DNA of 64,000 bases from Ignavibacteria bacterium (GTDB taxonomy: Bacteria > Bacteroidota > Ignavibacteria > UBA10030 > F1-140-MAGs086). The notes below the pieces were generated by a model that did no database searches, was not told the origin of the DNA, and saw only the letters and a list, made by a program, of their open reading frames with translations. The position numbers and the translations under genes are program-made. Within the stretch, counting starts at the first letter, position 1; each line of letters starts with the position of its first letter. Shown piece after piece: positions 1 through 64,000 of this stretch. Location: the NCBI GenBank assembly GCA_016873775.1, contig VGWC01000003.1, positions 2,486-66,485 of the forward strand. Reading direction: 5' to 3'.

Positions 1-807
1 GCACCATTTCATTTCTGGACTCCCGATGTGTATCAAGGTTCGCCGATAACGATTACTGCATTACTTGCCGTTGCATCAAAAGCCGGCGGATTTGCAATGA
101 TGATTCGATTTTTTGCGATTGCATTTTCTCACGCAATTCCTGAAGGATTTACAAGCGCATTGCAAGGTTTTGATTGGCAAACAATAATTGCCGGCGTTTC
201 CGTTCTGACAATGTCGTTAGGAAATCTCGTTGCTCTGTGGCAAAACAATATGAAACGACTTCTCGCGTATTCCAGTATTGCGCACGCGGGATATATGTTG
301 ATGGCGTTTACCGTGATGAGCAACAGCGGAATTTCTGCGATTATGATTTACTTCATCGTCTATTTGTTTATGAATCTCGGCGCGTTTTATGTCGTTATGA
401 TTCTTGCAGAAAAACTTGGCAGTGAAGATGTTGAAGATTACAAAGGACTTGCGTATCGTTCACCGCTTGTTTGTGTAATGATGGCGTTGTTTCTCGTTTC
501 GCTTACGGGACTTCCGCCGACTGCTGGATTTATCGGAAAGTTATTTATTTTTTCTTCCGTCATTACGGGAAAGTGGTACGTGCTTGCAATCATTGGCGCA
601 TTGAACAGTGTTGTTTCGCTGTACTATTATGTAAAAGTTTTTCGCAATATGTTTTTGAAACAACCGGAAGGCGATTCACTTCCCATTACGCTTTCCGTTC
701 CGCAAATTGTGTGGTTGATGATTCTCGGAATTCCAACACTTCTTTTCGGATTATACTTTACACCAATTGTAGAATTTGCACAAGCAAGCGTCAAAATATT
801 TCAATGA
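1..807 (+). CDS. nuoN: NADH-quinone oxidoreductase subunit N, C-terminal part (5' end outside window)
   Basis: Frame open from nt 1 (APFHFWTPDVYQG...). LLAYSSIAHAGYML motif and multi-TM profile typical of NuoN/ND2. Confidence 0.85.
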   Translation, partial: APFHFWTPDVYQGSPITITALLAVASKAGGFAMMIRFFAIAFSHAIPEGFTSALQGFDWQTIIAGVSVLTMSLGNLVALWQNNMKRLLAYSSIAHAGYMLMAFTVMSNSGISAIMIYFIVYLFMNLGAFYVVMILAEKLGSEDVEDYKGLAYRSPLVCVMMALFLVSLTGLPPTAGFIGKLFIFSSVITGKWYVLAIIGALNSVVSLYYYVKVFRNMFLKQPEGDSLPITLSVPQIVWLMILGIPTLLFGLYFTPIVEFAQASVKIFQ

Positions 808-1016
808 GAATTTTCTACTTGCTACGTATTAAAAAATTTATATATTAAACCCGTAATTTTTTACCAATAATTTAATCACAAAAACAAACTAGGAATTTTT
901 CAGCACGATATATTGTTAAAGGTTTTTGCTTTTTCACTCGTTTTATAATAAAGAAAAAGCATTTTAGTTTAAGCAAATTTTTACCTTTAACATTTTCGTG
1001 CTTTCGCATTTTAAAA

Positions 1017-1048
1017 GCCGAATGTTAAAAATCAAACATTCGGTTTTT
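1017..1048 (+). terminator. Rho-independent terminator after nuoN
   Basis: Perfect 9-bp stem ccgaatgtt (1018-1026) / aacattcgg (1035-1043), 8-nt loop, then ttttt (1044-1048). Confidence 0.6.
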
Positions 1049-1065
1049 CATTTTAAATTTAGTCC

Positions 1066-4000
1066 GTGATTTCATACTCCAGAAAAAATATTTCCAATTC
1101 TCGTAAAACAATTACTCTATTGTTTGCGGGAATATATTTTCTTTTTTTGAATTTCACGTTTTCCTCTGTTGAGAGAAAAGTAAGTGATGTTATAGTGAAA
1201 GAATCAAACGCAAAAGTTTTAATTTTCGAATATCGTCCTCAATTTCTTTCCAATTCAACTCAACAAACAGAAAATGGAACATTCGATGTTGTAAATGTTG
1301 AAAATACAATACGACCAAAAAGTCTTGAAAGCGGTTTTCCAAAAATTCTTGAACGAGCCATTTCGTTTGGTGTCCCTTCTCTTGAAAATGCTAAAGTAGA
1401 AATTGTTGCTACCGATTATGAAGATGTAGCAAATATAAATCTCGTTCCGATTCCGCTTTGGGAAAAAGGTGAAGATCTTCCATTAGCAAAGTATGAAGCA
1501 AAATCAGAATTTTATTCGCAAAATAGTTTTCTTCCCCAACAAATTTTTTCTACTGATGAAACAAAGAAGTTTGGAGGAATTGCAAAATCAACAATTCATC
1601 TTTCGGCGTATCAATACAATCCTGTTTCAAAAAAGTTGAGAAAATTTTCTCGTATTGTCGTGCGTGTTGAGTTTCCTTCACCAAAATTTATAGCAAATGG
1701 AAAACAAGTTTCTGAAAATTTGAAAACCAATCTCATCAATTTCGATGTAGCAAAAAATTGGACAATGAATCCGCAAACTAAATTGAAATCTACAACAAGA
1801 TTTAATAGTGTTCTCGCAACGGGAAATTGGTGGACGATTCCCATTGAAAACGATGGAATGTATAAAATTACCGGCGCAACACTTTCAGCAAATGGAATTC
1901 CACGTAATAGTGTTTCAACAATAAAAATTTACAACAACGGTGGCCAAGAAATTCCCGAAGATCCGGCTGATGTTACCGATTACGGTGATTTGATTGAGAA
2001 TGCAATTCTTGTTGTGGACAATAACAACAACGGAAATTTTGAAGATAACGATTACATTGTATTCTTTGGAAAAGGAAACAAGGGATGGAACTATGATACT
2101 ACGACGAAAACGTTTTCGCATTATATTCATTACTACGACGAAACAAATACGTATTTTTTAACGTATGGTAATATGCCTGGAAAGCGAATGGATACAATTC
2201 CTTTGCTTTCTTTGCAGAATGCAATCGTGGCAACATCAGTGGTAGGAAAAGTCTTTCGCGAAGAAGAGAAAATCAATGTTCAGCAATCGGGAAGACAATG
2301 GCTCGGTGAACTCGTAAATTCCGGGGATGAAGTTGAGCAATCATTTTCGTTGCCTGGATATTTTGCACAAAGCGCGCTTCGGTATAATTTTTCACTTGCC
2401 GGTCGTTCGATTTCGCAGTCTTTATTCTCAGTTTTTGAGCATCAAAATTTAATTCTCACTTCGTACATCAACGGAGTAAATGTCAATAATTATTACGGAA
2501 TATTTTGCACCTTCGGGTATCCATCGCAAGTGAATGTTGGTTCTGTTTTTTCAGAAGAGCAATCTCGGTTGAAATTTCGTTATGCATCTTCGCCCGGGGG
2601 AACAGGATTTATTGATTGGGTGGAAATATTTTATCAACGAAAATTGCAGGCGCATAATAATATTTTTCAGTTTCACGCATTCGATACATCGGCAATCATT
2701 GAATATGCTGTTGGGAATTTTTCCTCCAACGCAGTTATGGGATTTGACGTAACAGATTTTTCTAATGTACGACGTGTTACTCCTTTGCAAATTGCAAATG
2801 GAACATTCACATTCCAAACACAACAGAGTATTGGCGCGATATCGGAATTTCTTCTTTACGAAACAAGTGAATTCAAATCGCTTACACAATTTCAGCGTAT
2901 TTCAAATCAGAATTTGCATGGCGATACAACTGCAATTGAATATGTACTAGTTACACATTTAGAATTTCTTGACCAAGCAACTCGGTTGAAAAATTTCCGT
3001 CGCAACATTGCAAAGAACAAACTCAACGCAGTTGTAGTAACGACACAACAAATCTACAATGAATTTTCTTCCGGGATGGAAGATGCAGGAGCAGTTCGAA
3101 ATTATATCAAATATCTGTACGAAACGGCAGTTGCATCGCAACGCCCAAAATATTTGTTACTCTTTGGCGATGGAGATTTCGATTACAAGCGTGTAACAAC
3201 AACGGGAACAAATTTCATTCTTCCCTGGGAAACAATGGATTCTTTCGGAAGTCCGATTGATTCATATTCGAGTGACGATTTTTTTGGAGCATTCGTTACA
3301 CCATTGGATGTTGACATTGCAGTAGGAAGACTTAATGTCAGAACGAAAGAAGAAGCAAAAATCGTTGTAGATAAAATCATAGAATATGAAACAAATGAAA
3401 TTCGCGATGCATGGAATACAAGAATAATTTTTGTTGCCGATGATTTTAAGCAGGAAGGAACGTTACATAATGATCAAGCGGATGATTTGGCGCAATATTA
3501 CACGCCAAATCTTTTTGATAAAGTGAAGATTTATTCTGCCGAATTTTCAACGGTTGCTTCGTCATTAGGGAGAAGAAAGCCTACTGCAAATGATGCAATA
3601 ATTACCGAATGGAATAATGGCGCGCTTGTCATCAATTTTACTGGACATGGAAATCCGCGCGTTTGGACACACGAACAAATATTTACGCGCGAAACAACAA
3701 TTCCTTTATTATCCAACAAAGGTAAATATCCGTTTGTTGTTGCGGCAACTTGCAACTTTGGACAATTTGACAACATCGGTGCACAAAGCAGCGCAGAGAT
3801 TTTAGTGAATAAAAAAGAGAGCGGAGCAATAGCAGTGTTCGCTGCAACTCGTGCAGTATATGCGTTTTCCAATGCAGTATTGAATCAAACGTTATATCAA
3901 AAAATGTTTGATGAAGGCACGAATGGAAAACTCAAATATAAACGCTTTGGAGATGCTGTGTATGCTGCAAAATTTGCATTGAAAAGCACAACATGGCAAG

Positions 4001-5145
4001 ATGAAAACCAAAACAGATTTTTTCTGATGGGAGATCCGGCGCTTACAATCGGTTTTCCACAATCGTACGGTCAGTTTGATAGTATTAGTACTACTTCTAA
4101 AAAAAATACTAATCCTCCACTCTTAAAAGCATTGTCGAAACCGCTTATACACATTGGAGTGAAAGATAGTGCTGGGGTGCTCAATAGTCAGTTTTCCGGA
4201 AGTGGTTTATTATCGCTTTACGATGCATATAGAAAGATGATTATAGTGGACGAGGGTCCTGATACTTCAACTGTTGCATATAGTTATATAAAAAAAGGAA
4301 GTTTGTTATTCAATGGTACTATTTCTGTGCAAAACGGTGTATCAACAGTGCGATGTATAATTCCCAAAGATATTACCTATGACACGTCAATGAATGCGCG
4401 TATTACACTTTACTTTTGGAATCAAGTGATAGATGGTTTTGGTATTACAGAATTTGTGCGTGTTGGAGAAACTGAACCTACTGCAATTGCTGATAATCAA
4501 GGACCTTCCATAATCGGATATTTCAATACGACGTCGTTTCGGAGCGGAGATATTGTAAGCAATAATCCAACGCTCATTATTGAGTTATCTGATAGTAATG
4601 GTATCAATACGTCGGATGTTGGTATAGGACATCAATTAGAAGCAAGAATTGATAATGAGCCACAAAGTATCAATCTTTCTACATATTATCGAAGCGAAGT
4701 GAACGATTATACGCGCGGAAAAGTTACATACAAGTTTTCAAATATTAAAGAAGGAGAACATCAACTTACTATTCGTGCATGGGATACATACAATAACGCA
4801 GCGGACGCTATGATACAATTTCGTGTAAGAACAAATACTAAACTGTTTTTGGAAAATGTATATAATTATCCCAATCCTTTTTCAAAAGAAACATATTTTA
4901 CGTTTCACCATAATCAATCGTCGCCTCTTGACATAGAAATAAAAATTTTTACAGTGGGTGGAAGGCAAATTCAATCGCTCAAGAGTAATAGTTACAGCAA
5001 TAACTTTGTCAAAATTCGTTGGGATGGAAATGACAGTGATGGCGATGAAGTAGCAAATGGTTTATATCTCTTTAAAGTCATCGCAAAAACTACGGACAAA
5101 AAATTTTCAACCGAATCGTTAGGGAAACTTAGCATTATTCGGTAA
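1066..5145 (+). CDS. porU: Type IX secretion sortase PorU-like C25 (gingipain-family) cysteine peptidase
   Basis: 1359 aa, GTG start, N-terminal hydrophobic signal. C25-like His/Cys contexts NFTGHGN and VVAATCNFGQFD. C-terminal T9SS sorting domain (YNYPNPFSKETYFTF...NGLYLFKVIAKT). Immediately followed by porV. Confidence 0.7.
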   Translation: MISYSRKNISNSRKTITLLFAGIYFLFLNFTFSSVERKVSDVIVKESNAKVLIFEYRPQFLSNSTQQTENGTFDVVNVENTIRPKSLESGFPKILERAISFGVPSLENAKVEIVATDYEDVANINLVPIPLWEKGEDLPLAKYEAKSEFYSQNSFLPQQIFSTDETKKFGGIAKSTIHLSAYQYNPVSKKLRKFSRIVVRVEFPSPKFIANGKQVSENLKTNLINFDVAKNWTMNPQTKLKSTTRFNSVLATGNWWTIPIENDGMYKITGATLSANGIPRNSVSTIKIYNNGGQEIPEDPADVTDYGDLIENAILVVDNNNNGNFEDNDYIVFFGKGNKGWNYDTTTKTFSHYIHYYDETNTYFLTYGNMPGKRMDTIPLLSLQNAIVATSVVGKVFREEEKINVQQSGRQWLGELVNSGDEVEQSFSLPGYFAQSALRYNFSLAGRSISQSLFSVFEHQNLILTSYINGVNVNNYYGIFCTFGYPSQVNVGSVFSEEQSRLKFRYASSPGGTGFIDWVEIFYQRKLQAHNNIFQFHAFDTSAIIEYAVGNFSSNAVMGFDVTDFSNVRRVTPLQIANGTFTFQTQQSIGAISEFLLYETSEFKSLTQFQRISNQNLHGDTTAIEYVLVTHLEFLDQATRLKNFRRNIAKNKLNAVVVTTQQIYNEFSSGMEDAGAVRNYIKYLYETAVASQRPKYLLLFGDGDFDYKRVTTTGTNFILPWETMDSFGSPIDSYSSDDFFGAFVTPLDVDIAVGRLNVRTKEEAKIVVDKIIEYETNEIRDAWNTRIIFVADDFKQEGTLHNDQADDLAQYYTPNLFDKVKIYSAEFSTVASSLGRRKPTANDAIITEWNNGALVINFTGHGNPRVWTHEQIFTRETTIPLLSNKGKYPFVVAATCNFGQFDNIGAQSSAEILVNKKESGAIAVFAATRAVYAFSNAVLNQTLYQKMFDEGTNGKLKYKRFGDAVYAAKFALKSTTWQDENQNRFFLMGDPALTIGFPQSYGQFDSISTTSKKNTNPPLLKALSKPLIHIGVKDSAGVLNSQFSGSGLLSLYDAYRKMIIVDEGPDTSTVAYSYIKKGSLLFNGTISVQNGVSTVRCIIPKDITYDTSMNARITLYFWNQVIDGFGITEFVRVGETEPTAIADNQGPSIIGYFNTTSFRSGDIVSNNPTLIIELSDSNGINTSDVGIGHQLEARIDNEPQSINLSTYYRSEVNDYTRGKVTYKFSNIKEGEHQLTIRAWDTYNNAADAMIQFRVRTNTKLFLENVYNYPNPFSKETYFTFHHNQSSPLDIEIKIFTVGGRQIQSLKSNSYSNNFVKIRWDGNDSDGDEVANGLYLFKVIAKTTDKKFSTESLGKLSIIR

Positions 5146-5193
5146 TTAACAAAAAAAGTATTATTTTTTACTACAAAAAATGGAAAAACTCTA

Positions 5194-6402
5194 ATGTACA
5201 ACCAATTAAGAAAACCTATAATAGAAATATTTACCCTCTTCGTTTTCGTAACACTTTATTCACCTACGATTTTTTCGCAAGGTGAATCAGCAGTTCCGTT
5301 TCTACTCATCTCACCAAATGCGCGAGCGAGCGGAATGGGCGAATCGGGCGGCGGCTTATCCGACGACGTATCCGCTATATATTGGAATCCTGCCGGTCTT
5401 GCGTTTCAAGACGGTGAAGAAATTAGCATAACTCATTCGAATTGGCTTCCCCAGTTTGGTTTTTCCGATTTGTTTTATGAATATGCAAATTACAAAGCAT
5501 ATGTTGAAGATTGGGGCGGTACTATCGCATCAAGTATTACGTATTTGAATTTAGGAGAATTTATTCGAACTGGTTCCGGAGGACCTGATGAACTTGGTCG
5601 TTGGAAAGCATACGAAGGAGCATTTACCGTTGGAGGTGGATGGAAAGTATTAGACGAACTTGGCGTAGGCGTTAATCTACGATATATACGTAGCGCACTC
5701 TCACCGTTTGGAACTGAAGAAGAACAAGGAACAGGAGTTGCTAATACTGTAAGTTTTGATATTGGCACGTTTTATAAACCTCAAGATGCGTTAATGACGT
5801 TTGATGATGTGCGTATAAAATTCAGCGGAGGAATCAATCTTTCTAATTTAGGTCCGAAAGTTACATACATTGACGAAGACCAATCAGATCCGCTTCCAAC
5901 GAATGTACGTTTAGCATTTGCATTTCATATTATTCCTGATGAATTCAATAGTTTAACATACAATGTAGATTTCAGCAGAGTGCTTGTCCGCAGGAACTTT
6001 TTCGATGCAGATGGCGATGGCAAATATACTCCAGATTCCGATGATAGAGTTTTGCCTACCGATGGTTTACCGAAGTCTCTCATAACCGCGTGGTCCGATG
6101 GAAACGCTCTCCAAAAAGTAACGACAGGAATGGGGCTTGAATATTGGTACGGAAGTCCACGTCTCATTGCGCTTCGGTTCGGTTGGTTTTATGAAGACCC
6201 AAGTTATGGCAATCGAAATTTCTTAACATTCGGTGCAGGACTTCGGTATGATATGTACGGATTTGATTTCAGTTACATTAGCGTTGTAAAAGGTGAATTT
6301 AGCCCACTTGCCGAAACGCTTCGATTTACATTGTTAATGAAATGGGGCGGTCTCGAAGCGATTAATGCAAGTACAGAACAAGAACCAGAACTACAAAACT
6401 AA
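5194..6402 (+). CDS. porV: T9SS outer-membrane shuttle/channel protein PorV (LptO family)
   Basis: 402 aa, signal peptide ending SQGES, AVPFLLISPNARASGMGESG motif typical of the PorV/PorQ family, beta-barrel-like sequence, adjacent to porU. Confidence 0.7.
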   Translation: MYNQLRKPIIEIFTLFVFVTLYSPTIFSQGESAVPFLLISPNARASGMGESGGGLSDDVSAIYWNPAGLAFQDGEEISITHSNWLPQFGFSDLFYEYANYKAYVEDWGGTIASSITYLNLGEFIRTGSGGPDELGRWKAYEGAFTVGGGWKVLDELGVGVNLRYIRSALSPFGTEEEQGTGVANTVSFDIGTFYKPQDALMTFDDVRIKFSGGINLSNLGPKVTYIDEDQSDPLPTNVRLAFAFHIIPDEFNSLTYNVDFSRVLVRRNFFDADGDGKYTPDSDDRVLPTDGLPKSLITAWSDGNALQKVTTGMGLEYWYGSPRLIALRFGWFYEDPSYGNRNFLTFGAGLRYDMYGFDFSYISVVKGEFSPLAETLRFTLLMKWGGLEAINASTEQEPELQN

Positions 6403-6465
6403 CTTTATCCGAACATACATAGCATTTTACTTCTGAATTTCCCAAACTATGGGAAGTCCGCATTG

Positions 6466-9400
6466 ATGTTTTTAATTTTTCTTTTCTTTCTCTTTGCAGA
6501 AAATATTTTTTCGCAGCAGGAAAGAATCTCATTACAACTGAATCATCCCATCGCACACGAACGGGATGATTCTTTTTTAAAGAGGAATCTTTCTTCCACT
6601 TCATTTCCAGAAACACTGCATATCATTGCGATTATGGTGGAGTTTCAACCGGATTCTATCGAAACAACGACAGGAAACGGACTTTTTGATACCTCTCATT
6701 CAACAAAAAAAATAATTGATGCTCCTCCGCACGACTCAATATATTTTGACGACCATTTACTGTTTGCTAAAAATTATTTTTGGAAAGTGTCAAACAATAA
6801 ACTCTTTATCGAATATCAGTTGTGCGATTCGGTAATACGTTTGCAAAAACCGATGCGAAGATATTCACCTTTGAAGTCGAGTGAGAGATATTTTCAACTC
6901 GATACATTAATGCTTGAAGCGTGGAGTCGAGCAGATTCGTTCATCAATTTTTTGCAGTATGATTCCAACAACACAGCATTTATTCTTTTTCACGCCGGAG
7001 TTGGTCGCGATATTGATTTGGCAAGCACATTCGGTTATGATCCACGACCGTTCGACATTCCTACGATTTATCGCAGTTTGAAAAGTTTGCAGAAAAATTT
7101 CGGCGATGATTATCTTGGCATACCTGTCGAGAACGGAACGTATCATATAAAAAATTCTCTCATTCTTCCCGAAACCGAAAGCAGATATTTGCCTTCATCG
7201 TTTGGCGGTGATGTGTTTGTACAATTCGGTTTGAACGGAATGTTATGCTCGAATATCGGAAGTCACCTCGGTTTGCCGGATTTGTTCAACACGAAAAACG
7301 GGCGTTCCGGAATTGGTCGTTTCGGTTTGATGGATGGCGAAGGAATTTTTGCGTGGAACGGATATTTTCCTCCCGAACCAATGGCGTGGGAGAAATATTT
7401 TCTTGGATGGCTCGAACCGAAAACAATTCTAGCATCGCGCAATGAAATTTCACTTCCCGCAGTTTCGTTGAATGAAGAAAAAGATTCAGTACTACGAATT
7501 CCGATTTCAGGGAAAGAATATTTTCTTGTGGAAAATAGAATTCGTGATGCGAAGAAAGACAGCACGATTGTTTGGATGCGGCAAGGGCCAAATAGAGACA
7601 TAGTTCGTAAAGCATTTTGGCGCGACACAACAGGATTTTCTTCGACAAATCAAGATTCACTTTACGGAACAATTCTCGACGTGGATGAATTCGATTTTAG
7701 TTTGCCCGGCGGTTTTGATGAAGACCACAACTGGTATAACGGCGGCATCCTCGTATGGCATATTGATGAAAACGTGATAGAAGAAAAATACGCGACGAAT
7801 GAAATTAATGCGGATGTAAATCATCGCGGTGTGGATTTGGAACAAGCAAATGGAGCGCAGGATATTGGCGAAGTGTTGAATACCGTGTTTGGCGCAGTAA
7901 TCGGAAGCGGAAGCGCGTTTGATTTTTGGTTCGAAAATAATCCGTTGCGTATGAAGAAAAAATTCTCCGATGATTTTACGCCGACATCGTTTCCCAATTC
8001 CAAAAGCAACGATGGAGCGAACTCGCATATTTCATTGACGAATTTTTCTTTACGCGATTCGGTTATGACATTCGATGTAAAAATTGGTGATGACGAAATA
8101 CAACCGCTTGCAGGATTTCCGAAATATGTTGGCGAACAGTTTGGTAAAAATTCTGTGCGTGTTGCCGATTTGGATAATGACGGAGAAAATGAAATTGTTG
8201 TTGTAACGAATGGAGTTATTTCCGCTCAAGCAATTGATACAGTAGATTGGGGAAAAACTACATCAAAATCAAAAGTTTATGCGTGGAATTTTGACGGAAC
8301 AAAAGTTCTTGCTACGGGAAATATAAATGGTTTGTTTACTCAACTTCCTTCTCCGTCATTTGTTACTTCGGTAATATGTTCTTTACATACAACTTCAAAT
8401 AAAATTATTGTTGCAAGCAGAAATACTTTACAAGTTTTCAACAATGAAGACAACAATAGCGATGGATTTGCAGATACGTTATTTACCAAAACTTTTTCAA
8501 GAAATATTGTTGCTTCGCCTTCGGTTTCAGATTCTGTAATTGCTTTACCTGCTGCAAATGGGGATGTTTATGCAATTAGATTGAGACAAAATACTGTTGA
8601 TTCAACGAGATTACTTAATGATACAACCGATAACTATACTGGTTTTTATTCAATTTATAAAGAATCAAATACGTTTTTCTTTTCTACATATAAAGGATTG
8701 CTATTCGAGTTTAATGTGAATAATGACGGAATTGGCTTTCACACTACTGCCGGTTCAATTCAGGTAAATAAAATTCTATCAAACCCTATTGTTGTAGGAA
8801 ATCAAAATGGAAAGTTAATTGTTGCGTCAGATGATGGAACAATTTATTTCTATAAAGGATTTGTTGATGTTGTTTTACCCGGTTATCGAGGAATTGTAGA
8901 TGGTTTTCCAATCTCAACCAACGATTCAATTTCTTCTTCTCCCATCTTTGCCGACATCAACAACGATGGTCAACGCGACATTGTTGTTGTAAGCGGAACA
9001 AAAATATTTGCGTTCAATGCAAATGGTTCGTTGCTCGATTATTTTCCGATTCAAACAACTTCGACAACACGATTTCTTGCACAACCGCTTGCCGCCGATG
9101 TTGATGGAAACGGAAAGATTGATATTGTGTGTGTTTCGCAAGAAGGATTGGTATTTGCGTATGATAGTCGCGGAAAAATGTTGAGCGGATTTCCGTTGTT
9201 GAGCGGAAAAAATAATGGCGCAACACCGGCAATTTCTTTATACCAAGATACGATTGCGCTTGTCGTTGCTTCCGATGATGGCAATGTGTATGCGTGGAAA
9301 ACCGGAACTGTTAAGCCAGGTTTGTGGAAATCCGAATGGACGCAATTTCAACACGACGCGCAGGGCTCAGGATATATTGATGCGCCGCTCGTGTCTCATC

Positions 9401-9699
9401 CGATTTCCAATTCCTTTTTTCCGAAAGAACGTGCATACAATTATCCCAATCCCGCGTACGATAACACGACAACGATTCGTTACTATTTGAAAGACAATGC
9501 AACAGTGAGCATAAAAATTTTCGACCTTGCCGGCGATTTGGTGGAAGAAATAAAAAATCCTCCCGGCGTTGGCGGCTTCGATAATGAAGTGGTATGGAAC
9601 GTTGCAAACATTCAAAGTGGTGTATATTTTGCGCATATTGAAGCAAAAGGCGCAGCGCAAACGGGCGAAACGATAATTAAGATTGCGGTTGTTAAATGA
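6466..9699 (+). CDS. T9SS cargo protein: M6 (InhA)-like domain with degenerate active site + FG-GAP/VCBS beta-propeller repeats + T9SS C-terminal sorting domain
   Basis: Signal peptide MFLIFLFFLFAENIFSQQ. M6-like blocks (ILFHAGVGRD, GSHLGLPDLF, GILVWHIDEN, GVDLEQANGAQD). FG-GAP-like DLDNDGENEIVVV, ADINNDGQRDIVVV, ADVDGNGKIDIVCV. CTD YNYPNPAYDNTTTIRYYL...SGVYFAHIEA. Confidence 0.7.
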   Translation: MFLIFLFFLFAENIFSQQERISLQLNHPIAHERDDSFLKRNLSSTSFPETLHIIAIMVEFQPDSIETTTGNGLFDTSHSTKKIIDAPPHDSIYFDDHLLFAKNYFWKVSNNKLFIEYQLCDSVIRLQKPMRRYSPLKSSERYFQLDTLMLEAWSRADSFINFLQYDSNNTAFILFHAGVGRDIDLASTFGYDPRPFDIPTIYRSLKSLQKNFGDDYLGIPVENGTYHIKNSLILPETESRYLPSSFGGDVFVQFGLNGMLCSNIGSHLGLPDLFNTKNGRSGIGRFGLMDGEGIFAWNGYFPPEPMAWEKYFLGWLEPKTILASRNEISLPAVSLNEEKDSVLRIPISGKEYFLVENRIRDAKKDSTIVWMRQGPNRDIVRKAFWRDTTGFSSTNQDSLYGTILDVDEFDFSLPGGFDEDHNWYNGGILVWHIDENVIEEKYATNEINADVNHRGVDLEQANGAQDIGEVLNTVFGAVIGSGSAFDFWFENNPLRMKKKFSDDFTPTSFPNSKSNDGANSHISLTNFSLRDSVMTFDVKIGDDEIQPLAGFPKYVGEQFGKNSVRVADLDNDGENEIVVVTNGVISAQAIDTVDWGKTTSKSKVYAWNFDGTKVLATGNINGLFTQLPSPSFVTSVICSLHTTSNKIIVASRNTLQVFNNEDNNSDGFADTLFTKTFSRNIVASPSVSDSVIALPAANGDVYAIRLRQNTVDSTRLLNDTTDNYTGFYSIYKESNTFFFSTYKGLLFEFNVNNDGIGFHTTAGSIQVNKILSNPIVVGNQNGKLIVASDDGTIYFYKGFVDVVLPGYRGIVDGFPISTNDSISSSPIFADINNDGQRDIVVVSGTKIFAFNANGSLLDYFPIQTTSTTRFLAQPLAADVDGNGKIDIVCVSQEGLVFAYDSRGKMLSGFPLLSGKNNGATPAISLYQDTIALVVASDDGNVYAWKTGTVKPGLWKSEWTQFQHDAQGSGYIDAPLVSHPISNSFFPKERAYNYPNPAYDNTTTIRYYLKDNATVSIKIFDLAGDLVEEIKNPPGVGGFDNEVVWNVANIQSGVYFAHIEAKGAAQTGETIIKIAVVK

Positions 9700-12600
9700 G
9701 TTTCAAGTTACGAGTTGCGAGTTGCGAGTTACGAATGACCAATGACAAATTACAGATAACTGTTATCTGTTATTGGTTGTTTGTTATTTTGGCATCTTTA
9801 AAAACTAAAAGTTTATCATTTAACATCAGCGATAATTTGCGCAATCTACGGGAAACAGTCTCCCGCAGATTACGCAGATGTTCGCGGAAATTTTTTTTTG
9901 GAGTGTTCATTAGTAATATTTTTTTACTGCTTCTTTTCATTTTTAACAATCGGGCAAACAAACGAGCAAACAATATTTTGCTCTATGCTCTATGCTCTTT
10001 GCTTTTACTTTCATCCTCTAATCTCTATTCTCAATTCGACGATTTCTATCATCCCGAACTCGAATGGAAAACAATTGAAACAAAACATTTTTTCGTTCAT
10101 TATCATACGGGAACAGAACGAACTGCAAAAACCATTGCAAAAATCGCAGAAGAGATTTATGTTCCCATTACGTCGCTCTACCATCACGAACCCGACCAAA
10201 AAATTTCTTTTGTAGTAAAAGACTTCGATGATTATGCAAATGGCGCCGCTTATTTTTATGATAACAAAATAGAAATCTGGGCAACATCGCTTGATTTTGA
10301 TTTACGCGGTTCGCATAATTGGCTGCGCAATGTTGTAACGCACGAGTTCACGCATATCATTCAAATTCAAACGGCGATGAAGTTCGGAAGAAAAGTTCCG
10401 GCGTTTTATTTTCAATGGCTCGGTTACGAAGAAGAACGCCGCAACGATGTGTTGTACGGTTTTCCGAATGTGATTGCATCGTATCCGATTTCGGGATTTA
10501 TTGTGCCGAGTTGGTTTGCAGAAGGAGTTGCGCAATATAATCGTCCCGAACTTTCGTATGATAAATGGGATGCGCATCGCGATATGATTTTGCGAATGTA
10601 TGCTCTCGATAGCAATATGCTTACGTGGAATGAAATGTCGGTGTTCGGAAAAACGAGTTTGGGAAACGAATCATCGTACAATGCAGGATTTAATTTCGTG
10701 CGATACATCAGCGAGAAGTACGGGCAAGATGTTGTAGAAAGAATTTCTCGCTCGCTTTCGAAATTTTCGACAATTACGATTGACAAAGCGATTGAAGATG
10801 CAACGGGAAAAAATGGGGAAGAAGTGTATAATGAATGGAAACAACATTTACAATCTTCATACGGTGAACGAACAGAAGCACTCCGTCAACAGTTGGTGGA
10901 AGGAAAAATTATTACCGATGTCGGTTTTGGAAATTTCTATCCACAATTTTCTCCTGATGGTGGAATGCTCGCGTACATTTCCAACAAAGAAGCAGATTAT
11001 TTTGGTTTGTCATCGTTCTATCTTTACGATGTCGATAAGAAGGAAGAAAAATTATTAGTCAGCGGAGTTCGTTCAAACTTTTCATGGTTTCCCGATGGAA
11101 AGAAAATTATTTACTCGAAAACAACTTCTGATAATAAACATTGGTCGAAGCAGCATGATTTATATGTGTACGATATTGAGAAGGAAGATGAAACACGTTT
11201 CTCGTACGGTTGGCGAGCAAATTCTCCGTCTGTTTCTCCCGATGGAAAAATGATTGCGTTTGTTGCAGGAAGTGATGGAACAATAAATTTATACACAAGT
11301 GATAGCGACGGAAAAAATTTTAAACGTAGAACAAATTATTCCAACGGTGAACAAGTGTATAATCCCAAATGGTCTCCCGATGGAAAAAAAATTCTTTTCG
11401 ATTATTCAATTAAAGATGGAAGAGATGTTGCGGTGTTGAACGTTGAAAATGATTCCCTCGAGTTTTTGTTTGCAACAAGTTTTGATGAACGCAATGCTGT
11501 GTTTTCTCCCGATGGTCATAAAATTATTTTTGCGTGCGATAAAACTGGAATTTTCAATTTGTATGAATACAATTTCGAAACAAAATCCACAACGCAATTG
11601 ACGAATGTTCTCGGCGGCGCATTTATGCCTTCGGTGAATGAAAAAAATCAACTTGCATTTGCTTCTTATACTTCCAGCGGATATAAAATTTCTTGGTTCG
11701 ATTCGTTGCAAAATATTTCTGCAGAAAATAATTCTTATGTGAAAGAAGAAAATAAATCATCATCGTTTCTTCTTGCATTAAAAGAAAAATCGGCGAACAT
11801 TGATTGGGAAAAAATTCGTTCATTTGATGATGCGAATTTATCGGAACCGAAATCGCGCACGTATAAAAATATTTTTACTTCAATGACGTTTTATCCTTTT
11901 TTCCGTTTCGATAATTACAGTGAAAAAGCGAGCGGAATAAGTTTGATAAAGCCGGGAGTGTATTTTGTTTCCAATGATGTGCTGGATAAATATGGATTGT
12001 TTGGCGGAGCGGCTATTAATACGCGATTGGAACGTGATTTGTTTTTCATTTTTGAGTATCGTGATAAAATTCCTCTCTTCTTTCAGTTGGGAATGGATCC
12101 AATTCTTTCGCTTGAGGCATACAACATTTCCCGTACAACAGAATTCACGGCGATACTTCGTCCCGATAATCCGATTCCGCTTGACTTGGATGTGTCGTTT
12201 AATCTTATTGAATTTGATGTTGTGCTGAAACAAAAATTATTTTCAGAAAATTTGGGTTGTGAATTGCGCTACACACATAGTAGATATGCGAGCGGAATTG
12301 AAACTTTCCTTTTTGACGATCCTGATGACGGCGTTTTTGACCCAATTTCTATTCCCGGTTCGCGAGAAGAATATTATGTTGGAAATGTTCTTTCGCTGCG
12401 ATGGGATTACAAAGCGATTGCACTTTCTCGGTTTATGGAAATTAATCCGAGCGGAAGAAAAATTTTTCTTCAATACGATTACGAATTTTCAAAATTCAAT
12501 CCAGAATATGTCATCGAAAAAGGCGAACTTGTACGTGTTTTTGAAGAGCCAAAATTTCAACGTGTCGAATTGAAGTGGAATGAGTACACATCACTTCCCG

Positions 12601-13076
12601 GTTGGAAACATACGTTAGCAACTTTGATTCGTGCAGGAAAAATTATCGGCGGAGTGCAAGATGATTTTTTCGATTTTTATCTTGGCGGTTTAGTCGGAAT
12701 GAAAGGATATCCGTATTATGCCATTGGTGGGAATAGCATTGCCGCTATTAACGCTACGTATCGCTTTCCAATGTGGGAGAATATGGATATTCGAGTGGCG
12801 CATTTGTATTTCGATAAACTCTATGGTGCTGTATTTTTTGATGCAGGAAATGCGTGGACAACAGGTTCTATCAAACAGCAAAAATTTCAAAGGGATATAG
12901 GAGGAGAACTTCGACTCGATGCATTTTCGTGGTATGCATTTCCGACTCGTATTTTTTTTACGGCGGCGTATGGTCTTGATGAATTTCAACGAATGACACG
13001 TAATAATAAACTTGTTACGTACGGAAAAGAGTGGCGGTTTTATTTCGGAATATTATTTGGTTTTGATTTTGACTAA
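9696..13076 (+). CDS. Outer-membrane protein: HExxH gluzincin-like domain + PD40 (TolB-like) beta-propeller repeats + C-terminal Omp85/surface-antigen-like barrel. True start uncertain.
   Basis: HEFTH at 10341-10355 with downstream FAEGVAQY. PD40-like FSPDGGMLAYIS, SVSPDGKMIAFVAGSDG, KWSPDGKKILF, FSPDGHKIIFACDKTG. Barrel-like C-terminus ending FGILFGFDFD. ATG 9696 overlaps the upstream stop (ATGA), but the first ~95 codons are repeat-encoded. Alternative starts are GTG 9903 and TTG 9978. Confidence 0.7.
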   Translation: MSFKLRVASCELRMTNDKLQITVICYWLFVILASLKTKSLSFNISDNLRNLRETVSRRLRRCSRKFFFGVFISNIFLLLLFIFNNRANKRANNILLYALCSLLLLSSSNLYSQFDDFYHPELEWKTIETKHFFVHYHTGTERTAKTIAKIAEEIYVPITSLYHHEPDQKISFVVKDFDDYANGAAYFYDNKIEIWATSLDFDLRGSHNWLRNVVTHEFTHIIQIQTAMKFGRKVPAFYFQWLGYEEERRNDVLYGFPNVIASYPISGFIVPSWFAEGVAQYNRPELSYDKWDAHRDMILRMYALDSNMLTWNEMSVFGKTSLGNESSYNAGFNFVRYISEKYGQDVVERISRSLSKFSTITIDKAIEDATGKNGEEVYNEWKQHLQSSYGERTEALRQQLVEGKIITDVGFGNFYPQFSPDGGMLAYISNKEADYFGLSSFYLYDVDKKEEKLLVSGVRSNFSWFPDGKKIIYSKTTSDNKHWSKQHDLYVYDIEKEDETRFSYGWRANSPSVSPDGKMIAFVAGSDGTINLYTSDSDGKNFKRRTNYSNGEQVYNPKWSPDGKKILFDYSIKDGRDVAVLNVENDSLEFLFATSFDERNAVFSPDGHKIIFACDKTGIFNLYEYNFETKSTTQLTNVLGGAFMPSVNEKNQLAFASYTSSGYKISWFDSLQNISAENNSYVKEENKSSSFLLALKEKSANIDWEKIRSFDDANLSEPKSRTYKNIFTSMTFYPFFRFDNYSEKASGISLIKPGVYFVSNDVLDKYGLFGGAAINTRLERDLFFIFEYRDKIPLFFQLGMDPILSLEAYNISRTTEFTAILRPDNPIPLDLDVSFNLIEFDVVLKQKLFSENLGCELRYTHSRYASGIETFLFDDPDDGVFDPISIPGSREEYYVGNVLSLRWDYKAIALSRFMEINPSGRKIFLQYDYEFSKFNPEYVIEKGELVRVFEEPKFQRVELKWNEYTSLPGWKHTLATLIRAGKIIGGVQDDFFDFYLGGLVGMKGYPYYAIGGNSIAAINATYRFPMWENMDIRVAHLYFDKLYGAVFFDAGNAWTTGSIKQQKFQRDIGGELRLDAFSWYAFPTRIFFTAAYGLDEFQRMTRNNKLVTYGKEWRFYFGILFGFDFD
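9700..9790. repeat. Heptamer-phased drifting repeat array (13 units)
   Basis: gtttcaa|gttacga|gttgcga|gttgcga|gttacga|atgacca|atgacaa|attacag|ataactg|ttatctg|ttattgg|ttgtttg|ttatttt. Contains the palindrome cagataac-t-gttatctg. Confidence 0.8.
9838..9876. repeat. Imperfect palindromic element
   Basis: tgcgcaatctacggga (9838-9853) pairs with tcccgcagattacgca (9861-9876), 14/16 bp, 7-nt loop. Confidence 0.6.
9980..10049. repeat. Heptamer-phased drifting repeat array (10 units), encodes the putative signal peptide of the downstream protein
   Basis: gctctat|gctctat|gctcttt|gctttta|ctttcat|cctctaa|tctctat|tctcaat|tcgacga|tttctat. Confidence 0.75.
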
Positions 13077-13089
13077 GAAAAAAATAGCA

Positions 13090-14016
13090 ATGATGTTGAA
13101 GTGTAAGTATGTACTTGGGATATGTGTTTTGCAATTGATTTTGATTTTGGAATCAAATTCACAAACATCGGTGGAGGAGAAATATTTTTTTTCGGGTAAT
13201 GCAAGAATAGATTTGTTTGCCGAACAATCAGTAATTATTGTTTCGAAACAAAATCGCAAAGAAATATACAGCGAACGAAAATCTCCATTACTTGCCGCAG
13301 GATTATCGTTTTTACTTCCTGGAGTTGGAGAATATTATTCCGAGAGTTATTGGAAAAGCGGAATATTTTTTGTGGCTGAAGTTACAGGAATTACATTCGG
13401 TTTGATTTACAATCAAAAAGGAGTTGACCAAACAAAGTATTATCAAAGTATTGCAAACAAAGAATGGAGTGTCATAAAATATGTTGAATGGTGTAAAGAG
13501 AATCTTTCCGGGTGGGATGTCAATGATAGAATTATTGCGGAAGATTTGGTTGATGAAATTATTACCAGCAATAATGTTTCTCTTCCTCCATGGCAGCGAA
13601 TTGATTGGCAAAAGTTAAATGCTTTTGAGCGCGCAGTAGGCGGAGGGTTTTCGCATACGTTGCCTCGCTATGGAGAACAGCAATATTTTGAACTCATCGG
13701 TAAGTATCAACAATTTCGCGCTGGATGGAGCGATTTTGATTCAACGTTTTCCGGGTATAATAAAATTTATGATTTAACAGTATCTCCCAAGTTTTTATCG
13801 TACAGTAAAGAACGCGGGAAAGCAAATGATCTTTATTCCGTATCAAAACGCGCAGTGAATCTCATTTTGTTAAATCATTTGTTAAGTTCGTTCGATGCTG
13901 CGTGGAGCGCGAGTTTGTTCAATGCGCAGTTTTCAACATCACTGCGTTTTGAACAGCACAGAGATTTACTTGGGGTGTATGAACTTCCCGTAATGAAAAT
14001 GAAAATAGTTTTCTGA
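13090..14016 (+). CDS. Hypothetical membrane/secreted protein, last gene of the porU-porV cluster
   Basis: ATG 13090 follows the upstream stop at 13076. N-terminal hydrophobic signal MMLKCKYVLGICVLQLILILES. TM-like LLAAGLSFLLPGVGEYYSESYWKSGIFFVAEVTGITFGLIY. I recognise no family with confidence. Confidence 0.55.
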   Translation: MMLKCKYVLGICVLQLILILESNSQTSVEEKYFFSGNARIDLFAEQSVIIVSKQNRKEIYSERKSPLLAAGLSFLLPGVGEYYSESYWKSGIFFVAEVTGITFGLIYNQKGVDQTKYYQSIANKEWSVIKYVEWCKENLSGWDVNDRIIAEDLVDEIITSNNVSLPPWQRIDWQKLNAFERAVGGGFSHTLPRYGEQQYFELIGKYQQFRAGWSDFDSTFSGYNKIYDLTVSPKFLSYSKERGKANDLYSVSKRAVNLILLNHLLSSFDAAWSASLFNAQFSTSLRFEQHRDLLGVYELPVMKMKIVF

Positions 14017-14160
14017 ATTATCCACTCAGGAATCCTGATGAGGAAAGTTTAATTCATTTCAATGAAGAAACGCTGAAAAATTACAGACAAATAACTTATA
14101 TTCTCTTTACATTTTTACTATTTTTCAACAACCTCATTTCAGGAGGGTTGTGTTTTCAGC

Positions 14161-14706
14161 ATACTTAGTTCATCATTACATTCATTTCGTTCGCAGAACA
14201 AATTAAGCGGCAAAGTTCTTGTTCTTAATCAGAATTATGAACCGGCAAGCGTCTGCAATATTCAAAAAGCGATTATCTTACTTTTTTTGAAAAAAGCAGA
14301 ACTCATCGAAGCATTCGATGGAAAACTTGTTCGTTCAGTGAGCAACGCTATGCCGTATCCGAGTATTGTTCGCCTTTCTTCATACGTGCATATTCCGTAC
14401 AAAAAAATAATTCTTTCGCGTAAAAATATTCTTCGTCGAGACGGACATCGTTGTCAATATTGCGGTAGATTGGAAATGACTGTTACGCTTGACCACGTAA
14501 TTCCAAAAGCGCGCGGCGGAGAAGAAACATGGGAAAATCTTGTGTGCGCGTGTGTTTCGTGCAATAACAAAAAAGGCGACCGCACTCCAGAGGAAGCGCA
14601 AATGCCATTAGGAAGAAAACCGTTACGTCCCAATCACGTTACGTTTATTCGGCATTTTATGGGAAACTTTGATGACCGATGGAAACCATATTTGTTTATG
14701 CATTGA
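14161..14706 (+). CDS. HNH endonuclease (small McrA-like family). Start codon unresolved.
   Basis: GKVLVLNQNYEPASVCNIQKAIILLFLKKAELI N-terminal block plus HNH/zinc-ribbon block CQYCG...LDHVIPKARGG...NLVCACVSCNNKKG. The frame is open from 14095 with no in-frame ATG/GTG/TTG upstream of the conserved block (the first, TTG 14287, lies inside it). 14161 is an ATA. Confidence 0.6.
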   Translation: MLSSSLHSFRSQNKLSGKVLVLNQNYEPASVCNIQKAIILLFLKKAELIEAFDGKLVRSVSNAMPYPSIVRLSSYVHIPYKKIILSRKNILRRDGHRCQYCGRLEMTVTLDHVIPKARGGEETWENLVCACVSCNNKKGDRTPEEAQMPLGRKPLRPNHVTFIRHFMGNFDDRWKPYLFMH

Positions 14707-14806
14707 TGAATTCAGATTTAAGATTTTGATTGAATACTTTGTAACAACAATCTCTTCATCGTTCTTCAATAATTGAGATAACATTTCTTTCTACTTACAT
14801 TTTCGA

Positions 14807-15799
14807 TTGATACAAACTACAAAACAAAAACGCATACTTAGCGGAATGCGTCCCACAGGGAAATTACATATCGGGCATTGGGCAGGTGCGTTAGAAAATT
14901 GGGTGCAACTTCAACAGGATTTTGAAAATTATCACCTCATTGCCGATTATCATGCACTCACCACAAATCTTGATTCGAATGAAATCGAAAAAAATTCACT
15001 TGATATGATGATTGATTGGCTTGCGGCGGGAATTGACAACAACCGAAGTTTGATATTTCGTCAATCACAAATTAAGGAACATACGGAACTGTTTCTCATA
15101 TTTTCGATGCTCATTACGACCGCTCGACTCGAACGAAATCCAACGCTGAAAGACCAAGTTCGTGATTTGCATATTGAAAATGTTATATACGGTCATCTTG
15201 GTTACCCGGTATTGCAAGCAGCAGATATTTTATTATACAAAGGTGAAATTATTCCTGTTGGAGATGACCAAGTTCCCCACGTTGAGATAACTCGTGAAAT
15301 TGCGCGGGATTTCAATCGTCAGTACGGAGAAGTATTTCCCATTCCCGAACCAAAGTTAACGACTTTTGCGCGACTTCCCGGTTTGAACGGTGATGCCAAA
15401 ATGAGTAAATCACTGAATAACACAATTTTACTTTCAGATACTGCTGAAGTAATTTTGAAAAGAATGAAAACCGCGGTAACAGATCCTCGAAAAATCAGAC
15501 GAAATGATGTTGGTCATCCAGAAGTGTGTTTGGTATTCACGTATCATAAAAAATTTAACGAAACGGAAGTTCTGCAAATTGAATCCGATTGTCGAAGTGG
15601 TATATTAGGATGTGTTGATTGCAAAGCGAAGTGCGCAGTAAAAATTTCCAATGCGCTTTCTGGGATTCGTGAAAAAAGGAATTATTTCGAACAGCATTTG
15701 GATGATGTGAAAGAAATTCTTGTAGAAGGGGAATCAAAGGCAAGAGAAGTTGCACAACAAACGATGATGGAAGTTCGCGAAGCGATGAAGTTTGGATAA
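14807..15799 (+). CDS. trpS: Tryptophan--tRNA ligase
   Basis: 330 aa. ILSGMRPTGKLHIGHWAG (HIGH-type) and KMSKS motifs. TTG start. Confidence 0.9.
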   Translation: MIQTTKQKRILSGMRPTGKLHIGHWAGALENWVQLQQDFENYHLIADYHALTTNLDSNEIEKNSLDMMIDWLAAGIDNNRSLIFRQSQIKEHTELFLIFSMLITTARLERNPTLKDQVRDLHIENVIYGHLGYPVLQAADILLYKGEIIPVGDDQVPHVEITREIARDFNRQYGEVFPIPEPKLTTFARLPGLNGDAKMSKSLNNTILLSDTAEVILKRMKTAVTDPRKIRRNDVGHPEVCLVFTYHKKFNETEVLQIESDCRSGILGCVDCKAKCAVKISNALSGIREKRNYFEQHLDDVKEILVEGESKAREVAQQTMMEVREAMKFG

Positions 15800-15801
15800 C
15801 G

Positions 15802-16560
15802 ATGTACAGAATAAAACTTGAACAATTTGAAGGTCCTCTTGACTTATTACTTTTTTTTATCAAGCGGGATGAACTGGAAATCAAAGATATTCCGATTGCA
15901 CGCATTACCGATGAGTTTCTTGACTACTTGCATTATATAGAAATGCTCGATTTGGATATTGCAAGCGAATTTATTGTAATGGCATCAACATTGATGCAAA
16001 TAAAAGTGAAAATGTTATTGCCGAAGCCGTTTACAGAAGAAGGCGAAGAAGAAGACCCCCGCGCCGAACTTATTCGTCAACTGTACGAATATAAACGGTA
16101 TAAAGAAGCCACAGAAGAAATGGCGCTGATGGAAGATGAGCGCCGAAAACTTTTTTTCCGTCAAAATTTCTTGCACGATGAGATGGAAAACATTGTCGAA
16201 AAAAACGATGCATTGAAAAATGTTACGCTCTTTCATCTTATCGCCGCATTTAAGCATGCAATAGAGAACACGCCAAAACAAACTTTTCATACGATAGAAC
16301 GGTTTAATGTAACCATTGATGAACAAATTGACTTTATTCAACAATTTCTTTCGGAAAAGAAACAGAGAACATTTTCTGAACTAATTTCTTCTATGCGAGA
16401 AAAACTTCGCATTATTGTAACAATTCTTGCAATGCTGGAAATGGCAAAGAACGGAATTATTGTATTGCGATGTACCGAACACGAACGCGATTTATGGATT
16501 TCACAAAACATTGAACCATCATTTACCGGAATTATTTCTGAACAATTTTCACTCAACTAA
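15802..16560 (+). CDS. scpA: Segregation and condensation protein A
   Basis: FEGPLDLLLFFIKRDELEIKDIPIARIT N-terminus typical of ScpA. Followed by scpB with a 1-nt overlap. Confidence 0.85.
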   Translation: MYRIKLEQFEGPLDLLLFFIKRDELEIKDIPIARITDEFLDYLHYIEMLDLDIASEFIVMASTLMQIKVKMLLPKPFTEEGEEEDPRAELIRQLYEYKRYKEATEEMALMEDERRKLFFRQNFLHDEMENIVEKNDALKNVTLFHLIAAFKHAIENTPKQTFHTIERFNVTIDEQIDFIQQFLSEKKQRTFSELISSMREKLRIIVTILAMLEMAKNGIIVLRCTEHERDLWISQNIEPSFTGIISEQFSLN

Positions 16561-17204
16561 TGTTTATGAGCGAACCACAAACTGAAGCCGCAATGACAAC
16601 AGCGAAACACATCATCGAAGCGATGTTATTTGCTTCCGATGAACCTCTTTCAGCAAAACAACTGCTCGAAGTGCTGAATCAATCATACGCTTCCATCGAA
16701 ACAACAGCGTTTACAGTAGAACACATTCTTGAATTTGTTGCTGCATTGAATCGAGAATATGATGTGCAACAGCGCGCGTTTCATATAATTCCCATTGTCG
16801 AAGGATTTCAATTTGCAACGCGCCCGCAATACGCTCATTGGTTAGGCGAACTTTTCAAAGAACGTATCAAACGACGTCTTTCATCATCGGCGCTGGAAAC
16901 ACTTGCCATTATTGCCTATAAGCAACCTGTCTCAAAACCGGAGATTGAGTCTATTCGCGGCGTCAACGCAGATTACGTTCTCAGTTCGCTTCTCGAACGA
17001 AATATTATTACTATTGTTGGTCGCGCTTCTACAATAGGTCGTCCGCTGTTATATGGAACAACGGAGCAGTTTCTCCATCACTTCGGGTTGAAGAACTTAA
17101 AAGATTTGCCGCGATTACGGGAGATTGAGGATTTGATGAAGGAAAGTGAAATGGAAGTCGAGAAAAAAATTCTTACCGATGCGCTGCAATCAGAAAAGCA
17201 GTAG
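16560..17204 (+). CDS. scpB: Segregation and condensation protein B
   Basis: IIEAMLFASDEPLS, AIIAYKQPVSKPEIESIRGV, GRPLLYGTT motifs typical of ScpB. Confidence 0.85.
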   Translation: MFMSEPQTEAAMTTAKHIIEAMLFASDEPLSAKQLLEVLNQSYASIETTAFTVEHILEFVAALNREYDVQQRAFHIIPIVEGFQFATRPQYAHWLGELFKERIKRRLSSSALETLAIIAYKQPVSKPEIESIRGVNADYVLSSLLERNIITIVGRASTIGRPLLYGTTEQFLHHFGLKNLKDLPRLREIEDLMKESEMEVEKKILTDALQSEKQ

Positions 17205-17221
17205 CAAACTACCGAGACGTT

Positions 17222-18178
17222 TCATTTCTTGAGTTTTTCTTTTGCTTCATCCGCTCGCGTTCCCGATGCTTCCAACGAGAGGTAGCGTTCGTACATTTTT
17301 TTTGCATCGTTTTTCATCCCTTTTTTTTCGTAACATTTTGCAAGATTAAAGATGGACGATGAAAATACAGAATCAAGTGCAATTGCGTTCCTGTAATTTG
17401 CAATCGCATCATCAATCATTCCTTTCTCCAACAATCCATCACCCAAACTGTCATACGAATTTGCAGTATCAGGTTCCACTTCGACATATTTTTTAAATTG
17501 TGCAATTGCGTCATCAATACGTTTCTGACGAAGATAAAAATATCCAAGCACATTGTACCCTGCTCCTTTCTTGGTATCAACGGCGATTGCTTTTTTATAA
17601 TATTCCTCCGCTCGCGAAAAATCTTTCTCGTACGCATATATTGTTGCATAGGAAATGTAGCCGCGATATGGTTGCAGTTTGACAATCGCATCCGCTTGCG
17701 ATTTTGCCTTTTCCACACTTCCGCCTGCAATGCCCGGAGCAAGCAAATAATACTGCGCCAATCCTTGTCTTGCTTCGATGTACTTCGGATCTAACTCAAC
17801 TGCGCGTTCAAATTCCGATTTTATTTTTGGTGCGAGATACATTTGTTTGAAAACATTACTCTTGCTTGCTTTCGAACCGTACGCACTTCCAAGCCAATAA
17901 TGATACGTCGCATTCTTTTCGTCAAGTTCAATCGCTTCTTCAAAGTAATCAATTGCATCGTCAATATGTCGTTCGTGTACATATCGAATCATTCCCAAAT
18001 AATACAGCACTTCTGCATTGGTTGAATGTTGCTTCTGCAATTGTTCGAAGACAGGTTTTGCTTTCGCGTACTGTTTAGTTTGAAACAATTGAATTCCATT
18101 TTCAAGCGTAACTTGTGCATAGGAATGAATTGCATAGAACAACATTCCCAACACAACAAAGCGTATGTATTTTTTCAT
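17222..18178 (-). CDS. Secreted tetratricopeptide-repeat protein
   Basis: Signal peptide MKKYIRFVVLGMLFYAIHSYAQ followed by repeated TPR-like A..YY..A units. Confidence 0.7.
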   Translation of the reverse strand: MKKYIRFVVLGMLFYAIHSYAQVTLENGIQLFQTKQYAKAKPVFEQLQKQHSTNAEVLYYLGMIRYVHERHIDDAIDYFEEAIELDEKNATYHYWLGSAYGSKASKSNVFKQMYLAPKIKSEFERAVELDPKYIEARQGLAQYYLLAPGIAGGSVEKAKSQADAIVKLQPYRGYISYATIYAYEKDFSRAEEYYKKAIAVDTKKGAGYNVLGYFYLRQKRIDDAIAQFKKYVEVEPDTANSYDSLGDGLLEKGMIDDAIANYRNAIALDSVFSSSIFNLAKCYEKKGMKNDAKKMYERYLSLEASGTRADEAKEKLKK

Positions 18179-18202
18179 AGGAGAATTGAATAAACCGTGT
18201 GA

Positions 18203-18502
18203 TTATGTTGTCGCATTTTTTTTCCCCTTATCATTCGATGGTGTCGTTGTTGTTGTATCCGATGTTGGAAGCGACGTTCCTGTATCGGATTTTTTTTTTA
18301 CGCTTTCTGATGTTGAATTTTTTTTGTAATCCGTTTGATAATATCCATTCCCTTTGAATAGCAATCCCGCACCGCTTCCGATGATGCGTGATAAGGAATT
18401 TGTTTCACATTCGGGACAATACGTTAGCGCATCGTCGGACATTTTTTGGAGTTCTTCAAACTCGTGCGAACACTTTTTGCAGCGATAATGATATGTGGGC
18501 AT
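18203..18502 (-). CDS. FmdB-family zinc-ribbon protein
   Basis: MPTYHYRCKKCSHEFEELQKMSDD...CPEC, typical CxxC...CxxC FmdB N-terminus. S/T/K-rich tail. Confidence 0.7.
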   Translation of the reverse strand: MPTYHYRCKKCSHEFEELQKMSDDALTYCPECETNSLSRIIGSGAGLLFKGNGYYQTDYKKNSTSESVKKKSDTGTSLPTSDTTTTTPSNDKGKKNATT

Positions 18503-18576
18503 TGATTATTATTTTTGAATGAAAATTTTTACGGTAAAATTTAATAAGTTTCACCTCAAAAATCAATTTATCCCCG

Positions 18577-20460
18577 ATGAAATATTCTCCAGAATTAATC
18601 GAACAAGTTCGCGCTTCCGTTGATATCGTAGATTACATTGCACAATTTGTCATGCTCAAGAAACGCGGGAAAAGTCATATCGGATTGTGTCCTTTCCATC
18701 AAGAAAAAACGCCATCGTTTCATGTTTCTGCGGATAAACAATTGTATTATTGCTTTGGCTGTGCAAAAGGCGGGACGATATATAATTTTGTCGAAGAGTA
18801 TGAAAAACTATCGTTCATCGAAGCGGTACAAAAACTTGCGGAGCGCGCAGGTATCGTTCTTCCGCAATATACTGTTCACGAAAACGTCATTTCTGAAATT
18901 GAAGAGGCGTATGAAGTTTTGAAACGAACCGCTAAAATATTTCACGACCAGTTAGTGCATTCGAATGAAGGAAAATTTGCATTGGAATATTTTCGCCATC
19001 GCGGATTCACGGACGATACAATACGAAAATTCGGATTAGGATATGCTCCGCGTTCGTGGGATTTTTTAACACAAAAGTTTCTCGATGAAAATATCTCATT
19101 GGAAATTGGAGAAAAAGTAGGAGTGTTGCGCAAACGTGAAGATACTTCTATCTATAGCGCATTTCGAGGGCGCGCAATGTTTCCGATTTTTTCTCCGATG
19201 GGAAAAGTTGTTGGCTTTGGCGCAAGAAAACTGTACGACGATGATACGCTCGGTAAATACATCAATTCCTCCGAATCGTTCGTGTATAATAAAAGCAAAA
19301 TTTTATATGGTTTGAATTTTTCGAAGGATGCTATCCGCGAAAAAGAATACGCCATTCTTGTTGAGGGATATGCCGATTTTCTTTCGTTGTTCCAAGCGGG
19401 AATAGAAAACGTTGTTGCCTCCAGCGGAACGGCATTGACAGAAGAACAAGTCCAGTTGCTTTCACGATATACGAAATCCATTGTCATTTTATACGATGCG
19501 GATTCTGCAGGTTCTGTTGCGGCGCTGCGAGGAATTGATGTTGTATTACAAAAAAATTTGGATGTTCGCGTAGCGCAACTTTCGAAAGGACACGACCCCG
19601 ATTCGTATGTGCGAACATTCGGAAAAGACGAAACGGTACAACGAATCATCAACGCCGTTTCGTTTATCGAATTTCTTACAACATCGTTTCAAGAGAAAGG
19701 AACACTCTCAACGCCGGAAGGATTGACGTCTGCTATTCGCACCATCGTACAATATATCGCAAAAATACCGGATGAATTGAAACGTACATCTTTTGTAAAG
19801 TCTATTGCCAAACAATTTGCCTTGCGCGAATCTGTACTATTGCTCGAACTCGAAAAAAAACTTCACGTTTTTTCGCCTTCTCCTCAAATCCGTGCGAGAC
19901 CAACGGAATCTATTCGGGAAAATGAAGAAACTATTTTCCCTGCGCAGCGAAAACTAGTTACACCAGCAGAGAAAGAAATTATTGCTCTCCTGATAGAAGG
20001 TGATAACGATTTGGTACATTATATTTTCGAACATACACCTATCGAAGCGTTAGGAGAAAATGCCACGAAACTGTTTCAATTGTTTGAGCAGCAATTTACG
20101 GACGTCGGAACGTTAAATGTTGCTGCGTTACTCGATACGCTTACTACCATCAGCAAAGAACAAGCGGAAGAAGTAAAAACATTAATCAATGAAATATTCT
20201 TCGATAGATATACATTGAGCAAATCGTGGTTCGATGCAGGGAACAATATTCCTGTTGCCGACTTAGGGTATCGCGCATTTGCGGCAATAATTTCTTTGCA
20301 GAAAAGTTTTTTGCAAAACGCTTATGAGAAGAATCAGGAAGTTTTGAAATATGGAAATGCCGATGAACAATCCCAAGCGATTCATCAATTACAGGTTCTT
20401 CGTGAACAAATGAAAAATCTCGATGCTCAGTTGAATAATTATAGACAAGGAATCTTCTAA
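18577..20460 (+). CDS. dnaG: DNA primase
   Basis: CPFHQEKTPSFHVSADKQLYYCFGCAKGG zinc-finger block and Toprim region (ILVEGYADFLSL, ILYDADSAG). Confidence 0.9.
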   Translation: MKYSPELIEQVRASVDIVDYIAQFVMLKKRGKSHIGLCPFHQEKTPSFHVSADKQLYYCFGCAKGGTIYNFVEEYEKLSFIEAVQKLAERAGIVLPQYTVHENVISEIEEAYEVLKRTAKIFHDQLVHSNEGKFALEYFRHRGFTDDTIRKFGLGYAPRSWDFLTQKFLDENISLEIGEKVGVLRKREDTSIYSAFRGRAMFPIFSPMGKVVGFGARKLYDDDTLGKYINSSESFVYNKSKILYGLNFSKDAIREKEYAILVEGYADFLSLFQAGIENVVASSGTALTEEQVQLLSRYTKSIVILYDADSAGSVAALRGIDVVLQKNLDVRVAQLSKGHDPDSYVRTFGKDETVQRIINAVSFIEFLTTSFQEKGTLSTPEGLTSAIRTIVQYIAKIPDELKRTSFVKSIAKQFALRESVLLLELEKKLHVFSPSPQIRARPTESIRENEETIFPAQRKLVTPAEKEIIALLIEGDNDLVHYIFEHTPIEALGENATKLFQLFEQQFTDVGTLNVAALLDTLTTISKEQAEEVKTLINEIFFDRYTLSKSWFDAGNNIPVADLGYRAFAAIISLQKSFLQNAYEKNQEVLKYGNADEQSQAIHQLQVLREQMKNLDAQLNNYRQGIF

Positions 20461-20538
20461 CAACGCTCAAAGAGAAACCTTCAAGGTTTGCTTTGAGTAA
20501 AATTTGAAATACAAAAATTTTACTTGGTATTCCGAATG

Positions 20539-20571
20539 AAAAAAACTTGAAGGTTCTTTAACCTTGTTTTT
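20539..20571. terminator. Possible bidirectional terminator between dnaG and the DUF4159 gene
   Basis: aaggtt (20550-20555) / aacctt (20560-20565) stem, 4-nt loop, A-run upstream and T-run downstream. Confidence 0.35.
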
Positions 20572-20601
20572 CGAGATGCTTACCTTTTGTGAAACGTTAT
20601 C

Positions 20602-21267
20602 TTAATGCGTAGTTACCCAAATGATAATATTTGTTCCGAATTTTAATGCTTCTTCGCGTTTTATTTCTGGGTCATTATGGACTTGTGCATCAGCCCAACC
20701 GTCGCTGGGATTGGATTCGTATGTGTAGAGGACAACTAATCTACCGTTGTGAAATATTCCAAACGATTGCGGAGGTTTATCATCGTGTTTATGTGTTTTT
20801 GGGGCACCCGTTGGAAAGTCGAAGTGGGAATGAAATATGCCGAATGAATAGGGAAGTTCGATCAGTTCGTTTTCGGGAAATATTTTTTTAATTTCGGTGC
20901 GAAACGATTTATCCATTCCGTAGTCGTCGTCGGCGTAGAGAAATCCGCCATGCTCCAAATACAACCGCAATCGTTCGGTGTCTAATTCGGAAAACTTAAT
21001 GGTGCCGTGTCCCGTTAAAAAAAGCATCGGATAGGTGTAAAGTTTTTCTGATGCGAGTTCGACAAATTCGTATTTGGGTTCAACATCGAGTAACGTATGT
21101 TGTTGAACAAAACGGAGGAGATTCGCTTCGGCAGAAGGGTCGTTGTACCAATCACCGCCGCCGTTGTATTTCAATCGTCCAATGCGAAATGAAGAGTTTG
21201 TCGGTTGCGATGTTGCGAAGTGCGTAATAAGAAGTATGAACGCAAACAATGTTCGAAAGAGAATCAT
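20602..21267 (-). CDS. DUF4159 domain-containing protein
   Basis: Signal peptide. RLKYNGGGDWYNDPSAEANLLRF and FLYADDDYGMDKSFR blocks as I recall for DUF4159. Confidence 0.65.
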   Translation of the reverse strand: MILFRTLFAFILLITHFATSQPTNSSFRIGRLKYNGGGDWYNDPSAEANLLRFVQQHTLLDVEPKYEFVELASEKLYTYPMLFLTGHGTIKFSELDTERLRLYLEHGGFLYADDDYGMDKSFRTEIKKIFPENELIELPYSFGIFHSHFDFPTGAPKTHKHDDKPPQSFGIFHNGRLVVLYTYESNPSDGWADAQVHNDPEIKREEALKFGTNIIIWVTTH

Positions 21268-21346
21268 TTGTTGTTTTGAAAGAACGTATTGTTGTTGAAA
21301 TGAAAACTATCTATTGTTGCTGCTCTGTATTGCATCGTTATTTTTT

Positions 21347-22414
21347 TTAACTGGTGAATAATCCACCGCCGCCGATGAGCAACATTATGAGCGATTGCAC
21401 CATTGTTTTGTAGGCAATAGTTTCTTTGAGGAAAACGGAAGTATAGAAAAATCCAATGCCGATAATGAATATCGAAGCGTATACGGCAATCATCATAATG
21501 CGTTCACGTGAGTTGGTTTCGGGAGTATCGGCAGAAAACATTTTGTTGTAAAGAAGCAATCCGAAGGAAGCAAAGATTCCGAGTGCAGCAAAGATGAGCC
21601 AGAAGTTCCTGTTCGTTTTCGATTCCTGGTGTTCCAACGAGTGGTTTGAGCATAACTTCGTACAGTGTTCCTCCAAGATTGGAACCGACCAAACTACCGA
21701 TAACTCCGTAGGGAAATGCATATCATACACTGCTTTCTTATCGTGTGGTGCAACGAGTCCAACATAGCTGTAATATTTCGGATGCGCCGTCATTTCGCCG
21801 ATGGAAAAAATAACAATACCCAGCACAAATATCCACACGTTGGATGCAAATGCGAGACAGAGAAAACCGAGAACGCCGAAAAATATTCCCGTAACTATCG
21901 TAAGTACGGCGTTCGTATTTTTTACAATTTTACTGACGATAACTTGTAAGAGAATGATTGTTCCGGCATTTATGATGGTAACATATTCAGCATCGAACTT
22001 TGCAGGGATTCCGAGAGAAGCAAAAAAATTGTCGAAAGGCGTTGCATCAATAAAATCGCGAAGGAACCACAGTACGGAACCAAAGTTTTGGAAGTAGAGA
22101 ATCCAAAATCCCGAATACACAACAATCATTAGCATAAATCGCGCATCGCCGAGAACCATTGCAGCGCTGCTCGGAACATCTTTCAATGTTTTTGTATTCA
22201 CTGGTTTCGGTGGGGCTTTGAAAATAAATAATGTTGGAATAAGCATTAATGCGCAATATGCAGAAGAGGCAATAAATACGTAACTCCACGAAAATCCTTT
22301 GAGATAACTGACAAGTAAAGGAGCAAGAAAAGCGCCGAGGTTTATCATCCAGTAGTACACGCCAAAACCTAATCCGGAATTTTCTTCGGTTGTTGTGCGT
22401 GCGACGGTTCCGGT
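21347..22414 (-). pseudogene. 5'-truncated, frameshifted POT/PTR2-family peptide transporter remnant
   Basis: Starts mid-protein at the GFGVYYWMINLGAFLAPLL block (first TMs missing). TM-like AFPYGVIGSLVGSNLGGTLYEVMLKPLV is in another frame (track ORF 21504-21692), while the main frame reads non-TM DMHFPTELSVVWSVPILEEHCTK. The main frame resumes with NFWLIFAALGIFASFG. Confidence 0.6.
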
Positions 22415-22657
22415 AATAATGCGCTGCGGAAAATCGTGGGCTTTGTTTTCAAAGATGGCTTCATTCTCGGTGGAGGAAATGAGTTTAAAATGCGTTGGTG
22501 GATTTCCACGCGGGCGCGCAATGTAATACTTTCCTGAATCGTTTTCCATACTCTAACATCCTGTCATCCATTGAAATGATTCGATGTGTGTATCAGTTTG
22601 AGAAAACGATACGGTTGTAAAGAGAAGAAACGTAAAAACAAATTTTAAGTATTTCAC
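22415..22657 (-). pseudogene. DUF6265-like lipocalin-type gene remnant (nonsense codon, internal deletion, fused to transporter remnant)
   Basis: GTG 22657 gives MKYLKFVFTFLLFTTVSFSQTDTHIESFQWMTGC. An in-frame TAG (22553-22555) follows where I would expect TGG. The same frame continues ...YYIARPRGNPPTHFKLISSTENEAIFENKAHDFPQRII and runs directly into the POT sequence. Confidence 0.45.
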
Positions 22658-22692
22658 TATAGAATCTGTGTGATAATTCGATTTCCTTCTAA

Positions 22693-22766
22693 TTGTCATT
22701 CCGTCGAAAAACAGAATCCATAATAGAATCAACGTTTTTTGGATTCCGCTTTTGCGGGAATGACAA
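22693..22766. repeat. Nested hairpin element of the 'gtcattcc...ggaatgac' family
   Basis: ttgtcattcc (22693-22702) / ggaatgacaa (22757-22766), with inner gaatcca / tggattc. Confidence 0.7.
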
Positions 22767-22787
22767 CTTTATCTCTATAAAGCGTTG

Positions 22788-22895
22788 TTATTGTTCCTTG
22801 TGGGGAGTGGTGAGCACTTTATAAAAAAACTTTGTTGTAAAGTAAGCGATTATCGCCCACGCCGATAACATAATAAATAAAGCGGATGATGACAT
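22788..22895 (-). CDS. Small hydrophobic protein (35 aa), candidate MetS-like small subunit of the upstream NSS transporter (not in the ORF track)
   Basis: ATG 22895 lies 27 nt after the NSS stop. MSSSALFIMLSAWAIIAYFTTKFFYKVLTTPHKEQ has a single TM. TAA at 22788-22790. Confidence 0.4.
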   Translation of the reverse strand: MSSSALFIMLSAWAIIAYFTTKFFYKVLTTPHKEQ

Positions 22896-22922
22896 AATAT
22901 TTAATAGATAAAGAAATGAAAC

Positions 22923-24560
22923 TTACTTCGCGTTCTTATTTTTCCACGCTTTATGGATTAGAAACGCAATAATGATAAATACACTCAAGAGTAAGATGCG
23001 GGTCATATCAACAACAAACAATTGTGTGGGAGCGCCATTAACAAACCAACTTGTATCGGTAAAACCTACGTGAAATATTTTTCCAATAATACTTCCGCCA
23101 TCGAGTGTCCATCCATTACCACTTGTTAAACTTGAAAATGCGGCGTTCCAATTTCCACCGGCGGGAGCAATCAGCGAGCCGATGAACACGGAAACCAAAA
23201 ATAACGGAGTAACGTATTTGATTACGTATTTGAAAATAGGGTGAATAACAATATCAGCACCGCGATTTATTTCTTCCCATCCTTTATCAATACCGAAGAC
23301 GTAAGCAAAAGCAATGGATTCGAGCATCGCAAATACAACGAGAGCAAACGTTCCCGACCAATCGTCAAACTCACCGAACGCGCCATATCCGAAAAAGAAT
23401 ATTGTCCACAATCCAAGGATGAGTGTAAATATTCCAAATATCAAAGCGGAGCGCGAACGTTCTATTTTAAATTCATCTTGGAGAAATGCCATTACGGGTT
23501 GTCCCATTGCAAGTGAACTTGTAATACCCGCAAAGAAAAGAAGTCCGAACCACGCTAATCCTGCAAATGCGGCAAGTAGTGGTCCCCAGTTTTGAAATAA
23601 AGTCGGCATAACACGAAAGCCCATCATTAGTCCTGTGTTTCCAGGTGTCAAAATCCATTCAAGTCCAAGATACGCTACAGCGATAGGAATCACGATTGAA
23701 CCGCCGAGTAACACTTCGACAAACTCATTCATCCAACCTGCTGAGGAAGCGTTTAATGCTATATCATCTTTTTCGCGGACATACGCAGCATAACAATGAA
23801 TGGAACCTATACCAACTGACAGCGTGAAGAAGATTTGTCCCGCCGCCGCAAGCCACACTTTCGGGTTTGAAAGCGAATCGAATTGCGGTTCCCAAAGAAA
23901 ATTTAAACCCTTAACAGCGTCGTTGATTGCGCCCTGTTCACCTGCATCGAGTGTGAGAGAACGGATAGCAAGAAAAACTCCGAACACGATGAGGAGAGGC
24001 ATTCCGATTTTACTTGCAATTTCTACGCCTTTACTTAACCCGCGCGAAAGAATCCACAAATTCAAACTGAGCGTAACAAAGAAAAAGAATAATGCTTCCG
24101 TAGGAAAGTTAAACCACGAATTGGATGTTGTTCCCACGTAGTGATTGAAGAATTCGGAAACTTCTTGCGCGTTCTTTCCAATAAACGTTCCCGAAAGCGA
24201 ATGCCACACATACGCAAGAGTCCACGATTCGAGATAACAATAATAGGCGGCAACTGTAAGATTGGTGAAGATGCCGAAGACTCCGACATACTTCCAGAGT
24301 TTGGATTTTCCGAGAACGTCCATCATACCGGGAGTGGAATGATAGCCGTATTTTCCTCCGTGTCTGCCAATAGCCCACTCAACCCACAGCAGGGGAATAC
24401 CCATTAAGAGAAATGAAACAAGATAAGGAATGATAAATGCGCCACCACCGTTAGCAACTGCTTGCGCAGGAAAGCGGAGAAAATTTCCGAGTCCGACGGC
24501 ATTTCCCGCCATTGCAAGCACAAGTCCAACGCGTGAACCCCAAGATTCTTTATGCGACAT
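22923..24560 (-). CDS. Sodium-dependent transporter, neurotransmitter:sodium symporter (NSS/SNF) family
   Basis: WGSRVGLVLAMAGNAVGLGNFLRFP N-terminal signature. About 12 TM, 545 aa. Confidence 0.85.
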   Translation of the reverse strand: MSHKESWGSRVGLVLAMAGNAVGLGNFLRFPAQAVANGGGAFIIPYLVSFLLMGIPLLWVEWAIGRHGGKYGYHSTPGMMDVLGKSKLWKYVGVFGIFTNLTVAAYYCYLESWTLAYVWHSLSGTFIGKNAQEVSEFFNHYVGTTSNSWFNFPTEALFFFFVTLSLNLWILSRGLSKGVEIASKIGMPLLIVFGVFLAIRSLTLDAGEQGAINDAVKGLNFLWEPQFDSLSNPKVWLAAAGQIFFTLSVGIGSIHCYAAYVREKDDIALNASSAGWMNEFVEVLLGGSIVIPIAVAYLGLEWILTPGNTGLMMGFRVMPTLFQNWGPLLAAFAGLAWFGLLFFAGITSSLAMGQPVMAFLQDEFKIERSRSALIFGIFTLILGLWTIFFFGYGAFGEFDDWSGTFALVVFAMLESIAFAYVFGIDKGWEEINRGADIVIHPIFKYVIKYVTPLFLVSVFIGSLIAPAGGNWNAAFSSLTSGNGWTLDGGSIIGKIFHVGFTDTSWFVNGAPTQLFVVDMTRILLLSVFIIIAFLIHKAWKNKNAK

Positions 24561-24710
24561 AGAGTACAGAGATTAGATTACAAAATGAGTTATAAAAACG
24601 GGGAGAAGTTACAAAAAAAAATGAAACGCGAAACACAGTTCAATTAATTTTTTTAAAAATATTATCATCTGTTTGTGCGCCGATGATAAAAGGGGAGACA
24701 GAGTTTAAAT

Positions 24711-24971
24711 TCAATGTTCAGTAGTTTCGTTGTTTGTTTCTTCGGGTATTTTCTGCGTACGTTTTTTTGTGTAGATAAAAGAAATGACAACAGCAGGTTC
24801 TGCATAATTTGACGCTGCGTTTCCCGTAAGCATAAAAATTCCTACGCCGATGATTGCGCCGATTCTGAGTGTTACCAGATTTAGTCTGCCAAGCGCAGGT
24901 TTTAAACTATGTTTTCCGGTTCTTGCGATTCTGACAAAAGTTTGTTGAGAGATTTTGTTTGGAAAATACAA
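24711..24971 (-). pseudogene. N-terminal fragment of an APC-family amino-acid permease
   Basis: LKPALGRLNLVTLRIGAIIGVGIFMLTGNAASNYAEPAVVISFIY matches the first TM pair of APC permeases and then ends in unrelated sequence. Only a TTG start. Confidence 0.55.
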
Positions 24972-24973
24972 TG

Positions 24974-26488
24974 TTATTTTTTTTCTAACAGTACATCAAG
25001 TCCTGTTTTTGCTTCTTTATTTTTTGGGTCTAATTTCAAAACGATGCGGTAGTGTTTTATTGCTTCTTCTTTCTTGTTCATATTTTGCAACAGTTGAGCA
25101 AGGAGCAAATTATTTTGAACGCTAGCCGAATCAAAGGTAATCGCTTTCCGCAACGATACTGCAGCTTGCGTGTACAATCGGTCTCCTTCTTCTTTATTGT
25201 CTTTCCAGATTTGTTGTCCAAGAAAGAAGTTGTAGAACCCTTCGAAACCGTACGCTTCGGCTACTTCGGTTTTATATTTTTCAGTTGAATCAGCGATGAC
25301 CTCCAACATTTTTTTATACACGATGCCTTCTTGTTTATATTCTTCCATCAATGCGTACGTGCGCGCAAGATATAAATGTCCTTTGACGTATTCCGATTTT
25401 CGTGTTGTTACTTGTTGAAAAAATGTAACCGCACTCTTGTAATCCTTCAACTGCATTTTACAAATCCCTGCGTTCATATAGGCGCTGATGGCATTCGAGT
25501 CATAACTGATGCGTTTATTAAACGTTGCAATTGCGCTGTCGTATCGCTGATTTGTCATATACAGTTCGCCTAAAGTTGTGTACACATCTATGAACGAAGA
25601 ATCGGGAGATGTTGTTGCAAGATATGTTTCAAACGTAGCAATGGCATCTAAGTGTTTTTGCAATCGAACTTGCGAACGTGCGAGTCGTAAAATTTCATCA
25701 GAACTCAGTGTATCGTATTGTTGAATAAACAATAATTCTTTCTCTGCGGAAACGTAATTTCGAGTTTCATAATATCCTTTTGCCAGAATGTGCCGCGCTT
25801 CGTAGTTGGAAGAATTTTTTTCGATGATTTGTTCTGCAACCGGAATCGCTTCCTGAATACTTCTTGCACTGATGAGCGAACGCATCAATGAAATTTTGAG
25901 GTCCACATCTTCCGGAAGTAACGTCGTTAATCGCTTGAACATACGCGCGGCATTTGTGTGTTGTTTTGCTTTGGAAAAAATTTCCGCTAGTTCTCTGTAT
26001 GCGTCAATATTCGTTGTATCGCGCGATATGACTTGTTGATACGATGCCGCCGCATTGTTGTAATCGCGTTGTTGGCGATAAAGTTTTCCTAACTGAAAAT
26101 GAATTGCAACGAGTGTTGAATCAATCGAAATTGCTTTCTTAAATTGTTCGATTGCCGGAATTGATAAATTATTTTTTACGTACGAATTTCCTAATCCGAT
26201 ATACACGCTTGTGCTTTCGGGAGAAATTTCTCTTGCTTTGATATAATAAAAAATTGCAGAATCGGGAGCGTTGAGGTGATAATGCGTAGATGCAAGAAGA
26301 AAATTCACTTCAAATTTTTTCCGGTGCTCCTTTTCTTCGTACGCTTCGCGCAGTTTGGAAAGAGCAGTTTCATAATCACCTTTGGAAATTGCCTGCTTGG
26401 CATCTGCAACCGGGTCTCTTTCACACAGAACAAGAGTGGATAAACTGAAGATTGAAAGTGCGATAAAAAATATCTTTGAATAAGTCAT
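24974..26488 (-). CDS. Secreted tetratricopeptide-repeat protein (last gene of Ton-type operon)
   Basis: Signal peptide, about 12 TPR-like units, 504 aa. Overlaps the upstream gene by 4 nt. Confidence 0.7.
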   Translation of the reverse strand: MTYSKIFFIALSIFSLSTLVLCERDPVADAKQAISKGDYETALSKLREAYEEKEHRKKFEVNFLLASTHYHLNAPDSAIFYYIKAREISPESTSVYIGLGNSYVKNNLSIPAIEQFKKAISIDSTLVAIHFQLGKLYRQQRDYNNAAASYQQVISRDTTNIDAYRELAEIFSKAKQHTNAARMFKRLTTLLPEDVDLKISLMRSLISARSIQEAIPVAEQIIEKNSSNYEARHILAKGYYETRNYVSAEKELLFIQQYDTLSSDEILRLARSQVRLQKHLDAIATFETYLATTSPDSSFIDVYTTLGELYMTNQRYDSAIATFNKRISYDSNAISAYMNAGICKMQLKDYKSAVTFFQQVTTRKSEYVKGHLYLARTYALMEEYKQEGIVYKKMLEVIADSTEKYKTEVAEAYGFEGFYNFFLGQQIWKDNKEEGDRLYTQAAVSLRKAITFDSASVQNNLLLAQLLQNMNKKEEAIKHYRIVLKLDPKNKEAKTGLDVLLEKK

Positions 26489-27426
26489 TGAAGCGGTTTC
26501 TTTTGAGTTTGAACAATTCGAATGGGCATACGAGCGGGTACTAATCCGTAATCTCCAACAATTTTTTGCCCTTCTCCTGGATGAGCAGAAAGTAAAAACG
26601 TAACGAATCCTGCGCCGACGCCAAAACCGATATTGTGTGTATAAATATAAACTGAATGAACAAACGGGTAATAGTTATTCCAAATATAATATTGATACGG
26701 GAAATAAAATTTCTCTGCAATTTTTTTCAGTGAATCCGGAGGCGTTGAATGTTGGATTCGAAGAATTTGAATGTTTGTCGTGTCAACATTTTTCCAACTC
26801 ACGCTCATAAATCCGATTGCGTCAATATTTTTCCCGACAAAATCAATTACATCGGAAGTTGATTGTGCAAGGATATCCGGTTGTGTAAATTCTTTTCCGT
26901 GCAAGAGTTGTTTTGAAAGAATTTGATATAAACCGAAATTCCTATTGAGTAATGCGATGCGAATTTGTTGCAGAGTTGTTGTCGTTGACAAAGTATTCCA
27001 ATGAGTAATCGTTCCGGAAAAAATGCTGTCGAGTTGCGATTTTCGTAATTGTTCAATCGGATTTTTTTTATTGACGATAAATGCGGTCGCATCATACGCA
27101 AAAAGATGTTCTGTTATTTCAAAAGATTTTTTTTTTGCAACGTCTCGTTCCTCTTCATTCAATGAGCGAGCAATGACGATGCAGTTTGTGGAATCGTTGA
27201 GTAATTGCGCTATTGCTTCCCGGTCGGAAGTTGGAATATTGGAGATGAACGCTTCGGAATATAAATTGTGAAATTTAGTTACTTCTCCATTTACTAACGG
27301 AGCAATTGCATCAGAAGAATAGAACGTTAATGTTCCTTTTGTAGGTGATTCTTTTTGCTCTTGTGTGCATCCGAGAAAAAAGAAAAAAAAACAGAATGGC
27401 AGAAACACATCGTATAATTTATTCAT
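26485..27426 (-). CDS. PstS-like periplasmic substrate-binding lipoprotein (PBP-like domain)
   Basis: Lipobox-like FFFFFLGC. YDATAFIVNKKNPIEQLRKSQLDSIFSGTITHWNTL block typical of the PstS/PBP-like fold. No pstCAB nearby. Confidence 0.6.
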   Translation of the reverse strand: MNKLYDVFLPFCFFFFFLGCTQEQKESPTKGTLTFYSSDAIAPLVNGEVTKFHNLYSEAFISNIPTSDREAIAQLLNDSTNCIVIARSLNEEERDVAKKKSFEITEHLFAYDATAFIVNKKNPIEQLRKSQLDSIFSGTITHWNTLSTTTTLQQIRIALLNRNFGLYQILSKQLLHGKEFTQPDILAQSTSDVIDFVGKNIDAIGFMSVSWKNVDTTNIQILRIQHSTPPDSLKKIAEKFYFPYQYYIWNNYYPFVHSVYIYTHNIGFGVGAGFVTFLLSAHPGEGQKIVGDYGLVPARMPIRIVQTQKKPLQ

Positions 27427-27622
27427 TTGCGTTCTGTTTTGATTTCGACCAAAGAGTTACGATGCGGTAAATACCGTATAAGAGCAAAACAATTCCGAAC
27501 GTGATGCGAAAATGTGTTGGAAGAACTAAGGGAATAAATTCAATCAGAATAGCAATTCCACACAACGAAATAAGAGACGCAGTGCTGTATCCGACGATTT
27601 GCAGGAGCAGTGAAAGCGACAC
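27419..27622 (-). CDS. Small two-TM membrane protein
   Basis: 67 aa, two hydrophobic helices. Overlaps the next gene start by 8 nt within the operon. Confidence 0.5.
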   Translation of the reverse strand: MSLSLLLQIVGYSTASLISLCGIAILIEFIPLVLPTHFRITFGIVLLLYGIYRIVTLWSKSKQNANE

Positions 27623-27626
27623 ATTT

Positions 27627-28364
27627 TTATTTGAGTTTAAAACGAAAAGGAATGGTTACGTTCACCGCAACGGGACCGTTATTCATCATTGCAGGAGTAA
27701 AAACCCATTTCCATGCGGCTTCGACAGCGGCTTCGTTAAAAATTTCAGCGTCGCTTTTTAAAACAGTAACTTTTTTCGGTTTTCCCTCTTTATCAACCCA
27801 AACTTTAACCCATACTGTTCCTTCCATTCCTGCTTTCAAAGCAATTTCCGGATACGTTGGCTGTGGTTTATTGACTGGTTCTGGTCCTTTTTCGTATGCA
27901 ACGAAATCAGCAGGTTCTATATCTTCCTGAATAGTTATTTCTTCCGGTTCTATTTGTAATTGCGAACCGTTTCCATCTCCTTCATTTCCCAGCACAGGGC
28001 TTTGTAAAGTGCTTAATTCTGTTTGCGTTGCAATTGTTTGTTCGGGACTTACTTCGGCATCGGGAACTGGCACGGGGATTCCAACGGATGGACGAGCAGC
28101 GGGTGCAGAAATAGCAACTTGTGGTGCAGCATCAGCATTTGCGATGGAAGGCGGTGGACCTAAATCGCTGTATTTCATTATGCGTACGGTGTAAATCGGT
28201 TCTTCTTCTTCTTGTAAATACAGAACGAAGAAGTACAGTCCAATAAGCGCAAAATGAAGTAAGAGAGAAATTGCTAACGCCCACGAAGCATATTTCCGAT
28301 ATAATTTTTGAAATGCTGCGTGTCCTCGTGGTGCAAAATCTATGGCAAGTGTTTCTGCTGACAT
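27627..28364 (-). CDS. tonB: Energy transducer TonB-family protein
   Basis: N-terminal TM, Pro/Glu-rich linker, C-terminal TonB domain (GTVWVKVWVDKEGKPKKVTVLKSDAEIFNEAAVEAAWKWVFTPA). Confidence 0.8.
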   Translation of the reverse strand: MSAETLAIDFAPRGHAAFQKLYRKYASWALAISLLLHFALIGLYFFVLYLQEEEEPIYTVRIMKYSDLGPPPSIANADAAPQVAISAPAARPSVGIPVPVPDAEVSPEQTIATQTELSTLQSPVLGNEGDGNGSQLQIEPEEITIQEDIEPADFVAYEKGPEPVNKPQPTYPEIALKAGMEGTVWVKVWVDKEGKPKKVTVLKSDAEIFNEAAVEAAWKWVFTPAMMNNGPVAVNVTIPFRFKLK

Positions 28365-28384
28365 ATAAATTTCCTTTCAGACTA

Positions 28385-28879
28385 TTATTGTACTTGACTG
28401 AGCGCTTTCAAATCTTCTTCGAGTAACGGCGCAATGCTGAAACGGGTAATTTCTGCTACATTGAGTTCATCAATAAGGTCAACCATCATTTTAAATTTTC
28501 CTTTTCTATCAACTTTTATGAGCGTGATAAGTTTCGGATTTGCTTTTGACGATTGGCGAAGAAATTTATTGAGTTCATTGAAAACAATTTTTTCAGGAAT
28601 ATCAACACCGAAATTCTTGAATATAGTTCCGTCGTCTTTTACTCGAATTGTCAGTAAATTGCTTTGTGCAACTTCTATTTTTGCTTCTCCTGGAGGAAGA
28701 TTGATTTCCATCGTTTGAGGTTTCGACATTGTTGTTGTGAGCATAAAAAACGTCAACAACAAAAACGCAACATCCACCATCGGTGTCATATCTAATCGAA
28801 CACCAAGACGATGTTTCTTTTTATGTTTTTTCTTTTTCTTATCGTGTCCTCGCGGTGAAGGAGTGTCAACTGCTGCCAT
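28385..28879 (-). CDS. exbD: Biopolymer transport protein ExbD/TolR
   Basis: LDMTPMVDVAFLLLTFFMLTT signature. Confidence 0.8.
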   Translation of the reverse strand: MAAVDTPSPRGHDKKKKKHKKKHRLGVRLDMTPMVDVAFLLLTFFMLTTTMSKPQTMEINLPPGEAKIEVAQSNLLTIRVKDDGTIFKNFGVDIPEKIVFNELNKFLRQSSKANPKLITLIKVDRKGKFKMMVDLIDELNVAEITRFSIAPLLEEDLKALSQVQ

Positions 28880-28893
28880 TATGTTTTACTTTG

Positions 28894-29424
28894 TTAATTC
28901 TTTTCTAAATCAGTTACTAAATTAAAGCGCGTGATATTTGTTTTTTGTAAAATATCCATAACGTCTTGAGTAACACCGTATTCAGCATCTTGGTCTCCTT
29001 TAATAATCGTGCGAAGTTTAGGATTGGCAGTTCGTGCTTTTATCAGAAGGTTCGGGAGTTCATCTTTTGTAACTTCAAAACTTGGAGCAAGTGTCGCCAT
29101 ATTTTCCGGGGTGAGATAACGTTTTTTTAATTCATTCGGGAAATTATTCCAACGATTATTTACAAATTCAGAAAAAACTTTTTGTCGTACACGTTGAGCG
29201 TCAACACCTAAAAAAATTCTGCTGTCTTTGTCAATGGAAACAGTCATAACATCTATTTCAGGAAGTTTAATGACAGAATGGGACGTTGGAATATCAACTT
29301 GAATATCTTCCGGAGGACGAAATTGTGTGGTCAACATAAAAAAAGTTAATAGTAAAAATGCAACATCCACCATTGGAGTCATATCAAGTTTTACGCCAAT
29401 GCGTGCTTTCTTGATTTTTGGCAT
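28894..29424 (-). CDS. exbD: Biopolymer transport protein ExbD/TolR (second copy)
   Basis: KLDMTPMVDVAFLLLTFFMLTTQF signature. Confidence 0.8.
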   Translation of the reverse strand: MPKIKKARIGVKLDMTPMVDVAFLLLTFFMLTTQFRPPEDIQVDIPTSHSVIKLPEIDVMTVSIDKDSRIFLGVDAQRVRQKVFSEFVNNRWNNFPNELKKRYLTPENMATLAPSFEVTKDELPNLLIKARTANPKLRTIIKGDQDAEYGVTQDVMDILQKTNITRFNLVTDLEKN

Positions 29425-29433
29425 ACAGTACGG

Positions 29434-30186
29434 TTAATTAGACGTGGATTTTGAATTTAATGTTTGCGTAACATTGTAACTTGCTTCGTCAAGCATATAC
29501 GTAAAGTTATCAACTTTATTAACAAAGAAATTGTAAGCAATGATTGCTGCTATGGCACAAATGAGCCCTCCAGCAGTGTTAATCAATGCTTCAGAAATTC
29601 CAATGGATAACTGTATTGCATCCGGTGCGCCGGAACGAGCCATTGCAGCGAACGAGCGAATCATTCCGATAGTTGTTCCGAGCAAACCTACCATTGTCGC
29701 TATGGAAGCAATCGTAGAAATTGCCAACAAATTTTTTTCCAAGAGCGGCATTTCTAACATCGTGGCTTCTTCAATTGCACGTTGAACTTCTTGCATTTTC
29801 TTTTCCGCGTCGTGCTTATCAGAAATTGAAATGAATTGGTAGCGTTCTAAACCTGCACGAATGATGTTTGCCATTACGCCGCGTTGTTTGTTACAGAGTT
29901 CGATTGCGGCATCTATATTTCCGTTCGATAATTCTGTTTGGGTTTGCTTTAAGTAATCAACAAGTGAACCTTTTCCTTGTGCCTTCGAAAGCGAAAATAA
30001 TCTTTCAAAAATATAAGTGATAACCATTATTGTCAATGTCATCAGCATAATAACAAGAAGTCCTCCTTGATAGATATTATGAAGCATTGTTTTTTCTTCA
30101 GCCGCTCCCATAATTCCAAAATAGATGTATGAAGAAGCGCCGCAGGATACGACAAGTAAAATTATAATAAACAACGATTGTTTCAT
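29434..30186 (-). CDS. exbB: MotA/TolQ/ExbB proton-channel protein
   Basis: Start taken at ATG 30186 (MKQSLFIIILLVV, ggaga upstream). C-terminal LSIGISEALINTAGGLICAIAAIIAYNFF typical of ExbB/TolQ. Confidence 0.8.
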   Translation of the reverse strand: MKQSLFIIILLVVSCGASSYIYFGIMGAAEEKTMLHNIYQGGLLVIMLMTLTIMVITYIFERLFSLSKAQGKGSLVDYLKQTQTELSNGNIDAAIELCNKQRGVMANIIRAGLERYQFISISDKHDAEKKMQEVQRAIEEATMLEMPLLEKNLLAISTIASIATMVGLLGTTIGMIRSFAAMARSGAPDAIQLSIGISEALINTAGGLICAIAAIIAYNFFVNKVDNFTYMLDEASYNVTQTLNSKSTSN

Positions 30187-30323
30187 CTGAATGATTTCTC
30201 CGAAAGATAAGTTACAAAATATTATTAATGTTATGTATAAAAAGAAAAAAATACCGCAAGATTTTAATGCGGTAATTTTTTTCGGCGAAAAAATATGAAA
30301 TAAAATGAAAACAACAAACAAAC

Positions 30324-30396
30324 GTTTTTGAAAAACTTATACGATAATTTTCTTTCAGAGTTTTTTTTTATCTTTTGCGCACAGTTTTTCAAAAAC
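30324..30396. promoter_or_regulatory. Pair of GTTTTT-N-AAAAAC palindromes in the exbB / STAS divergent intergenic region
   Basis: gtttttgaaaaac (30324-30336) and its exact reverse complement gtttttcaaaaac (30384-30396), centres 60 bp apart. Confidence 0.3.
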
Positions 30397-30419
30397 ACTA
30401 ACAACGAAGCATCATAACA

Positions 30420-30758
30420 ATGCAGATTAAAGAAAAATTTTTTGATGATATTGCCATGATTTCATTGAAAGGAAATCTAATCGGTGGCGAAGAAACGCTC
30501 CAACTTCAAGAAAAAATCCGAAGTTTATTAGCCGACGGAATGAAAAAAATAGTAATTGATTTAAAAGGAACCAACTGGATGAACAGTTCCGGACTTGGTG
30601 CGCTCATCTCCGCGTACACTTCTTCAACAAATCAAGGAGCGGATTTACGCCTTGCCAATCTTTCTGAAAAAGTGCATAACCTTTTTGTTATCACGAAACT
30701 TCTTAAAGTTTTTAAAGTGTTTGAATCAACAGAACGCGCTGTTGCAAGTTTTAAGTAA
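30420..30758 (+). CDS. STAS-domain anti-sigma-factor antagonist
   Basis: 112 aa. IDLKGTNWMNSSGLGALISAY block typical of the SpoIIAA/RsbV family. Confidence 0.75.
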   Translation: MQIKEKFFDDIAMISLKGNLIGGEETLQLQEKIRSLLADGMKKIVIDLKGTNWMNSSGLGALISAYTSSTNQGADLRLANLSEKVHNLFVITKLLKVFKVFESTERAVASFK

Positions 30759-30798
30759 TTGCAGTTTTCTCAACTATTATATATTAAGGATAACTAAA

Positions 30799-33135
30799 AT
30801 GCAGAAAAAATTCTGTCTTTCTCTTTTGTTTTTATTCATACTCGTGCATTTTTCATCATTAGCACAAGTCAACGATATTTTGATTGTCAATGACAATGCG
30901 AATTCCGCTTCTGCGCAATTAATAAAACGAGCATTGCTCGATTTAGGAATTTCAGTTGACCTTGTTTCGTTTTCATCTCATAATTCAGCAATCTACAACG
31001 ATTACAAGTTGGTAATTTGGTCTGCAGGAAGTAATGGAGCGGGAACAATTTTCAATGATGGCAATAAACGGAACGCATTGCTTCAACGCGCACTTTCCGA
31101 AAAAAAAGTTTGGGTTGAAGGCGGCGAAGTTGGTTCACGATACCAACTTCATCCCGATTCAAATTTCCGAAGAAAAGTTTTACACATCAGAGACGGAGGA
31201 TGGGTGAATGATGCAACGAACAATCCACTCTTATTCACTATTGCTAATCATCGAATTTACAATACGCCGTACGTTTTAACACAGCCGATAATATTCAAAA
31301 CTCCTGCTGCTACAACAGATCGAGATTTATTACGACTTATTCCTAACGATGAAGGAAGAAAAAAAGTCGGCGGATTTACTGCAGATACATTGCAGATGGC
31401 AATAAACACTTGGTCATCAAGTCCGAATCCGGCGACTTCGCATACGCTTTTTACTTCGTTCAGTTTTAATGCAATTGAAGATTCTCTTATTGCCAAAAAT
31501 CTTATACAGAACATTGGAATGTTTTTACTTACTTTGGATAATACTCCTCAAGTTCTTTTGATGAATCCGCGTGATGAAGAAATTTGGCAAGCGGGAACTT
31601 CGCAAATTATTCGCTGGGCTAAAAACAAAATTACACACGTTAAACTTGAATATAAATTACGCGGAGAAGCAGATTGGACGTTGATTGCAGATTCCGTTCC
31701 TGCTTATCAAAAAGACGAAAACGGAAATGTTCGAATCGAATTAGATGAAACAGGAAATTTTTGGGGAAATTATCAATGGACCGTTCCTACAGTTGATACA
31801 TCCGCTTTTATACGAATTTCCGATGTAGAAAGTCCCGGTTTATATTCACAAAATAGTTTTCCTTTTTATATTACCTTGCAGCCACCACCGAATTGGAATA
31901 TCCGAAAACCAATTACAACTCCTCAAGGTCGGTTAATGTCAACATATTTTGAACTTCACGATACGGGATTCGTCTATTGTTTTGGTGGAGGAGAGAATGC
32001 CGGTTCTAATTTAAATCAACGCTTTACACCTGTTACAGGTACGTGGGAACAGAAAACTCCAATGCCTATCAAAGCATCTTCAGGAGGGGCAGTTACCGTT
32101 GATAGTAAAATCTATGTTATAGGCGGATACAACAATGTGAATTTTACTTTAAATAAAGTGCAGATTTACAGACCTTCAACCGATGAATGGACAGAAGGAG
32201 CGCCAATGCCTGAACCGGTAAAAGCGGATTTTGGAATTTCCGTTTATAACGATAGTCTCATTTATATTTTTGGCGGCGATACGGGAACGTTTAACGGTTC
32301 GAAACCGGTCAACAATGTTCGTATTTATAATCCCGACGAAGATACGTGGACGGATGCAACACCGCTCCCTATTGCGCGAGCAATGTGCGCCGCAGGAATC
32401 TATAACAACACCATTCTTGTCGTTGGAAGTTATGACCGAAGTCGTTTTATGACTACGGATACAATTTTTAAAGGAATCATCAATCCTTCCAATCCTTCGG
32501 AAATTACATGGACACATTCGTTTTTCCCTGATGGAGCGATTGCGCGACCAAGCGCGGCTTCTACAAAATTAGGAATTATTTTTGTTGGAGGTGATTCAGG
32601 ATTTAGCAGTAATTATCGCGGCTCTACATTTCTGAGTTTGTTCAACGAAGAAGGCAACGTACGAAAATGGTTTCCGCTTAATTCAATGCCAACTCGAAGA
32701 ACCAATATGGGAACGTCGCTTGCAACAAACGGTTTCGATTCTGTTTGGGCGATTGGAGGATTTGCCAATGGAGTTCAGTTGAATACGAATGAAGTGTTAT
32801 ACATTCCGGATACGTTGAAAATTAACAGAACGTTGGATTTTACCAATGCAATTCCTGAAGCGTATCATTTGTATCAAAACTATCCGAATCCATTTAACCC
32901 GATTACATCCATTCGATTTGAATTACAATCCTCCGGCTCAGTTACTTTAAAAGTATATAATATAATCGGACAAGAAATGATTACTCTTGTGAATAATAAT
33001 CTTGAACTAGGAGTCTACGAAACAAAATTTGATGCGTCGCAAATTCCTTCAGGAGTATATTTTTATCGTTTAAATGTTGTTGGTAATAACGGAAAAATAT
33101 ATTCCGAAACGAAGAAGATGGTTTTATTGAAGTAG
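30799..33135 (+). CDS. T9SS cargo protein with Kelch-type beta-propeller repeats and C-terminal sorting domain
   Basis: Start at ATG 30799 (MQKKFCLSLLFLFILVHFSSLAQ). Kelch-like VYCFGGGE, IYVIGGYNN, IYIFGGDTG, WAIGGFANG. CTD YQNYPNPFNPITSIRFEL...SGVYFYRLNV. Confidence 0.75.
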   Translation: MQKKFCLSLLFLFILVHFSSLAQVNDILIVNDNANSASAQLIKRALLDLGISVDLVSFSSHNSAIYNDYKLVIWSAGSNGAGTIFNDGNKRNALLQRALSEKKVWVEGGEVGSRYQLHPDSNFRRKVLHIRDGGWVNDATNNPLLFTIANHRIYNTPYVLTQPIIFKTPAATTDRDLLRLIPNDEGRKKVGGFTADTLQMAINTWSSSPNPATSHTLFTSFSFNAIEDSLIAKNLIQNIGMFLLTLDNTPQVLLMNPRDEEIWQAGTSQIIRWAKNKITHVKLEYKLRGEADWTLIADSVPAYQKDENGNVRIELDETGNFWGNYQWTVPTVDTSAFIRISDVESPGLYSQNSFPFYITLQPPPNWNIRKPITTPQGRLMSTYFELHDTGFVYCFGGGENAGSNLNQRFTPVTGTWEQKTPMPIKASSGGAVTVDSKIYVIGGYNNVNFTLNKVQIYRPSTDEWTEGAPMPEPVKADFGISVYNDSLIYIFGGDTGTFNGSKPVNNVRIYNPDEDTWTDATPLPIARAMCAAGIYNNTILVVGSYDRSRFMTTDTIFKGIINPSNPSEITWTHSFFPDGAIARPSAASTKLGIIFVGGDSGFSSNYRGSTFLSLFNEEGNVRKWFPLNSMPTRRTNMGTSLATNGFDSVWAIGGFANGVQLNTNEVLYIPDTLKINRTLDFTNAIPEAYHLYQNYPNPFNPITSIRFELQSSGSVTLKVYNIIGQEMITLVNNNLELGVYETKFDASQIPSGVYFYRLNVVGNNGKIYSETKKMVLLK

Positions 33136-33149
33136 AGTTATTAATGATG

Positions 33150-33190
33150 AAACGGCTCTATGAAAATTTCATCGAGCCGTTTTTGTTTTT
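33150..33190 (+). terminator. Rho-independent terminator
   Basis: aaacggctc / gagccgttt stem (33150-33158 / 33174-33182) with inner atgaaa/tttcat pairing, followed by a T-rich run. Confidence 0.6.
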
Positions 33191-33279
33191 AAATTGACTG
33201 AAAGAATTTCTACTTTTACCACGCATTTTTTAAAACCGAAAAATGAACACCACTTTGAAAGTGGTGTCCATTTACTAAT

Positions 33280-35031
33280 ATGACCAAAACCGACGTTGCA
33301 AATATTCTCGATGAAATCGGAACGCTGTTTGAACTGAAAGGCGAAAATAAATTCAAGTGCATTGCTTTTCATAATGTTGCGCGAACAATTTCCGCTCTCA
33401 CGTTAGATTTGAACACGCTCGTCTCCGAAGGAAAACTCACCGAAATAAAAGGTGTGGGAAAATCCATCGCGCAAGACATTACCGAACTCGTTACAACGGG
33501 AAAATTGAAATTCTACGAAGAGTTGAAAAATTTTTTTCCTCCGGGAATTACCGACTTGCTTCGCATTCAAGGAATGGGACCGAAGAAAGTAAAAATTCTC
33601 TGGGAGAAACTTGGCATTGCATCGCTCCAACAACTGAAAGAAGCGTGCGAGCAGCATAAACTTGCAACGCTCGAAGGTTTTGGCGCGAAGACGGAAGAAA
33701 ATATTTTGAACGGACTTGCAATGCTCGATAAAGTTGCGGACAAACATTTATACAGCGATGCGTTGCAATCTGCTGAACCCGTGTTGGAATTTTTGAAAAC
33801 TCAAAAAGGTGTTTCGCGCGCAGAAGTTGCCGGAAGTTTGCGGAGGAAAAAAGAAATCATCGGTGATATTGATATTCTCGTGAGCGCAAAAAAATCAAAT
33901 GTTGAAATAATTATGGAGGCGTTTACCTCGCACGAAAACGTTCAGCAAGTGTTGGGAAAAGGCGAAACGAAATCGAGTGTGTTGTTGAAGAGCAATATCC
34001 AATGCGATGTGCGTGTGGTTGACGATTCGGAATTTCCGTTTGCGCTTGCGTATTTTACCGGAAGCAAAGAACACAACGTTGAAATGCGAACACGCGCAAA
34101 ACAATTCGGTTGGAGTTTGAATGAATACGGTTTTTCAAAATTAGAAAGCGATGAACACCGCGGCAAAGCAAAACAGGTAATCAAATGCAAAAACGAAGAG
34201 GATATTTTCAACGCGCTTGAGTTGCAATACATTCCTCCAGAGTTACGCGAGAACAACAATGAAATTGAATTTGCAGTGAAAAATAATATTCCGACATTGC
34301 TTGAAGAAAAAGATTTGCGCGGAACGTTTCATTGCCACACGACGTACAGCGACGGAAAAAATTCTCTCGAAGAAATGATTGAAGCCGCTCGCAAACTTGG
34401 CTTTGAATATTTCGGAATTGCTGACCATTCCAAAGTTGCCGCGTATGCAAATGGATTAACGCCACAACGTGTAAAACAACAGCACAAACATATTGACGAA
34501 GTGCAAAAGAAATTTTCCGAAATAAAAATTTTCAAAGGAACGGAAGTTGATATTTTAAAAGATGGCTCGCTCGATTTCGATGACAAAACGCTTGCAACGT
34601 TCGATTACGTTGTCGCGTCGGTACATTCCGTTTTCAAAATGAGTGAAGAAGAAATGACGAAACGCATAGTCAAAGCATTGAAGAACAAATACGTTACGTT
34701 TCTCGGACATTCGACGGGACGATTGTTAATGCAGCGCGATGGTTATCCGTTGAACACGAAAGAAGTGATTGACGTTGCGAGCGATTACGGAAAAGGAATT
34801 GAAATCAACGCTCATCCCGTGCGCTTGGATTTGGATTGGCGTTGGTGCAGATATGCGAAAGAAAAAGGCGTGAAGATTCCCATCAATCCCGACGCACATT
34901 CAACGGAAGAAATTTTGCTTGTGAAATACGGAGTGAACGTTGCGCGCAAAGGTTGGCTCGAAAAGAAAGATGTCGTGAATGCGTGGAATGTGAAAGAAGT
35001 AGAAAAATTTTTTTTATCAACTCGGAAGTAA
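33280..35031 (+). CDS. polX: DNA polymerase/3'-5' exonuclease PolX (family X polymerase + PHP domain)
   Basis: HhH N-terminus (FKCIAFHNVARTI, IKGVGKSIAQDI), Pol-beta core (GSLRRKKEIIGDIDILV), PHP domain (GTFHCHTTYSDG, IADHS). Confidence 0.85.
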   Translation: MTKTDVANILDEIGTLFELKGENKFKCIAFHNVARTISALTLDLNTLVSEGKLTEIKGVGKSIAQDITELVTTGKLKFYEELKNFFPPGITDLLRIQGMGPKKVKILWEKLGIASLQQLKEACEQHKLATLEGFGAKTEENILNGLAMLDKVADKHLYSDALQSAEPVLEFLKTQKGVSRAEVAGSLRRKKEIIGDIDILVSAKKSNVEIIMEAFTSHENVQQVLGKGETKSSVLLKSNIQCDVRVVDDSEFPFALAYFTGSKEHNVEMRTRAKQFGWSLNEYGFSKLESDEHRGKAKQVIKCKNEEDIFNALELQYIPPELRENNNEIEFAVKNNIPTLLEEKDLRGTFHCHTTYSDGKNSLEEMIEAARKLGFEYFGIADHSKVAAYANGLTPQRVKQQHKHIDEVQKKFSEIKIFKGTEVDILKDGSLDFDDKTLATFDYVVASVHSVFKMSEEEMTKRIVKALKNKYVTFLGHSTGRLLMQRDGYPLNTKEVIDVASDYGKGIEINAHPVRLDLDWRWCRYAKEKGVKIPINPDAHSTEEILLVKYGVNVARKGWLEKKDVVNAWNVKEVEKFFLSTRK

Positions 35032-35033
35032 TA

Positions 35034-35283
35034 TCTCACGCAAAGACGCAGAGTCGCAAAAGATGTTTTGTGAAAGATTTATGCTTGATGAAAATGTAAA
35101 ATTAGATTTTTAAGATAAAGTTTTTTAAAGCCGCTAATTTATAAAATTTCTTAGCGTAACTTTGCATTGACCTTTGCGAAACTCTGCGGTTAAATGAAAG
35201 TGTTTTTTTACCGCAAAGGAACACAGAGTTAGCGCAGAGTAACGCAAAATAATTTCTTTGCATTTTAGCGTCTTTGCGTGAGA
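35034..35283. mobile_element. MITE-like 250-bp non-coding element with perfect 16-bp terminal inverted repeats
   Basis: tctcacgcaaagacgc (35034-35049) and gcgtctttgcgtgaga (35268-35283). Internal ctgcggttaaa...ttaccgcaaag hairpin core. No ORF. Begins 3 nt after the polX stop and ends 20 nt before the next ATG. Confidence 0.6.
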
Positions 35284-35302
35284 AAAAAAAATAAATAATT
35301 TT

Positions 35303-35944
35303 ATGCGACCAAACCTTTTCGGAATTTTACTTGTAACATTCGGATTTCTTTTTCTTCTCGACAATTTGGGAATGATTGAGTTCGGTGATTTTATGCATCG
35401 CTTTTGGCCCCTCATTCTCATTCTCATCGGATTGAGTTTGATTTTCCGAAGCCGCAACAAACCGCACGATGTTACGCAGCAAGCGCAACAACCATCGTAT
35501 CAAAGCGCAACTATTCCACCGCCGCAACCGCAAACGCATCAAACGTATTCGCAACCATCGTATGCAACGTCGAATGTTGATATGCTCAATGTTTCGGAAG
35601 TGTTTGGCGAACTGCGGCTCGATATTGTTTCACAAAATTTTCGCGGAGGAAGAGTTTCCAACGTGTTCGGCGAAGTGCGGATTGATTTGACGAAAACAAT
35701 TCTTGCCGACGGCGATTCCGTTATTGATATATCAGCGGTTTTTGGCGATATCGTATTGTTAGTTCCGCGTGAAATGGCATTTTCAATCCAAGCGAATGTT
35801 TCGGTTGGTGATATTCGTGTGTTCGATATGAAACGCGATGGATTATTTTGCAAACTCAATTACAAAACTGCAAACTTAGATTCTTCGCCGAAACGATTGC
35901 ACATTGTTACGTCGTCAGTGTTTGGTGAATGTAAGGTTTGGTAA
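35303..35944 (+). CDS. LiaF-like cell-envelope stress protein (TM N-terminus, Q/P-rich linker, LiaF/DUF2154-like C-terminal domain)
   Basis: Two N-terminal TMs. Repeated VFGE(L/V)R(L/I)D and AVFGDIVLLVPRE blocks typical of the LiaF C-terminal domain. Confidence 0.55.
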   Translation: MRPNLFGILLVTFGFLFLLDNLGMIEFGDFMHRFWPLILILIGLSLIFRSRNKPHDVTQQAQQPSYQSATIPPPQPQTHQTYSQPSYATSNVDMLNVSEVFGELRLDIVSQNFRGGRVSNVFGEVRIDLTKTILADGDSVIDISAVFGDIVLLVPREMAFSIQANVSVGDIRVFDMKRDGLFCKLNYKTANLDSSPKRLHIVTSSVFGECKVW

Positions 35945-36032
35945 TTTATTATTCGTTATTAGCGTTTTCTTTTCTCATTTTTCCAAATAACAATTATCAA
36001 CTAACGAATAACTTTTTGAAAGTTTAGCGTAA

Positions 36033-36674
36033 ATGAAAGACAAATCGAAAATAGTGAGCACAATAATTTCTCGTCTCCAAAAAGAATTTCCCGATGCGAA
36101 ATGCGCATTGGAACACGAAACGCCGCATCAACTTTTGGTTTCGACAATTCTTTCTGCGCAATGCACCGATGCGCGGGTGAATATGGTAACGCCGTCGTTG
36201 TTCGAGAAATACAAAACGGTGAAAGATTTTGCTTCGGCGAATCAAAGCGAATTGGAAAAAGAAATTTACTCAACGGGATTTTACAAGAACAAAGCAAAAG
36301 CAATTATCGCGTCTTCAAAAACATTGCTCAAAAAATTTCACGGCAACATTCCGAACACAGTCGAAGAATTGACTTCGCTTCCCGGCGTTGGAAGAAAAAC
36401 TGCAAACGTCGTGCTGGGAACTGCATTCAATATCGCAACGGGAATAGTTGTTGATACACACGTTTCGCGTTTATCGCAGCGACTTGGTTTTACTAAACAA
36501 ACCAACGCAGAAAAAATCGAAGAAGATTTAATGAAACTTATTCCGAAGAAACATTGGATTATGTTTTCGCATTGGCTCATTCTCCACGGAAGAAAAACGT
36601 GCGATGCAAGAAAACCAAAATGTAATGCTTGCGTGTTGAATGATGTTTGTCCGAGTGTAAATAAATTTTCTTAA
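36033..36674 (+). CDS. nth: Endonuclease III
   Basis: LVSTILSAQCTD, LPGVGRKTANVVLG (HhH-GPD), C-terminal 4Fe-4S cluster cysteines C..C..C. Confidence 0.9.
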   Translation: MKDKSKIVSTIISRLQKEFPDAKCALEHETPHQLLVSTILSAQCTDARVNMVTPSLFEKYKTVKDFASANQSELEKEIYSTGFYKNKAKAIIASSKTLLKKFHGNIPNTVEELTSLPGVGRKTANVVLGTAFNIATGIVVDTHVSRLSQRLGFTKQTNAEKIEEDLMKLIPKKHWIMFSHWLILHGRKTCDARKPKCNACVLNDVCPSVNKFS

Positions 36675-36683
36675 AATAGTTAA

Positions 36684-36788
36684 GGACTCGAGGATTCAAG
36701 CGGTCAAGTGAATTTAAATTATATTACTCGAATCCTCGACCACTTGAATCCTTGAACCCGAATCTTAAATCTAAATTCTAAAATCTAA
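36684..36788. repeat. Heptamer-phased, partly palindromic repeat array (15 units) filling the nth-bshB1 spacer
   Basis: ggactcg|aggattc|aagcggt|caagtga|atttaaa|ttatatt|actcgaa|tcctcga|ccacttg|aatcctt|gaacccg|aatctta|aatctaa|attctaa|aatctaa. ggattcaagcggtc pairs with gaccacttgaatcc. Confidence 0.75.
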
Positions 36789-36789
36789 A

Positions 36790-37524
36790 ATGGCAATTGA
36801 CGTACTCGCAATCGGCGCACATCCCGACGATATTGAATTTTCGTGCTGCGGAACGATTGCAAAATTAGTAAAGCAAAAAAAGAATGTCGGCATTCTCGAC
36901 TTAACGCAAGGAGAACTCGGAACGCGCGGTAATAAAAACATTCGCAATAGTGAAGCAACAAATGCGGGAAAAATTCTTGGCGTTGCATTTCGGGAAAACT
37001 TGAAACTCGCCGACGGAAGTTTCGAAGTGAATCAAAAAAATATTCTGAAAGTAATTTCTGTAATTCGCAAATATCGTCCGAAGATTTTGCTTATTCCTCC
37101 GTACCACGAGCGACATCCCGACCACGAACACGCACATCAGTTAGCGAAAGAATCGTGGTTTTATTCCGGCTTAAAAAATATTATCACAAAGGAAAATGGA
37201 AAAACTCAAGAACCATTTCGTCCCGATACATATTTTCAATTTATGTTGCGTTACGAATTTCAACCAACATTTATTGTTGATATTTCTGATGTGTATGAAA
37301 TTCGTGTGAAAGCGATTGAAGCGTTTGAATCACAAGTTCACAGCAAAACGTATAAATCGAACGAACCGCAAACTTTATTAAGCAAGCCAACGTTCAAAGA
37401 ACTATTGGAAATACGAGCAAAGTTTTATGGAAGTCAAATCGGTGTGAAGTATGGCGAACCATTTTATTATCATCAACCGCTTGGCGTTGATGATTTATTT
37501 TCACTGAAACTTTTTGTGGGGTAA
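36790..37524 (+). CDS. bshB1: Bacillithiol biosynthesis deacetylase BshB1 (PIG-L/LmbE family)
   Basis: VLAIGAHPDDIEFSCCGTIAK and DLTQGELGTRGN blocks. Confidence 0.75.
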   Translation: MAIDVLAIGAHPDDIEFSCCGTIAKLVKQKKNVGILDLTQGELGTRGNKNIRNSEATNAGKILGVAFRENLKLADGSFEVNQKNILKVISVIRKYRPKILLIPPYHERHPDHEHAHQLAKESWFYSGLKNIITKENGKTQEPFRPDTYFQFMLRYEFQPTFIVDISDVYEIRVKAIEAFESQVHSKTYKSNEPQTLLSKPTFKELLEIRAKFYGSQIGVKYGEPFYYHQPLGVDDLFSLKLFVG

Positions 37525-37581
37525 TGAATGTTCTATTTGCACAAAATAAAATTACAAGTTTAATAACATTCTCAAATATTT

Positions 37582-38430
37582 ATGAATACACTCAAAACAA
37601 CTTTTTTAATGGCATTACTCACCGTACTTTTCATTCTTGTCGGAAACGCATTGGGAGGACAAGGCGGAATGATGCTCGCATTTATGTTTGCAATCGTAAT
37701 GAATTTCGGCTCGTACTTTTTCAGCGATAAAATTGTGCTGATGATGTACCGTGCGAAAGAAATTCAACGTGAGGAAAATCCGAAATTATTTTCAATGTTG
37801 CAAGAAATGACAATGAAAGCGAATATTCCAATGCCGCGCGTTTACATTATTGATTCCGAACAACCGAACGCATTTGCAACAGGAAGAAATCCGCAACACG
37901 CAGCAGTTGCAGTAACAAGAGGAATAATGAACACACTCAGCAACGAAGAATTGAAAGGCGTTCTCGGGCACGAACTTGCGCATATTATTCATCGCGATAT
38001 TTTAATTGGAACAATTGCTGCAACTGTTGCCGGAGCAATATCAATGCTTGCAAATATGGCGCAATGGGCAATGATTTTTGGCGGGGGTAGACGCGACGAT
38101 AGAGAAGTAGGAAGTCCAATTGGTTCGATATTGATGTTGATACTTGCACCGATTGCCGCAATGTTAATTCAAATGGCAATTTCGCGTTCGAGAGAATTTC
38201 TTGCCGATGAAGGTGGAGCGCAACTTTCCGGAAATCCGTTTTATCTTTCTAATGCATTACGAAAACTCGATGCAAAGTCGCAACTTATTCCGATGAATGC
38301 AACACCGTCAACAGCGCATCTGTTCATCGTTTCTCCGCTTTCCGGCGCGCAAAGTTTTATGAAACTGTTTTCCACTCATCCGCCAATGGAAGAGCGTATT
38401 GCTCGATTGGAAGCGATGGGAGTTCGTTAA
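37582..38430 (+). CDS. htpX: Zinc metalloprotease HtpX
   Basis: [11 protein letters not shown] HExxH motif, 4 TM topology, PNAFATG block. Confidence 0.85.
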
Positions 38431-38461
38431 AAATTATTCGTTAATCGTTATCTGAAAATTT

Positions 38462-38497
38462 ATGGCGATGGGAAAAATTTCTATCGCCATTCTTTTA
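38462..38497 (+). terminator. Rho-independent terminator after htpX
   Basis: atggcgat (38462-38469) / atcgccat (38483-38490), followed by tctttta. Confidence 0.55.
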
Positions 38498-38638
38498 TTG
38501 TTGCAATGAAAACAACAGTTATTGAAGAATATCATTGGAGAAAAAAAACAGCAGTTCCATCATATTTCATATTCAGTTGTTCAATCGGAATCTCTTTTGC
38601 ACATCATTCATTTTTAGTAAATTTTGCATCCAAATTTT

Positions 38639-39574
38639 ATGAAAAGAAAATCAAATTATCCTGCACTAGTTCTTCACGGAGGTGCGTGGGATATTCCCGA
38701 TGATTTAGTAGAAGCGCATTTCGTGGGTATCCGAAAAGCGTTGCACATTGGATGGAAAATTTTAAAGAACGGCGGCTCGTCGGTAGATGCAGTGGAAAAA
38801 ACGATTACAAATATGGAAGACAATCCGACGTTTGATGCAGGAAAGGGTTCGTTTCTTAATGCGCTCGGTGAAATTGAGCTTGATGCAAGTATAATGAATG
38901 GGAAAACGTTTCGCGCTGGTGCTGTTGCCGCGGTAAAAAATATTCGCAATCCAATTTCGCTTGCGCGAATGATTATGGACAAGAGCGAACATATTTTGCT
39001 TGTTGGCATTGGTGCAATTCGATTTGCGAAAGAGCACGGCATAACACCGTGCGCAATGGAAGATTTATTAATCGGACGTGAATTGCAACGGTGGTTGGAA
39101 TTACAAAAAGAGCCGCTTTCTTCGACAAAAGATGTATTTCGTTCACAAAAGAAAAAAAATATTCCATCGGGAACAGTTGGAGTTGTCGCAATGGATTGCA
39201 ACAGGAATATTTGTGCTGGAACTTCTACGGGCGGCACCCCGAATAAATATCCCGGTCGAGTTGGTGATTCGCCGCTTATTGGTTGCGGAACCTATGCGGA
39301 TAATGATATTGGTGGAGTTTCGACAACTGGTTGGGGAGAAGCGATGATAAAAGTAGTGATGGCGAAAACGATTATTGATATTATGGAACAAAGTAATGGA
39401 AACGGAAATGTTGCCGCAGAAAAAGGAATCGAACTTTTGCAGAAAAAAGCAAGTGGGTACGGAGGAGCAATAACGTTAAATATCTACGGTGAAATTGGGA
39501 TCGCTTTTAATACGCCGAGAATGGCGCGTGGGTATATTACAGCAGGAATGAAAAAACCAATAATTGAAGTGTAG
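38639..39574 (+). CDS. iaaA: Isoaspartyl peptidase / L-asparaginase (Ntn hydrolase)
   Basis: LVLHGGAWDIP N-terminus, autoprocessing site context GTVGVVAMD, GGVSTTGWGE. Start taken at ATG 38639. Confidence 0.75.
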   Translation: MKRKSNYPALVLHGGAWDIPDDLVEAHFVGIRKALHIGWKILKNGGSSVDAVEKTITNMEDNPTFDAGKGSFLNALGEIELDASIMNGKTFRAGAVAAVKNIRNPISLARMIMDKSEHILLVGIGAIRFAKEHGITPCAMEDLLIGRELQRWLELQKEPLSSTKDVFRSQKKKNIPSGTVGVVAMDCNRNICAGTSTGGTPNKYPGRVGDSPLIGCGTYADNDIGGVSTTGWGEAMIKVVMAKTIIDIMEQSNGNGNVAAEKGIELLQKKASGYGGAITLNIYGEIGIAFNTPRMARGYITAGMKKPIIEV

Positions 39575-39576
39575 TT

Positions 39577-40914
39577 GTGTCTCAACATCTTAAATTTCTT
39601 GCAAGACATACCAATGAATTGCTCCATCAGTTATTCTCCAATGCGTTTCCGGCAGACAAAGTCGTTGGAAATTTTTTCCATCAACGAAAGTATCTTGGTT
39701 CGCACGACCGTGCTGCAATTTCTGATTGTGTTTATGGAATTATTCGTAATCTCAAGATGTTGGAATCGTTTCTTGCTTCTGTTGTAGAGCGTGAAATTTA
39801 TACAACACACGAGCAGCGTTTTATCGCATATTATATCCTGTATCAAGCGCTTTTCACTTCAACTTCGCGTGAAAAATTAATAACCGAATTTGCCGATGTA
39901 TGGAATTCGTTCTCTCCTCAAAAGCCACTCGGAGAATTTCTCGACACGGTCTCTCTCGATTTCTTGAATGAACACAGCGATGTTTCTGTTACGGAAATGC
40001 TTGGAATGGAATATTCGTTTCCGCCATGGTTAGTGGAAAAATTTTTTCTGCAATATGGAAACGAACAAATTCGGCAATTGTTATATTCGCTCAATACGCA
40101 AGCGCCAATAACCATTCGTATTAATACAATCAAATGCTCTCGCGAAGAGTGTAAACAAAAATTACTGGAGGAAGGAATTCAAACGACGGAAACGAAATAT
40201 TCTCCGTACGGATTAACGTTCACGAAGCGATTAAATATTTTTGAAATCAGTTTGTTCAAAAAAGGATGGTTTGAAATTCAGGATGAAGGCAGTCAATTGA
40301 TTAGCGCACTTGTGAACGCTCAACCGCACGAACTGATTATTGACGCTTGCTCCGGAGCAGGTGGAAAATCTCTTGCGATGGTGATGGGGATGAGAAATAA
40401 TGGAAGAGTTTTAGCAGTAGATATTTCCAAGACTAAAATAGCGCGATTGAAAAAACGCCGACTGCGTGCGGGTGCAACAATACTGAAGTTTAGTACTGTT
40501 GAGCAGTTGAAACGAAAACCTCAAATTTCAAGTGCAGATGCAGTGCTGGTTGATGTCCCATGTTCCGGAACAGGAAGAATTCGTCGAGACCCATTTTTGA
40601 AAACTCTGTTGAATGAAGAAATGATTCGTACATATTGCGGAGAACAACAAAACCTTCTGAACTTTTATTCTTCGTATGTTAAAAGCGGAGGTCGTTTGAT
40701 TTATTCAACGTGTTCACTTTTGAAAGAAGAAAATGAAAATATTGTAGAAAATTTTTTACGATTGAATAAGAATTTTCAGAGCGTTTCTGTTTCAACATGG
40801 TCAGAAAAATTTTTGAAACCATTAACGGAAGGGAAAAAATATTTCCAGTGTTTACCTCATCTTCACGGTACCGATGGTTTCTTTGGCGCCGTACTGAAGA
40901 AAGTTGAAGAATGA
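39577..40914 (+). CDS. rsmB: 16S rRNA (cytosine-C5)-methyltransferase RsmB/Sun family
   Basis: NusB-like N-terminus. SAM-MTase blocks IIDACSGAGGKS, VLVDVPCSGTGRIRRDP, YSTCSL. Confidence 0.8.
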   Translation: MSQHLKFLARHTNELLHQLFSNAFPADKVVGNFFHQRKYLGSHDRAAISDCVYGIIRNLKMLESFLASVVEREIYTTHEQRFIAYYILYQALFTSTSREKLITEFADVWNSFSPQKPLGEFLDTVSLDFLNEHSDVSVTEMLGMEYSFPPWLVEKFFLQYGNEQIRQLLYSLNTQAPITIRINTIKCSREECKQKLLEEGIQTTETKYSPYGLTFTKRLNIFEISLFKKGWFEIQDEGSQLISALVNAQPHELIIDACSGAGGKSLAMVMGMRNNGRVLAVDISKTKIARLKKRRLRAGATILKFSTVEQLKRKPQISSADAVLVDVPCSGTGRIRRDPFLKTLLNEEMIRTYCGEQQNLLNFYSSYVKSGGRLIYSTCSLLKEENENIVENFLRLNKNFQSVSVSTWSEKFLKPLTEGKKYFQCLPHLHGTDGFFGAVLKKVEE

Positions 40915-40963
40915 TCAACGAAAACATTTTCCATAATTAAAGAACTAAAACTAATCTTCTAGT

Positions 40964-41500
40964 ATGAAAAAACTCCATTACATATTTGTCGTCGTCTTTT
41001 TTTCGCTAACTATAGTTTCTTGTAGTATTAACGATGCAGAAATGTTTCAACAAGTGCAACAAATGCTTAGCGAAAAAAGATATAATGAAGCGGTGGAGAC
41101 TCTGAAAGAGATCGTCGATAAAAAACCGAACGGAGAATATGCAGAAAAATCGCAGTATGCGTTGATTTCGTTATATCAAACCGAATTGCAGAATCCCGCG
41201 TTAGCAATTCAGGAATCGAGAAAATACATTCAATTATTTCCTGAATCGGGAAAAAATGCGAGTGTGTATTTTATGATAGGATTTATTTTCAACAATGAAT
41301 TGAAACAAACCGACAGCGCGAGAATTGCGTATGAAGAATTTCTCTTGCGTTTTCCAAATTCTGAAATGGCAAAATCTGCCGAGTTTGAACTGAAAAATCT
41401 CGGGAAAGATGTCAACGATATTTTCCGTTCTCAACTCCTTGATACAACAAAAAAAGAACCGTTTGTTGTGCAACAAAAAACGGAACCAACAAAGGAATGA
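40964..41500 (+). CDS. TPR-containing lipoprotein
   Basis: Lipobox LTIVSC. YbgF/BamD-like TPR units. 178 aa. Confidence 0.55.
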   Translation: MKKLHYIFVVVFFSLTIVSCSINDAEMFQQVQQMLSEKRYNEAVETLKEIVDKKPNGEYAEKSQYALISLYQTELQNPALAIQESRKYIQLFPESGKNASVYFMIGFIFNNELKQTDSARIAYEEFLLRFPNSEMAKSAEFELKNLGKDVNDIFRSQLLDTTKKEPFVVQQKTEPTKE

Positions 41501-42405
41501 CGCAATCCCATTCCGATTATCGGAAATACTTTGACCCGAACGTTCTTTCTAAAATTTCGAATATGGAACTTCGCGCTCGACTTGTTGTTGAAGGATTTAT
41601 TACTGGACTTCATCATTCACCGTATCACGGATTTAGTGTTGAATTTGCTGAACATCGTCAATATATGCCCGGCGACGAAATCAGAAATATTGATTGGAAA
41701 GTATTCGGAAAAACAGATAGGTATTACGTGAAACAATATGAAGAAGAAACGAATTTAAAATCGTATCTGATTGTTGATGCGAGTTCATCGATGGCATTTC
41801 GAGGAGATAACAGAATTACGAAACTCGAGTATGTTTCATTTCTAGCGAGCGCACTTGCATATTTAATGGTTCGTCAGCAGGATGCAGTAGGTCTTACGAT
41901 TTTTGATGAAACTATTCGCACTACATTACCCCCGCATGCAACATCTGTTTTTCTTGTAGAAATATTTAAAGCGCTTTCCCGACTTCAACCGAGTAATAGA
42001 ACGAACACAGCGAAATCGTTGCATAGCATTGCTGAACAAATAAAACGTCGTGGTCTTGTTATCATCTTTAGCGATTTATTCGATGTATCGAATGACGTTC
42101 TTTCCGCGTTAAAACATTTTCGTCACAAAAAAAATGAAGTCATACTTTTCCATATTCTTAATCCGATGGAACGAACATTTTCGTTTGAAAATGATGCACT
42201 GTTCAAAGATATGGAAACAAGGGAAGAAATGATTACGCGACCGCATCATATTCGCAAAGCATATCAAGAAGCGTTGAACGATTTTATTGCTTTCTATAGA
42301 AAAGAATGTAGGGAAAATATGATTGACTATGTATTGCTCGATACCGCGACACCGTTTGATACTGCACTTCTCGAATATCTTCACAAACGTCAGCGTCTCC
42401 TATAA
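41497..42405 (+). CDS. DUF58 domain-containing protein (MoxR-associated family)
   Basis: GFSVEFAEHRQYMPGDEIRNIDWKVFGKTDRYYVKQYEEETN block. ATGA overlap with the upstream gene. Confidence 0.75.
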   Translation: MTQSHSDYRKYFDPNVLSKISNMELRARLVVEGFITGLHHSPYHGFSVEFAEHRQYMPGDEIRNIDWKVFGKTDRYYVKQYEEETNLKSYLIVDASSSMAFRGDNRITKLEYVSFLASALAYLMVRQQDAVGLTIFDETIRTTLPPHATSVFLVEIFKALSRLQPSNRTNTAKSLHSIAEQIKRRGLVIIFSDLFDVSNDVLSALKHFRHKKNEVILFHILNPMERTFSFENDALFKDMETREEMITRPHHIRKAYQEALNDFIAFYRKECRENMIDYVLLDTATPFDTALLEYLHKRQRLL

Positions 42406-42421
42406 TTTTTTTTAAAATACT

Positions 42422-43591
42422 TTGAGTAAACGTTTAAAAGTTGTCGTAGTTGACCCATTGTGTCAAGGTCCTTATTACGATTACTATTTGTGTTCTGCGC
42501 TACAACGTGCAGGAATGGATGTAGAACTATGGACGCGTGAACCGAAATTTTTAAAAGATTATTTTTCGCATACTGCGTTTCGCGTTCGGAAACTAACAAG
42601 ATTTTCTCGAGCATTATTCGGCGAGTCGTCATTTGGAAAATTCTTCAAATACCTTGAGTTATTGACGATAGATTTTTTTTTCTACTTCATAAAATGTTTG
42701 CGGAGCGATGTTGTACATATTCAGTGGTTCTCTCCTCCTCCGATGTTGTATGTAGAGCGATATGTATATTCGCTCTTGAAAAATTTTGACATTCGACTTG
42801 TTTTTACGGCTCACAATGTATTTCCTCATTCAACACCGTATCAATTTAAAAAAGAACTGCAAAAGATTTATTCAACGTTTCATACCATAACGGTAATGAA
42901 TACGTATAGCAAAACGATATTGAGCAACGAATTTTCACTGGCAACGACAAACGTCGAAATCATTCCACACGGTCCAATTTTTCACGACTTTATACGACTT
43001 TCTCAAACACAATCAAAGCAGAAACTCAATATTGATGTACGGATGAACGTTATTCTGTTTCAGGGTTTTTTGCGTGCGTACAAAGGAATTGATTTTTTAT
43101 TGGAAACATTTTCTCGGTTTCTCCAATTGCATCCCAATTCGATACTCGTGCTTGCCGGAATGGGAAAATCGGATTATGTTCTGGATGTGAAAAAATCTAT
43201 TTCCCGTTTATCTATTCCTGAAACCAATATTCTTGCTCCGTTTCAGTACGTAACTCCGAATCAAATTCCTATATATTACGCCTCTGCAGATGTCGTTGTT
43301 TTTCCCTATGAGCATATTTATCAAAGCGGTGCGTTATTTACTGCGATGAGTTTTAAGAAAGCAGTAATTGCGACAGACGTTGGTGGATTTGCTGAACTGA
43401 TTGAAAATAATATCAATGGGAAATTAATAGAATATGGAAACACGGAACAATTTATTTCTGCATTGCAGGAAATAATTTTTTCAAAAGAAAAAAAAGAAAT
43501 GTTTGAAAAAAATGCTTTTCATAAAGTAACCAATGAATGTTCGTGGGAAATGATTGCAGAGAAAACAATCAACGTGTATCGTAAACCGTGA
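42422..43591 (+). CDS. Glycosyltransferase family 4
   Basis: C-terminal GT-B block ADVVVFPYEHIYQSGALFTAMSFKKAVIATDVGGFAELIENNINGKL. TTG start. Confidence 0.7.
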   Translation: MSKRLKVVVVDPLCQGPYYDYYLCSALQRAGMDVELWTREPKFLKDYFSHTAFRVRKLTRFSRALFGESSFGKFFKYLELLTIDFFFYFIKCLRSDVVHIQWFSPPPMLYVERYVYSLLKNFDIRLVFTAHNVFPHSTPYQFKKELQKIYSTFHTITVMNTYSKTILSNEFSLATTNVEIIPHGPIFHDFIRLSQTQSKQKLNIDVRMNVILFQGFLRAYKGIDFLLETFSRFLQLHPNSILVLAGMGKSDYVLDVKKSISRLSIPETNILAPFQYVTPNQIPIYYASADVVVFPYEHIYQSGALFTAMSFKKAVIATDVGGFAELIENNINGKLIEYGNTEQFISALQEIIFSKEKKEMFEKNAFHKVTNECSWEMIAEKTINVYRKP

Positions 43592-43649
43592 GTCGTGAGT
43601 CGTGAATCTCCAATTTCTACCCTCAACACTTGAACCTTCAAACATCGAA
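43587..43649. repeat. Heptamer-phased drifting array (9 units) spanning the GT4 stop and the uvrA start
   Basis: cgtgagt|cgtgagt|cgtgaat|ctccaat|ttctacc|ctcaaca|cttgaac|cttcaaa|catcgaa. TGA 43589-43591 and GTG 43602 both lie inside it. Confidence 0.75.
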
Positions 43650-46598
43650 CGCAATGAAACCATTCTCGTCAAAGGTGCGCGTGTTCATAACTTAAAAAAC
43701 ATAGATGTCGCAATTCCGCGCAATCAACTTACAGTAATTACAGGGCTTTCCGGTTCCGGAAAATCATCACTCGCGTTTGATACAATTTATGCAGAAGGAC
43801 AACGTCGTTATGTCGAAACGCTTTCCGCTTATGCGCGTCAATTTCTCGGAACATTTGAGCGACCTGATGTTGATGATATTCAAGGTTTATCACCATCAAT
43901 TGCGATTGAGCAAAAAATAGTTAGTCAGAACCCACGTTCAACTGTTGGAACTGTTACTGGGATTTACGATTTTCTTCGTGTGTTGTTTGCTCGCGCAGGG
44001 ACGCAATTTTGTGTGAACTGCGATAAAGAAGTTTCAAAACAAACGTCCGATGAAATTATTGATAAGTTGATGCAGCACAATGTAGGAACAAAATTGACAA
44101 TTCTTGCGCCTGTTGTTCGCGGAAGAAAAGGACATTATCGGGAATTGTTTGAAAGTTTGACGAAAAACGGATTTGCACGTATTCGTGTTGACGGCGAAAT
44201 TCGTGAACTCGAAAAAGTTTTACAAGTTGACCGATACAAAATTCATAACATCGAAGTTGTGATTGATAGAATTGTCATGAAATACGATATTCGTTCTCGT
44301 ATCGCTGATGCAGTTGAACTTGCATTACGAATCGGCGAAGGGATACTCTTTGCAGAAGTTCACGGCCTCGATATGCTGTTCTCGAAACTGCTTTCGTGTG
44401 CAACGTGTGGAAAAAGTTACGAAGAACCTGCCCCGAATACATTTTCGTTTAATTCACCGTACGGCGCATGTGCTTCGTGCGATGGACTTGGGGAGCATAA
44501 GGATTTTGATGAACGGTTGATTATTCCAAACGTCAAACGTTCTATCAATGAAGGTGGAATTGCTCCATTCGGAAAGCCGCGCTCAACGTGGATTTTCAGT
44601 CAATTAAAAGCGGTGGTTGCCCATTATGGTTTCACTTTCGATACGCCGTTGCATAAAATATTGAGTAAGTGCCGCGAAGTTGTATTCTTCGGCTCAAAAG
44701 AGAAGTTTGAAGTTCCGTACGTATTTTCTTCGGGAAGACAAGTAACATACTCACATCGCTTTGATGGAATTTTTACCATTCTCAAACATCAATATTCAAA
44801 TTCTCCAACTATTCGAATGCGCGAACGTGCTGAAGCGTATATGCAAACAACGATGTGCAGCGAATGTAACGGCGGACGGTTGAAAGGAGAAAGTCTTGCA
44901 ATAAAACTCGTTGATGTGAAAACTGAACAGCGATATACCATTGACGATGTTGTAAAAATTTCTCTCAGCGATGCAAGAGAATTATTGCGAACGCTTCAAC
45001 TTTCCAAGCGTAAAAAATTGATTGCAGAATTACTGTTGAAAGAAATCAATGAGCGTTTGGATTTTTTGCTCAATCTTGGTCTCAATTATCTTTCACTCGA
45101 TAGAACAGCTCGAACACTTTCCGGCGGTGAATCGCAGCGTATTCGTCTTGCAACGCAAATCGGAGCGCAATTGCGTGGAGTGCTCTATGTCCTCGATGAA
45201 CCGAGTATCGGTTTGCATCAACGCGACAATTTACAATTGATTCAATCGTTGCAATCATTGTGCGAATTAGGTAATACGATCATCGTAGTAGAACACGATA
45301 AAGAGATTATGGAACGCGCGGATTACATTATTGATTTAGGCCCCGGCGCGGGCGAACACGGAGGGAAAATTGTTGCACTCGGAAAACCAAATGCGTTACA
45401 AGTTGCGAGTTACGAGTTACAAGTTTCAAGTAGAGTGCAGAGAGTAGAAAGCAGAGAAACAACTTACGATGTACGATTTACAGATTTCGATTCTCCATCC
45501 ATAAACCACAAGCCACAAGCAACAAACCATCACTCTCTAACGTTTGAATATTTAGCAAACTCCCGACTCATTGACGTTCCAAAAGTGCGACGCAAAGGAA
45601 ACGGAAAATTTTTTTCGTTAAAAGAATGTTCTGGAAACAATTTGAAAAAGATTGATGTAAGATTTCCTTTGGGAACATTTATATGTGTAACAGGAGTCAG
45701 CGGTTCCGGAAAATCTACGCTTGTTTCCGAAACGTTGTTCAGAATTTTATCACGCGAGATTTATCAATCGAAAGAAGTTCCGCTTCCGTATAAAAAAGTT
45801 TCCGGAATTGATAACATTGATAAAGTAATTGAAATTGACCAATCGCCAATCGGAAGAACGCCGCGCTCCAATCCTGCAACATACACGGGATTGTTCACAT
45901 TCATTCGCGATTTATTTGCTCAACTTCCCGAATCGAAAATTCGCGGATACAAACCCGGAAGGTTTAGTTTCAACGTGAAAGGTGGACGATGTGAAAACTG
46001 TGAAGGAGATGGCATTAAAAAAATTGAAATGAATTTTCTTCCTGATGTATATGTTACCTGTGAAGTCTGCAACGGCAAACGCTACAACAGAGAAACGCTC
46101 GAAGTTCTTTACAAAAGTAAATCCATCGCCGAAGTTCTGGAAATGACAGTGGAAGATGCGCTTGCGTTTTTCGATGAACATTTGCCGATGAAACGCAAAT
46201 TACAAACGCTCGACAATGTTGGACTTGGCTATATTCGTTTGGGACAGCAAGCAACAACACTTTCCGGCGGTGAAGCGCAACGTGTAAAACTTTCTTCCGA
46301 ACTTTCCAAAATCGGAACGGGAAAAACGTTGTACATTCTCGACGAACCAACAACGGGATTACACTTTGAAGATATTCGCGTTCTGCTTTCCGTTTTGAAT
46401 AAACTTGTGGATAAAGGAAACACGATTATCGTCATCGAACACAATCTCGATGTCATAAAAACCGCCGATTATATTATTGATTTAGGTCCCGAAGGAGGCA
46501 ATGGTGGAGGAAGAATTATAGCCAAAGGAACTCCCGAAGAAATTATAACTGTGAAAGAAAGTTATACGGGAAAGTTTTTGAAAGAGGAATTGAACTGA
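43602..46598 (+). CDS. uvrA: Excinuclease ABC subunit A
   Basis: GARVHNLKNIDV, two ABC ATPase modules (GLSGSGKSSL, GVSGSGKSTL, LSGGESQR, LSGGEAQR), zinc-finger cysteines. 998 aa including a repeat-encoded insert. Confidence 0.9.
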   Translation: MNLQFLPSTLEPSNIERNETILVKGARVHNLKNIDVAIPRNQLTVITGLSGSGKSSLAFDTIYAEGQRRYVETLSAYARQFLGTFERPDVDDIQGLSPSIAIEQKIVSQNPRSTVGTVTGIYDFLRVLFARAGTQFCVNCDKEVSKQTSDEIIDKLMQHNVGTKLTILAPVVRGRKGHYRELFESLTKNGFARIRVDGEIRELEKVLQVDRYKIHNIEVVIDRIVMKYDIRSRIADAVELALRIGEGILFAEVHGLDMLFSKLLSCATCGKSYEEPAPNTFSFNSPYGACASCDGLGEHKDFDERLIIPNVKRSINEGGIAPFGKPRSTWIFSQLKAVVAHYGFTFDTPLHKILSKCREVVFFGSKEKFEVPYVFSSGRQVTYSHRFDGIFTILKHQYSNSPTIRMRERAEAYMQTTMCSECNGGRLKGESLAIKLVDVKTEQRYTIDDVVKISLSDARELLRTLQLSKRKKLIAELLLKEINERLDFLLNLGLNYLSLDRTARTLSGGESQRIRLATQIGAQLRGVLYVLDEPSIGLHQRDNLQLIQSLQSLCELGNTIIVVEHDKEIMERADYIIDLGPGAGEHGGKIVALGKPNALQVASYELQVSSRVQRVESRETTYDVRFTDFDSPSINHKPQATNHHSLTFEYLANSRLIDVPKVRRKGNGKFFSLKECSGNNLKKIDVRFPLGTFICVTGVSGSGKSTLVSETLFRILSREIYQSKEVPLPYKKVSGIDNIDKVIEIDQSPIGRTPRSNPATYTGLFTFIRDLFAQLPESKIRGYKPGRFSFNVKGGRCENCEGDGIKKIEMNFLPDVYVTCEVCNGKRYNRETLEVLYKSKSIAEVLEMTVEDALAFFDEHLPMKRKLQTLDNVGLGYIRLGQQATTLSGGEAQRVKLSSELSKIGTGKTLYILDEPTTGLHFEDIRVLLSVLNKLVDKGNTIIVIEHNLDVIKTADYIIDLGPEGGNGGGRIIAKGTPEEIITVKESYTGKFLKEELN
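45395..45534. repeat. Heptamer-phased drifting array (~20 units) in frame inside uvrA
   Basis: gttacaa|gttgcga|gttacga|gttacaa|gtttcaa|gtagagt|gcagaga|gtagaaa|gcagaga|aacaact|tacgatg|tacgatt|tacagat|ttcgatt|ctccatc|cataaac|cacaagc|cacaagc|aacaaac|catcact. Confidence 0.8.
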
Positions 46599-46623
46599 TA
46601 AACATTCATACATACAGAACAAA

Positions 46624-47181
46624 TTATATTCGTATCGAACCGCGAAATCCTCTCGAAGCATAATACGATTCCGCGCCGTTGTGATATACAAAGACTGTAT
46701 CGTAGCGACGGTCGCAGAATAGTGCGCCACCGAGTTCTCTGATATTGGCAGGTGTTTTCACCCAACTCGAAGTTTTTGTATCGAACGATCCAAGTGTTTG
46801 CAATACGCGGTATTGTACTTCTGTGAAAATTTCAATCCCCATTGCAGCAGCCATATCCGTCACATTATTTTTGGGTTTATGTTCCTTTCTTGATTCCAAC
46901 GCTTCTCGGTCGTAGCAAAGACTTCTTCGTTCTTTCGGACTTTCCGAAGAACAATCGCACAAAATATACTCATCTGTTTTTTTGTCATAACCAATAACAT
47001 CGGGTTCGCCGCCGGTTCTTTCCATTTCATTCAGCGACCACAGTTTTTCGGGATTCGCTTCTAATTTTGCTTCAACTTTATTCCATTCAATTCCTTTATG
47101 GCGGTTTATATTTTTCTCAAAACGGGATTTCAATGTATTGAGGAGTTCCTCGCATTGTTTTGCAGATAATTGTTTTTTCAT
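46624..47181 (-). CDS. DUF4256 domain-containing protein
   Basis: LLNTLKSRFEKNINRHKGIEWNKVEAKL...MERTGGEPDVIGYD blocks as I recall for DUF4256. Confidence 0.6.
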   Translation of the reverse strand: MKKQLSAKQCEELLNTLKSRFEKNINRHKGIEWNKVEAKLEANPEKLWSLNEMERTGGEPDVIGYDKKTDEYILCDCSSESPKERRSLCYDREALESRKEHKPKNNVTDMAAAMGIEIFTEVQYRVLQTLGSFDTKTSSWVKTPANIRELGGALFCDRRYDTVFVYHNGAESYYASRGFRGSIRI

Positions 47182-47215
47182 TCTAATGGTGTTGTTTCTT
47201 ATTAACCGATTCTCC

Positions 47216-47539
47216 TTACTTCCTTAAAATCTTTTCCATTGCTCTTCCTTTTGCAAGTTCATCCACCAGTTTATCCATAGAGCGAATTAGTCGCATCAGT
47301 TTGTCTTCGGTTTCTTCCACTCGATAGCCACAAATTACACCTGTTATTTTTGGAACATTGGGATGAATTTGCGGAGCCTGAGCAAAAAATTTTTCCAAAT
47401 CAGTTTTCTTGTTTATTACCTGTTGCAGCATTTGCTTGTTATATCCCGTAAGCCAGAAGAGAACGTCATCAAACTCTGCTTTTTTGCGTCCTTTTTTCTC
47501 CTTAGGAAAATTTTCAATCAGTGGAAAAATGTTTTGCAC
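47216..47539 (-). CDS. DUF2200 domain-containing protein (N-terminus possibly shortened)
   Basis: KEKKGRKKAEFDDVLFWLTGY block as I recall for DUF2200. GTG start with an in-frame TAG 4 codons upstream inside a heptamer array. Confidence 0.55.
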   Translation of the reverse strand: MQNIFPLIENFPKEKKGRKKAEFDDVLFWLTGYNKQMLQQVINKKTDLEKFFAQAPQIHPNVPKITGVICGYRVEETEDKLMRLIRSMDKLVDELAKGRAMEKILRK

Positions 47540-47546
47540 GTACCAA

Positions 47547-47574
47547 AAAATCTAAAACCTAAAACCTAAAACCT
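47547..47574. repeat. Heptamer tandem array
   Basis: aaaatct|aaaacct|aaaacct|aaaacct. Confidence 0.8.
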
Positions 47575-47606
47575 ATTTCAACAATCAGAATTCCAATGAA
47601 AGCGAA

Positions 47607-48257
47607 TTACCATCGTACAACAAATCCACTCGATAACGTAATGCCATCTACGTGAATATCTGATATGTATTTTCCAGCAGGAAAATCTGAGGATGGAGAA
47701 GTGGAAAACGTATTTATTGCTTCAAATTGTGCATCGCGGAATTTAATTTCGGAACGAACCCCAATCATCTCGGTAAAAAAATATTCTACGCTGTTCGTAA
47801 CGTGAATTCCGATTCCGATGGAAGATGAACGTACTGACGGAAAGTCGTTGACGCTGAAATTTCTTTTTCCCCAATAAACTCCAACGCCGCCGCCGACATT
47901 CCAGAAAAATTTTTCGCTACTGATGGGAATAGAAAAATAACTGCTAAATTCGATTGGAACTATCGTAAATCCGTCGCGAATGGTGTACGAAGATAATGAA
48001 TATTTTTTTTCAAGAACAAGGTGCTCAATAGTTATTCCGGCAATAAAATTTTTATCGATGAAATTCTTTCGTGCGTCTATTCCAAAACCTACAATGTTTT
48101 CAAACGTGCGGAATGTTGCATCATCAAACGGGATTGACGGATAGAACTTTGCCTCGTTTGTATAAGAAGAAAAAGCACAAACAGTAATTGTTTGTGCTTC
48201 ACTTCGTAAGAAATTCAGTAATGTTGCAGTAAAAAGAACTGCAAGAATTTTTTTCAT
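47607..48257 (-). CDS. Outer-membrane beta-barrel protein (OmpA/porin-like small barrel)
   Basis: Signal peptide MKKILAVLFTATLLNFLRSEAQ, alternating beta-strand pattern, C-terminal ...GFVVRW. Confidence 0.6.
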   Translation of the reverse strand: MKKILAVLFTATLLNFLRSEAQTITVCAFSSYTNEAKFYPSIPFDDATFRTFENIVGFGIDARKNFIDKNFIAGITIEHLVLEKKYSLSSYTIRDGFTIVPIEFSSYFSIPISSEKFFWNVGGGVGVYWGKRNFSVNDFPSVRSSSIGIGIHVTNSVEYFFTEMIGVRSEIKFRDAQFEAINTFSTSPSSDFPAGKYISDIHVDGITLSSGFVVRW

Positions 48258-48260
48258 TGA

Positions 48261-50360
48261 TTAACGGAAAAATGTATCTCTGTTATCAATAATAGTCGCT
48301 TCCGTTTTCAGATTTTGAAGCCATTCGTTCATAAATTTGCTACGCTTAGAATCATATAATTGCTTTCGCAGAGTTTCTTTTTCTGCAGCGAACGATGCGG
48401 AATCAAACGGAGTTCTGTTGAGAACGTGAATAATAAAAAATCCACGGTTGGGACTTTCAACGATAGAAGAAATATCTCCTTTGTTCATTGGTGAAACTGC
48501 TCCGAGAAAATACAAATCGCGCCCGATGCCCGTAACCGAACCGTTGAGTGTGAACGCATTTGCTTTGAGTACATTGAGCGTTGTATCAAACGTTTTCAAT
48601 TTTCCTAATGAATCTCCTGCTGAAAGTTTTGCGCGAAATTGTTCTACCGTAGGTTTCAATCGTTCCATCTTTTTCGCACGTAATGTTCGCGCTTTTAAAC
48701 TTGCTTCAATTTCATTGAACGGTTTTGTTCCTTCTTCGCGAATATCTATAACCTTGAAAACACCGTTTCCTTGTTGCGTTGAAATAATATCAGAAATAAC
48801 TGTAGAATCATTCTCGAATGCGAATCGCACTAATCTCGAATGTTGTCCAATACCGGGAACAAATGTACTTTTCTTATTGAAGGAAGCAGTTTTACGAACT
48901 TCTCTGTTCATCATTTTTGCGACGCTGTCAAAACCTATTTCCAAAGCACTTTTGTGAAAGTTTTGCACTTCTTTCTCTACGTCATTTCTGGTTTTTGCGC
49001 TCGGTTCAATTTTCATCACGATGTCAGAAATTTTTAATGCTCTGTTATCATTGCCGGTTACTTTGATGATATGCAAACCGAATTGTGTGCGAACAGGACC
49101 GACAATTTCATTCCGTTTTGCCTTGAACGCTGCGTCTTCAAATGGTTTTACCATTCTTCCTTTTCCGAACCATCCTAAATCACCGCCGCTACTTGCTGAA
49201 CCATCAGCTGAATATTGCGAAGCAAGTTTTGCAAAATCTTCACCTTTCTTTGCACGCTGATACACCTCTTGAGCAAGTTTTTTAGTTGCAAGTGAATCTT
49301 CACCGAATTTGAGAAGGATATGACTTGCGCGGATAAATTCTGTCGTATCATTTTTTTCTTCTACAATTTTGATAAGATGAAATCCATCGAAATCTTTTAT
49401 GGGACCAACGACATCGCCAATTGCTGCACTGAAAATTGCATCTTCACGGTCTTTACTAAGTTCACCGTGTTTAAAAAAAACATCGGATACGGGAACGTCA
49501 GAATAGTGTTTCTGTAATTCGATAAAATCTTCTCCGTTGTTTGCTTTTCGTTTTATATCTTCAAAATCTCTCAACACTGCATTCGTATCTTCAAGAGTCG
49601 GCTCTTCTTTAAAAAGAACATATGCTAACCGACGAGATGGCTCTTGTCGGTATTCATCACTGTGTTCCCGAAAAAACGTTTGAACGTCATCGTCGCTAAC
49701 TGCAATACTATCTTTTACCAGCACATTTGGGTCAAACAAAATATATTCCGCATCAAGATGAATATTCTGCTCGGAAAATTTTTGAACAACTTCTCCTTCG
49801 GAAACAAAAATAGATGACATCAATGCGCTTTGCACTTTTTCCTGCAGCCGCATTTGTCGTAGTGTTTGTTCCACTTGCATTATGATTGTTTTATTTCGAG
49901 GGTCTTTTAATGCAGTTTCATATTGGTCACGGTTTAAATTTCCAGTAGAATCAATAAATTGTTGCGTAAGAAATTGCGGAGGATTATTTCCAAATACCCA
50001 TTCTCTGATTTCGTCGTCATTCACTGAAAGTCCAATACGTTCTGCTTCTTGTTTGAGTAGTTCTTCGTTCACGACGCTATTAAACAATTGCTCGCGTACA
50101 TTTTCTACTTGGCTTTCATCGAGTTCTTTTCCTTCGTTTTGTTGCTTCTGCTGTTCAATTGCTTGGTTCAGCTTTGCAGCGAATTCTTCATACGAAATCT
50201 CCGTATCGTTAATCGTTACTAACGCACTGTACTTTCCGCTTCGACCTTTGCGTCCCGTAATGTCCATTCCCCAATCAAGAACAATATAAATAATAAAAAT
50301 ACCGGCAAAAACGGCAAAAGCGGTAGTCATTCTATCGCGAATTTTTGTCATTAAAGGCAT
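48261..50360 (-). CDS. Periplasmic chaperone/peptidyl-prolyl isomerase PpiD-like (SurA-N + parvulin domain)
   Basis: N-terminal TM anchor. Parvulin block ASHILLKF...[21 protein letters not shown]...[14 protein letters not shown]. 699 aa. Confidence 0.75.
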
Positions 50361-50443
50361 ACTTAAAAACTTTCTATTTAAAAAATTGAGGAAAAAAATA
50401 GTGAAAAATCAATGATTCGCCAACGAAATGAGAGAGAGTTTTT

Positions 50444-51763
50444 TTATTCTGCAGAAAGGAATAATTTTTTTAGGGAATGGAAATCGCAAAGCGAAACTAC
50501 GTTCTTTTTTTCTTGTGGAAAAATGCGTTGTAATGATGGAGGAAGTGAAATTTTTTCCCCGATTGCTTTTTCAACCACTTCTGGAAATTTACCATAATGC
50601 GCTGTTGCGGCAACGATAAACTGCTGATTGCTGACTGCTAAATTTTTTGAACGTTTTCTTGCTGCGCAAACTCCAACAGCAGTATGCGGGTCGAGAATAT
50701 AATTCTTTCGCAGGTACGTTTCTCTGATTTCATTCAGTGTTTCTTCATCGGAAATCGCCATCGCATCAATATCGCTTTTCATTTTCTGAACATCATTTCC
50801 GTACAGAAATTGCATACGCGTTACATTGCTTGGATTTCCCACGTCCATTGCGTTGGAATATGTTTGAACAGATGAACGCGGCGAATATATTTCTGTAGAA
50901 AAATATTCGGGAACAACATTGTTTGCATTCGTTGCAGCAATACATCGAATTGGTAATCCCATATGTTTTGCATACAATGCTGCAGTCAAATTTCCGAGAT
51001 TTCCACTTGGAACAACAATATTAATATTCGCGTCAATCTGCGTAGAACGATGTGGCTTCTTGAATTGTGAATAAGCCCAAACAAAATACACAAGTTGCGG
51101 AATCAATCTTCCGAGATTAATCGAGTTTGCAGTTGTCATATTTTTTTTCACGACAAGTTCCAAATCTGCTAATGCTTGCTTCACGAGTTTCTGGCAATCA
51201 TCGAATGTTCCTTCCACTTCGATTGCATGAATGTTTTTGCCGAGCGTTGTGATTTGTTTTTCTTGTAACGGAGAAATTTTGCCCGATGGATATAAAACGT
51301 ACACAGTAATATTCGGAACGTTGTAAAATCCGTTTGCGACGGCACTTCCCGTATCACCCGACGTTGCAACTATGATAGTGATTTCTTTTTTTTCTTGTTG
51401 TAAAAAATACGAAAGCGCTTCTGCCATAAATCGCGCGCCGATATCTTTAAATGCGAGCGTTGGTCCGTGAAATAATTCGAGCAGAAACAAATGTTCTTCT
51501 AATTGTACAAGCGGAATTGGAAAATTTAACGCGCGAGAAATAATTCTTTGCAAATCGGTTTTTGGAATTTCATCAATAAATTTTGATATAATTTCAAAAC
51601 TGATTTCATGCAGAGAAAGATTTTCTAATTGAGAAAGCAAAGCAGGAGAGATGCGAGGTATATTTTCAGGAACAAACAAACCTCCATCGCTTGCAATGCC
51701 GGATAATAATGCATCACGAAATGATACCGATGGTGATTGTTTGTTTACACTAAGAAATTTCAC
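50444..51763 (-). CDS. thrC: Threonine synthase
   Basis: FHGPTLAFKDIGARFMA (PLP lysine block), TSGDTGSAVA. Downstream of thrA-thrB. Confidence 0.85.
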   Translation of the reverse strand: MKFLSVNKQSPSVSFRDALLSGIASDGGLFVPENIPRISPALLSQLENLSLHEISFEIISKFIDEIPKTDLQRIISRALNFPIPLVQLEEHLFLLELFHGPTLAFKDIGARFMAEALSYFLQQEKKEITIIVATSGDTGSAVANGFYNVPNITVYVLYPSGKISPLQEKQITTLGKNIHAIEVEGTFDDCQKLVKQALADLELVVKKNMTTANSINLGRLIPQLVYFVWAYSQFKKPHRSTQIDANINIVVPSGNLGNLTAALYAKHMGLPIRCIAATNANNVVPEYFSTEIYSPRSSVQTYSNAMDVGNPSNVTRMQFLYGNDVQKMKSDIDAMAISDEETLNEIRETYLRKNYILDPHTAVGVCAARKRSKNLAVSNQQFIVAATAHYGKFPEVVEKAIGEKISLPPSLQRIFPQEKKNVVSLCDFHSLKKLFLSAE

Positions 51764-51909
51764 TGGATAAAATATTCACGTGAAATAAAACGAGTGGAAA
51801 AAAGTGATAGTGGAATGGAGTTTTAGAGAAATGATAAAAAAAACTCTAACACTTCACTACTGTAAAACAGAGGAGATATTTCATTATGAATGTAATGACA
51901 ATAATACTG

Positions 51910-52842
51910 TCAAACCTCTCTTGCTCCGCTCATATTTATTTTCGAGATATACGCTTCGGATTTTATTTTTGCAACTTTGGAAAATGTTTTTATCATCTCG
52001 TTTGCAATCTTTTTCGCTTTTGCAGGTGAATCTGCAATTGCAAATAATGATGGTCCAGAACCGGAAATCGAACAACCCAACGCTCCGCTTTCTATTGCAG
52101 ATTGTTTTACTTCGTCAAATGCAGGAATAAGTTTTTTTCGCACCGGTTCAATCAACACATCTTCAACGCATTTGCCGACGAGGTTTGCATTCCCTTCGAT
52201 TAATCCTGAAATCAATCCGCCGAAATTTCCACATTGAATTACTGCCGCTTTCAAATCTACAATGCGTGATAAAATGTTGCGCGCTTCTTCCGTGCGAATG
52301 ACGATATGCGGATGAACAACAACCCAATGTAAAATATTTTTTACCGGAATTTGCACTACATCGAGAGGATAATAACTACGAATAAGGCACACTCCGCCAA
52401 GTAATGATGGAGCCGCATTATCCGCATGAGGAGCACCGCTCGCCATTCGCTCTCCTTCGACAGCGAAACGCAACAAATCTACTTTCTTCAACGGTTTTTT
52501 GAGAAAAGAATTGATAGCCAGAACCGATGCAACACTACTTGATGCGGAACTTCCTAATCCAGAACCAATTGGCATGAGTTTATTCAACATCATTTTAACG
52601 CCAAAATCGGGTTTGAATTCGTCCAACATCAATTGCGCTACGTATGCGGCAACATTATCCGATGGATTGATAGGAACATCTTTCACTGAGGTCTTCACCG
52701 AAAATGAAAGTGTGCATTCTTTTGTTTTTTCTGCAACGACAATATCGCCGGGTTTATCAATTGCAAGACCAATCGCATCGAATCCTGAACCAAGATTAGA
52801 AATTGTAGCGGGAGCAAAAAATTTTACTAAACGTTTGTTCAT
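51910..52842 (-). CDS. thrB: Homoserine kinase
   Basis: GHMP kinase blocks PATISNLGSGFD and PIGSGLGSSASS. Confidence 0.85.
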   Translation of the reverse strand: MNKRLVKFFAPATISNLGSGFDAIGLAIDKPGDIVVAEKTKECTLSFSVKTSVKDVPINPSDNVAAYVAQLMLDEFKPDFGVKMMLNKLMPIGSGLGSSASSSVASVLAINSFLKKPLKKVDLLRFAVEGERMASGAPHADNAAPSLLGGVCLIRSYYPLDVVQIPVKNILHWVVVHPHIVIRTEEARNILSRIVDLKAAVIQCGNFGGLISGLIEGNANLVGKCVEDVLIEPVRKKLIPAFDEVKQSAIESGALGCSISGSGPSLFAIADSPAKAKKIANEMIKTFSKVAKIKSEAYISKINMSGAREV

Positions 52843-52935
52843 AGGTGGAACTTTTCTTATTGTTGTTTAAAAACGGTTTTAATAAGAGAATATTCTTTTA
52901 ATTAACCAAACATTGAAAAAATTGTCACGCTTTCA

Positions 52936-55389
52936 TTAATACGGCAAATAATGCACCAGTTTTAATACATCCGAAAATACTCCCATTGCAGTTACGTCTG
53001 CTCCAGCACCAGGTCCCTGAATAACCAGCGGTGTTTTGGAATATCGCTTTGTGGAAAAGGTAATCACATTATCGCTTCCTTTGGTTGATGCAAGCACGTG
53101 TTCACGTGGAATGTTTTTCAATATTGCAAACGCTTTATTTCCTTCGACAATTCCGATATAGCGAAGAACACAATTCTTTCGAGTAGCTTTTTCAAATCTC
53201 TGTTGAAAATCTCTATCGAATCGGGAAAATTTTTGCAATAATTCATTCGAGAATTTTTCTCTACGCAGTAGAAACGGCACAAGATTTTCGTAACGAACAT
53301 CGCGAAGTTCCATCGTTTGACCTGTTTGCCGCGCAAGAATGAGAAGTTTTCGTGCAACGTCTTGTCCTGATAAATCATCGCGCGGATCTGGTTCAGTGTA
53401 ACCGTGTTCAAATGCTGATTGCAACATTTCACTGAACGGAATATTTCCATCGTAATTATTGAATAAATAACTCAACGTTCCCGAAAACATTCCTTCGATT
53501 TTCAATACTGTATCACCGCTTGTAATTAAATCGTGCAGTGTGGAAATAATCGGGAGTCCCGCGCCGACATTTGCTTCAAAGAGAAAATATTTTTGTTTTC
53601 GCTTCAATAATTCAATGAATGCGGTATATTGTTTCAACGGAAGAACATTTGCTCGTTTGTTCGGCGTTACGATGTGCATATTTGCGTTGACGAAACCAGC
53701 GTATTCTTTCACAATATCATCGCTCGCCGTATTATCAACGAGCGCAACATTCACCAATTCAAGCGAAGAAATTTTATGAACTAGCTGTTGAACATTCATA
53801 ATGTTTGCAGAAGTTTCAAGTTCTTCTTTCCATCGAGAAAGGTTTATTCCTTCACGCTGAAGAATAAATTTCCTGCTATTCGCAATACCAATCACTCGGA
53901 TATCGTATCCTTCGTTGAATAATGATTGTTGCTGCTGATGTACTTGTTCAAGAAGCGCTTTCCCGATATTCCCAACGCCAAAAACAACGAGAGAAAGCCG
54001 TTTTCGTTTTTCAAAAAATGCTTGGTGAATAACGTTCAGCGCGCGTGTTTTATTTTTTTCATCAATCACAAACGAAATATTTCTTTCCGATGCTCCTTGC
54101 GCAATGGCAGAAATGTTGATATTATTCATTCCGAGCGATTGAAAAACTTTTCCCGAAACGCCAGGAGTTCCTTTCATTCCTTCACCAACAACTGCAACAA
54201 TTGTTTGCTGTTGTTTTTCATCAAGCATCGTAAGTTTGTTTTGCAATTCGAGATGAAATTCTGTTCCAATCGCTCTTCGTACTTTCATTGCATCGTTCGT
54301 TGCAACTGCAAAACAAATCGTGTGTTCCGACGATGCTTGCGAAATTAAAATCACATTCACGGAATTTGCTGCAAGCGAATGAAATAATCGTTCTGCTGTT
54401 CCCGGAACTCCAACCATACTCAATCCGCGCAACGTGAAAAGCGTACAATCATCAACAGACGTAATTCCTTTCGCAACATCATCAAACGGTTTTGATTTTC
54501 GCGAAATCATTGTTCCCGGCGCATTTGGATTGAACGTATTTTTGATAACAATCGGAATATTTTTTGCAATCGCAGGAGCGATGGTTGCAGGATGTAATAC
54601 TTTTGCGCCAAAGTACGAAAGTTCCATTGCTTCTTCGTACGACATTTGCGAAAGAACAAAAGCGGATTGAACAGCGCGCGGGTCAGCAGAAAGAACGCCA
54701 TCAACATCTGTCCAAATTTCAATCGTATTCGCCTGTAATGCTGCACCGATAATAGCTGCAGTGTAATCGCTCCCGTTTCGTCCGATTGTTGTTGTGCGTC
54801 TATCTTCCGTTGACGCAATGAATCCTGTGACAATGGGAATGATTGTTTTCTTGTTTGAAAAAAGTTGAGAAAAATATCGTTTCGTTTTTGTATTCGTTTG
54901 CTCGAATAAAATATTTGCGTGTGTGAATTGGTCATCGGTAACAATAATTTCTCGCGCATCAACACAACACGATGCAGTTTTTGTTTTGAGAAATTCTGAA
55001 ATAATCAATGCAGACAAACGCTCGCCGAAACTTGCTGTCAAATCAAGAGAGCGCCGAGGACAATCGTGCAGTAAATGTATTCCACGTAAAATATCTTTCA
55101 AATCTAAGAGCATTTTCTCAATGAGTTTTCGCGCGGAATTCTTTTTCCCGACGAGTGCATCGAACGCATCTAGATGTCGCTTTGAAATTGTGCGAAACAG
55201 CGATTGGTATTGTTCATTTCCTTTTTCAGAAAGTGAAGCACATACAAGAAGTTGATTTGTGATTCCCTGAAAAGCAGAAACGACGACAATAACTTTTTCT
55301 TTTTTGATTGCAGAAAGAATGATGTTTGCGACTTCTCGGATAACTTTTGGCGATGCAACCGATGAACCGCCGAATTTGAGAACTTTCAT
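52936..55389 (-). CDS. thrA: Bifunctional aspartokinase / homoserine dehydrogenase
   Basis: MKVLKFGGSSV aspartokinase N-terminus, ACT region, VFGVGNIGKALL NAD-binding and homoserine dehydrogenase C-terminal half. 817 aa. Confidence 0.85.
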   Translation of the reverse strand: MKVLKFGGSSVASPKVIREVANIILSAIKKEKVIVVVSAFQGITNQLLVCASLSEKGNEQYQSLFRTISKRHLDAFDALVGKKNSARKLIEKMLLDLKDILRGIHLLHDCPRRSLDLTASFGERLSALIISEFLKTKTASCCVDAREIIVTDDQFTHANILFEQTNTKTKRYFSQLFSNKKTIIPIVTGFIASTEDRRTTTIGRNGSDYTAAIIGAALQANTIEIWTDVDGVLSADPRAVQSAFVLSQMSYEEAMELSYFGAKVLHPATIAPAIAKNIPIVIKNTFNPNAPGTMISRKSKPFDDVAKGITSVDDCTLFTLRGLSMVGVPGTAERLFHSLAANSVNVILISQASSEHTICFAVATNDAMKVRRAIGTEFHLELQNKLTMLDEKQQQTIVAVVGEGMKGTPGVSGKVFQSLGMNNINISAIAQGASERNISFVIDEKNKTRALNVIHQAFFEKRKRLSLVVFGVGNIGKALLEQVHQQQQSLFNEGYDIRVIGIANSRKFILQREGINLSRWKEELETSANIMNVQQLVHKISSLELVNVALVDNTASDDIVKEYAGFVNANMHIVTPNKRANVLPLKQYTAFIELLKRKQKYFLFEANVGAGLPIISTLHDLITSGDTVLKIEGMFSGTLSYLFNNYDGNIPFSEMLQSAFEHGYTEPDPRDDLSGQDVARKLLILARQTGQTMELRDVRYENLVPFLLRREKFSNELLQKFSRFDRDFQQRFEKATRKNCVLRYIGIVEGNKAFAILKNIPREHVLASTKGSDNVITFSTKRYSKTPLVIQGPGAGADVTAMGVFSDVLKLVHYLPY

Positions 55390-55439
55390 AAAATATTCTA
55401 ATTTTAACTTTTGTAAATATAGTAATTTGTTCGTAGTCA

Positions 55440-55481
55440 GTAGTCAGAAATCAGTTGTCCGTAGTACGGAAAAGAGAAATT
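55440..55481. repeat. Heptamer-phased array in the thrA / polA divergent spacer
   Basis: ttcgtag|tcagtag|tcagaaa|tcagttg|tccgtag|tacggaa. Confidence 0.7.
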
Positions 55482-55565
55482 TTTTTTAGGAATTCCATCT
55501 TTCCTCTAATAATTTAAAATAGAAAATGTAAAATTGTCTATATTCACCTTAACTTTTAAACTCCA

Positions 55566-58541
55566 ATGGAAACTACACTTCCCAGATTATATTTACTCGA
55601 TGGAATGGCGATTGCTTATCGTTCGTATTATGCGTTCATTACCAATCCGCTCCGAACATCAAAAGGCGAAAACGTCAGCGCATTGTTTGGTTTTGCAAAT
55701 ACGTTATTCAAAATTTTAGATAGCGACAAACCGGAATATTTCGCCGTCGTGTTCGATACGAAAGAGCCGACGTTTCGTCATAAAATGTATGATGCATACA
55801 AAGCGACGCGACAAGAAATTCCAGAAGAACTTATTCCTCAACTCGACCAGTTGCGGGATTTGGTTCGCGCATTCAACATTTCCGTTCTCGAAATGCACGG
55901 TTACGAAGCCGATGATATTATGGGAACGCTTGCTCGCAAAGCGGAGAAAGAAAAAATTCTCACGTATCTTGTTACCGGCGATAAAGATTTTATGCAACTA
56001 ATTTCGCCGTTTATCAAAATGTTGAAGCCGGGAAATGCAAACGCTGAATGGGAAATTATTGATAATGCCCACGTGCTGGAAAAATTCGGCGTACCTCCTT
56101 CGCAGGTGATTGATGTGCTTGGTTTGATTGGCGATAAAGTGGACAATGTTCCCGGCATTCCCGGCGTTGGCGAGAAAACTGCGATTCCACTCGTGCAGCA
56201 ATTCGGCAGTATTGAAAACATTCTTACAAATATTGATAAAATTGAAAAAGCAGCGGTGAAAAAAAAATTTGAAGAACACAAAGCGCTTGCATTGCTTTCC
56301 AAAGAACTCGTAACGATTGATATCAATGTTCCTCTTGATGTAGATATTCACGAACTTAAAGCGAAAGAAAGAGATGTTGAACAACTTACAAAGTTGTTCA
56401 CGCAGTTTGAGTTTAAGAATCTTCTGAAAAAAGTTACGAGTAACGTGTTACGAATTACAAATGAGAAAATAGATAACTCAAAACTTGTAACTCGTAACTC
56501 GCAACTTGAAACAGACGAAGATATCTCTTTCGATGTTGCAAAATTTGAAAAGACGACTGATATTACTAATGATGAACATAAGTATCATTTAGTTACGACG
56601 GAAAAAGATTTTTTGAAATTGTGTGAGAAACTTTCCAAGGCAAAACAGTTTGTATTCGATATGGAAACAACTTCGGAAAATGCGTTGGATGCGGACGTTG
56701 TCGGCGTATCGTTTTGTATGAAAGAGAGGGAAGCGTATTACGTTGCGGTTGAGTTTGTTCCTTCAATTGAGAAAGATGGCGGAGAAGAAATACAAGATTT
56801 ATTTTCGACCAAGAAGAAAGTAGTTAGTAGTCAGAAGTCAGTAGATTCAAAATCGCCCACTCCACATCTCACATCTCAAATTACTATTGAGTCTGTGAAG
56901 AAATATCTCCAACCAGTTTTTGCAAACGAAAAGATTTTGAAGATTGCACAGAATGCAAAGTACGATGCGCATGTGTTGGCGAATTATGGGATTGTAACAA
57001 AGGGAGAAATTTTCGATACGATGATTGCGCATTTTGTTTTTCGGAATAACTCGCGGCACGGATTGGATTCGCTTGCGTTGGAATTTCTCAATTACAAAAT
57101 GATTTCGTTTGATGATTTGCTCGGAACGGGACGAGAGAAAAAAAAGATTTGGGAAATTCCGTTCGAAAACATTTGCGAATACTCGTGTGAAGATGCTGAT
57201 ATGACGATGCGATTGTATAATGTGTTGAAAGAAAAATTGAAGAATGAAAAAACCACTAATTCTGTCATTCCGAGCGAAGCGAGAAATCTCCTTACAGTTT
57301 GCAACAATGTTGATTTCCCACTCGTTTTTGTTCTTTCTGAAATGGAACGCGCGGGACAAAAACTCGATACAAAATTTTTGAGTGAGTTATCGAAAGAATT
57401 GGAACGCAATCTTAAAAACATCGAGCAAGACATTTACCAATTCGCCGGAGAAACGTTCAACATCAATTCGCCGAAACAATTGCAAGATATTTTATTTGTA
57501 AAACTCGGATTGAAATCGTCGCGGAAAACGAAAACAGGATTTTCTACGGCAGAAGATGTGTTGGAAGATTTGCGCAACGAACATCCGCTCATCGAAAAAC
57601 TTTTGGAACACCGTACAATGTACAAACTCAAGTCCACGTATGTTGATGCGTTGCCAAATCTCATCAATAAAAAAACGGGACGCGTGCACACTTCCTACAA
57701 TCAAGTTGTTGCCGCGACTGGAAGATTATCGAGCAGCGAACCGAATTTGCAAAACATTCCGATTCGTACAGAAGTCAGTCGTTCGATTCGGAAAGCGTTT
57801 ATTACGGATGACGGTTGGAGAATTCTTTCCGCAGATTATTCGCAAATCGAACTGCGCATTATGGCGGATATGAGCGGCGATGAGGGATTGCAAACAGCAT
57901 TTCGGAATGGAGAAGATATTCATAGAGCAACAGCGGAGAAATTATTTGCGAGTTCTTCGATTGATACTCGCGAACAACGACGGCGTGCTAAGGAAGTGAA
58001 TTTCGGGATTATGTATGGTATGGGACCGTTTGGCTTATCGCAGAGTTTGCAAATCCCACAGAATGAAGCGAAGGAGATTATTACGAAATACTTTGAGCGA
58101 TTTCCGAAAGTGAAACAGTTCATTGAGGATACGAAAGCATATTGTCGGCGCACGGGTTATGTAGAAACACTGCTCGGTCGGCGACGGTATCTTCCTGATA
58201 TTAATAGTAAGAATGGAAGTATTCGCTCGAATGCAGAACGACAAGCGATTAACGCGCCGATTCAGGGAACTGCGGCGGATATGATTAAGTTGGCGATGAT
58301 AAAAATCTATGAGAAAGTTGCGAGTTACGAGTCGCGAGTTACGAGTTATGAATCACGAATTACGAACCACGAGTTACGAATGTTGCTGCAAGTTCACGAC
58401 GAACTTGTTTTTGAAGTTGCGGAAAGCGTAGAGCATAGAGCAAAGAGTTTAATTTTGGATTGTATGAAAAATGCTTTGCCGCTTTCCGTTCCGGTGGAAG
58501 TGGAAATTGGAAGCGGGAAGAATTGGTTTGATGCGCATTGA
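55566..58541 (+). CDS. polA: DNA polymerase I
   Basis: 5'-nuclease (LYLLDGMAIAYRSYYA), 3'-5' exo (FDMETTS, QNAKYD), polymerase motifs (SADYSQIELRI, RRRAKEVNFGIMYG, LLQVHDELVFE). 991 aa including four repeat-encoded inserts. Confidence 0.9.
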   Translation: METTLPRLYLLDGMAIAYRSYYAFITNPLRTSKGENVSALFGFANTLFKILDSDKPEYFAVVFDTKEPTFRHKMYDAYKATRQEIPEELIPQLDQLRDLVRAFNISVLEMHGYEADDIMGTLARKAEKEKILTYLVTGDKDFMQLISPFIKMLKPGNANAEWEIIDNAHVLEKFGVPPSQVIDVLGLIGDKVDNVPGIPGVGEKTAIPLVQQFGSIENILTNIDKIEKAAVKKKFEEHKALALLSKELVTIDINVPLDVDIHELKAKERDVEQLTKLFTQFEFKNLLKKVTSNVLRITNEKIDNSKLVTRNSQLETDEDISFDVAKFEKTTDITNDEHKYHLVTTEKDFLKLCEKLSKAKQFVFDMETTSENALDADVVGVSFCMKEREAYYVAVEFVPSIEKDGGEEIQDLFSTKKKVVSSQKSVDSKSPTPHLTSQITIESVKKYLQPVFANEKILKIAQNAKYDAHVLANYGIVTKGEIFDTMIAHFVFRNNSRHGLDSLALEFLNYKMISFDDLLGTGREKKKIWEIPFENICEYSCEDADMTMRLYNVLKEKLKNEKTTNSVIPSEARNLLTVCNNVDFPLVFVLSEMERAGQKLDTKFLSELSKELERNLKNIEQDIYQFAGETFNINSPKQLQDILFVKLGLKSSRKTKTGFSTAEDVLEDLRNEHPLIEKLLEHRTMYKLKSTYVDALPNLINKKTGRVHTSYNQVVAATGRLSSSEPNLQNIPIRTEVSRSIRKAFITDDGWRILSADYSQIELRIMADMSGDEGLQTAFRNGEDIHRATAEKLFASSSIDTREQRRRAKEVNFGIMYGMGPFGLSQSLQIPQNEAKEIITKYFERFPKVKQFIEDTKAYCRRTGYVETLLGRRRYLPDINSKNGSIRSNAERQAINAPIQGTAADMIKLAMIKIYEKVASYESRVTSYESRITNHELRMLLQVHDELVFEVAESVEHRAKSLILDCMKNALPLSVPVEVEIGSGKNWFDAH
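56433..56516. repeat. Heptamer-phased palindromic array (12 units) in frame in the polA 5'-nuclease/exo linker
   Basis: gttacga|gtaacgt|gttacga|attacaa|atgagaa|aatagat|aactcaa|aacttgt|aactcgt|aactcgc|aacttga|aacagac. Arms 56431-56455 and 56483-56507 are 20/25 complementary. Confidence 0.8.
56820..56882. repeat. Heptamer-phased array (9 units) in frame in the polA 3'-5' exo domain
   Basis: gtagtta|gtagtca|gaagtca|gtagatt|caaaatc|gcccact|ccacatc|tcacatc|tcaaatt. Related to the 55440-55481 array. Confidence 0.75.
57264..57290. repeat. 'gtcattccgagcgaagcgagaaatctc' word in frame in polA (encodes VIPSEARNL)
   Basis: Shares gtcattccg...g(a/g)aatctc ends with the intergenic copy at 58601-58638, and gtcattcc with 22693-22766. 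Confidence 0.65.
58317..58379. repeat. Heptamer array (9 units) in frame in polA just before motif C
   Basis: gttgcga|gttacga|gtcgcga|gttacga|gttatga|atcacga|attacga|accacga|gttacga. Encodes the 7-aa periodic VASYESR VTSYESR ITNHELR. Confidence 0.85.
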
Positions 58542-58597
58542 TTTCATTTTACATTTTATATTGAACATTTTAGATTGATTATTTTCAAAATTCAAAA
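58542..58597. repeat. Heptamer-phased array starting at the first nt after the polA stop
   Basis: tttcatt|ttacatt|ttatatt|gaacatt|ttagatt|gattatt|ttcaaaa|ttcaaaa. Confidence 0.7.
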
Positions 58598-58600
58598 GCA

Positions 58601-58638
58601 GTCATTCCGAAACCACATTTATGTGGATGAGGAATCTC
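58601..58638. repeat. 'gtcattccga...gaggaatctc' hairpin-family element
   Basis: gtcattccgaaaccacatttatgtggatgaggaatctc with inner ccacat/atgtgg. Confidence 0.65.
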
Positions 58639-58689
58639 TTTTGAAGTTGTCGAGGTTGAAAAAAGATTTCACAACTCTTTAAGTATATT

Positions 58690-58795
58690 TTCGCCCGAAA
58701 ATTACTCCGCGTTACTCTGCGAAAAACTTTGAGCGACTTTGCGGTTAAACAACATTTGCATTTAACCGCGAAGTAACGCAAAGTCAAACACAAAG
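58690..58795. repeat. Partial relative of the 35034-35283 MITE-like element (core hairpin)
   Basis: ctttgcggttaaa (58737-58749) / tttaaccgcgaag (58761-58773). Shares the words actctgcgaaa, tgcggttaaa and gtaacgcaaa with the 35160-35250 core. Confidence 0.6.
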
Positions 58796-58864
58796 TTTCG
58801 CAATGACGATAGAGAAAAAAGATTTAATACTCTTGCACTATAAAGCAGAATATGCTTGAGTAAT

Positions 58865-59359
58865 TTATTTTCTCGTTCTAAAAATGAGCATCAATCCGAA
58901 CAGAATAAGCGCGATTGGCCAATACACTCGCACGTAATTCCACACATCGAAACTGTCAATGTAACCGTATTCTTCGAGGAGAAGCAGTGTTCCGATTCCA
59001 CTGAGGAAAAATCCAGGAATGAGCGGAACAAATGAACGTGGTTCGGTAAGCGCAACCATCAAAAAAGAAAACCCTAAAATGATGAAGATGATGGGAACAA
59101 ATGTGTGAAAATGAACTTCAAAAAAATCGAGTGAGCGAAGAAGATTATAGAGTGCGAATAGAAACAGCGTAGTTCCGAAAAAAACTTTGCCGTTTTCATT
59201 TTTCTTGAATCCTCTAAGATACATATCACCACTCCAAATTGTTAGAAGTCCCCAAAGAAAGATATCCCAACGTAGTTCGATGATGTGAAATTGTTTAAGC
59301 AAAAGAAATGAACCAATGATTATTAGGAGCACTCCAAATACTGAAAACCGAAGACTCAT
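58865..59359 (-). CDS. Polytopic membrane protein (possibly LiaF/DUF5668-like TM module)
   Basis: 164 aa, about 5 TM helices, no soluble domain. Adjacent to the PspC-domain gene. Confidence 0.5.
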   Translation of the reverse strand: MSLRFSVFGVLLIIIGSFLLLKQFHIIELRWDIFLWGLLTIWSGDMYLRGFKKNENGKVFFGTTLFLFALYNLLRSLDFFEVHFHTFVPIIFIILGFSFLMVALTEPRSFVPLIPGFFLSGIGTLLLLEEYGYIDSFDVWNYVRVYWPIALILFGLMLIFRTRK

Positions 59360-59421
59360 ATTTTCCAGTGCAAGTTTTTAATGTATAACGTTCGAGAAAT
59401 ATTTTTGAAATTCATCTACAA

Positions 59422-59838
59422 TTATGTTCTTTTCGTTATCAGCATCACACCCAAAATAATCATTACAACTGCGATTGCGGATACTCCCCAGAAACTCCAG
59501 AATGTCCACCACGCAAATTCGAGAAGATTTTTAAAGAGAAATGCGGAGCCAAGAAAAATCATTACTAATCCCATTACCGTTGAACTGTTTGACTGTTGCG
59601 GTGGCGTAGGCGCGCTTTCAGAAATGATATGATATGGATTATTCGGAATAATGAACCAAGCAATCACATAAAGTAATATTCCGGAGCCGCCCAGTAGTGT
59701 AAGCAGAACCCAAACTAAACGAACGATAGACGGGTCAATGTTCAAATATTCAGCAACACCGCCGCAAACTCCGGCAATCATTTTTTCTTGACGCGAACGA
59801 AACAAACGTTTTGTTCCTTGCGTATAATCGTTAGACAT
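59422..59838 (-). CDS. PspC domain-containing membrane protein
   Basis: RLFRSRQEKMIAGVCGGVAEYLNIDPSIVRLVWVLL, a typical PspC domain. Confidence 0.8.
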   Translation of the reverse strand: MSNDYTQGTKRLFRSRQEKMIAGVCGGVAEYLNIDPSIVRLVWVLLTLLGGSGILLYVIAWFIIPNNPYHIISESAPTPPQQSNSSTVMGLVMIFLGSAFLFKNLLEFAWWTFWSFWGVSAIAVVMIILGVMLITKRT

Positions 59839-59935
59839 ATTGTATCTCCAAAAACGTTGTAAAATATATAAGTAATCTTTTAGACTTATGCATAGGAGAA
59901 AAAGTTACGAGTGGAACGTAATTTTTATACCGTGT

Positions 59936-60910
59936 TTAATTCATTCTCGTTACCACAAAATCCACAAAACCGGACAGCGATTGTTTGCTGGGCGAGTTTG
60001 GAAATTGCCGTAAAATATCTTTTGCATTTTCAGCATACTCCATTGATTTCCGCGTTGCGTATTCAATGCCGCCGTATTCATTTACAAAATTGGAAACAGT
60101 TAACGCGCCAGTTTTATCTGCTCCATTCTTTATGATTTTCAGAATTGTATTTGCTTCCGTTCTCGGCGCTTTTTCAAGTGCGTGAATAAGCGGCAACGTA
60201 ATTTTCTTGTCTTTCAAATCTGCGCCGCCGGTTGGTTTTCCCGTAATGCTTTTCTTTCCGACAAAATCGAGCAAGTCATCGCGGATTTGAAAAGCAAGTC
60301 CGAGATTTTCTCCGAAGTTCCGCATTGCATTTCTGTATTCGCCATTGTTCGAACCAGCCGCAGCACCAATTTCTGTACATGTGGAAATCAAGGACGCAGT
60401 TTTATCGGAAATAATTTTGAAATACGTTTTTTCATCCACGCTCAAACTTCTGCTCTTTTCGATTTCTAAAATTTCTCCCTCGCTCATTCGCCGAACAGAA
60501 TCGCTCATAATTTTTAAGAAGACAAAATCATCGTTGTCGAGCGAAAGCAGTAATCCTTTTGCGAGAAGAAAATCTCCCATCAACACAGCGGCTTTATTTT
60601 TCCAAACGAAATTGATGGAAGGAAGTCCGCGACGCGTGTTTGCTTCGTCAATAACATCATCGTGAATCAACGTTGCTGTGTGAAGAATTTCTACTAATGC
60701 TGCGCCGCGATATGTTCGTTCGTTCACTCCGCCGCAGAGTTTGCTGCAGAGAAGAACTAAAATCGGTCGCATCTTTTTTCCTTTTTGTTTTAAGATGTAG
60801 CGTGTAATAGTATCAACGAGAAATATTTTCGAACGCATTGCATTGCGAAAAACATCTTCAAACGTTTTCAGTTCTTTTTCGATTGGTGTTGCTATTTCTT
60901 TGAGATTCAT
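59936..60910 (-). CDS. Polyprenyl diphosphate synthase (IspB-like)
   Basis: First and second Asp-rich motifs LIHDDVIDEANTRRG and FQIRDDLLDF. Confidence 0.8.
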   Translation of the reverse strand: MNLKEIATPIEKELKTFEDVFRNAMRSKIFLVDTITRYILKQKGKKMRPILVLLCSKLCGGVNERTYRGAALVEILHTATLIHDDVIDEANTRRGLPSINFVWKNKAAVLMGDFLLAKGLLLSLDNDDFVFLKIMSDSVRRMSEGEILEIEKSRSLSVDEKTYFKIISDKTASLISTCTEIGAAAGSNNGEYRNAMRNFGENLGLAFQIRDDLLDFVGKKSITGKPTGGADLKDKKITLPLIHALEKAPRTEANTILKIIKNGADKTGALTVSNFVNEYGGIEYATRKSMEYAENAKDILRQFPNSPSKQSLSGFVDFVVTRMN

Positions 60911-60924
60911 CTTTTCTATTACTA

Positions 60925-60990
60925 TTAACTACGAATGACAAATTACTAATTACCAATGATAGTCATTAGTAATTTGTCATTGGTCATTTG
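60925..60990. repeat. Heptamer-phased palindromic element between tatC and the polyprenyl synthase gene
   Basis: Perfect 16-bp stem atgacaaattactaat (60935-60950) / attagtaatttgtcat (60965-60980). 60969-60988 is the exact reverse complement of 9734-9753. Confidence 0.8.
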
Positions 60991-61000
60991 TTGGTGTAAT

Positions 61001-61750
61001 TCAAACGGGTGCTTCTTTCTTCCGATGTACAATCGCCGATATCCAAATACTGATTTCATATAAAATTAACATAGGCGCTGCGAAAACTGCCATCGTTACA
61101 ACATCTGTTGTCGGTGTGAGTATTGCGGCAAGAATGAGTATTGCAACGATGGAATGTCTGCGGTAGTGGCGCATAAATGCCGGAGTTACAATTCCAAACT
61201 TCGAGAGGAAATACGAAATCATTGGCAACTCAAAAATCAAACCGGAAAGCAACACCATTTGAAGGACGAAACCCATATAATCGCCGACAGAAATCAGGTT
61301 TTGAATATGGTGCGAACCGAATGTTGCGAAAAATTGCAGCATATACGGAAGCATCAGAAAATAAGAGAACGCAACTCCTCCAAGGAAACAAAACGTTGTG
61401 AAAAAAACTACGCCCGTAAAATATTTCCTTTCTTTCGAGTACAACGCCGGAACAATAAACATCCATATTTGAAAAAGCAGCCACGGTGAACTGAGAATGA
61501 TACTTGATACCAACACCACCATCATATACAACGTTATTTGACCGTACGGAACCGTATTGATTAACTGCAACGGAGGGTTTGTTTTCTGTATAGGACCAAG
61601 CACAACGTTATTGACAAGGAATTCTGCATAAAAAGCACACAGAATAACTGCAAGGAGAACGCCCATCAGCGCTTTTACAATACGCCAGCGTAATTCTTCG
61701 AGATGGTCGAGGAAGGAAAGTTCTTTGTGTTCGGTTTCTATTTCAGGCAT
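61001..61750 (-). CDS. tatC: Twin-arginine translocase subunit TatC
   Basis: LSFLDHLEELRWRI N-terminus, 6 TM. Start taken at ATG 61750. The track start GTG 61771 lies inside a repeat. Confidence 0.85.
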   Translation of the reverse strand: MPEIETEHKELSFLDHLEELRWRIVKALMGVLLAVILCAFYAEFLVNNVVLGPIQKTNPPLQLINTVPYGQITLYMMVVLVSSIILSSPWLLFQIWMFIVPALYSKERKYFTGVVFFTTFCFLGGVAFSYFLMLPYMLQFFATFGSHHIQNLISVGDYMGFVLQMVLLSGLIFELPMISYFLSKFGIVTPAFMRHYRRHSIVAILILAAILTPTTDVVTMAVFAAPMLILYEISIWISAIVHRKKEAPV

Positions 61751-61757
61751 TTGATTA

Positions 61758-61816
61758 GCCACGAATTTCACGAATTGACACTAATTATATTCGTGATAAT
61801 TCGTGCAATTAGTGGC
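61758..61816. repeat. Interleaved palindromic element (cacgaatt / cactaatt words)
   Basis: gccacgaatttcacgaattgacactaatt atat tcgtgataattcgtgcaattagtggc. cacgaatt pairs with aattcgtg, and cactaatt pairs with aattagtg. Confidence 0.65.
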
Positions 61817-61824
61817 AAAAATAA

Positions 61825-63111
61825 TTATTGATACAACGGAAATTGCAAACACAACGCTTTCACTTTTTCTGCAACATCGGCATACACTTTTTTATTTCCG
61901 ACATTACGCAATACGTCATCAATCAATTCGGCAACGATTTCCATTTCGCTTTCTTTCATCCCCCGCGTTGTAATTGCGGGAGTTCCGATACGAATGCCAC
62001 TAGTAATCAATGGCGATTCAGTATCAAACGGAACAGCATTTTTATTCACCGTAATTCCGCTTTCGTCCAACGCTTCCTGCGCGGATTTTCCCGTCAGTTT
62101 TTTATTGCGCAAATCAATCAGCATCAAATGATTATCTGTGCCGTTGGAAATAATATTGTAACCGAGTGCGAGCATTTTTTTTGCAAGCGCATTTGCATTT
62201 GAAATAATTTGCTTCGCGTACGTTTCAAAACCCGGTTGCAAGTTTTCTAAAAATCCAACTGCCTTCGCCGCAATCACGTGCATCAACGGTCCGCCTTGAA
62301 TTCCCGGAATCACCATCGAATCCAAAAGTTCGCTCATCATTTTTGTTCGTCCGCTTTTTGGCGCAACAAGTCCGAACGGATTTTCAAAATCTTTTCCAAG
62401 TAAAATCAAACCTCCGCGTGCCCCTCGCAATGTTTTATGCGTCGTCGAAGTTACAACGTGGCATTGCGGGAGCGGGTCATTCAATAATTTTTTTGCAATC
62501 AATCCCGCGGGATGAGCAATATCGGCAAACAAAAACGCGCCGACTTTATCCGCAACAACACGAAACGCTTTGTAATCAATGTTGCGCGAATATGCCGATG
62601 CGCCGACGGTAATCATTTTCGGTTTTTCTTTTGTTGCGAGCGCTTCTACTTCATTCATATCAATGAAACCGGTTTCTTTGTTCACGCCATACGCGACAAA
62701 GTTGTACAGTTGTCCCGAAAAATTTACCGGCGAGCCGTGTGTTAAATGTCCGCCCTGCGAAAGATTCATTCCCATCACTTTGTCGCCTGGTTTCACGAAC
62801 GTAAAATACACCGCCATATTTGCTTGTGAACCTGAATGCGGCTGCACGTTTGCATACTCGGCGCCGAAAAGTTTTTTCACACGCTCACGCGCAAGATTTT
62901 CCGCAACGTCCACAAACTCGCATCCGCCGTAGTAGCGTTTGCCCGGATACCCTTCGGCGTATTTATTCGTGAGCACGCTTCCCATTGCTTCCATTACTGC
63001 TTTGCTGACAAAATTTTCCGAAGCAATGAGTTCGAGTTTTGTGTTTTGCCGCTCGCGTTCATTCTCAAGCGTTTGAAAAATTTCCGAATCAAAATTTTTG
63101 ATGTTGTGCAT
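61825..63111 (-). CDS. glyA: Serine hydroxymethyltransferase
   Basis: [40 protein letters not shown] (PLP lysine block). Confidence 0.9.
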
Positions 63112-63120
63112 AAAATGGTT

Positions 63121-63208
63121 TGCGATATGAGATTTGGGATTTGAGTTTTGTTCCTCTTCCTCTTTTGGTATCCCGCAATGACGGGATGCTAAAAGAGGGA
63201 AGAAGAAA
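63121..63208. repeat. Heptamer-phased array running into a ~25-bp imperfect hairpin in the glyA 5' region
   Basis: tgcgata|tgagatt|tgggatt|tgagttt|tgttcct. Then ttcctcttcctcttttggtatcccg (63151-63175) pairs with cgggatgctaaaagagggaagaagaaa (63182-63208), loop caatga. Confidence 0.7.
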
Positions 63209-63441
63209 TTTGTTATTCGTTAATCGTCATCAGTTGTTTATAATGAATCCGTACGTTGAAAAAATTGGGATAAAAACTACGAATTATTTTTTGCAAAGAA
63301 AATGGAGTCCACGTAAAATTTTAAAACACAAAAGCATTTGAAAGTTGCTCAATTTCTTTTGATGACGTGGGCTCCATTTTTAAAAAATTTGTTTTTCTAT
63401 CGCAAACGATTTATATTTTGTCCGCATTAAAACAACAACGT

Positions 63442-63645
63442 ATGCAACTCTTAAAAAGCCAATACAATATTCTTGCAGAAATTGCTAAAGATTCTTGTGC
63501 AATTGTTTTTGGCGCATTGCTCGTAAGCAGTGTTTTTTCACGCGAAACAATTCAGTGGTATTCAGTGCTGATGGGCTTTTGCCTTTACATCGTATTTTTA
63601 TTTCTCACACTCTTTTTGAAAAGGAAAGGAAACGCAAATGGATAA
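63442..63645 (+). CDS. Small two-TM membrane protein
   Basis: ATG 63442. MQLLKSQYNILAEIAKDSCAIVFGALLVSSVF...VLMGFCLYIVFLFLTLFL. No family recognised. Confidence 0.4.
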   Translation: MQLLKSQYNILAEIAKDSCAIVFGALLVSSVFSRETIQWYSVLMGFCLYIVFLFLTLFLKRKGNANG

Positions 63646-63739
63646 CGTACTCATCATCAGTTCGGGAATTTTACTCATTTTGCTTGCCGTAACGTTTTGG
63701 GCGACAATGCAAGACCGCAAACAAAGTAAGCAAGCATAA
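63638..63739 (+). CDS. Small single-TM protein (33 aa, not in the ORF track), overlaps the previous ORF by 8 nt
   Basis: MDNVLIISSGILLILLAVTFWATMQDRKQSKQA. Start/stop overlap suggests translational coupling. Confidence 0.3.
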   Translation: MDNVLIISSGILLILLAVTFWATMQDRKQSKQA

Positions 63740-63840
63740 CAACATTAGTAGATAATTTAATTTTACAAGTTTTCAAAAAACTAAAAAACATTTATGAAGT
63801 AAAAGATTAGATTTAAAATATAACGCACCGATTGCGTAGT

Positions 63841-63960
63841 TCTTTTCTGAATAACTGGCAAGTATTTTATGATTATAAGAACAGCAAGATGGTTGCGTCC
63901 AGCGATGGACGCGCCTCTTATGTCTTTATAATCAAGTATGCCAGTACTTTCAGAAAAAGA
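63841..63960. other. ~120-nt extended imperfect hairpin (structured RNA or palindromic element, unassigned)
   Basis: tcttttctgaa..ctggca (63841-63860) pairs with tgccag..ttcagaaaaaga (63940-63960). Apical gcgtcc-agcgat-ggacgc (63895-63912). Confidence 0.3.
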
Positions 63961-64000
63961 CGTTTGATGGAGCGTCCTTTTTACTTTTAAAAATGCTTCT

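Follow-up and report, generated by a model that had tools for sequence, protein, structure and literature searches.

What are the heptanucleotide-phased arrays that recur within and between genes in a 64-kb stretch of the chromosome of an uncultured Ignavibacteria MAG (hereafter termed the window), and by which process did they arise? TRF reported 49 rows for the window, of which 21 have period 7, five period 14 and one period 21. A strict scan, requiring at least 75% identity at lag k in a sliding 28-nt window, returned nine segments (449 nt) at lag 7 and three at lag 14, no segments at the other lags from 4 to 15, and a mean of 0.05 segments in 20 dinucleotide-preserving shuffles, placing period 7 above shuffled controls within the 64 kb. 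In a looser scan, lag 7 yielded 21 segments (1202 nt), compared with 5–12 segments (138–399 nt) at lags 5, 6 and 8–11. Period-7 arrays are the sole short-period tandem structure in the window. All 13 segments listed in the initial annotation overlap a lag-7 segment, and its view that they are neither CRISPR nor ordinary perfect microsatellites holds; reading unrelated blocks in one fixed register, as was done there, is meaningless for a tandem repeat. Three weak arrays (50617–50640, 58422–58447 and 63207–63232) are each, taken alone, within the chance range.

Table 1. Heptanucleotide arrays of the window (z, folding relative to shuffles).
Position	Strand	Location	Detection	Units	Fold
9700..9790	+	3' untranslated spacer of T9SS-sorted FG-GAP protein gene (6463-9699, stop 9699)	TRF 9698-9734, period 7; lag-7 segment 9695-9789	GTTTCAA, GTTACGA, GTTGCGA x2, GTTACGA, ATGACCA, ATGACAA, ATTACAG, then inverted arm	RNA hairpin, -31 kcal/mol, z -4.5
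9977..10040	+	N-terminal hydrophobic (signal-peptide) region of PD40/peptidase-MA protein	TRF 9979-10003, 10016-10037, period 7; lag-7 segment; ORF Pfam	TGCTCTA x2, TGCTCTT, TGCTTTT ... CTCTATT, in frame	
36684..36795	+	hairpin (36684-36755), then direct array running into PIG-L deacetylase ATG (36790)	TRF 36761-36791, period 7	GAATCC/GGATTC-type; direct part AATCTTA, AAATCTA, AATTCTA, AAATCTA	36675-36795: -29.5 kcal/mol; hairpin part z -4.1; direct part alone unstructured, MFE 0, z +1.6
43578..43610	+	over glycosyltransferase stop (43591) and uvrA GTG start (43602)	TRF 43587-43605, 100% matches; lag-7 segment	(CGTGAGT)3-type; TGA in all three frames	
45395..45535	+	uvrA, in frame, four blocks, ~20 units	TRF rows 45395, 45429 (period 14), 45506; translation	GTTRCRA x5, GTAGAGT/GCAGAGA x2, TACGATK x4, CACAAGC-type x5	
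47547..47577	.	67-nt spacer between DUF2200 gene and upstream minus-strand gene	TRF 47547-47575, 95% matches; lag-7 segment	(AAAACCT)4	
50617..50640	-	thrC; weak, three units, membership uncertain	TRF score 33	ACTGCTG	
55433..55465	.	divergent thrA/polA spacer	TRF 55433-55465; loose lag-7 scan	TAGTCAG x2, AAATCAG, TTGTCCG	no structure, z +0.1
56433..56516	+	polA site 1, linker between 5'-nuclease and 3'-5' exonuclease domains	fold	(GTTACGA)n, loop, (TCGTAAC)n, in frame	hairpin, -23.8 kcal/mol, z -5.1
56815..56882	+	polA site 2, 3'-5' exonuclease domain loop following EAYYVAV	TRF 56819-56844, 56863-56878	AGTAGTT, AGTAGTC, AGAAGTC, AGTAGAT ... CACATCT x2, in frame	
58316..58382	+	polA site 4, palm loop directly before motif C (LLQVHDE)	TRF 58316-58379, periods 7 and 21; translation	GTTGCGA, GTTACGA, GTCGCGA, GTTACGA, GTTATGA, ATCACGA, ATTACGA, ACCACGA, GTTACGA	
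58422..58447	+	polA; weak, membership uncertain	TRF score 32	AGCATAG x2, AGCAAAG	
58542..58580	+	from polA stop codon onward	TRF 58545-58576, 58551-58578	CATTTTA-type (period 7/14)	unstructured, z +1.6
60925..60993	.	between tatC and polyprenyl synthetase gene	TRF 60960-60991	ATGACAA, ATTACTA, ATTACCA, loop, inverted copy	hairpin, -25 kcal/mol, z -5.7; arms 23 nt, 91% complementary
63119..63152	-	directly upstream of glyA (SHMT) start codon	TRF 63119-63150, periods 7 and 14	mRNA sense: AAAACTC, AAATCCC, AAATCTC, ATATCGC, AAACCAT	z -1.2

Units differ by a mean Hamming distance of 2.4 when adjacent and of 4.6–5.0 when separated by five or more units. Since neighbouring units are the most similar, the stepwise drift proposed in the initial annotation is confirmed, and the arrays represent a genuine dispersed, heptamer-phased, drifting repeat family. 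Three copies of GTTRCRA, allowing at most two mismatches, gave 13 hits, spread over four loci, where 0 were expected, nine of 27 perfectly duplicated heptamer classes were found again at two or more arrays, and each of the window's four longest inverted repeats pairs one array with another (58 nt at 78% identity, 37 nt at 92%, 35 nt at 86% and 35 nt at 80%). The uvrA array and polA site 1 have 25 nt in exact match and 37 nt in reverse-complement match at 92%, positions 9971–10005 and 58423–58457 are reverse complements over 35 nt at 80%, and the 9700–9790 and 60925–60993 arrays match exactly over 19 nt (between 9735 and 60990). Furthermore, the 3' arm of polA site 1 is 86% complementary to site 4 with unit GTTACGA, and the same two sites of a relative (L204) are 85% complementary with unit GTTTCGA; in another relative (L209), AGAGGTC occurs in both sites 2 and 4. 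Distant arrays of one genome thus have unit variants in common and are in concerted evolution.

Simple slippage does not predict common heptamer families at unlinked loci. Identical multi-unit strings at such loci and in both orientations, as in the exact 25-nt and 19-nt matches, would speak for non-autonomous miniature mobile elements of the MITE, REPIN or RPE type, inserted by a trans-acting enzyme encoded elsewhere, with the heptamer period being a property of the element or its recognition hairpin. In line with such elements, a module of polA site 2 of the window is present in polA site 1 of relative L207 (35 nt at 91%), four arrays form strong hairpins, and insertion in frame is reminiscent of Rickettsia palindromic elements (RPE). 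Moreover, the hairpin of polA site 1 is kept at the orthologous site of L204 (z -4.65), with paired changes from ACAA:UUGU to ACGA:CUCG. Yet a comparison of occupied and empty sites revealed no defined termini or target-site duplications, array lengths vary continuously, inverted-repeat structure is missing in 12 of 16 arrays, and orthologous arrays alter in place, unit by unit. No transposase or RAYT-like protein is encoded among the window's approximately 50 ORFs. Permuted control heptamers are as frequent in tandem in viral contigs as GTTRCRA, which argues against a special conserved element. An origin by mobile-element insertion is accordingly regarded as improbable.

Regarding placement, arrays account for 7% of the bases between genes and 0.9% of those in coding sequence, and more than half of all array bases are coding. 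The described 'hugging' of gene boundaries largely follows from the compactness of the genome, in which intergenic DNA amounts to 5.2 of 64 kb, spacers measure 2–373 nt, only nine of 44 carry an array, and an array takes up much of its spacer (69 of the 90 nt separating tatC from the polyprenyl synthetase gene). Several arrays do lie in frame within genes, as had been noted with reference to RPE: polA holds three clear arrays and a marginal one, and others lie in uvrA, a signal peptide and perhaps thrC. The signal-peptide array encodes ILLYALCSLLLLSSSNLYS, as read from the presumed start codon of this ORF. For thrC, the equivalent position in L204 (4736–4772) holds an AGAAGTC/AGTAGNC array.

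In DNA polymerase I and UvrA, the arrays are read as extra linker peptides, and comparison with solved structures and orthologues places the insert sites in linkers or loops. An identical 991-aa PolA is encoded in three other metagenome assemblies; the in-frame arrays are therefore not assembly errors. The site 1 array is an insertion relative to PolA from outside the Ignavibacteria. Site 2 varies from 0 to approximately 90 aa across Ignavibacteria, with heptapeptide repeats. Site 4 is translated into VASYESR VTSYESR ITNHELR opposite a 14-aa gap in Taq polymerase (1bgx), and in P0106 it comprises 30 aa of SEVRGQR repeats. The marginal array at 58422–58447 entails no length change relative to orthologues, a similar weak pattern being present in L204 and L210. 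In UvrA, the array adds a 40-aa linker between ABC modules I and II, residues 596–641 of the query facing only six residues in the solved UvrA 9gxk; this linker is 26–69 aa long in Ignavibacteria, most of which have a two-heptapeptide insert, and L204 has 21 aa encoded by different heptamers at the site. Heptapeptide repeats such as SEVRGQR, PQSSILN and LRMKNGE/LRITNDE, which are visible in the PolA and UvrA proteins of several Ignavibacteria, could suggest protein-level selection for heptad-repeat or disordered linker peptides, non-coding copies being decayed gene fragments. However, the period inside the ORFs is 7 and not 21 nt, seven residues being one heptamer read in three frames (VASYESR VTSYESR), a pattern accounted for only by a process acting on the DNA; furthermore, spacers also contain arrays of the same heptamers, which occur in either orientation and with stop codons in every frame. 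Selection on the peptides is thus a highly unlikely source of the arrays.

The assertion that many arrays are imperfect palindromes could not be upheld, since significant hairpins are formed by only four of 16 (z -4.1 to -5.7). Among eight non-hairpin arrays folded, five have less structure than their shuffled controls (z +1.6 to +1.9) and three are indistinguishable from them. By reading of the fold, pairing in the 9700–9790 hairpin is maintained through G-U pairs, which are relevant only in RNA. This hairpin was rejected as terminator of the gene 6463–9699; a canonical hairpin followed by U9 lies downstream at 9826–9897.

Structure-free direct arrays and the G-U pairs just described would fit functional cis elements tuning neighbouring genes, acting either as phased platforms bound by a protein with affinity for single-stranded nucleic acids (of the cold-shock-domain, S1 or CsrA-like kind, as proposed for TAACTGA repeats) or as structure-free leaders and stabilising hairpins. 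Such a role has a precedent (PMC4679880), three arrays adjoin start codons (36790; 63111 and 47539 on the minus strand), and a heptamer vocabulary common to several species suggests sequence-specific constraint. Against this role, most array bases are coding and lie at sites without a plausible regulatory function, 35 of 44 spacers have no array, close relatives carry unrelated heptamers at the same site, the hairpin array after 9699 is followed by a separate canonical terminator, and no Rfam family matched the arrays. Regulation of adjacent genes is therefore a doubtful explanation for the arrays as a whole.

Arrays were also identified beyond the window. Strict-array density is 0.04–0.22 per kb in seven of eight Ignavibacteria loci, a sample of approximately 180 kb centred on polA, itself a hot spot, whereas polA loci of other phyla, totalling 1.33 Mb, have 0.005 per kb. 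With related arrays present in relatives, the uniqueness to the window that the initial annotation had named as refuting its finding does not hold. Relatives with 63–80% PolA identity have arrays at the corresponding protein sites, though with altered units and of altered length: those of L204 (80%) occupy the same positions in polA and uvrA and differ in copy number and units, and L207 (78%) and L004 (63%) have different heptamers at polA sites 1 and 2. At site 4, the array is shorter in L204 and L207, differing in sequence in the latter, and is missing from L004 and most Ignavibacteria. Sites thus persist across relatives while their units turn over. As read from the sequences, CAAATCCCAAATCTCA is common to the glyA array of the window and polA site 2 of L207. 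Between near-identical strains, 0 indels were found in 12.7 kb at 99.94% identity (L204, L205 and L206 are identical); in the absence of length polymorphism there, ongoing slippage is not demonstrated.

Based on these results, the reading that we favour, at somewhat better than even confidence, is that of STRR-type dispersed heptanucleotide arrays shaped by unit duplication and mutation, inter-array copying and selective filtering. Arrays would lengthen and shorten at the DNA level as single 7-nt units, or blocks of 14 or 21 nt, are duplicated or lost, the duplicating process probably being replication slippage or template realignment, with loops of that size evading mismatch repair. Many prokaryotes have an excess of heptamer SSRs, for which slippage related to the polymerase footprint has been proposed, and loops of 4 nt or more are inefficiently corrected by mismatch repair (PMC4692102; PMC6344855; PMC4060949). 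Older units would be eroded by point mutation, so that similarity drops along the array. Arrays within a genome may moreover exchange or seed sequence across loci by ectopic template switching or gene conversion; this copying would result in a small common heptamer vocabulary per genome, represented in the window by GTTRCGA, ATGACNA/ATTACNA, AGWAGTC, TGCTCTA and AAATCYC. Selection would let arrays survive between genes and, within proteins, in linkers or loops at the surface, and in genes only stop-free frames and lengths divisible by 3 would persist, giving low-complexity, heptapeptide-periodic inserts. The arrays would presumably be neutral and require no dedicated function, a few possibly having been co-opted as UTR hairpins or unstructured leaders before start codons. 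The conserved polA hairpin with its paired changes could instead reflect selection on structure or an element-encoded requirement. The proposed mechanism gives no reason for a unit of 7 over 5, 6 or 8 nt.

The window arrays belong to a known class, the dispersed heptanucleotide tandem repeats, a bacterial repeat type without explanation. STRR are heptanucleotide repeats of heterocystous cyanobacteria (Calothrix, Nostoc, Anabaena), mostly intergenic and of no known function, and were correctly named as an analogue in the initial annotation. Both consist of 7-nt units in tandem arrays at many dispersed loci, with several families of units in each genome (PMC4692102, and general background). Unlike STRR, the window arrays reside in a host of another phylum, consist of AT-rich, highly degenerate units of which few copies are perfect, and lie to a large share in frame in conserved proteins. 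RPE are elements of 100–150 nt with a defined consensus and no internal 7-nt period. They likewise represent short repeats in frame at permissive surface sites of conserved proteins, some copies being palindromic, whereas most window arrays are non-palindromic and of no set length; within this lineage, RPE are matched more closely by a separate palindrome, GTCATTCCGAGCGAAG, which lies at polA site 3. Borg-element tandem repeats create disordered protein regions (PMC9879509) and resemble the window arrays as fast-evolving tandem DNA repeats adding low-complexity peptide segments; in contrast to the repeats of Borg ORFs, which are perfect and recent and have units constrained to multiples of 3, the window arrays are built of a 7-nt unit and are both old and eroded.

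Heptamer tandem repeats are reported to be the most abundant intergenic repeats across prokaryotes (PMC6344855; PMC4692102). Among them, GGGAATC of Xanthomonas and GGGGAYT of Nostoc form intergenic, G-rich, quadruplex-forming arrays (Rehm 2015, PMC4692102). Like these, some window arrays are convergent inverted pairs able to form hairpins, and arrays are kept between the same genes in related species with highly variable length and sequence; the window units are, however, neither G-rich nor quadruplex-forming. Our literature search found no paper on heptamer arrays in Ignavibacteria. The initial statement that nothing had been described for FCB genomes is nevertheless incorrect, since TAACTGA and mixed heptamer arrays were reported from Beggiatoaceae, Cyanobacteria and five Bacteroidetes, adjoining start codons and sometimes located within ORFs (MacGregor 2015, PMC4679880). 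The window arrays resemble them in lying by start and stop codons, in mixing related heptamers, in occurring in the FCB group and in occasional in-frame copies giving heptapeptide repeats (there including an RNA polymerase beta'-like ORF); TAACTGA repeats also show indels in 7-nt steps between strains (PMC4679880). TAACTGA does not occur in tandem in the window, whose commonest unit corresponds on the opposite strand to TAACTCG/CAACTCG, agreeing with TAACTGA at 5/7 positions. Unlike TAACTGA repeats, the window arrays are more degenerate, and their polA and uvrA hot spots are conserved across the whole class.

Within the window, Tandem Repeats Finder (TRF) reported 49 rows; the period was 7 in 21 of these rows, 14 in five and 21 in one. 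A strict lag scan, requiring at least 75% identity between positions i and i+k in a 28-nt sliding window at lags 4-15, returned nine segments (449 nt) at lag 7, three at lag 14 and none at the remaining lags. The lag-7 signal exceeds that of dinucleotide-preserving shuffles, 20 of which gave a mean of 0.05 segments. Under looser settings, 21 segments (1202 nt) were obtained at lag 7 versus 5-12 segments at lags 5, 6 and 8-11. The array unit is exactly 7 nt long and arranged head-to-tail according to both TRF and the lag scan, as in short tandemly repeated repetitive (STRR) heptanucleotides. All 13 intervals named in the initial annotation overlap a lag-7 segment, and the motif indeed walks along the arrays, since the mean Hamming distance within arrays rises from 2.4 between neighbouring units to 4.6-5.0 between units at least five apart. 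The period-7 observation is thus confirmed, and the interpretation originally attached to it is partly supported.

The arrays are related to each other. Unit families recur at unlinked loci within the 64 kb, namely GTTRCRA at four, ATGACNA/ATTACNA at three, AGWAGTC at three and TGCTCTA at two. Three tandem copies of GTTRCRA (up to two mismatches) gave 13 matches at these four loci, where none are expected. Moreover, the four longest inverted repeats of the whole 64 kb are matches between arrays. Coordinates of arrays in genes, of hairpin-forming arrays and of inverted repeats are compiled in the table.

Gene-borne arrays, hairpin-forming arrays and inverted repeats between arrays (window positions)
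Feature	Position	Matching position	Description
uvrA array	45395-45535		~20 units, 40 extra residues, following the end of ABC module I (GPGAGEHGGKIV) and preceding module II
polA site 1	56433-56516		linker between 5'-nuclease and 3'-5' exonuclease domains
polA site 2	56815-56882		exonuclease-domain loop
polA site 4	58316-58382		palm loop directly ahead of motif C; reads VASYESR VTSYESR ITNHELR
Signal-peptide array	9977-10040		encodes the hydrophobic core; start codon inferred
Hairpin array	9695-9800		z -4.5
Hairpin array	36675-36755		z -4.1
Hairpin array	56425-56520		z -5.1
Hairpin array	60915-61000		z -5.7
Inverted repeat	9731-9788	60934-60991	58 nt, 78%
Inverted repeat	45395-45431	56476-56512	37 nt, 92%
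Inverted repeat	56473-56507	58315-58349	35 nt, 86%
Inverted repeat	9971-10005	58423-58457	35 nt, 80%

Arrays occupy 7.1% of the 5.15 kb of intergenic DNA versus 0.85% of coding DNA, an 8.3-fold difference per base. The preferential non-coding location typical of STRR sequences was therefore found on a per-base basis, despite 503 of 869 array bases being coding, and nine of 44 spacers contain an array. The proposed 'hugging' of gene boundaries holds insofar as arrays are close to start and stop codons; however, it is largely geometric, because the spacers are so short that any array within them necessarily lies near one or the other. The mechanically called ORF 9696-13076 begins within a heptamer array and shares bases with the stop codon of the preceding gene, so repeat arrays can inflate ORF calls in this genome. 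The true start of the encoded PD40/peptidase-MA protein is probably located at or after GTG 9903.

More striking than the spacer arrays are those within genes. In uvrA, 46 query residues are opposite six residues of solved UvrA, and polA site 4 represents a 14-residue insertion relative to Taq polymerase. The PolA protein is encoded identically on contigs of three other metagenome assemblies, which show 0-7 substitutions relative to the window and are free of indels, and the in-frame arrays are therefore not assembly errors. Although these arrays are translated, in part into recognizable heptapeptides, the DNA period within the ORFs is 7 and not 21, the three frames of one heptamer giving seven residues. 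This argues for a process at the DNA level without selection for a peptide repeat, and an origin of the periodicity from protein-level selection is highly improbable.

For comparison, the polA loci of 80 species genomes and of closer Ignavibacteria obtained by protein search were analyzed for strict period-7 arrays per kb. The density of 0.14 in the window is accompanied by values of 0.18, 0.09 and 0.13 for relatives at 80% (L204), 78% (L207) and 63% (L004) PolA identity, and of 0.22, 0.21, 0.04 and 0 for the fetched loci L208, L209, L210 and L211, respectively, versus 0.005 for 79 polA loci of other phyla (1.33 Mb). Among the Ignavibacteria loci compared, lags other than 7 gave no comparable signal.

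Throughout the class, the PolA array sites are indel hot spots. Site 2 ranges from 0 to ~90 residues across Ignavibacteria, with PQSSILN repeats in the homologue P0029, and site 4 of the homologue P0106 comprises ~30 residues of SEVRGQR repeats. Sixteen UvrA homologues have an inter-module linker of 26 aa and 64 have one of ~40 aa, with a maximum of 69 aa; in P0123, a homologue of 81% identity, it reads LRMKNGE LGMRNEE LRITNDE. The ~40-aa form contains a conserved 14-residue insert of two heptapeptides such as LKLRNDK LKISGNG (homologues P0121-P0240), which is present in most Ignavibacteria UvrA proteins, missing from the 26-aa short form, and resembles a heptamer-array insert of ancient origin that has become fixed. 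Array content also turns over: at the uvrA site, GTTRCRA and other blocks in the window stand against ATGACSA/ATTACCA units over half the length in L204. PolA site 1 of L207 is an AGWAGTC direct array matching the site 2 array of the window at 91% over 35 nt. At strain level, indels were found neither between the window and L001-L003 nor between L204 and L205 or L206, a result that is uninformative because the compared strains are nearly identical. In two loci the polA loop before motif C carries 8-nt tandem duplications in place of a heptamer array (AAGGGATG twice in L210, 12640-12700; GATCAGGC, GATCAGGG and AAGCAGGC in L211), and this loop seems to be generally prone to short tandem duplication.

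Further evidence concerns the concerted behavior of distant arrays. In the window, the 3' arm of polA site 1 and site 4, 1.8 kb apart, are 86% complementary with GTTACGA as unit; in L204 the same pair is 85% complementary with GTTTCGA as unit, and in L209 AGAGGTC occurs in both sites 2 and 4. Across seven Ignavibacteria loci, nine of 27 perfectly duplicated heptamer classes were shared by at least two arrays; given ~1170 rotation and strand classes, chance would yield far fewer recurrences. A search of all fetched loci for composite A-to-C modules outside this lineage recovered only the selected core. Unit variants shared between distant arrays indicate that arrays in one genome exchange or seed sequence, which plain local slippage does not predict.

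The best-supported account, held with slightly better than even confidence, comprises four parts: 7-nt units would be duplicated and lost at the DNA level, mutation would erode them, arrays within one genome would be copied into each other, and selection would tolerate arrays solely in spacers and, as translated inserts, in the linkers or loops of proteins. A bolder version, in which Ignavibacteria possess an active, sequence-family-specific process copying heptamer modules between loci beyond plain local slippage, is rather doubtful. If it were true, template switching by a polymerase or an enzyme not yet recognised could underlie this process, which would repeatedly write the same small heptamer vocabulary into spacers and permissive loops of essential proteins, keep distant arrays such as the complementary polA pair concerted, and provide a standing supply of new protein linkers, e.g., the two-heptapeptide UvrA linker fixed in most of the class. 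Family-X DNA polymerases are slippage-prone, and one of them, PolX with its PHP domain (33280-35031), is encoded near an HhH-GPD glycosylase gene (36033-36674); it is a candidate repeat generator, though nothing ties it to the arrays. The spacer between PolX and the liaF-like gene harbors a 27-nt inverted repeat (35034-35060/35257-35283; TCTCACGCAAAGACGCAGAGTCGCAAA/TTTGCATTTTAGCGTCTTTGCGTGAGA; 81% complementary, 196 nt apart), possibly a small element or a structure with a regulatory role.

The arrays might also serve as a binding platform, leader or hairpin. Regarding structure, the claim that many arrays are imperfect palindromes stands for four significant hairpins, all laid out as (unit)n, loop, (complementary unit)n, but 12 of 16 arrays lack inverted symmetry. 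Eight other arrays were folded, of which five were less structured than shuffles (z +1.6 to +1.9) and three indistinguishable from them. Both the window and L204 have a GTTACGA hairpin at polA site 1; the two align at ~83%, both fold, and paired changes (ACAA:UUGU to ACGA:CUCG) were observed. Rfam 15 yielded no match at gathering score across the window. A functional role of this kind is considered unlikely. Intrinsic terminators consist of a G+C-rich hairpin directly followed by a U run at the gene 3' end; terminator function was rejected for the hairpin arrays, as they are AT-rich and one is inside polA. It was likewise rejected for the 9700-9790 array with respect to the gene ending at 9699. 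A separate canonical terminator at 9826-9897, downstream of that array, serves this gene, which encodes the T9SS-sorted FG-GAP protein; the 24-bp hairpin of this terminator is interrupted (-30.7 kcal/mol, z -5.8) and runs into U9.

Another alternative is that the arrays are miniature elements mobilised in trans. The in-frame insertions and recurring unit families have to be set beside the absence of RAYT or other transposase genes among the genes of the 64-kb window and of target-site duplications at occupied versus empty polA site 4; this alternative is likewise improbable, and the four-part account is preferred. The polA region additionally contains a second, non-heptamer palindromic element with the core GTCATTCCGAGCGAAG...GAGGAATCTC, located at 57262-57290 (in frame in polA) and 58598-58640 of the window and at 11690-11760 and 5153-5167 of L204. 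A half-copy, read as VIPSEARN, forms the 13-aa insert at polA site 3 of the window, and a full copy adds ~50 aa in frame to PolA of L204 (hairpin of -41 kcal/mol, z -6.6); a further copy folds into a hairpin just 3' of the window polA (z -3.3). Furthermore, inverted repeats and 10-nt direct repeats (TTACTCCGCG/TTACTCTGCG; GCGGTTAAA...TTTAACCGC; z -3.7) are densely nested at 58690-58810. At window positions 58695-58701, each of three independent metagenome assemblies of this strain comes to an end, and the nest is probably a multi-copy element that breaks assemblies.

By gene content, the window is an ordinary chromosomal stretch, encoding secretion and transport functions (gingipain-like C25 peptidase, PorV, T9SS-sorted proteins, exbBD/tonB, tatC), replication and repair (scpAB, dnaG, PolX-PHP polymerase, uvrA, polA) as well as metabolism and translation (trpS, thrABC, glyA). 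Besides PorV, the T9SS neighborhood (1066-9699) encodes the C25 peptidase (1359 aa; propeptide, FlgD-Ig domain) and an FG-GAP protein of 1078 aa that carries a Por_Secre_tail domain for sorting. Moreover, a stand-alone HNH endonuclease gene (14287-14706, 139 aa) lies between the DUF5683 gene and trpS, flanked by spacers of 270 nt and 100 nt.

Why prokaryotes prefer a prime-number tandem period of 7 nt has been a question since the description of STRR sequences. In-frame arrays at alignable positions of the highly conserved PolA and UvrA proteins provide a comparative handle: because of these positions, array birth, expansion, unit turnover and inter-locus exchange can be dated against protein divergence, which is impossible with intergenic arrays, and their dynamics and exchange can be traced across the whole class. 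The arrays also show that non-triplet DNA repeats can turn into permanent parts of essential enzymes, as in DNA polymerase I, where one insert is a single residue away from the strand of the catalytic motif C. For annotation, low-complexity inserts and over-long ORF starts in Ignavibacteria can be repeat-derived.

Compared with known repeat kinds, the arrays are not CRISPR, as previously stated: their units are 7 nt long and contiguous, while CRISPR arrays have 24-48-nt repeats separated by unique spacers of similar length. Rickettsia palindromic elements (RPE) are fixed-length consensus elements with palindromic ends inserted in frame. In-frame placement is shared, but an RPE-like nature of the arrays was rejected (lengths of 24-141 nt, 12 of 16 without inverted symmetry, no common ends). 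The GTCATTCCGAGCGAAG...GAGGAATCTC palindrome is the closer RPE analogue. REP/REPIN sequences are conserved imperfect palindromes of ~20-40 nt that frequently occur as inverted pairs, in genomes carrying a RAYT gene; most arrays of the window are not palindromes. STRR heptanucleotides were reported from Calothrix and Nostoc, and their original definition requires a heterocystous cyanobacterium as host. The window arrays are of the same kind and yet not strict STRR, because the closest PolA and UvrA proteins carry names of Ignavibacteriales, Ignavibacteriota or Bacteroidota MAGs and T9SS genes are present. In a metagenome scan, three tandem GTTRCRA units occurred on at least 120 contigs; among the matches listed, GC content ranged from 31 to 69% and many were inverted array pairs forming (GTTGCGA)n-spacer-(TCGCAAC)n hairpins. 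Tandem stretches on viral contigs numbered 43 for GTTRCRA, and 111 and 22 for two heptamers permuted as controls. This breadth thus reflects the general abundance of heptamer tandems, and the idea of a universal GTTRCGA element was dropped.

Many bacteria have an excess of heptamer SSRs, for which a connection to the polymerase footprint and slippage has been suggested (Mrazek 2007, as cited in PMC4692102). Xanthomonas GGGAATC arrays are intergenic, sometimes paired in inverted orientation, and conserved in position with variable length and sequence (PMC4692102). Mismatch repair is poor on loops of at least 4 nt (PMC4060949). Among intergenic repeats, tandem heptamers ranked first in abundance in a survey of 7006 genomes, which had 'no clear clue' as to their function (PMC6344855, 2018). 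The assumption that no FCB-group case had been described does not hold, since TAACTGA and mixed heptamer arrays are known from Beggiatoaceae, Cyanobacteria and five Bacteroidetes, where they adjoin start codons, show 7-nt-step indels between strains and occasionally lie in frame in ORFs (MacGregor 2015, PMC4679880). Membership in the TAACTGA family was rejected, two tandem TAACTGA units (up to two mismatches) having no match in the window. In the literature searched, no relevant description of heptamer or tandem repeats in Ignavibacteria was found. Each single feature of the window arrays, including their occurrence in the FCB group, has a precedent, and they represent a known but mechanistically unexplained kind of repeat, here in a new lineage.

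Follow-up and report, generated by a model that had tools for sequence, protein, structure and literature searches.

The polA gene of this Ignavibacteria-lineage genome carries heptanucleotide arrays that are real and are translated in frame as disordered surface loops of DNA polymerase I (PolA). These are probably simple-sequence arrays that are tolerated in permissive loops and belong to a kind already known from the 7-nt long SSRs (LSSRs) of bacteria and from the cyanobacterial STRR; the host genome is prone to heptamer arrays. The features found in the 64-kb stretch of DNA analyzed here (the window) are listed in Table 1. PolA contains the Pfam domains 5_3_exonuc_N, 5_3_exonuc, DNA_pol_A_exo1, and DNA_pol_A. 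The original prediction placed three arrays in the gene, and their coordinates, their start in codon phase 0, and the peptides assigned to them are all confirmed. One base of polA (56000) differs among three independent assemblies, in which the arrays are identical, and no unit-number polymorphism is observed among these assemblies (a weak test on consensus sequences only).

Table 1. Positions of polA and of the repeat features in the window.
Feature	Position	Strand	Basis or remark
Intergenic mirror-arm hairpin, AATGACA / TGTCATT units	60931..60991	+	Fold z = -5.0
Array directly 3' of the polA stop codon, CATTTTA-type heptamers	58542..58578	+	TRF and self-match
Possible fourth polA array, GCGGAAA GCGTAGA GCATAGA GCAAAGA	58419..58447	+	Period-7 match
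Array 3 of polA, 9 GTTACGA-type units, peptide VASYESR VTSYESR ITNHELR	58316..58379	+	TRF 9.1 copies, 73% matches
Non-heptamer repeat TCATTCCGA...GAGAAATC, peptide VIPSEARNL, in frame	57265..57288	+	12-aa insert, exonuclease-polymerase interdomain
Array 2b of polA, CACATCT-type units, 2.3-2.7 copies	56863..56881	+	TRF 2.3 copies (56863-78)
Array 2a of polA, GTAGTTA GTAGTCA GAAGTCA GTAG	56819..56844	+	TRF 3.7 copies; variable loop of 3'-5' exonuclease domain
Array 1 right arm, 4-5 reverse-complement-type units (AACTCGT), pairs with left arm	56485..56512	+	
Array 1 loop/spacer, A-rich, no clear repetition	56461..56484	+	Inverted-repeat and fold analysis
Array 1 left arm, about 4 GTTACGA-type units (GTTACGA GTAACGT GTTACGA ATTACAA)	56432..56460	+	5'-nuclease/exonuclease linker
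polA (DNA polymerase I), 991 aa, intact frame	55566..58541	+	ORF and Pfam domains
Intergenic array upstream of polA, GTAGTCA GTAGTCA GAAATCA, unit family of array 2a	55433..55454	+	
In-frame insert in uvrA, about 40 aa	45395..45525	+	Arrays at both ends
Array spanning the upstream ORF's stop codon and the sole possible uvrA start (GTG 43602)	43587..43649	+	(CGTGAGT)x3 clear
Long gene-junction array, (AGTTRCG)x5 then (AATGACN)x3 into mirror-image arm	9699..9789	+	Fold z = -6.3

Period 7 is the sole enriched tandem period in the window. Nineteen period-7 self-match segments are present versus 0 to 3 at each of the other periods from 4 to 12, and 100 Markov simulations of the window yield a mean of 1.2 and a maximum of 4 such segments; at a score of at least 12, 12 segments are found versus a simulated mean of 0.05. 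A chance origin or an assembly artefact is ruled out by these simulations together with the three concordant independent assemblies. The period-7 arrays are concentrated in the non-coding DNA of the window, which makes up about 9% of its length by an ORF-based estimate: approximately 7 of the 19 segments lie wholly between genes, and gene edges account for another 3. polA covers 4.6% of the window and yet contains 6 of the 19 segments, a share for which permissive loops account only in part. The excess of period 7 recurs in every related locus examined, as well as in 120 loci that represent many phyla. Exact matches to (GTTACGA)x3 occur in at least 120 loci across very many phyla. GTTACGA was considered as a special unit and rejected: it has 7 matches on viral contigs, where two control heptamers of matched composition have 1 and 11, and the broad spread therefore reflects a general background of heptamer repeats. 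Within the window, no known RNA families or tRNAs are found at the heptamer hairpins, and at the intergenic hairpins neither a terminator nor a promoter consensus scores above shuffled sequences.

Array 1 was predicted to be a run of 12 heptamers, but it consists of four forward units, a spacer that is not a repeat, and four to five inverted units, and TRF detects a single sub-array of 4.7 copies (56474-56506). The palindrome ascribed to this array does exist, with 28-nt arms (56433-56460 and 56485-56512) that are 79% complementary and 24 nt apart, and the predicted mRNA hairpin has a calculated RNA folding energy of -23.8 kcal/mol (z = -5.4); the corresponding segment of a relative (L001) folds with z = -5.6. 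The in-frame TAA positions of the array read AAA (56481) and CAA (56502). Relative to orthologs with at most 59% identity, the net extra length at this site is about 19 aa (about 57-60 nt).

Array 2, which had been described as nine units, comprises instead two unrelated short arrays, each with its own unit family, on either side of a spacer. The sole in-frame TAG position of array 2a (56835) reads AAG, and relatives carry (AGAAGTC)x4 at the same site. Array 2b has a unit family related to that of the arrays (AAATCCG and CAAATCC) found in the two nearest relatives. As anticipated, Escherichia coli PolA is shorter here; the Klenow fragment has 8 residues between the segments that correspond to AYYVAV and SQITIE, versus 41 in the present protein.

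Array 3 is the one plain array of the three and has the nine units proposed for it. It adjoins motif C (QVHDE) on the N-terminal side, and in TRF a period of 21 outscores a period of 7. The Taq loop is shorter at this position, as had been stated, with a gap of 14 aa; the loop is 33 aa long here, whereas 98 of 117 homologs have a loop of 21 aa, which gives a net extra length of 12 aa. Both close relatives have six units where the window has nine, an exact difference of 21 nt, and all units change together: the window has GTTACGA x9, P0002 has GTTTCGA x6, and P0003 has ATTAGGA x6. The encoded peptides VASYESR, VSSSKFR, and IANEELG are wholly unlike.

In the AlphaFold model of PolA, the pLDDT is below 50 at residues 293-326, 401-433, and 926-933 (arrays 1, 2, and 3, respectively), in agreement with the expectation that the inserts fall in loops, and these low-confidence segments lie between confidently modelled domains. 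The helix of residues 884-924 is extended by the first part of array 3. At these sites, Taq, the Klenow fragment, and the majority of Ignavibacteria orthologs are shorter. In the ortholog alignment, only the two nearest relatives (80% and 78% identity) share the arrays, in altered form, and they are absent from orthologs of at most 59% identity, from Taq, and from the Klenow fragment. No homolog in this alignment appears to be truncated at an array. The units of the polA arrays match each other at 73-84%, and no three consecutive units are identical. The distribution of the inserts and their low-confidence placement in the model support the view that they are specific to the lineage, lie in frame in loops or linkers, and are not conserved protein sequence. 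Other Ignavibacteria carry arrays of other units in the same PolA loops (CAGAGGT x13, TCCATCC x14, and AAAATGA). At site 3, the short loop of P0047 already consists of AAAATNA units and that of P0009 contains six more, which points to growth in place.

The original prediction held that each array comprises a multiple of three units (3n) and expected such counts to be enriched inside genes. The boundaries of arrays 1 and 2 depend on the phasing, the net extra lengths at sites 1 and 3 are not multiples of 7 aa, and clean arrays of relatives measure 98, 93, 74, 55, and 47 nt. A rough survey covered 381 arrays in about 1 Mb, with genic arrays called by open frames only and unit counts rounded. In this survey, 3n counts occur in 13 of 72 arrays within long open frames versus 81 of 309 outside; the claim therefore fails on its own terms, and the multiple-of-three rule holds only loosely. 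The logic survives, however, for changes in length rather than for totals. Four independent changes at site 3 within three clades amount to +21, +42, +21, and +42 nt, and the chance of four multiples of 21 nt is about (1/7)^4 if in-frame indels are spread evenly over multiples of 3. At site 2, the two members of one pair are 5 units and 1 nt apart in length, so the 3n steps are common but not obligatory. A 21-nt super-period in genic arrays shows no difference from intergenic ones (n = 9 versus 65-76). Stop codons act as a further filter: the would-be in-frame TAA or TAG of the units is mutated in 3 of 3 cases, whereas 6 of 7 out-of-frame ones are retained (Fisher p ~0.03).

Similar arrays are present elsewhere in the window. 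The array at the uvrA start lies where it had been predicted, but the nine units proposed for it are not confirmed; only 43587-43608, with three CGTGAGT units, is clearly periodic, and the remainder is weakly so, with a unit-to-unit identity of about 57% by hand count. The insert within uvrA has a GTTACGA-type array at one end (45395-45431) and a CCACAAG-type array at the other (45499-45525); a shorter insert with AATGACN units occupies the same site in L001. Three loci in the window have mirror-image arms, all with strong fold scores, including the gene-junction array (9734-9760 and 9762-9788) and the intergenic hairpin, which has 29-nt arms of 83% complementarity and a 3-nt loop. The AATGACC unit at 9734 corresponds, after reverse complementation and rotation, to the STRR unit TTGGTCA, which is a lead only.

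Two further stretches of polA were overlooked in the original prediction. The 12-aa insert with the peptide VIPSEARNL is missing from orthologs of at most 59% identity and is modelled as a loop (residues 561-574); its TCATTCCGA...GAGAAATC repeat has a second copy at 58602-58636 (2 found versus 0.01 expected). The possible fourth array lies within a structured helix of unchanged length, and its period-7 match is 0.60 here and 0.63 in L001 versus 0.23-0.31 in distant orthologs; the unit family recurs on the opposite strand at 9979-10003. The intergenic array upstream of polA is identical in the three assemblies.

Heptamer arrays also occur in frame in other phyla, in genes for LigA (in a Patescibacteria genome), TyrRS, HypF, and cytochrome bd. 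In two sister species of the present lineage, most of the larger length differences of orthologous housekeeping proteins derive from heptamer arrays or one other small repeat, and these repeats are therefore a main source of change in protein loop length.

These data are best accommodated by arrays that originate and are remodelled through slippage of whole units or through unequal exchange, some of which may also be copied in the inverted orientation to give mirror-image arms. Selection spares only those genic arrays that lie in dispensable segments (the interdomain linker and surface loops), that are free of in-frame stop codons, and that keep the downstream frame, which is achieved mostly via 3-unit (21-nt) steps and presumably at times by another unit number with a compensating indel of 1-2 nt. 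Since 7 and 3 have no common factor, all three frames of an array give one 7-residue cycle, and the product is therefore a disordered peptide with a 7-aa period. Neither the array peptides nor the hairpin that array 1 forms in the mRNA would then be a functional part of Pol I; both are presumably by-products. The matching variant order of mirror arms and the likeness of the arms in a Chloroflexaceae genome resemble copied modules, which speaks against independent slippage, as does the order of unit variants common to polA array 1 and the uvrA array.

The last observations are also those expected if array 1, and perhaps others, were ready-made mobile hairpin elements (RPE-, REPIN-, or MITE-like) that landed in frame and then drifted, which we consider unlikely. 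In its favour, besides the three strongly folding loci of the window, inverted pairs of the same unit make up 29 of 115 neighbouring array pairs across all loci, mirror arms keep the order of unit variants, and dispersed arms within the Chloroflexaceae genome are 85-90% alike. A second small palindromic repeat, which is not a heptamer, is an in-frame insert of polA and also of genes in relatives, and the in-frame palindromic elements of Rickettsia (PMC10969869) provide a precedent. On the other hand, the copies have no full-length consensus, with loops and flanks that are unrelated between copies in both the window and L016, and there is no clear target-site duplication, including at 56432 and 56512. 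Arrays 2 and 3 lack an inverted partner, site 3 shows signs of growth in place from a short array, and the net insert at site 1 is smaller than the hairpin (about 80 nt). A palindrome and an in-frame position in a tolerated surface segment are combined in array 1 only.

A related and distinctly unlikely possibility is that mirror-arm hairpins, with 4-6 heptamers per arm and a non-conserved loop, form a separate cross-phylum class of repeats that disperse or template themselves, settle in frame in polA, uvrA, and ligA, and repeatedly remodel the same loops by a mechanism of their own with a 7-nt register.

It is very improbable that the 7-residue repeats are selected features of Pol I, such as flexible tethers or interaction motifs, with the nucleotide periodicity as a secondary effect. 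Inserts do persist at the three sites throughout Ignavibacteria, and the helix extended by array 3 would suit such a role; however, the site-3 peptides of close relatives have nothing in common, the periodicity is 7 nt and not just 21 nt, the units recur in nearby non-coding DNA (55433 and 9699), and model confidence at the insert residues is low.

That the arrays are contingency loci, in which gain or loss of single units toggles polA and uvrA between reversible mutator states as in neuO, is extremely unlikely: the coding 7-nt arithmetic fits neuO, whose ON state requires 3n units (PMC13001214), and arrays are found in two DNA-repair genes of the window and in Patescibacteria ligA, but the units are degenerate (73% matches, and nowhere in polA three perfect units in a row), which should suppress slippage, the arrays lie mid-gene away from the 5' end, no aligned homolog is apparently truncated at an array, and the intact polA with identical arrays and one base difference in three assemblies therefore indicates no phase-variable switch. 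The arrays thus seem too degenerate, and too stable across assemblies, for a switch role today.

The reading as tolerated simple-sequence arrays places the polA inserts next to several known systems. According to two reports (PMC4679880 and PMC4692102), many bacteria have an excess of heptamer SSRs, whose stop-codon content restricts their genic orientation; the 7-nt long SSRs of Mrazek et al. 2007, as cited there, include the cyanobacterial STRR. The same reports give TAACTGA repeats for Beggiatoaceae, Cyanobacteria, and Bacteroidetes, and GGGNATC repeats for Xanthomonas and Nostoc. The arrays of the window resemble the heptamer LSSRs in several respects: the 7-nt units stand head to tail, a genome has many arrays, no period other than 7 is enriched, the arrays lie mostly in non-coding DNA and with occasional inverted pairs, the stop codons of the units restrict genic orientation, and translation gives a 7-residue repeat. 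The differences are the Ignavibacteria-lineage host, several unit families rather than one, several in-frame arrays within one essential gene, and protein loops that hold arrays of different units across the whole lineage. The host and the main units also differ from those of the strict cyanobacterial STRR. A literature search found no paper describing heptamer repeats in Ignavibacteria.

The neuO gene of E. coli K1 carries an AAGACTC repeat in its 5' coding region; the unit number ranges from 3 to 53 between strains, and the gene is OFF in 66% of genomes (PMC13001214). The polA arrays resemble it as coding 7-nt repeats that encode 7-residue peptide repeats, with neuO being full-length only at 3n units, whereas the present arrays are degenerate, constant in length in three assemblies, and in a gene that is always in frame. 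RPEs are about 150 bp long, and each family has a conserved consensus and a conserved peptide (PMC10969869). Like these and other MITE-type repeats, array 1 is short palindromic DNA in frame in a housekeeping gene and adds a peptide that the fold tolerates; unlike RPEs, the arms are made of 7-nt units, and neither loops nor peptides are conserved. REPINs are paired inverted REP sequences (PMC3116915) and likewise form a long hairpin from two inverted short-repeat copies around a spacer, but their REP arms do not consist of tandem heptamers, and they lie outside genes.

Simple repeats do enter essential genes, and they have altered the loop lengths of proteins in this lineage. The polA arrays are a clean natural case of three selection filters, i.e., reading frame, stop codons, and structural tolerance. 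They are also a warning for annotation, as low-complexity stretches with a 7-residue period in metagenome-assembled proteins are likely to be derived from repeats and not to be functional motifs. The cross-phylum mirror-arm architecture is the part with the potential for something new.

The polA ORF of the window codes for a DNA polymerase I that combines a 5'-nuclease, a 3'-5' exonuclease and a family A polymerase domain. It carries three heptamer stretches, arrays 1 to 3, which begin in codon phase 0 and whose coordinates and peptides are as originally predicted; the corresponding protein loops are referred to here as sites 1 to 3. The inverted repeat of array 1 spans 28 nt with 79% complementarity, and its hairpin has a folding energy of -23.8 kcal/mol (z = -5.4). 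Array 1 had been counted as 12 units; it is instead two mirrored arms with a spacer. Owing to the spacers and mixed units of arrays 1 and 2, the counts of "12" and "9" hinge on the chosen start and stop.

Heptamer arrays and associated features in the window (TRF, Tandem Repeats Finder)
Feature	Position	Size or copies	Description
polA	55566-58541 (+)	991 aa	DNA polymerase I
Array 1	56433-56516		Four forward GTTACGA-type units, 24-nt A-rich spacer, four to five reverse-complement units (AACTCGT type)
Period-7 array (TRF)	56474-56506	4.7 copies	
Array 2	56820-56882		Spacer between two short arrays of unlike units, GTAGTCA/GAAGTCA and CACATCT
Period-7 array (TRF)	56819-56844	3.7 copies	
Period-7 array (TRF)	56863-56878	2.3 copies	
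Array 3	58317-58379	Nine units	Plain array, GTTACGA type
Period-7 array (TRF)	58316-58379	9.1 copies	73% matches; period 21 scores higher
Fourth polA stretch	58419-58447		GCGGAAA GCGTAGA GCATAGA GCAAAGA
Same unit family	9979-10003 (other strand)		
Small repeat	57265-57288		In frame in polA (VIPSEARNL, part of a 12-aa insert)
Small repeat	58602-58636		Just downstream of polA
uvrA	43602-46598		GTG at 43602 the sole possible start
uvrA start array	43587-43649		Includes (CGTGAGT)x3
uvrA in-frame insert	45395-45525	~40 aa	Heptamer array at each end
Mirror-arm arrays	9734-9788; 60931-60991		Design like array 1
Junction array	9699-10037 (region)	91 nt	Mirror arm; two long ORFs meet
Adjoining families	9699-9789		GTTRCGA and AATGACN

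The fourth polA stretch lies beyond motif C, the catalytic polymerase motif (QVHDE), in a helix modelled with confidence, and its length is unchanged relative to orthologs. Its unit family also occurs in the sister species (L001) and in another locus, L007.

Period-7 repetition in the window exceeds chance. A simple self-match scan of the 64 kb found 19 period-7 segments, against 0-3 per period from 4 to 12; Markov simulations (n = 100) gave a mean of 1.2 and a maximum of 4, and a stricter score yielded 12 segments against a simulated mean of 0.05. The 19 segments fall into some dozen loci: polA has four of them, uvrA has two or three and the junction of ORFs 6463-9699 and 9696-13076 has one, and the remainder are intergenic. 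The non-coding share of the window is ~9% by an ORF-based estimate, yet about 7 of the 19 segments are found there, with 3 more at gene edges. polA, which makes up 4.6% of the window, carries 6 segments and uvrA 2-3 more, and no clear internal array was seen in the other window genes checked.

The GTG of uvrA is located inside (CGTGAGT)x3, which also covers the stop of the ORF upstream. At the site of the uvrA insert the window has GTTRCGA units; the insert of the sister species is shorter and has AATGACN units there. Further arrays, TGCTCTA and CTCTAAT, are found in the apparent hydrophobic N-terminal leader of the peptidase-like ORF 9696-13076.

The closest PolA homologs come from Ignavibacteriales or are other proteins of Ignavibacteria type; identity is 80% and 78% for two relatives and at most 59% for every other homolog. 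In an alignment of 29 sequences, the hypervariable indel sites of PolA are the three array sites. Loop lengths were measured from anchor to anchor in up to 120 homologs: site 1 is 51 aa in the window (median, 32 aa), and site 3 is 33 aa, whereas 98 of 117 homologs have 21 aa there. The array 2 loop is 41 aa compared with 8 aa in Klenow, and the Taq alignment shows a 14-aa gap at array 3. The AlphaFold2 model has a mean pLDDT of 81, with values below 50 at residues 293-326, 401-433 and 926-933, i.e., at the three arrays between confident domains. The inserts are therefore lineage specific, lie in loops or linkers and lack conserved protein sequence, in agreement with the original prediction.

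Other Ignavibacteria lineages, with PolA only ~55% identical and genomes of 37 to 52% G+C, have their own nucleotide heptamer arrays of unlike units at the same PolA loops. Arrays in related loci are CAGAGGT x13 before motif C, with a second array in the exonuclease loop (L005), TCCATCC/TCAATCC x14 (L006), AAAATGA/AAAATTA (L007), CAAATCC x7 (L004), and AGAAGTC x4 followed by CGAAATC x3 (L001). Strong self-repeats of the peptide across 120 PolA homologs are confined to lag 7 and its double, lag 14. Between species, array 3 differs in all its units at once (GTTACGA, GTTTCGA and ATTAGGA). The short loop of one ortholog (P0047) consists of AAAATNA units and that of another (P0009) has six more, which points to probable growth in place, not delivery from outside. 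Across seven genes shared with L001, nearly every larger indel is a heptamer array (17 + 11 aa in uvrA; 7 and 4 + 1 aa in polA) or one other small repeat (22 aa in thrA, 25 aa in polA and the RFARNDN motif in thrC), which encodes peptides such as RFARNDN, RLRGNDK and VIPSEARNL. The window copies of this small repeat have the ends TCATTCCGA...GAGRAATC with a variable stem-loop between, and relatives carry in-frame RFARNDN or RLRGNDK peptides in thrC, thrA and polA.

Bona fide genes in other phyla also have in-frame arrays, including LigA (three, in a Patescibacteria MAG), TyrRS, HypF and cytochrome bd. The ligase, an NAD-dependent enzyme encoded by a 738-aa ORF (L022), is a further replication/repair gene loaded with heptamer arrays; its three separate arrays encode QIVNCELKIDNC, QLSIINYQLSIL and ELRVTSYELQ.

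The claim that every polA array has a unit count divisible by three (3n) is not supported in its literal form: the net extra length at sites 1 and 3 is ~19 and 12 aa, respectively, and the clean arrays of relatives are 98, 93, 74, 55 and 47 nt long. The expected 3n enrichment in genes did not appear when 381 arrays from ~1 Mb of heptamer-bearing loci were roughly surveyed, with open frames standing in for genes and unit counts rounded: 3n counts were seen for 13 of the 72 arrays within long open frames versus 81 of 309 outside. The 3n logic fares better for length changes than for totals. As read from the DNA of eight orthologs, site 3 changes from 42 nt in the two closest relatives (P0002 and P0003) to 63 nt in the window (+21 nt), by +42 nt from P0047 to P0009, and through 84, 105 and 147 nt in P0084, P0066 and P0106 (+21 and +42 nt). 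All four changes are divisible by 21 nt, for which the chance is ~(1/7)^4 if in-frame indels are even over multiples of three. Such 21-nt steps are common; a counter-example at site 2 is the single 36-nt gap between orthologs P0028 and P0029, which equals five units plus one base. Because the same 7-residue cycle is read in all three frames, an edge indel of 1-2 nt can rescue a non-3n change cheaply. No 21-nt super-period was detected in genic arrays (n = 9).

Perfect AACTCGT or GTAGTCA arrays would contain an in-frame TAA or TAG in every third unit. The would-be in-frame stop positions of polA read AAA (56481), CAA (56502) and AAG (56835), whereas six of seven out-of-frame positions still hold a stop triplet (Fisher p about 0.03). 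The evidence that frame, stop codons and structure filter the polA arrays is clear.

Inverted pairs of one unit account for 29 of 115 neighbouring array pairs, across all loci. The mirror arms match even in how their unit variants are ordered, while neither loops nor flanks show conservation; dispersed arms on one Chloroflexaceae contig are 85-90% alike, and the uvrA array has the order GTTGCGA-GTTACGA-GTTACAA in common with the reverse complement of the right arm of polA array 1. These features would suit copy-paste or mobile hairpins, likened to REPINs (PMC3116915) and to the palindromic elements of Rickettsia, whose insertions in housekeeping genes are in frame (PMC10969869), but neither a full-length consensus nor target duplications were seen, and we regard such a model as unlikely. 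Across three independent assemblies, polA varies only by a single SNP at 56000 and its arrays are unchanged, and this sameness and the unit degeneracy argue against an active phase-variable switch.

The polA arrays are real, in frame, located in disordered segments and fast-changing between species. They probably lengthen and shorten by unit slippage or unequal exchange, and arrays in genes would survive only where fold, frame and lack of stops are spared; the peptides and the mRNA hairpin of array 1 are probably by-products.

Heptamer simple sequence repeats (SSRs) are the most abundant class of long SSRs in many bacteria (Mrazek et al. 2007, summarised in PMC4679880 and PMC4692102). Unit stop codons limit their orientation within genes, and a translated array gives a 7-residue repeat (PMC4679880); for neuO, the rule that 3n is ON is established (PMC13001214). 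A literature search found no account of such repeats in Ignavibacteria. The densest cluster seen, 37 arrays in 5 kb, is on the Chloroflexaceae contig with the dispersed arms (MAG Prado088, JALONX010000048.1, positions 1-5000), where the arrays, for the most part mirror-arm hairpins belonging to several unit families, recur every 200-400 bp. GTTACGA was rejected as a special unit: viral contigs gave 7 matches versus 1 and 11 for composition-matched controls, and the spread of GTTACGA arrays over at least 120 loci in many phyla therefore reflects general background.

The polA arrays belong to this heptanucleotide simple-repeat class, ordinary in kind and a good specimen, with several in-frame heptamer arrays within one essential gene. 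If the repeat at the fourth polA stretch is real, structured coding sequence can be overwritten by heptamer arrays.
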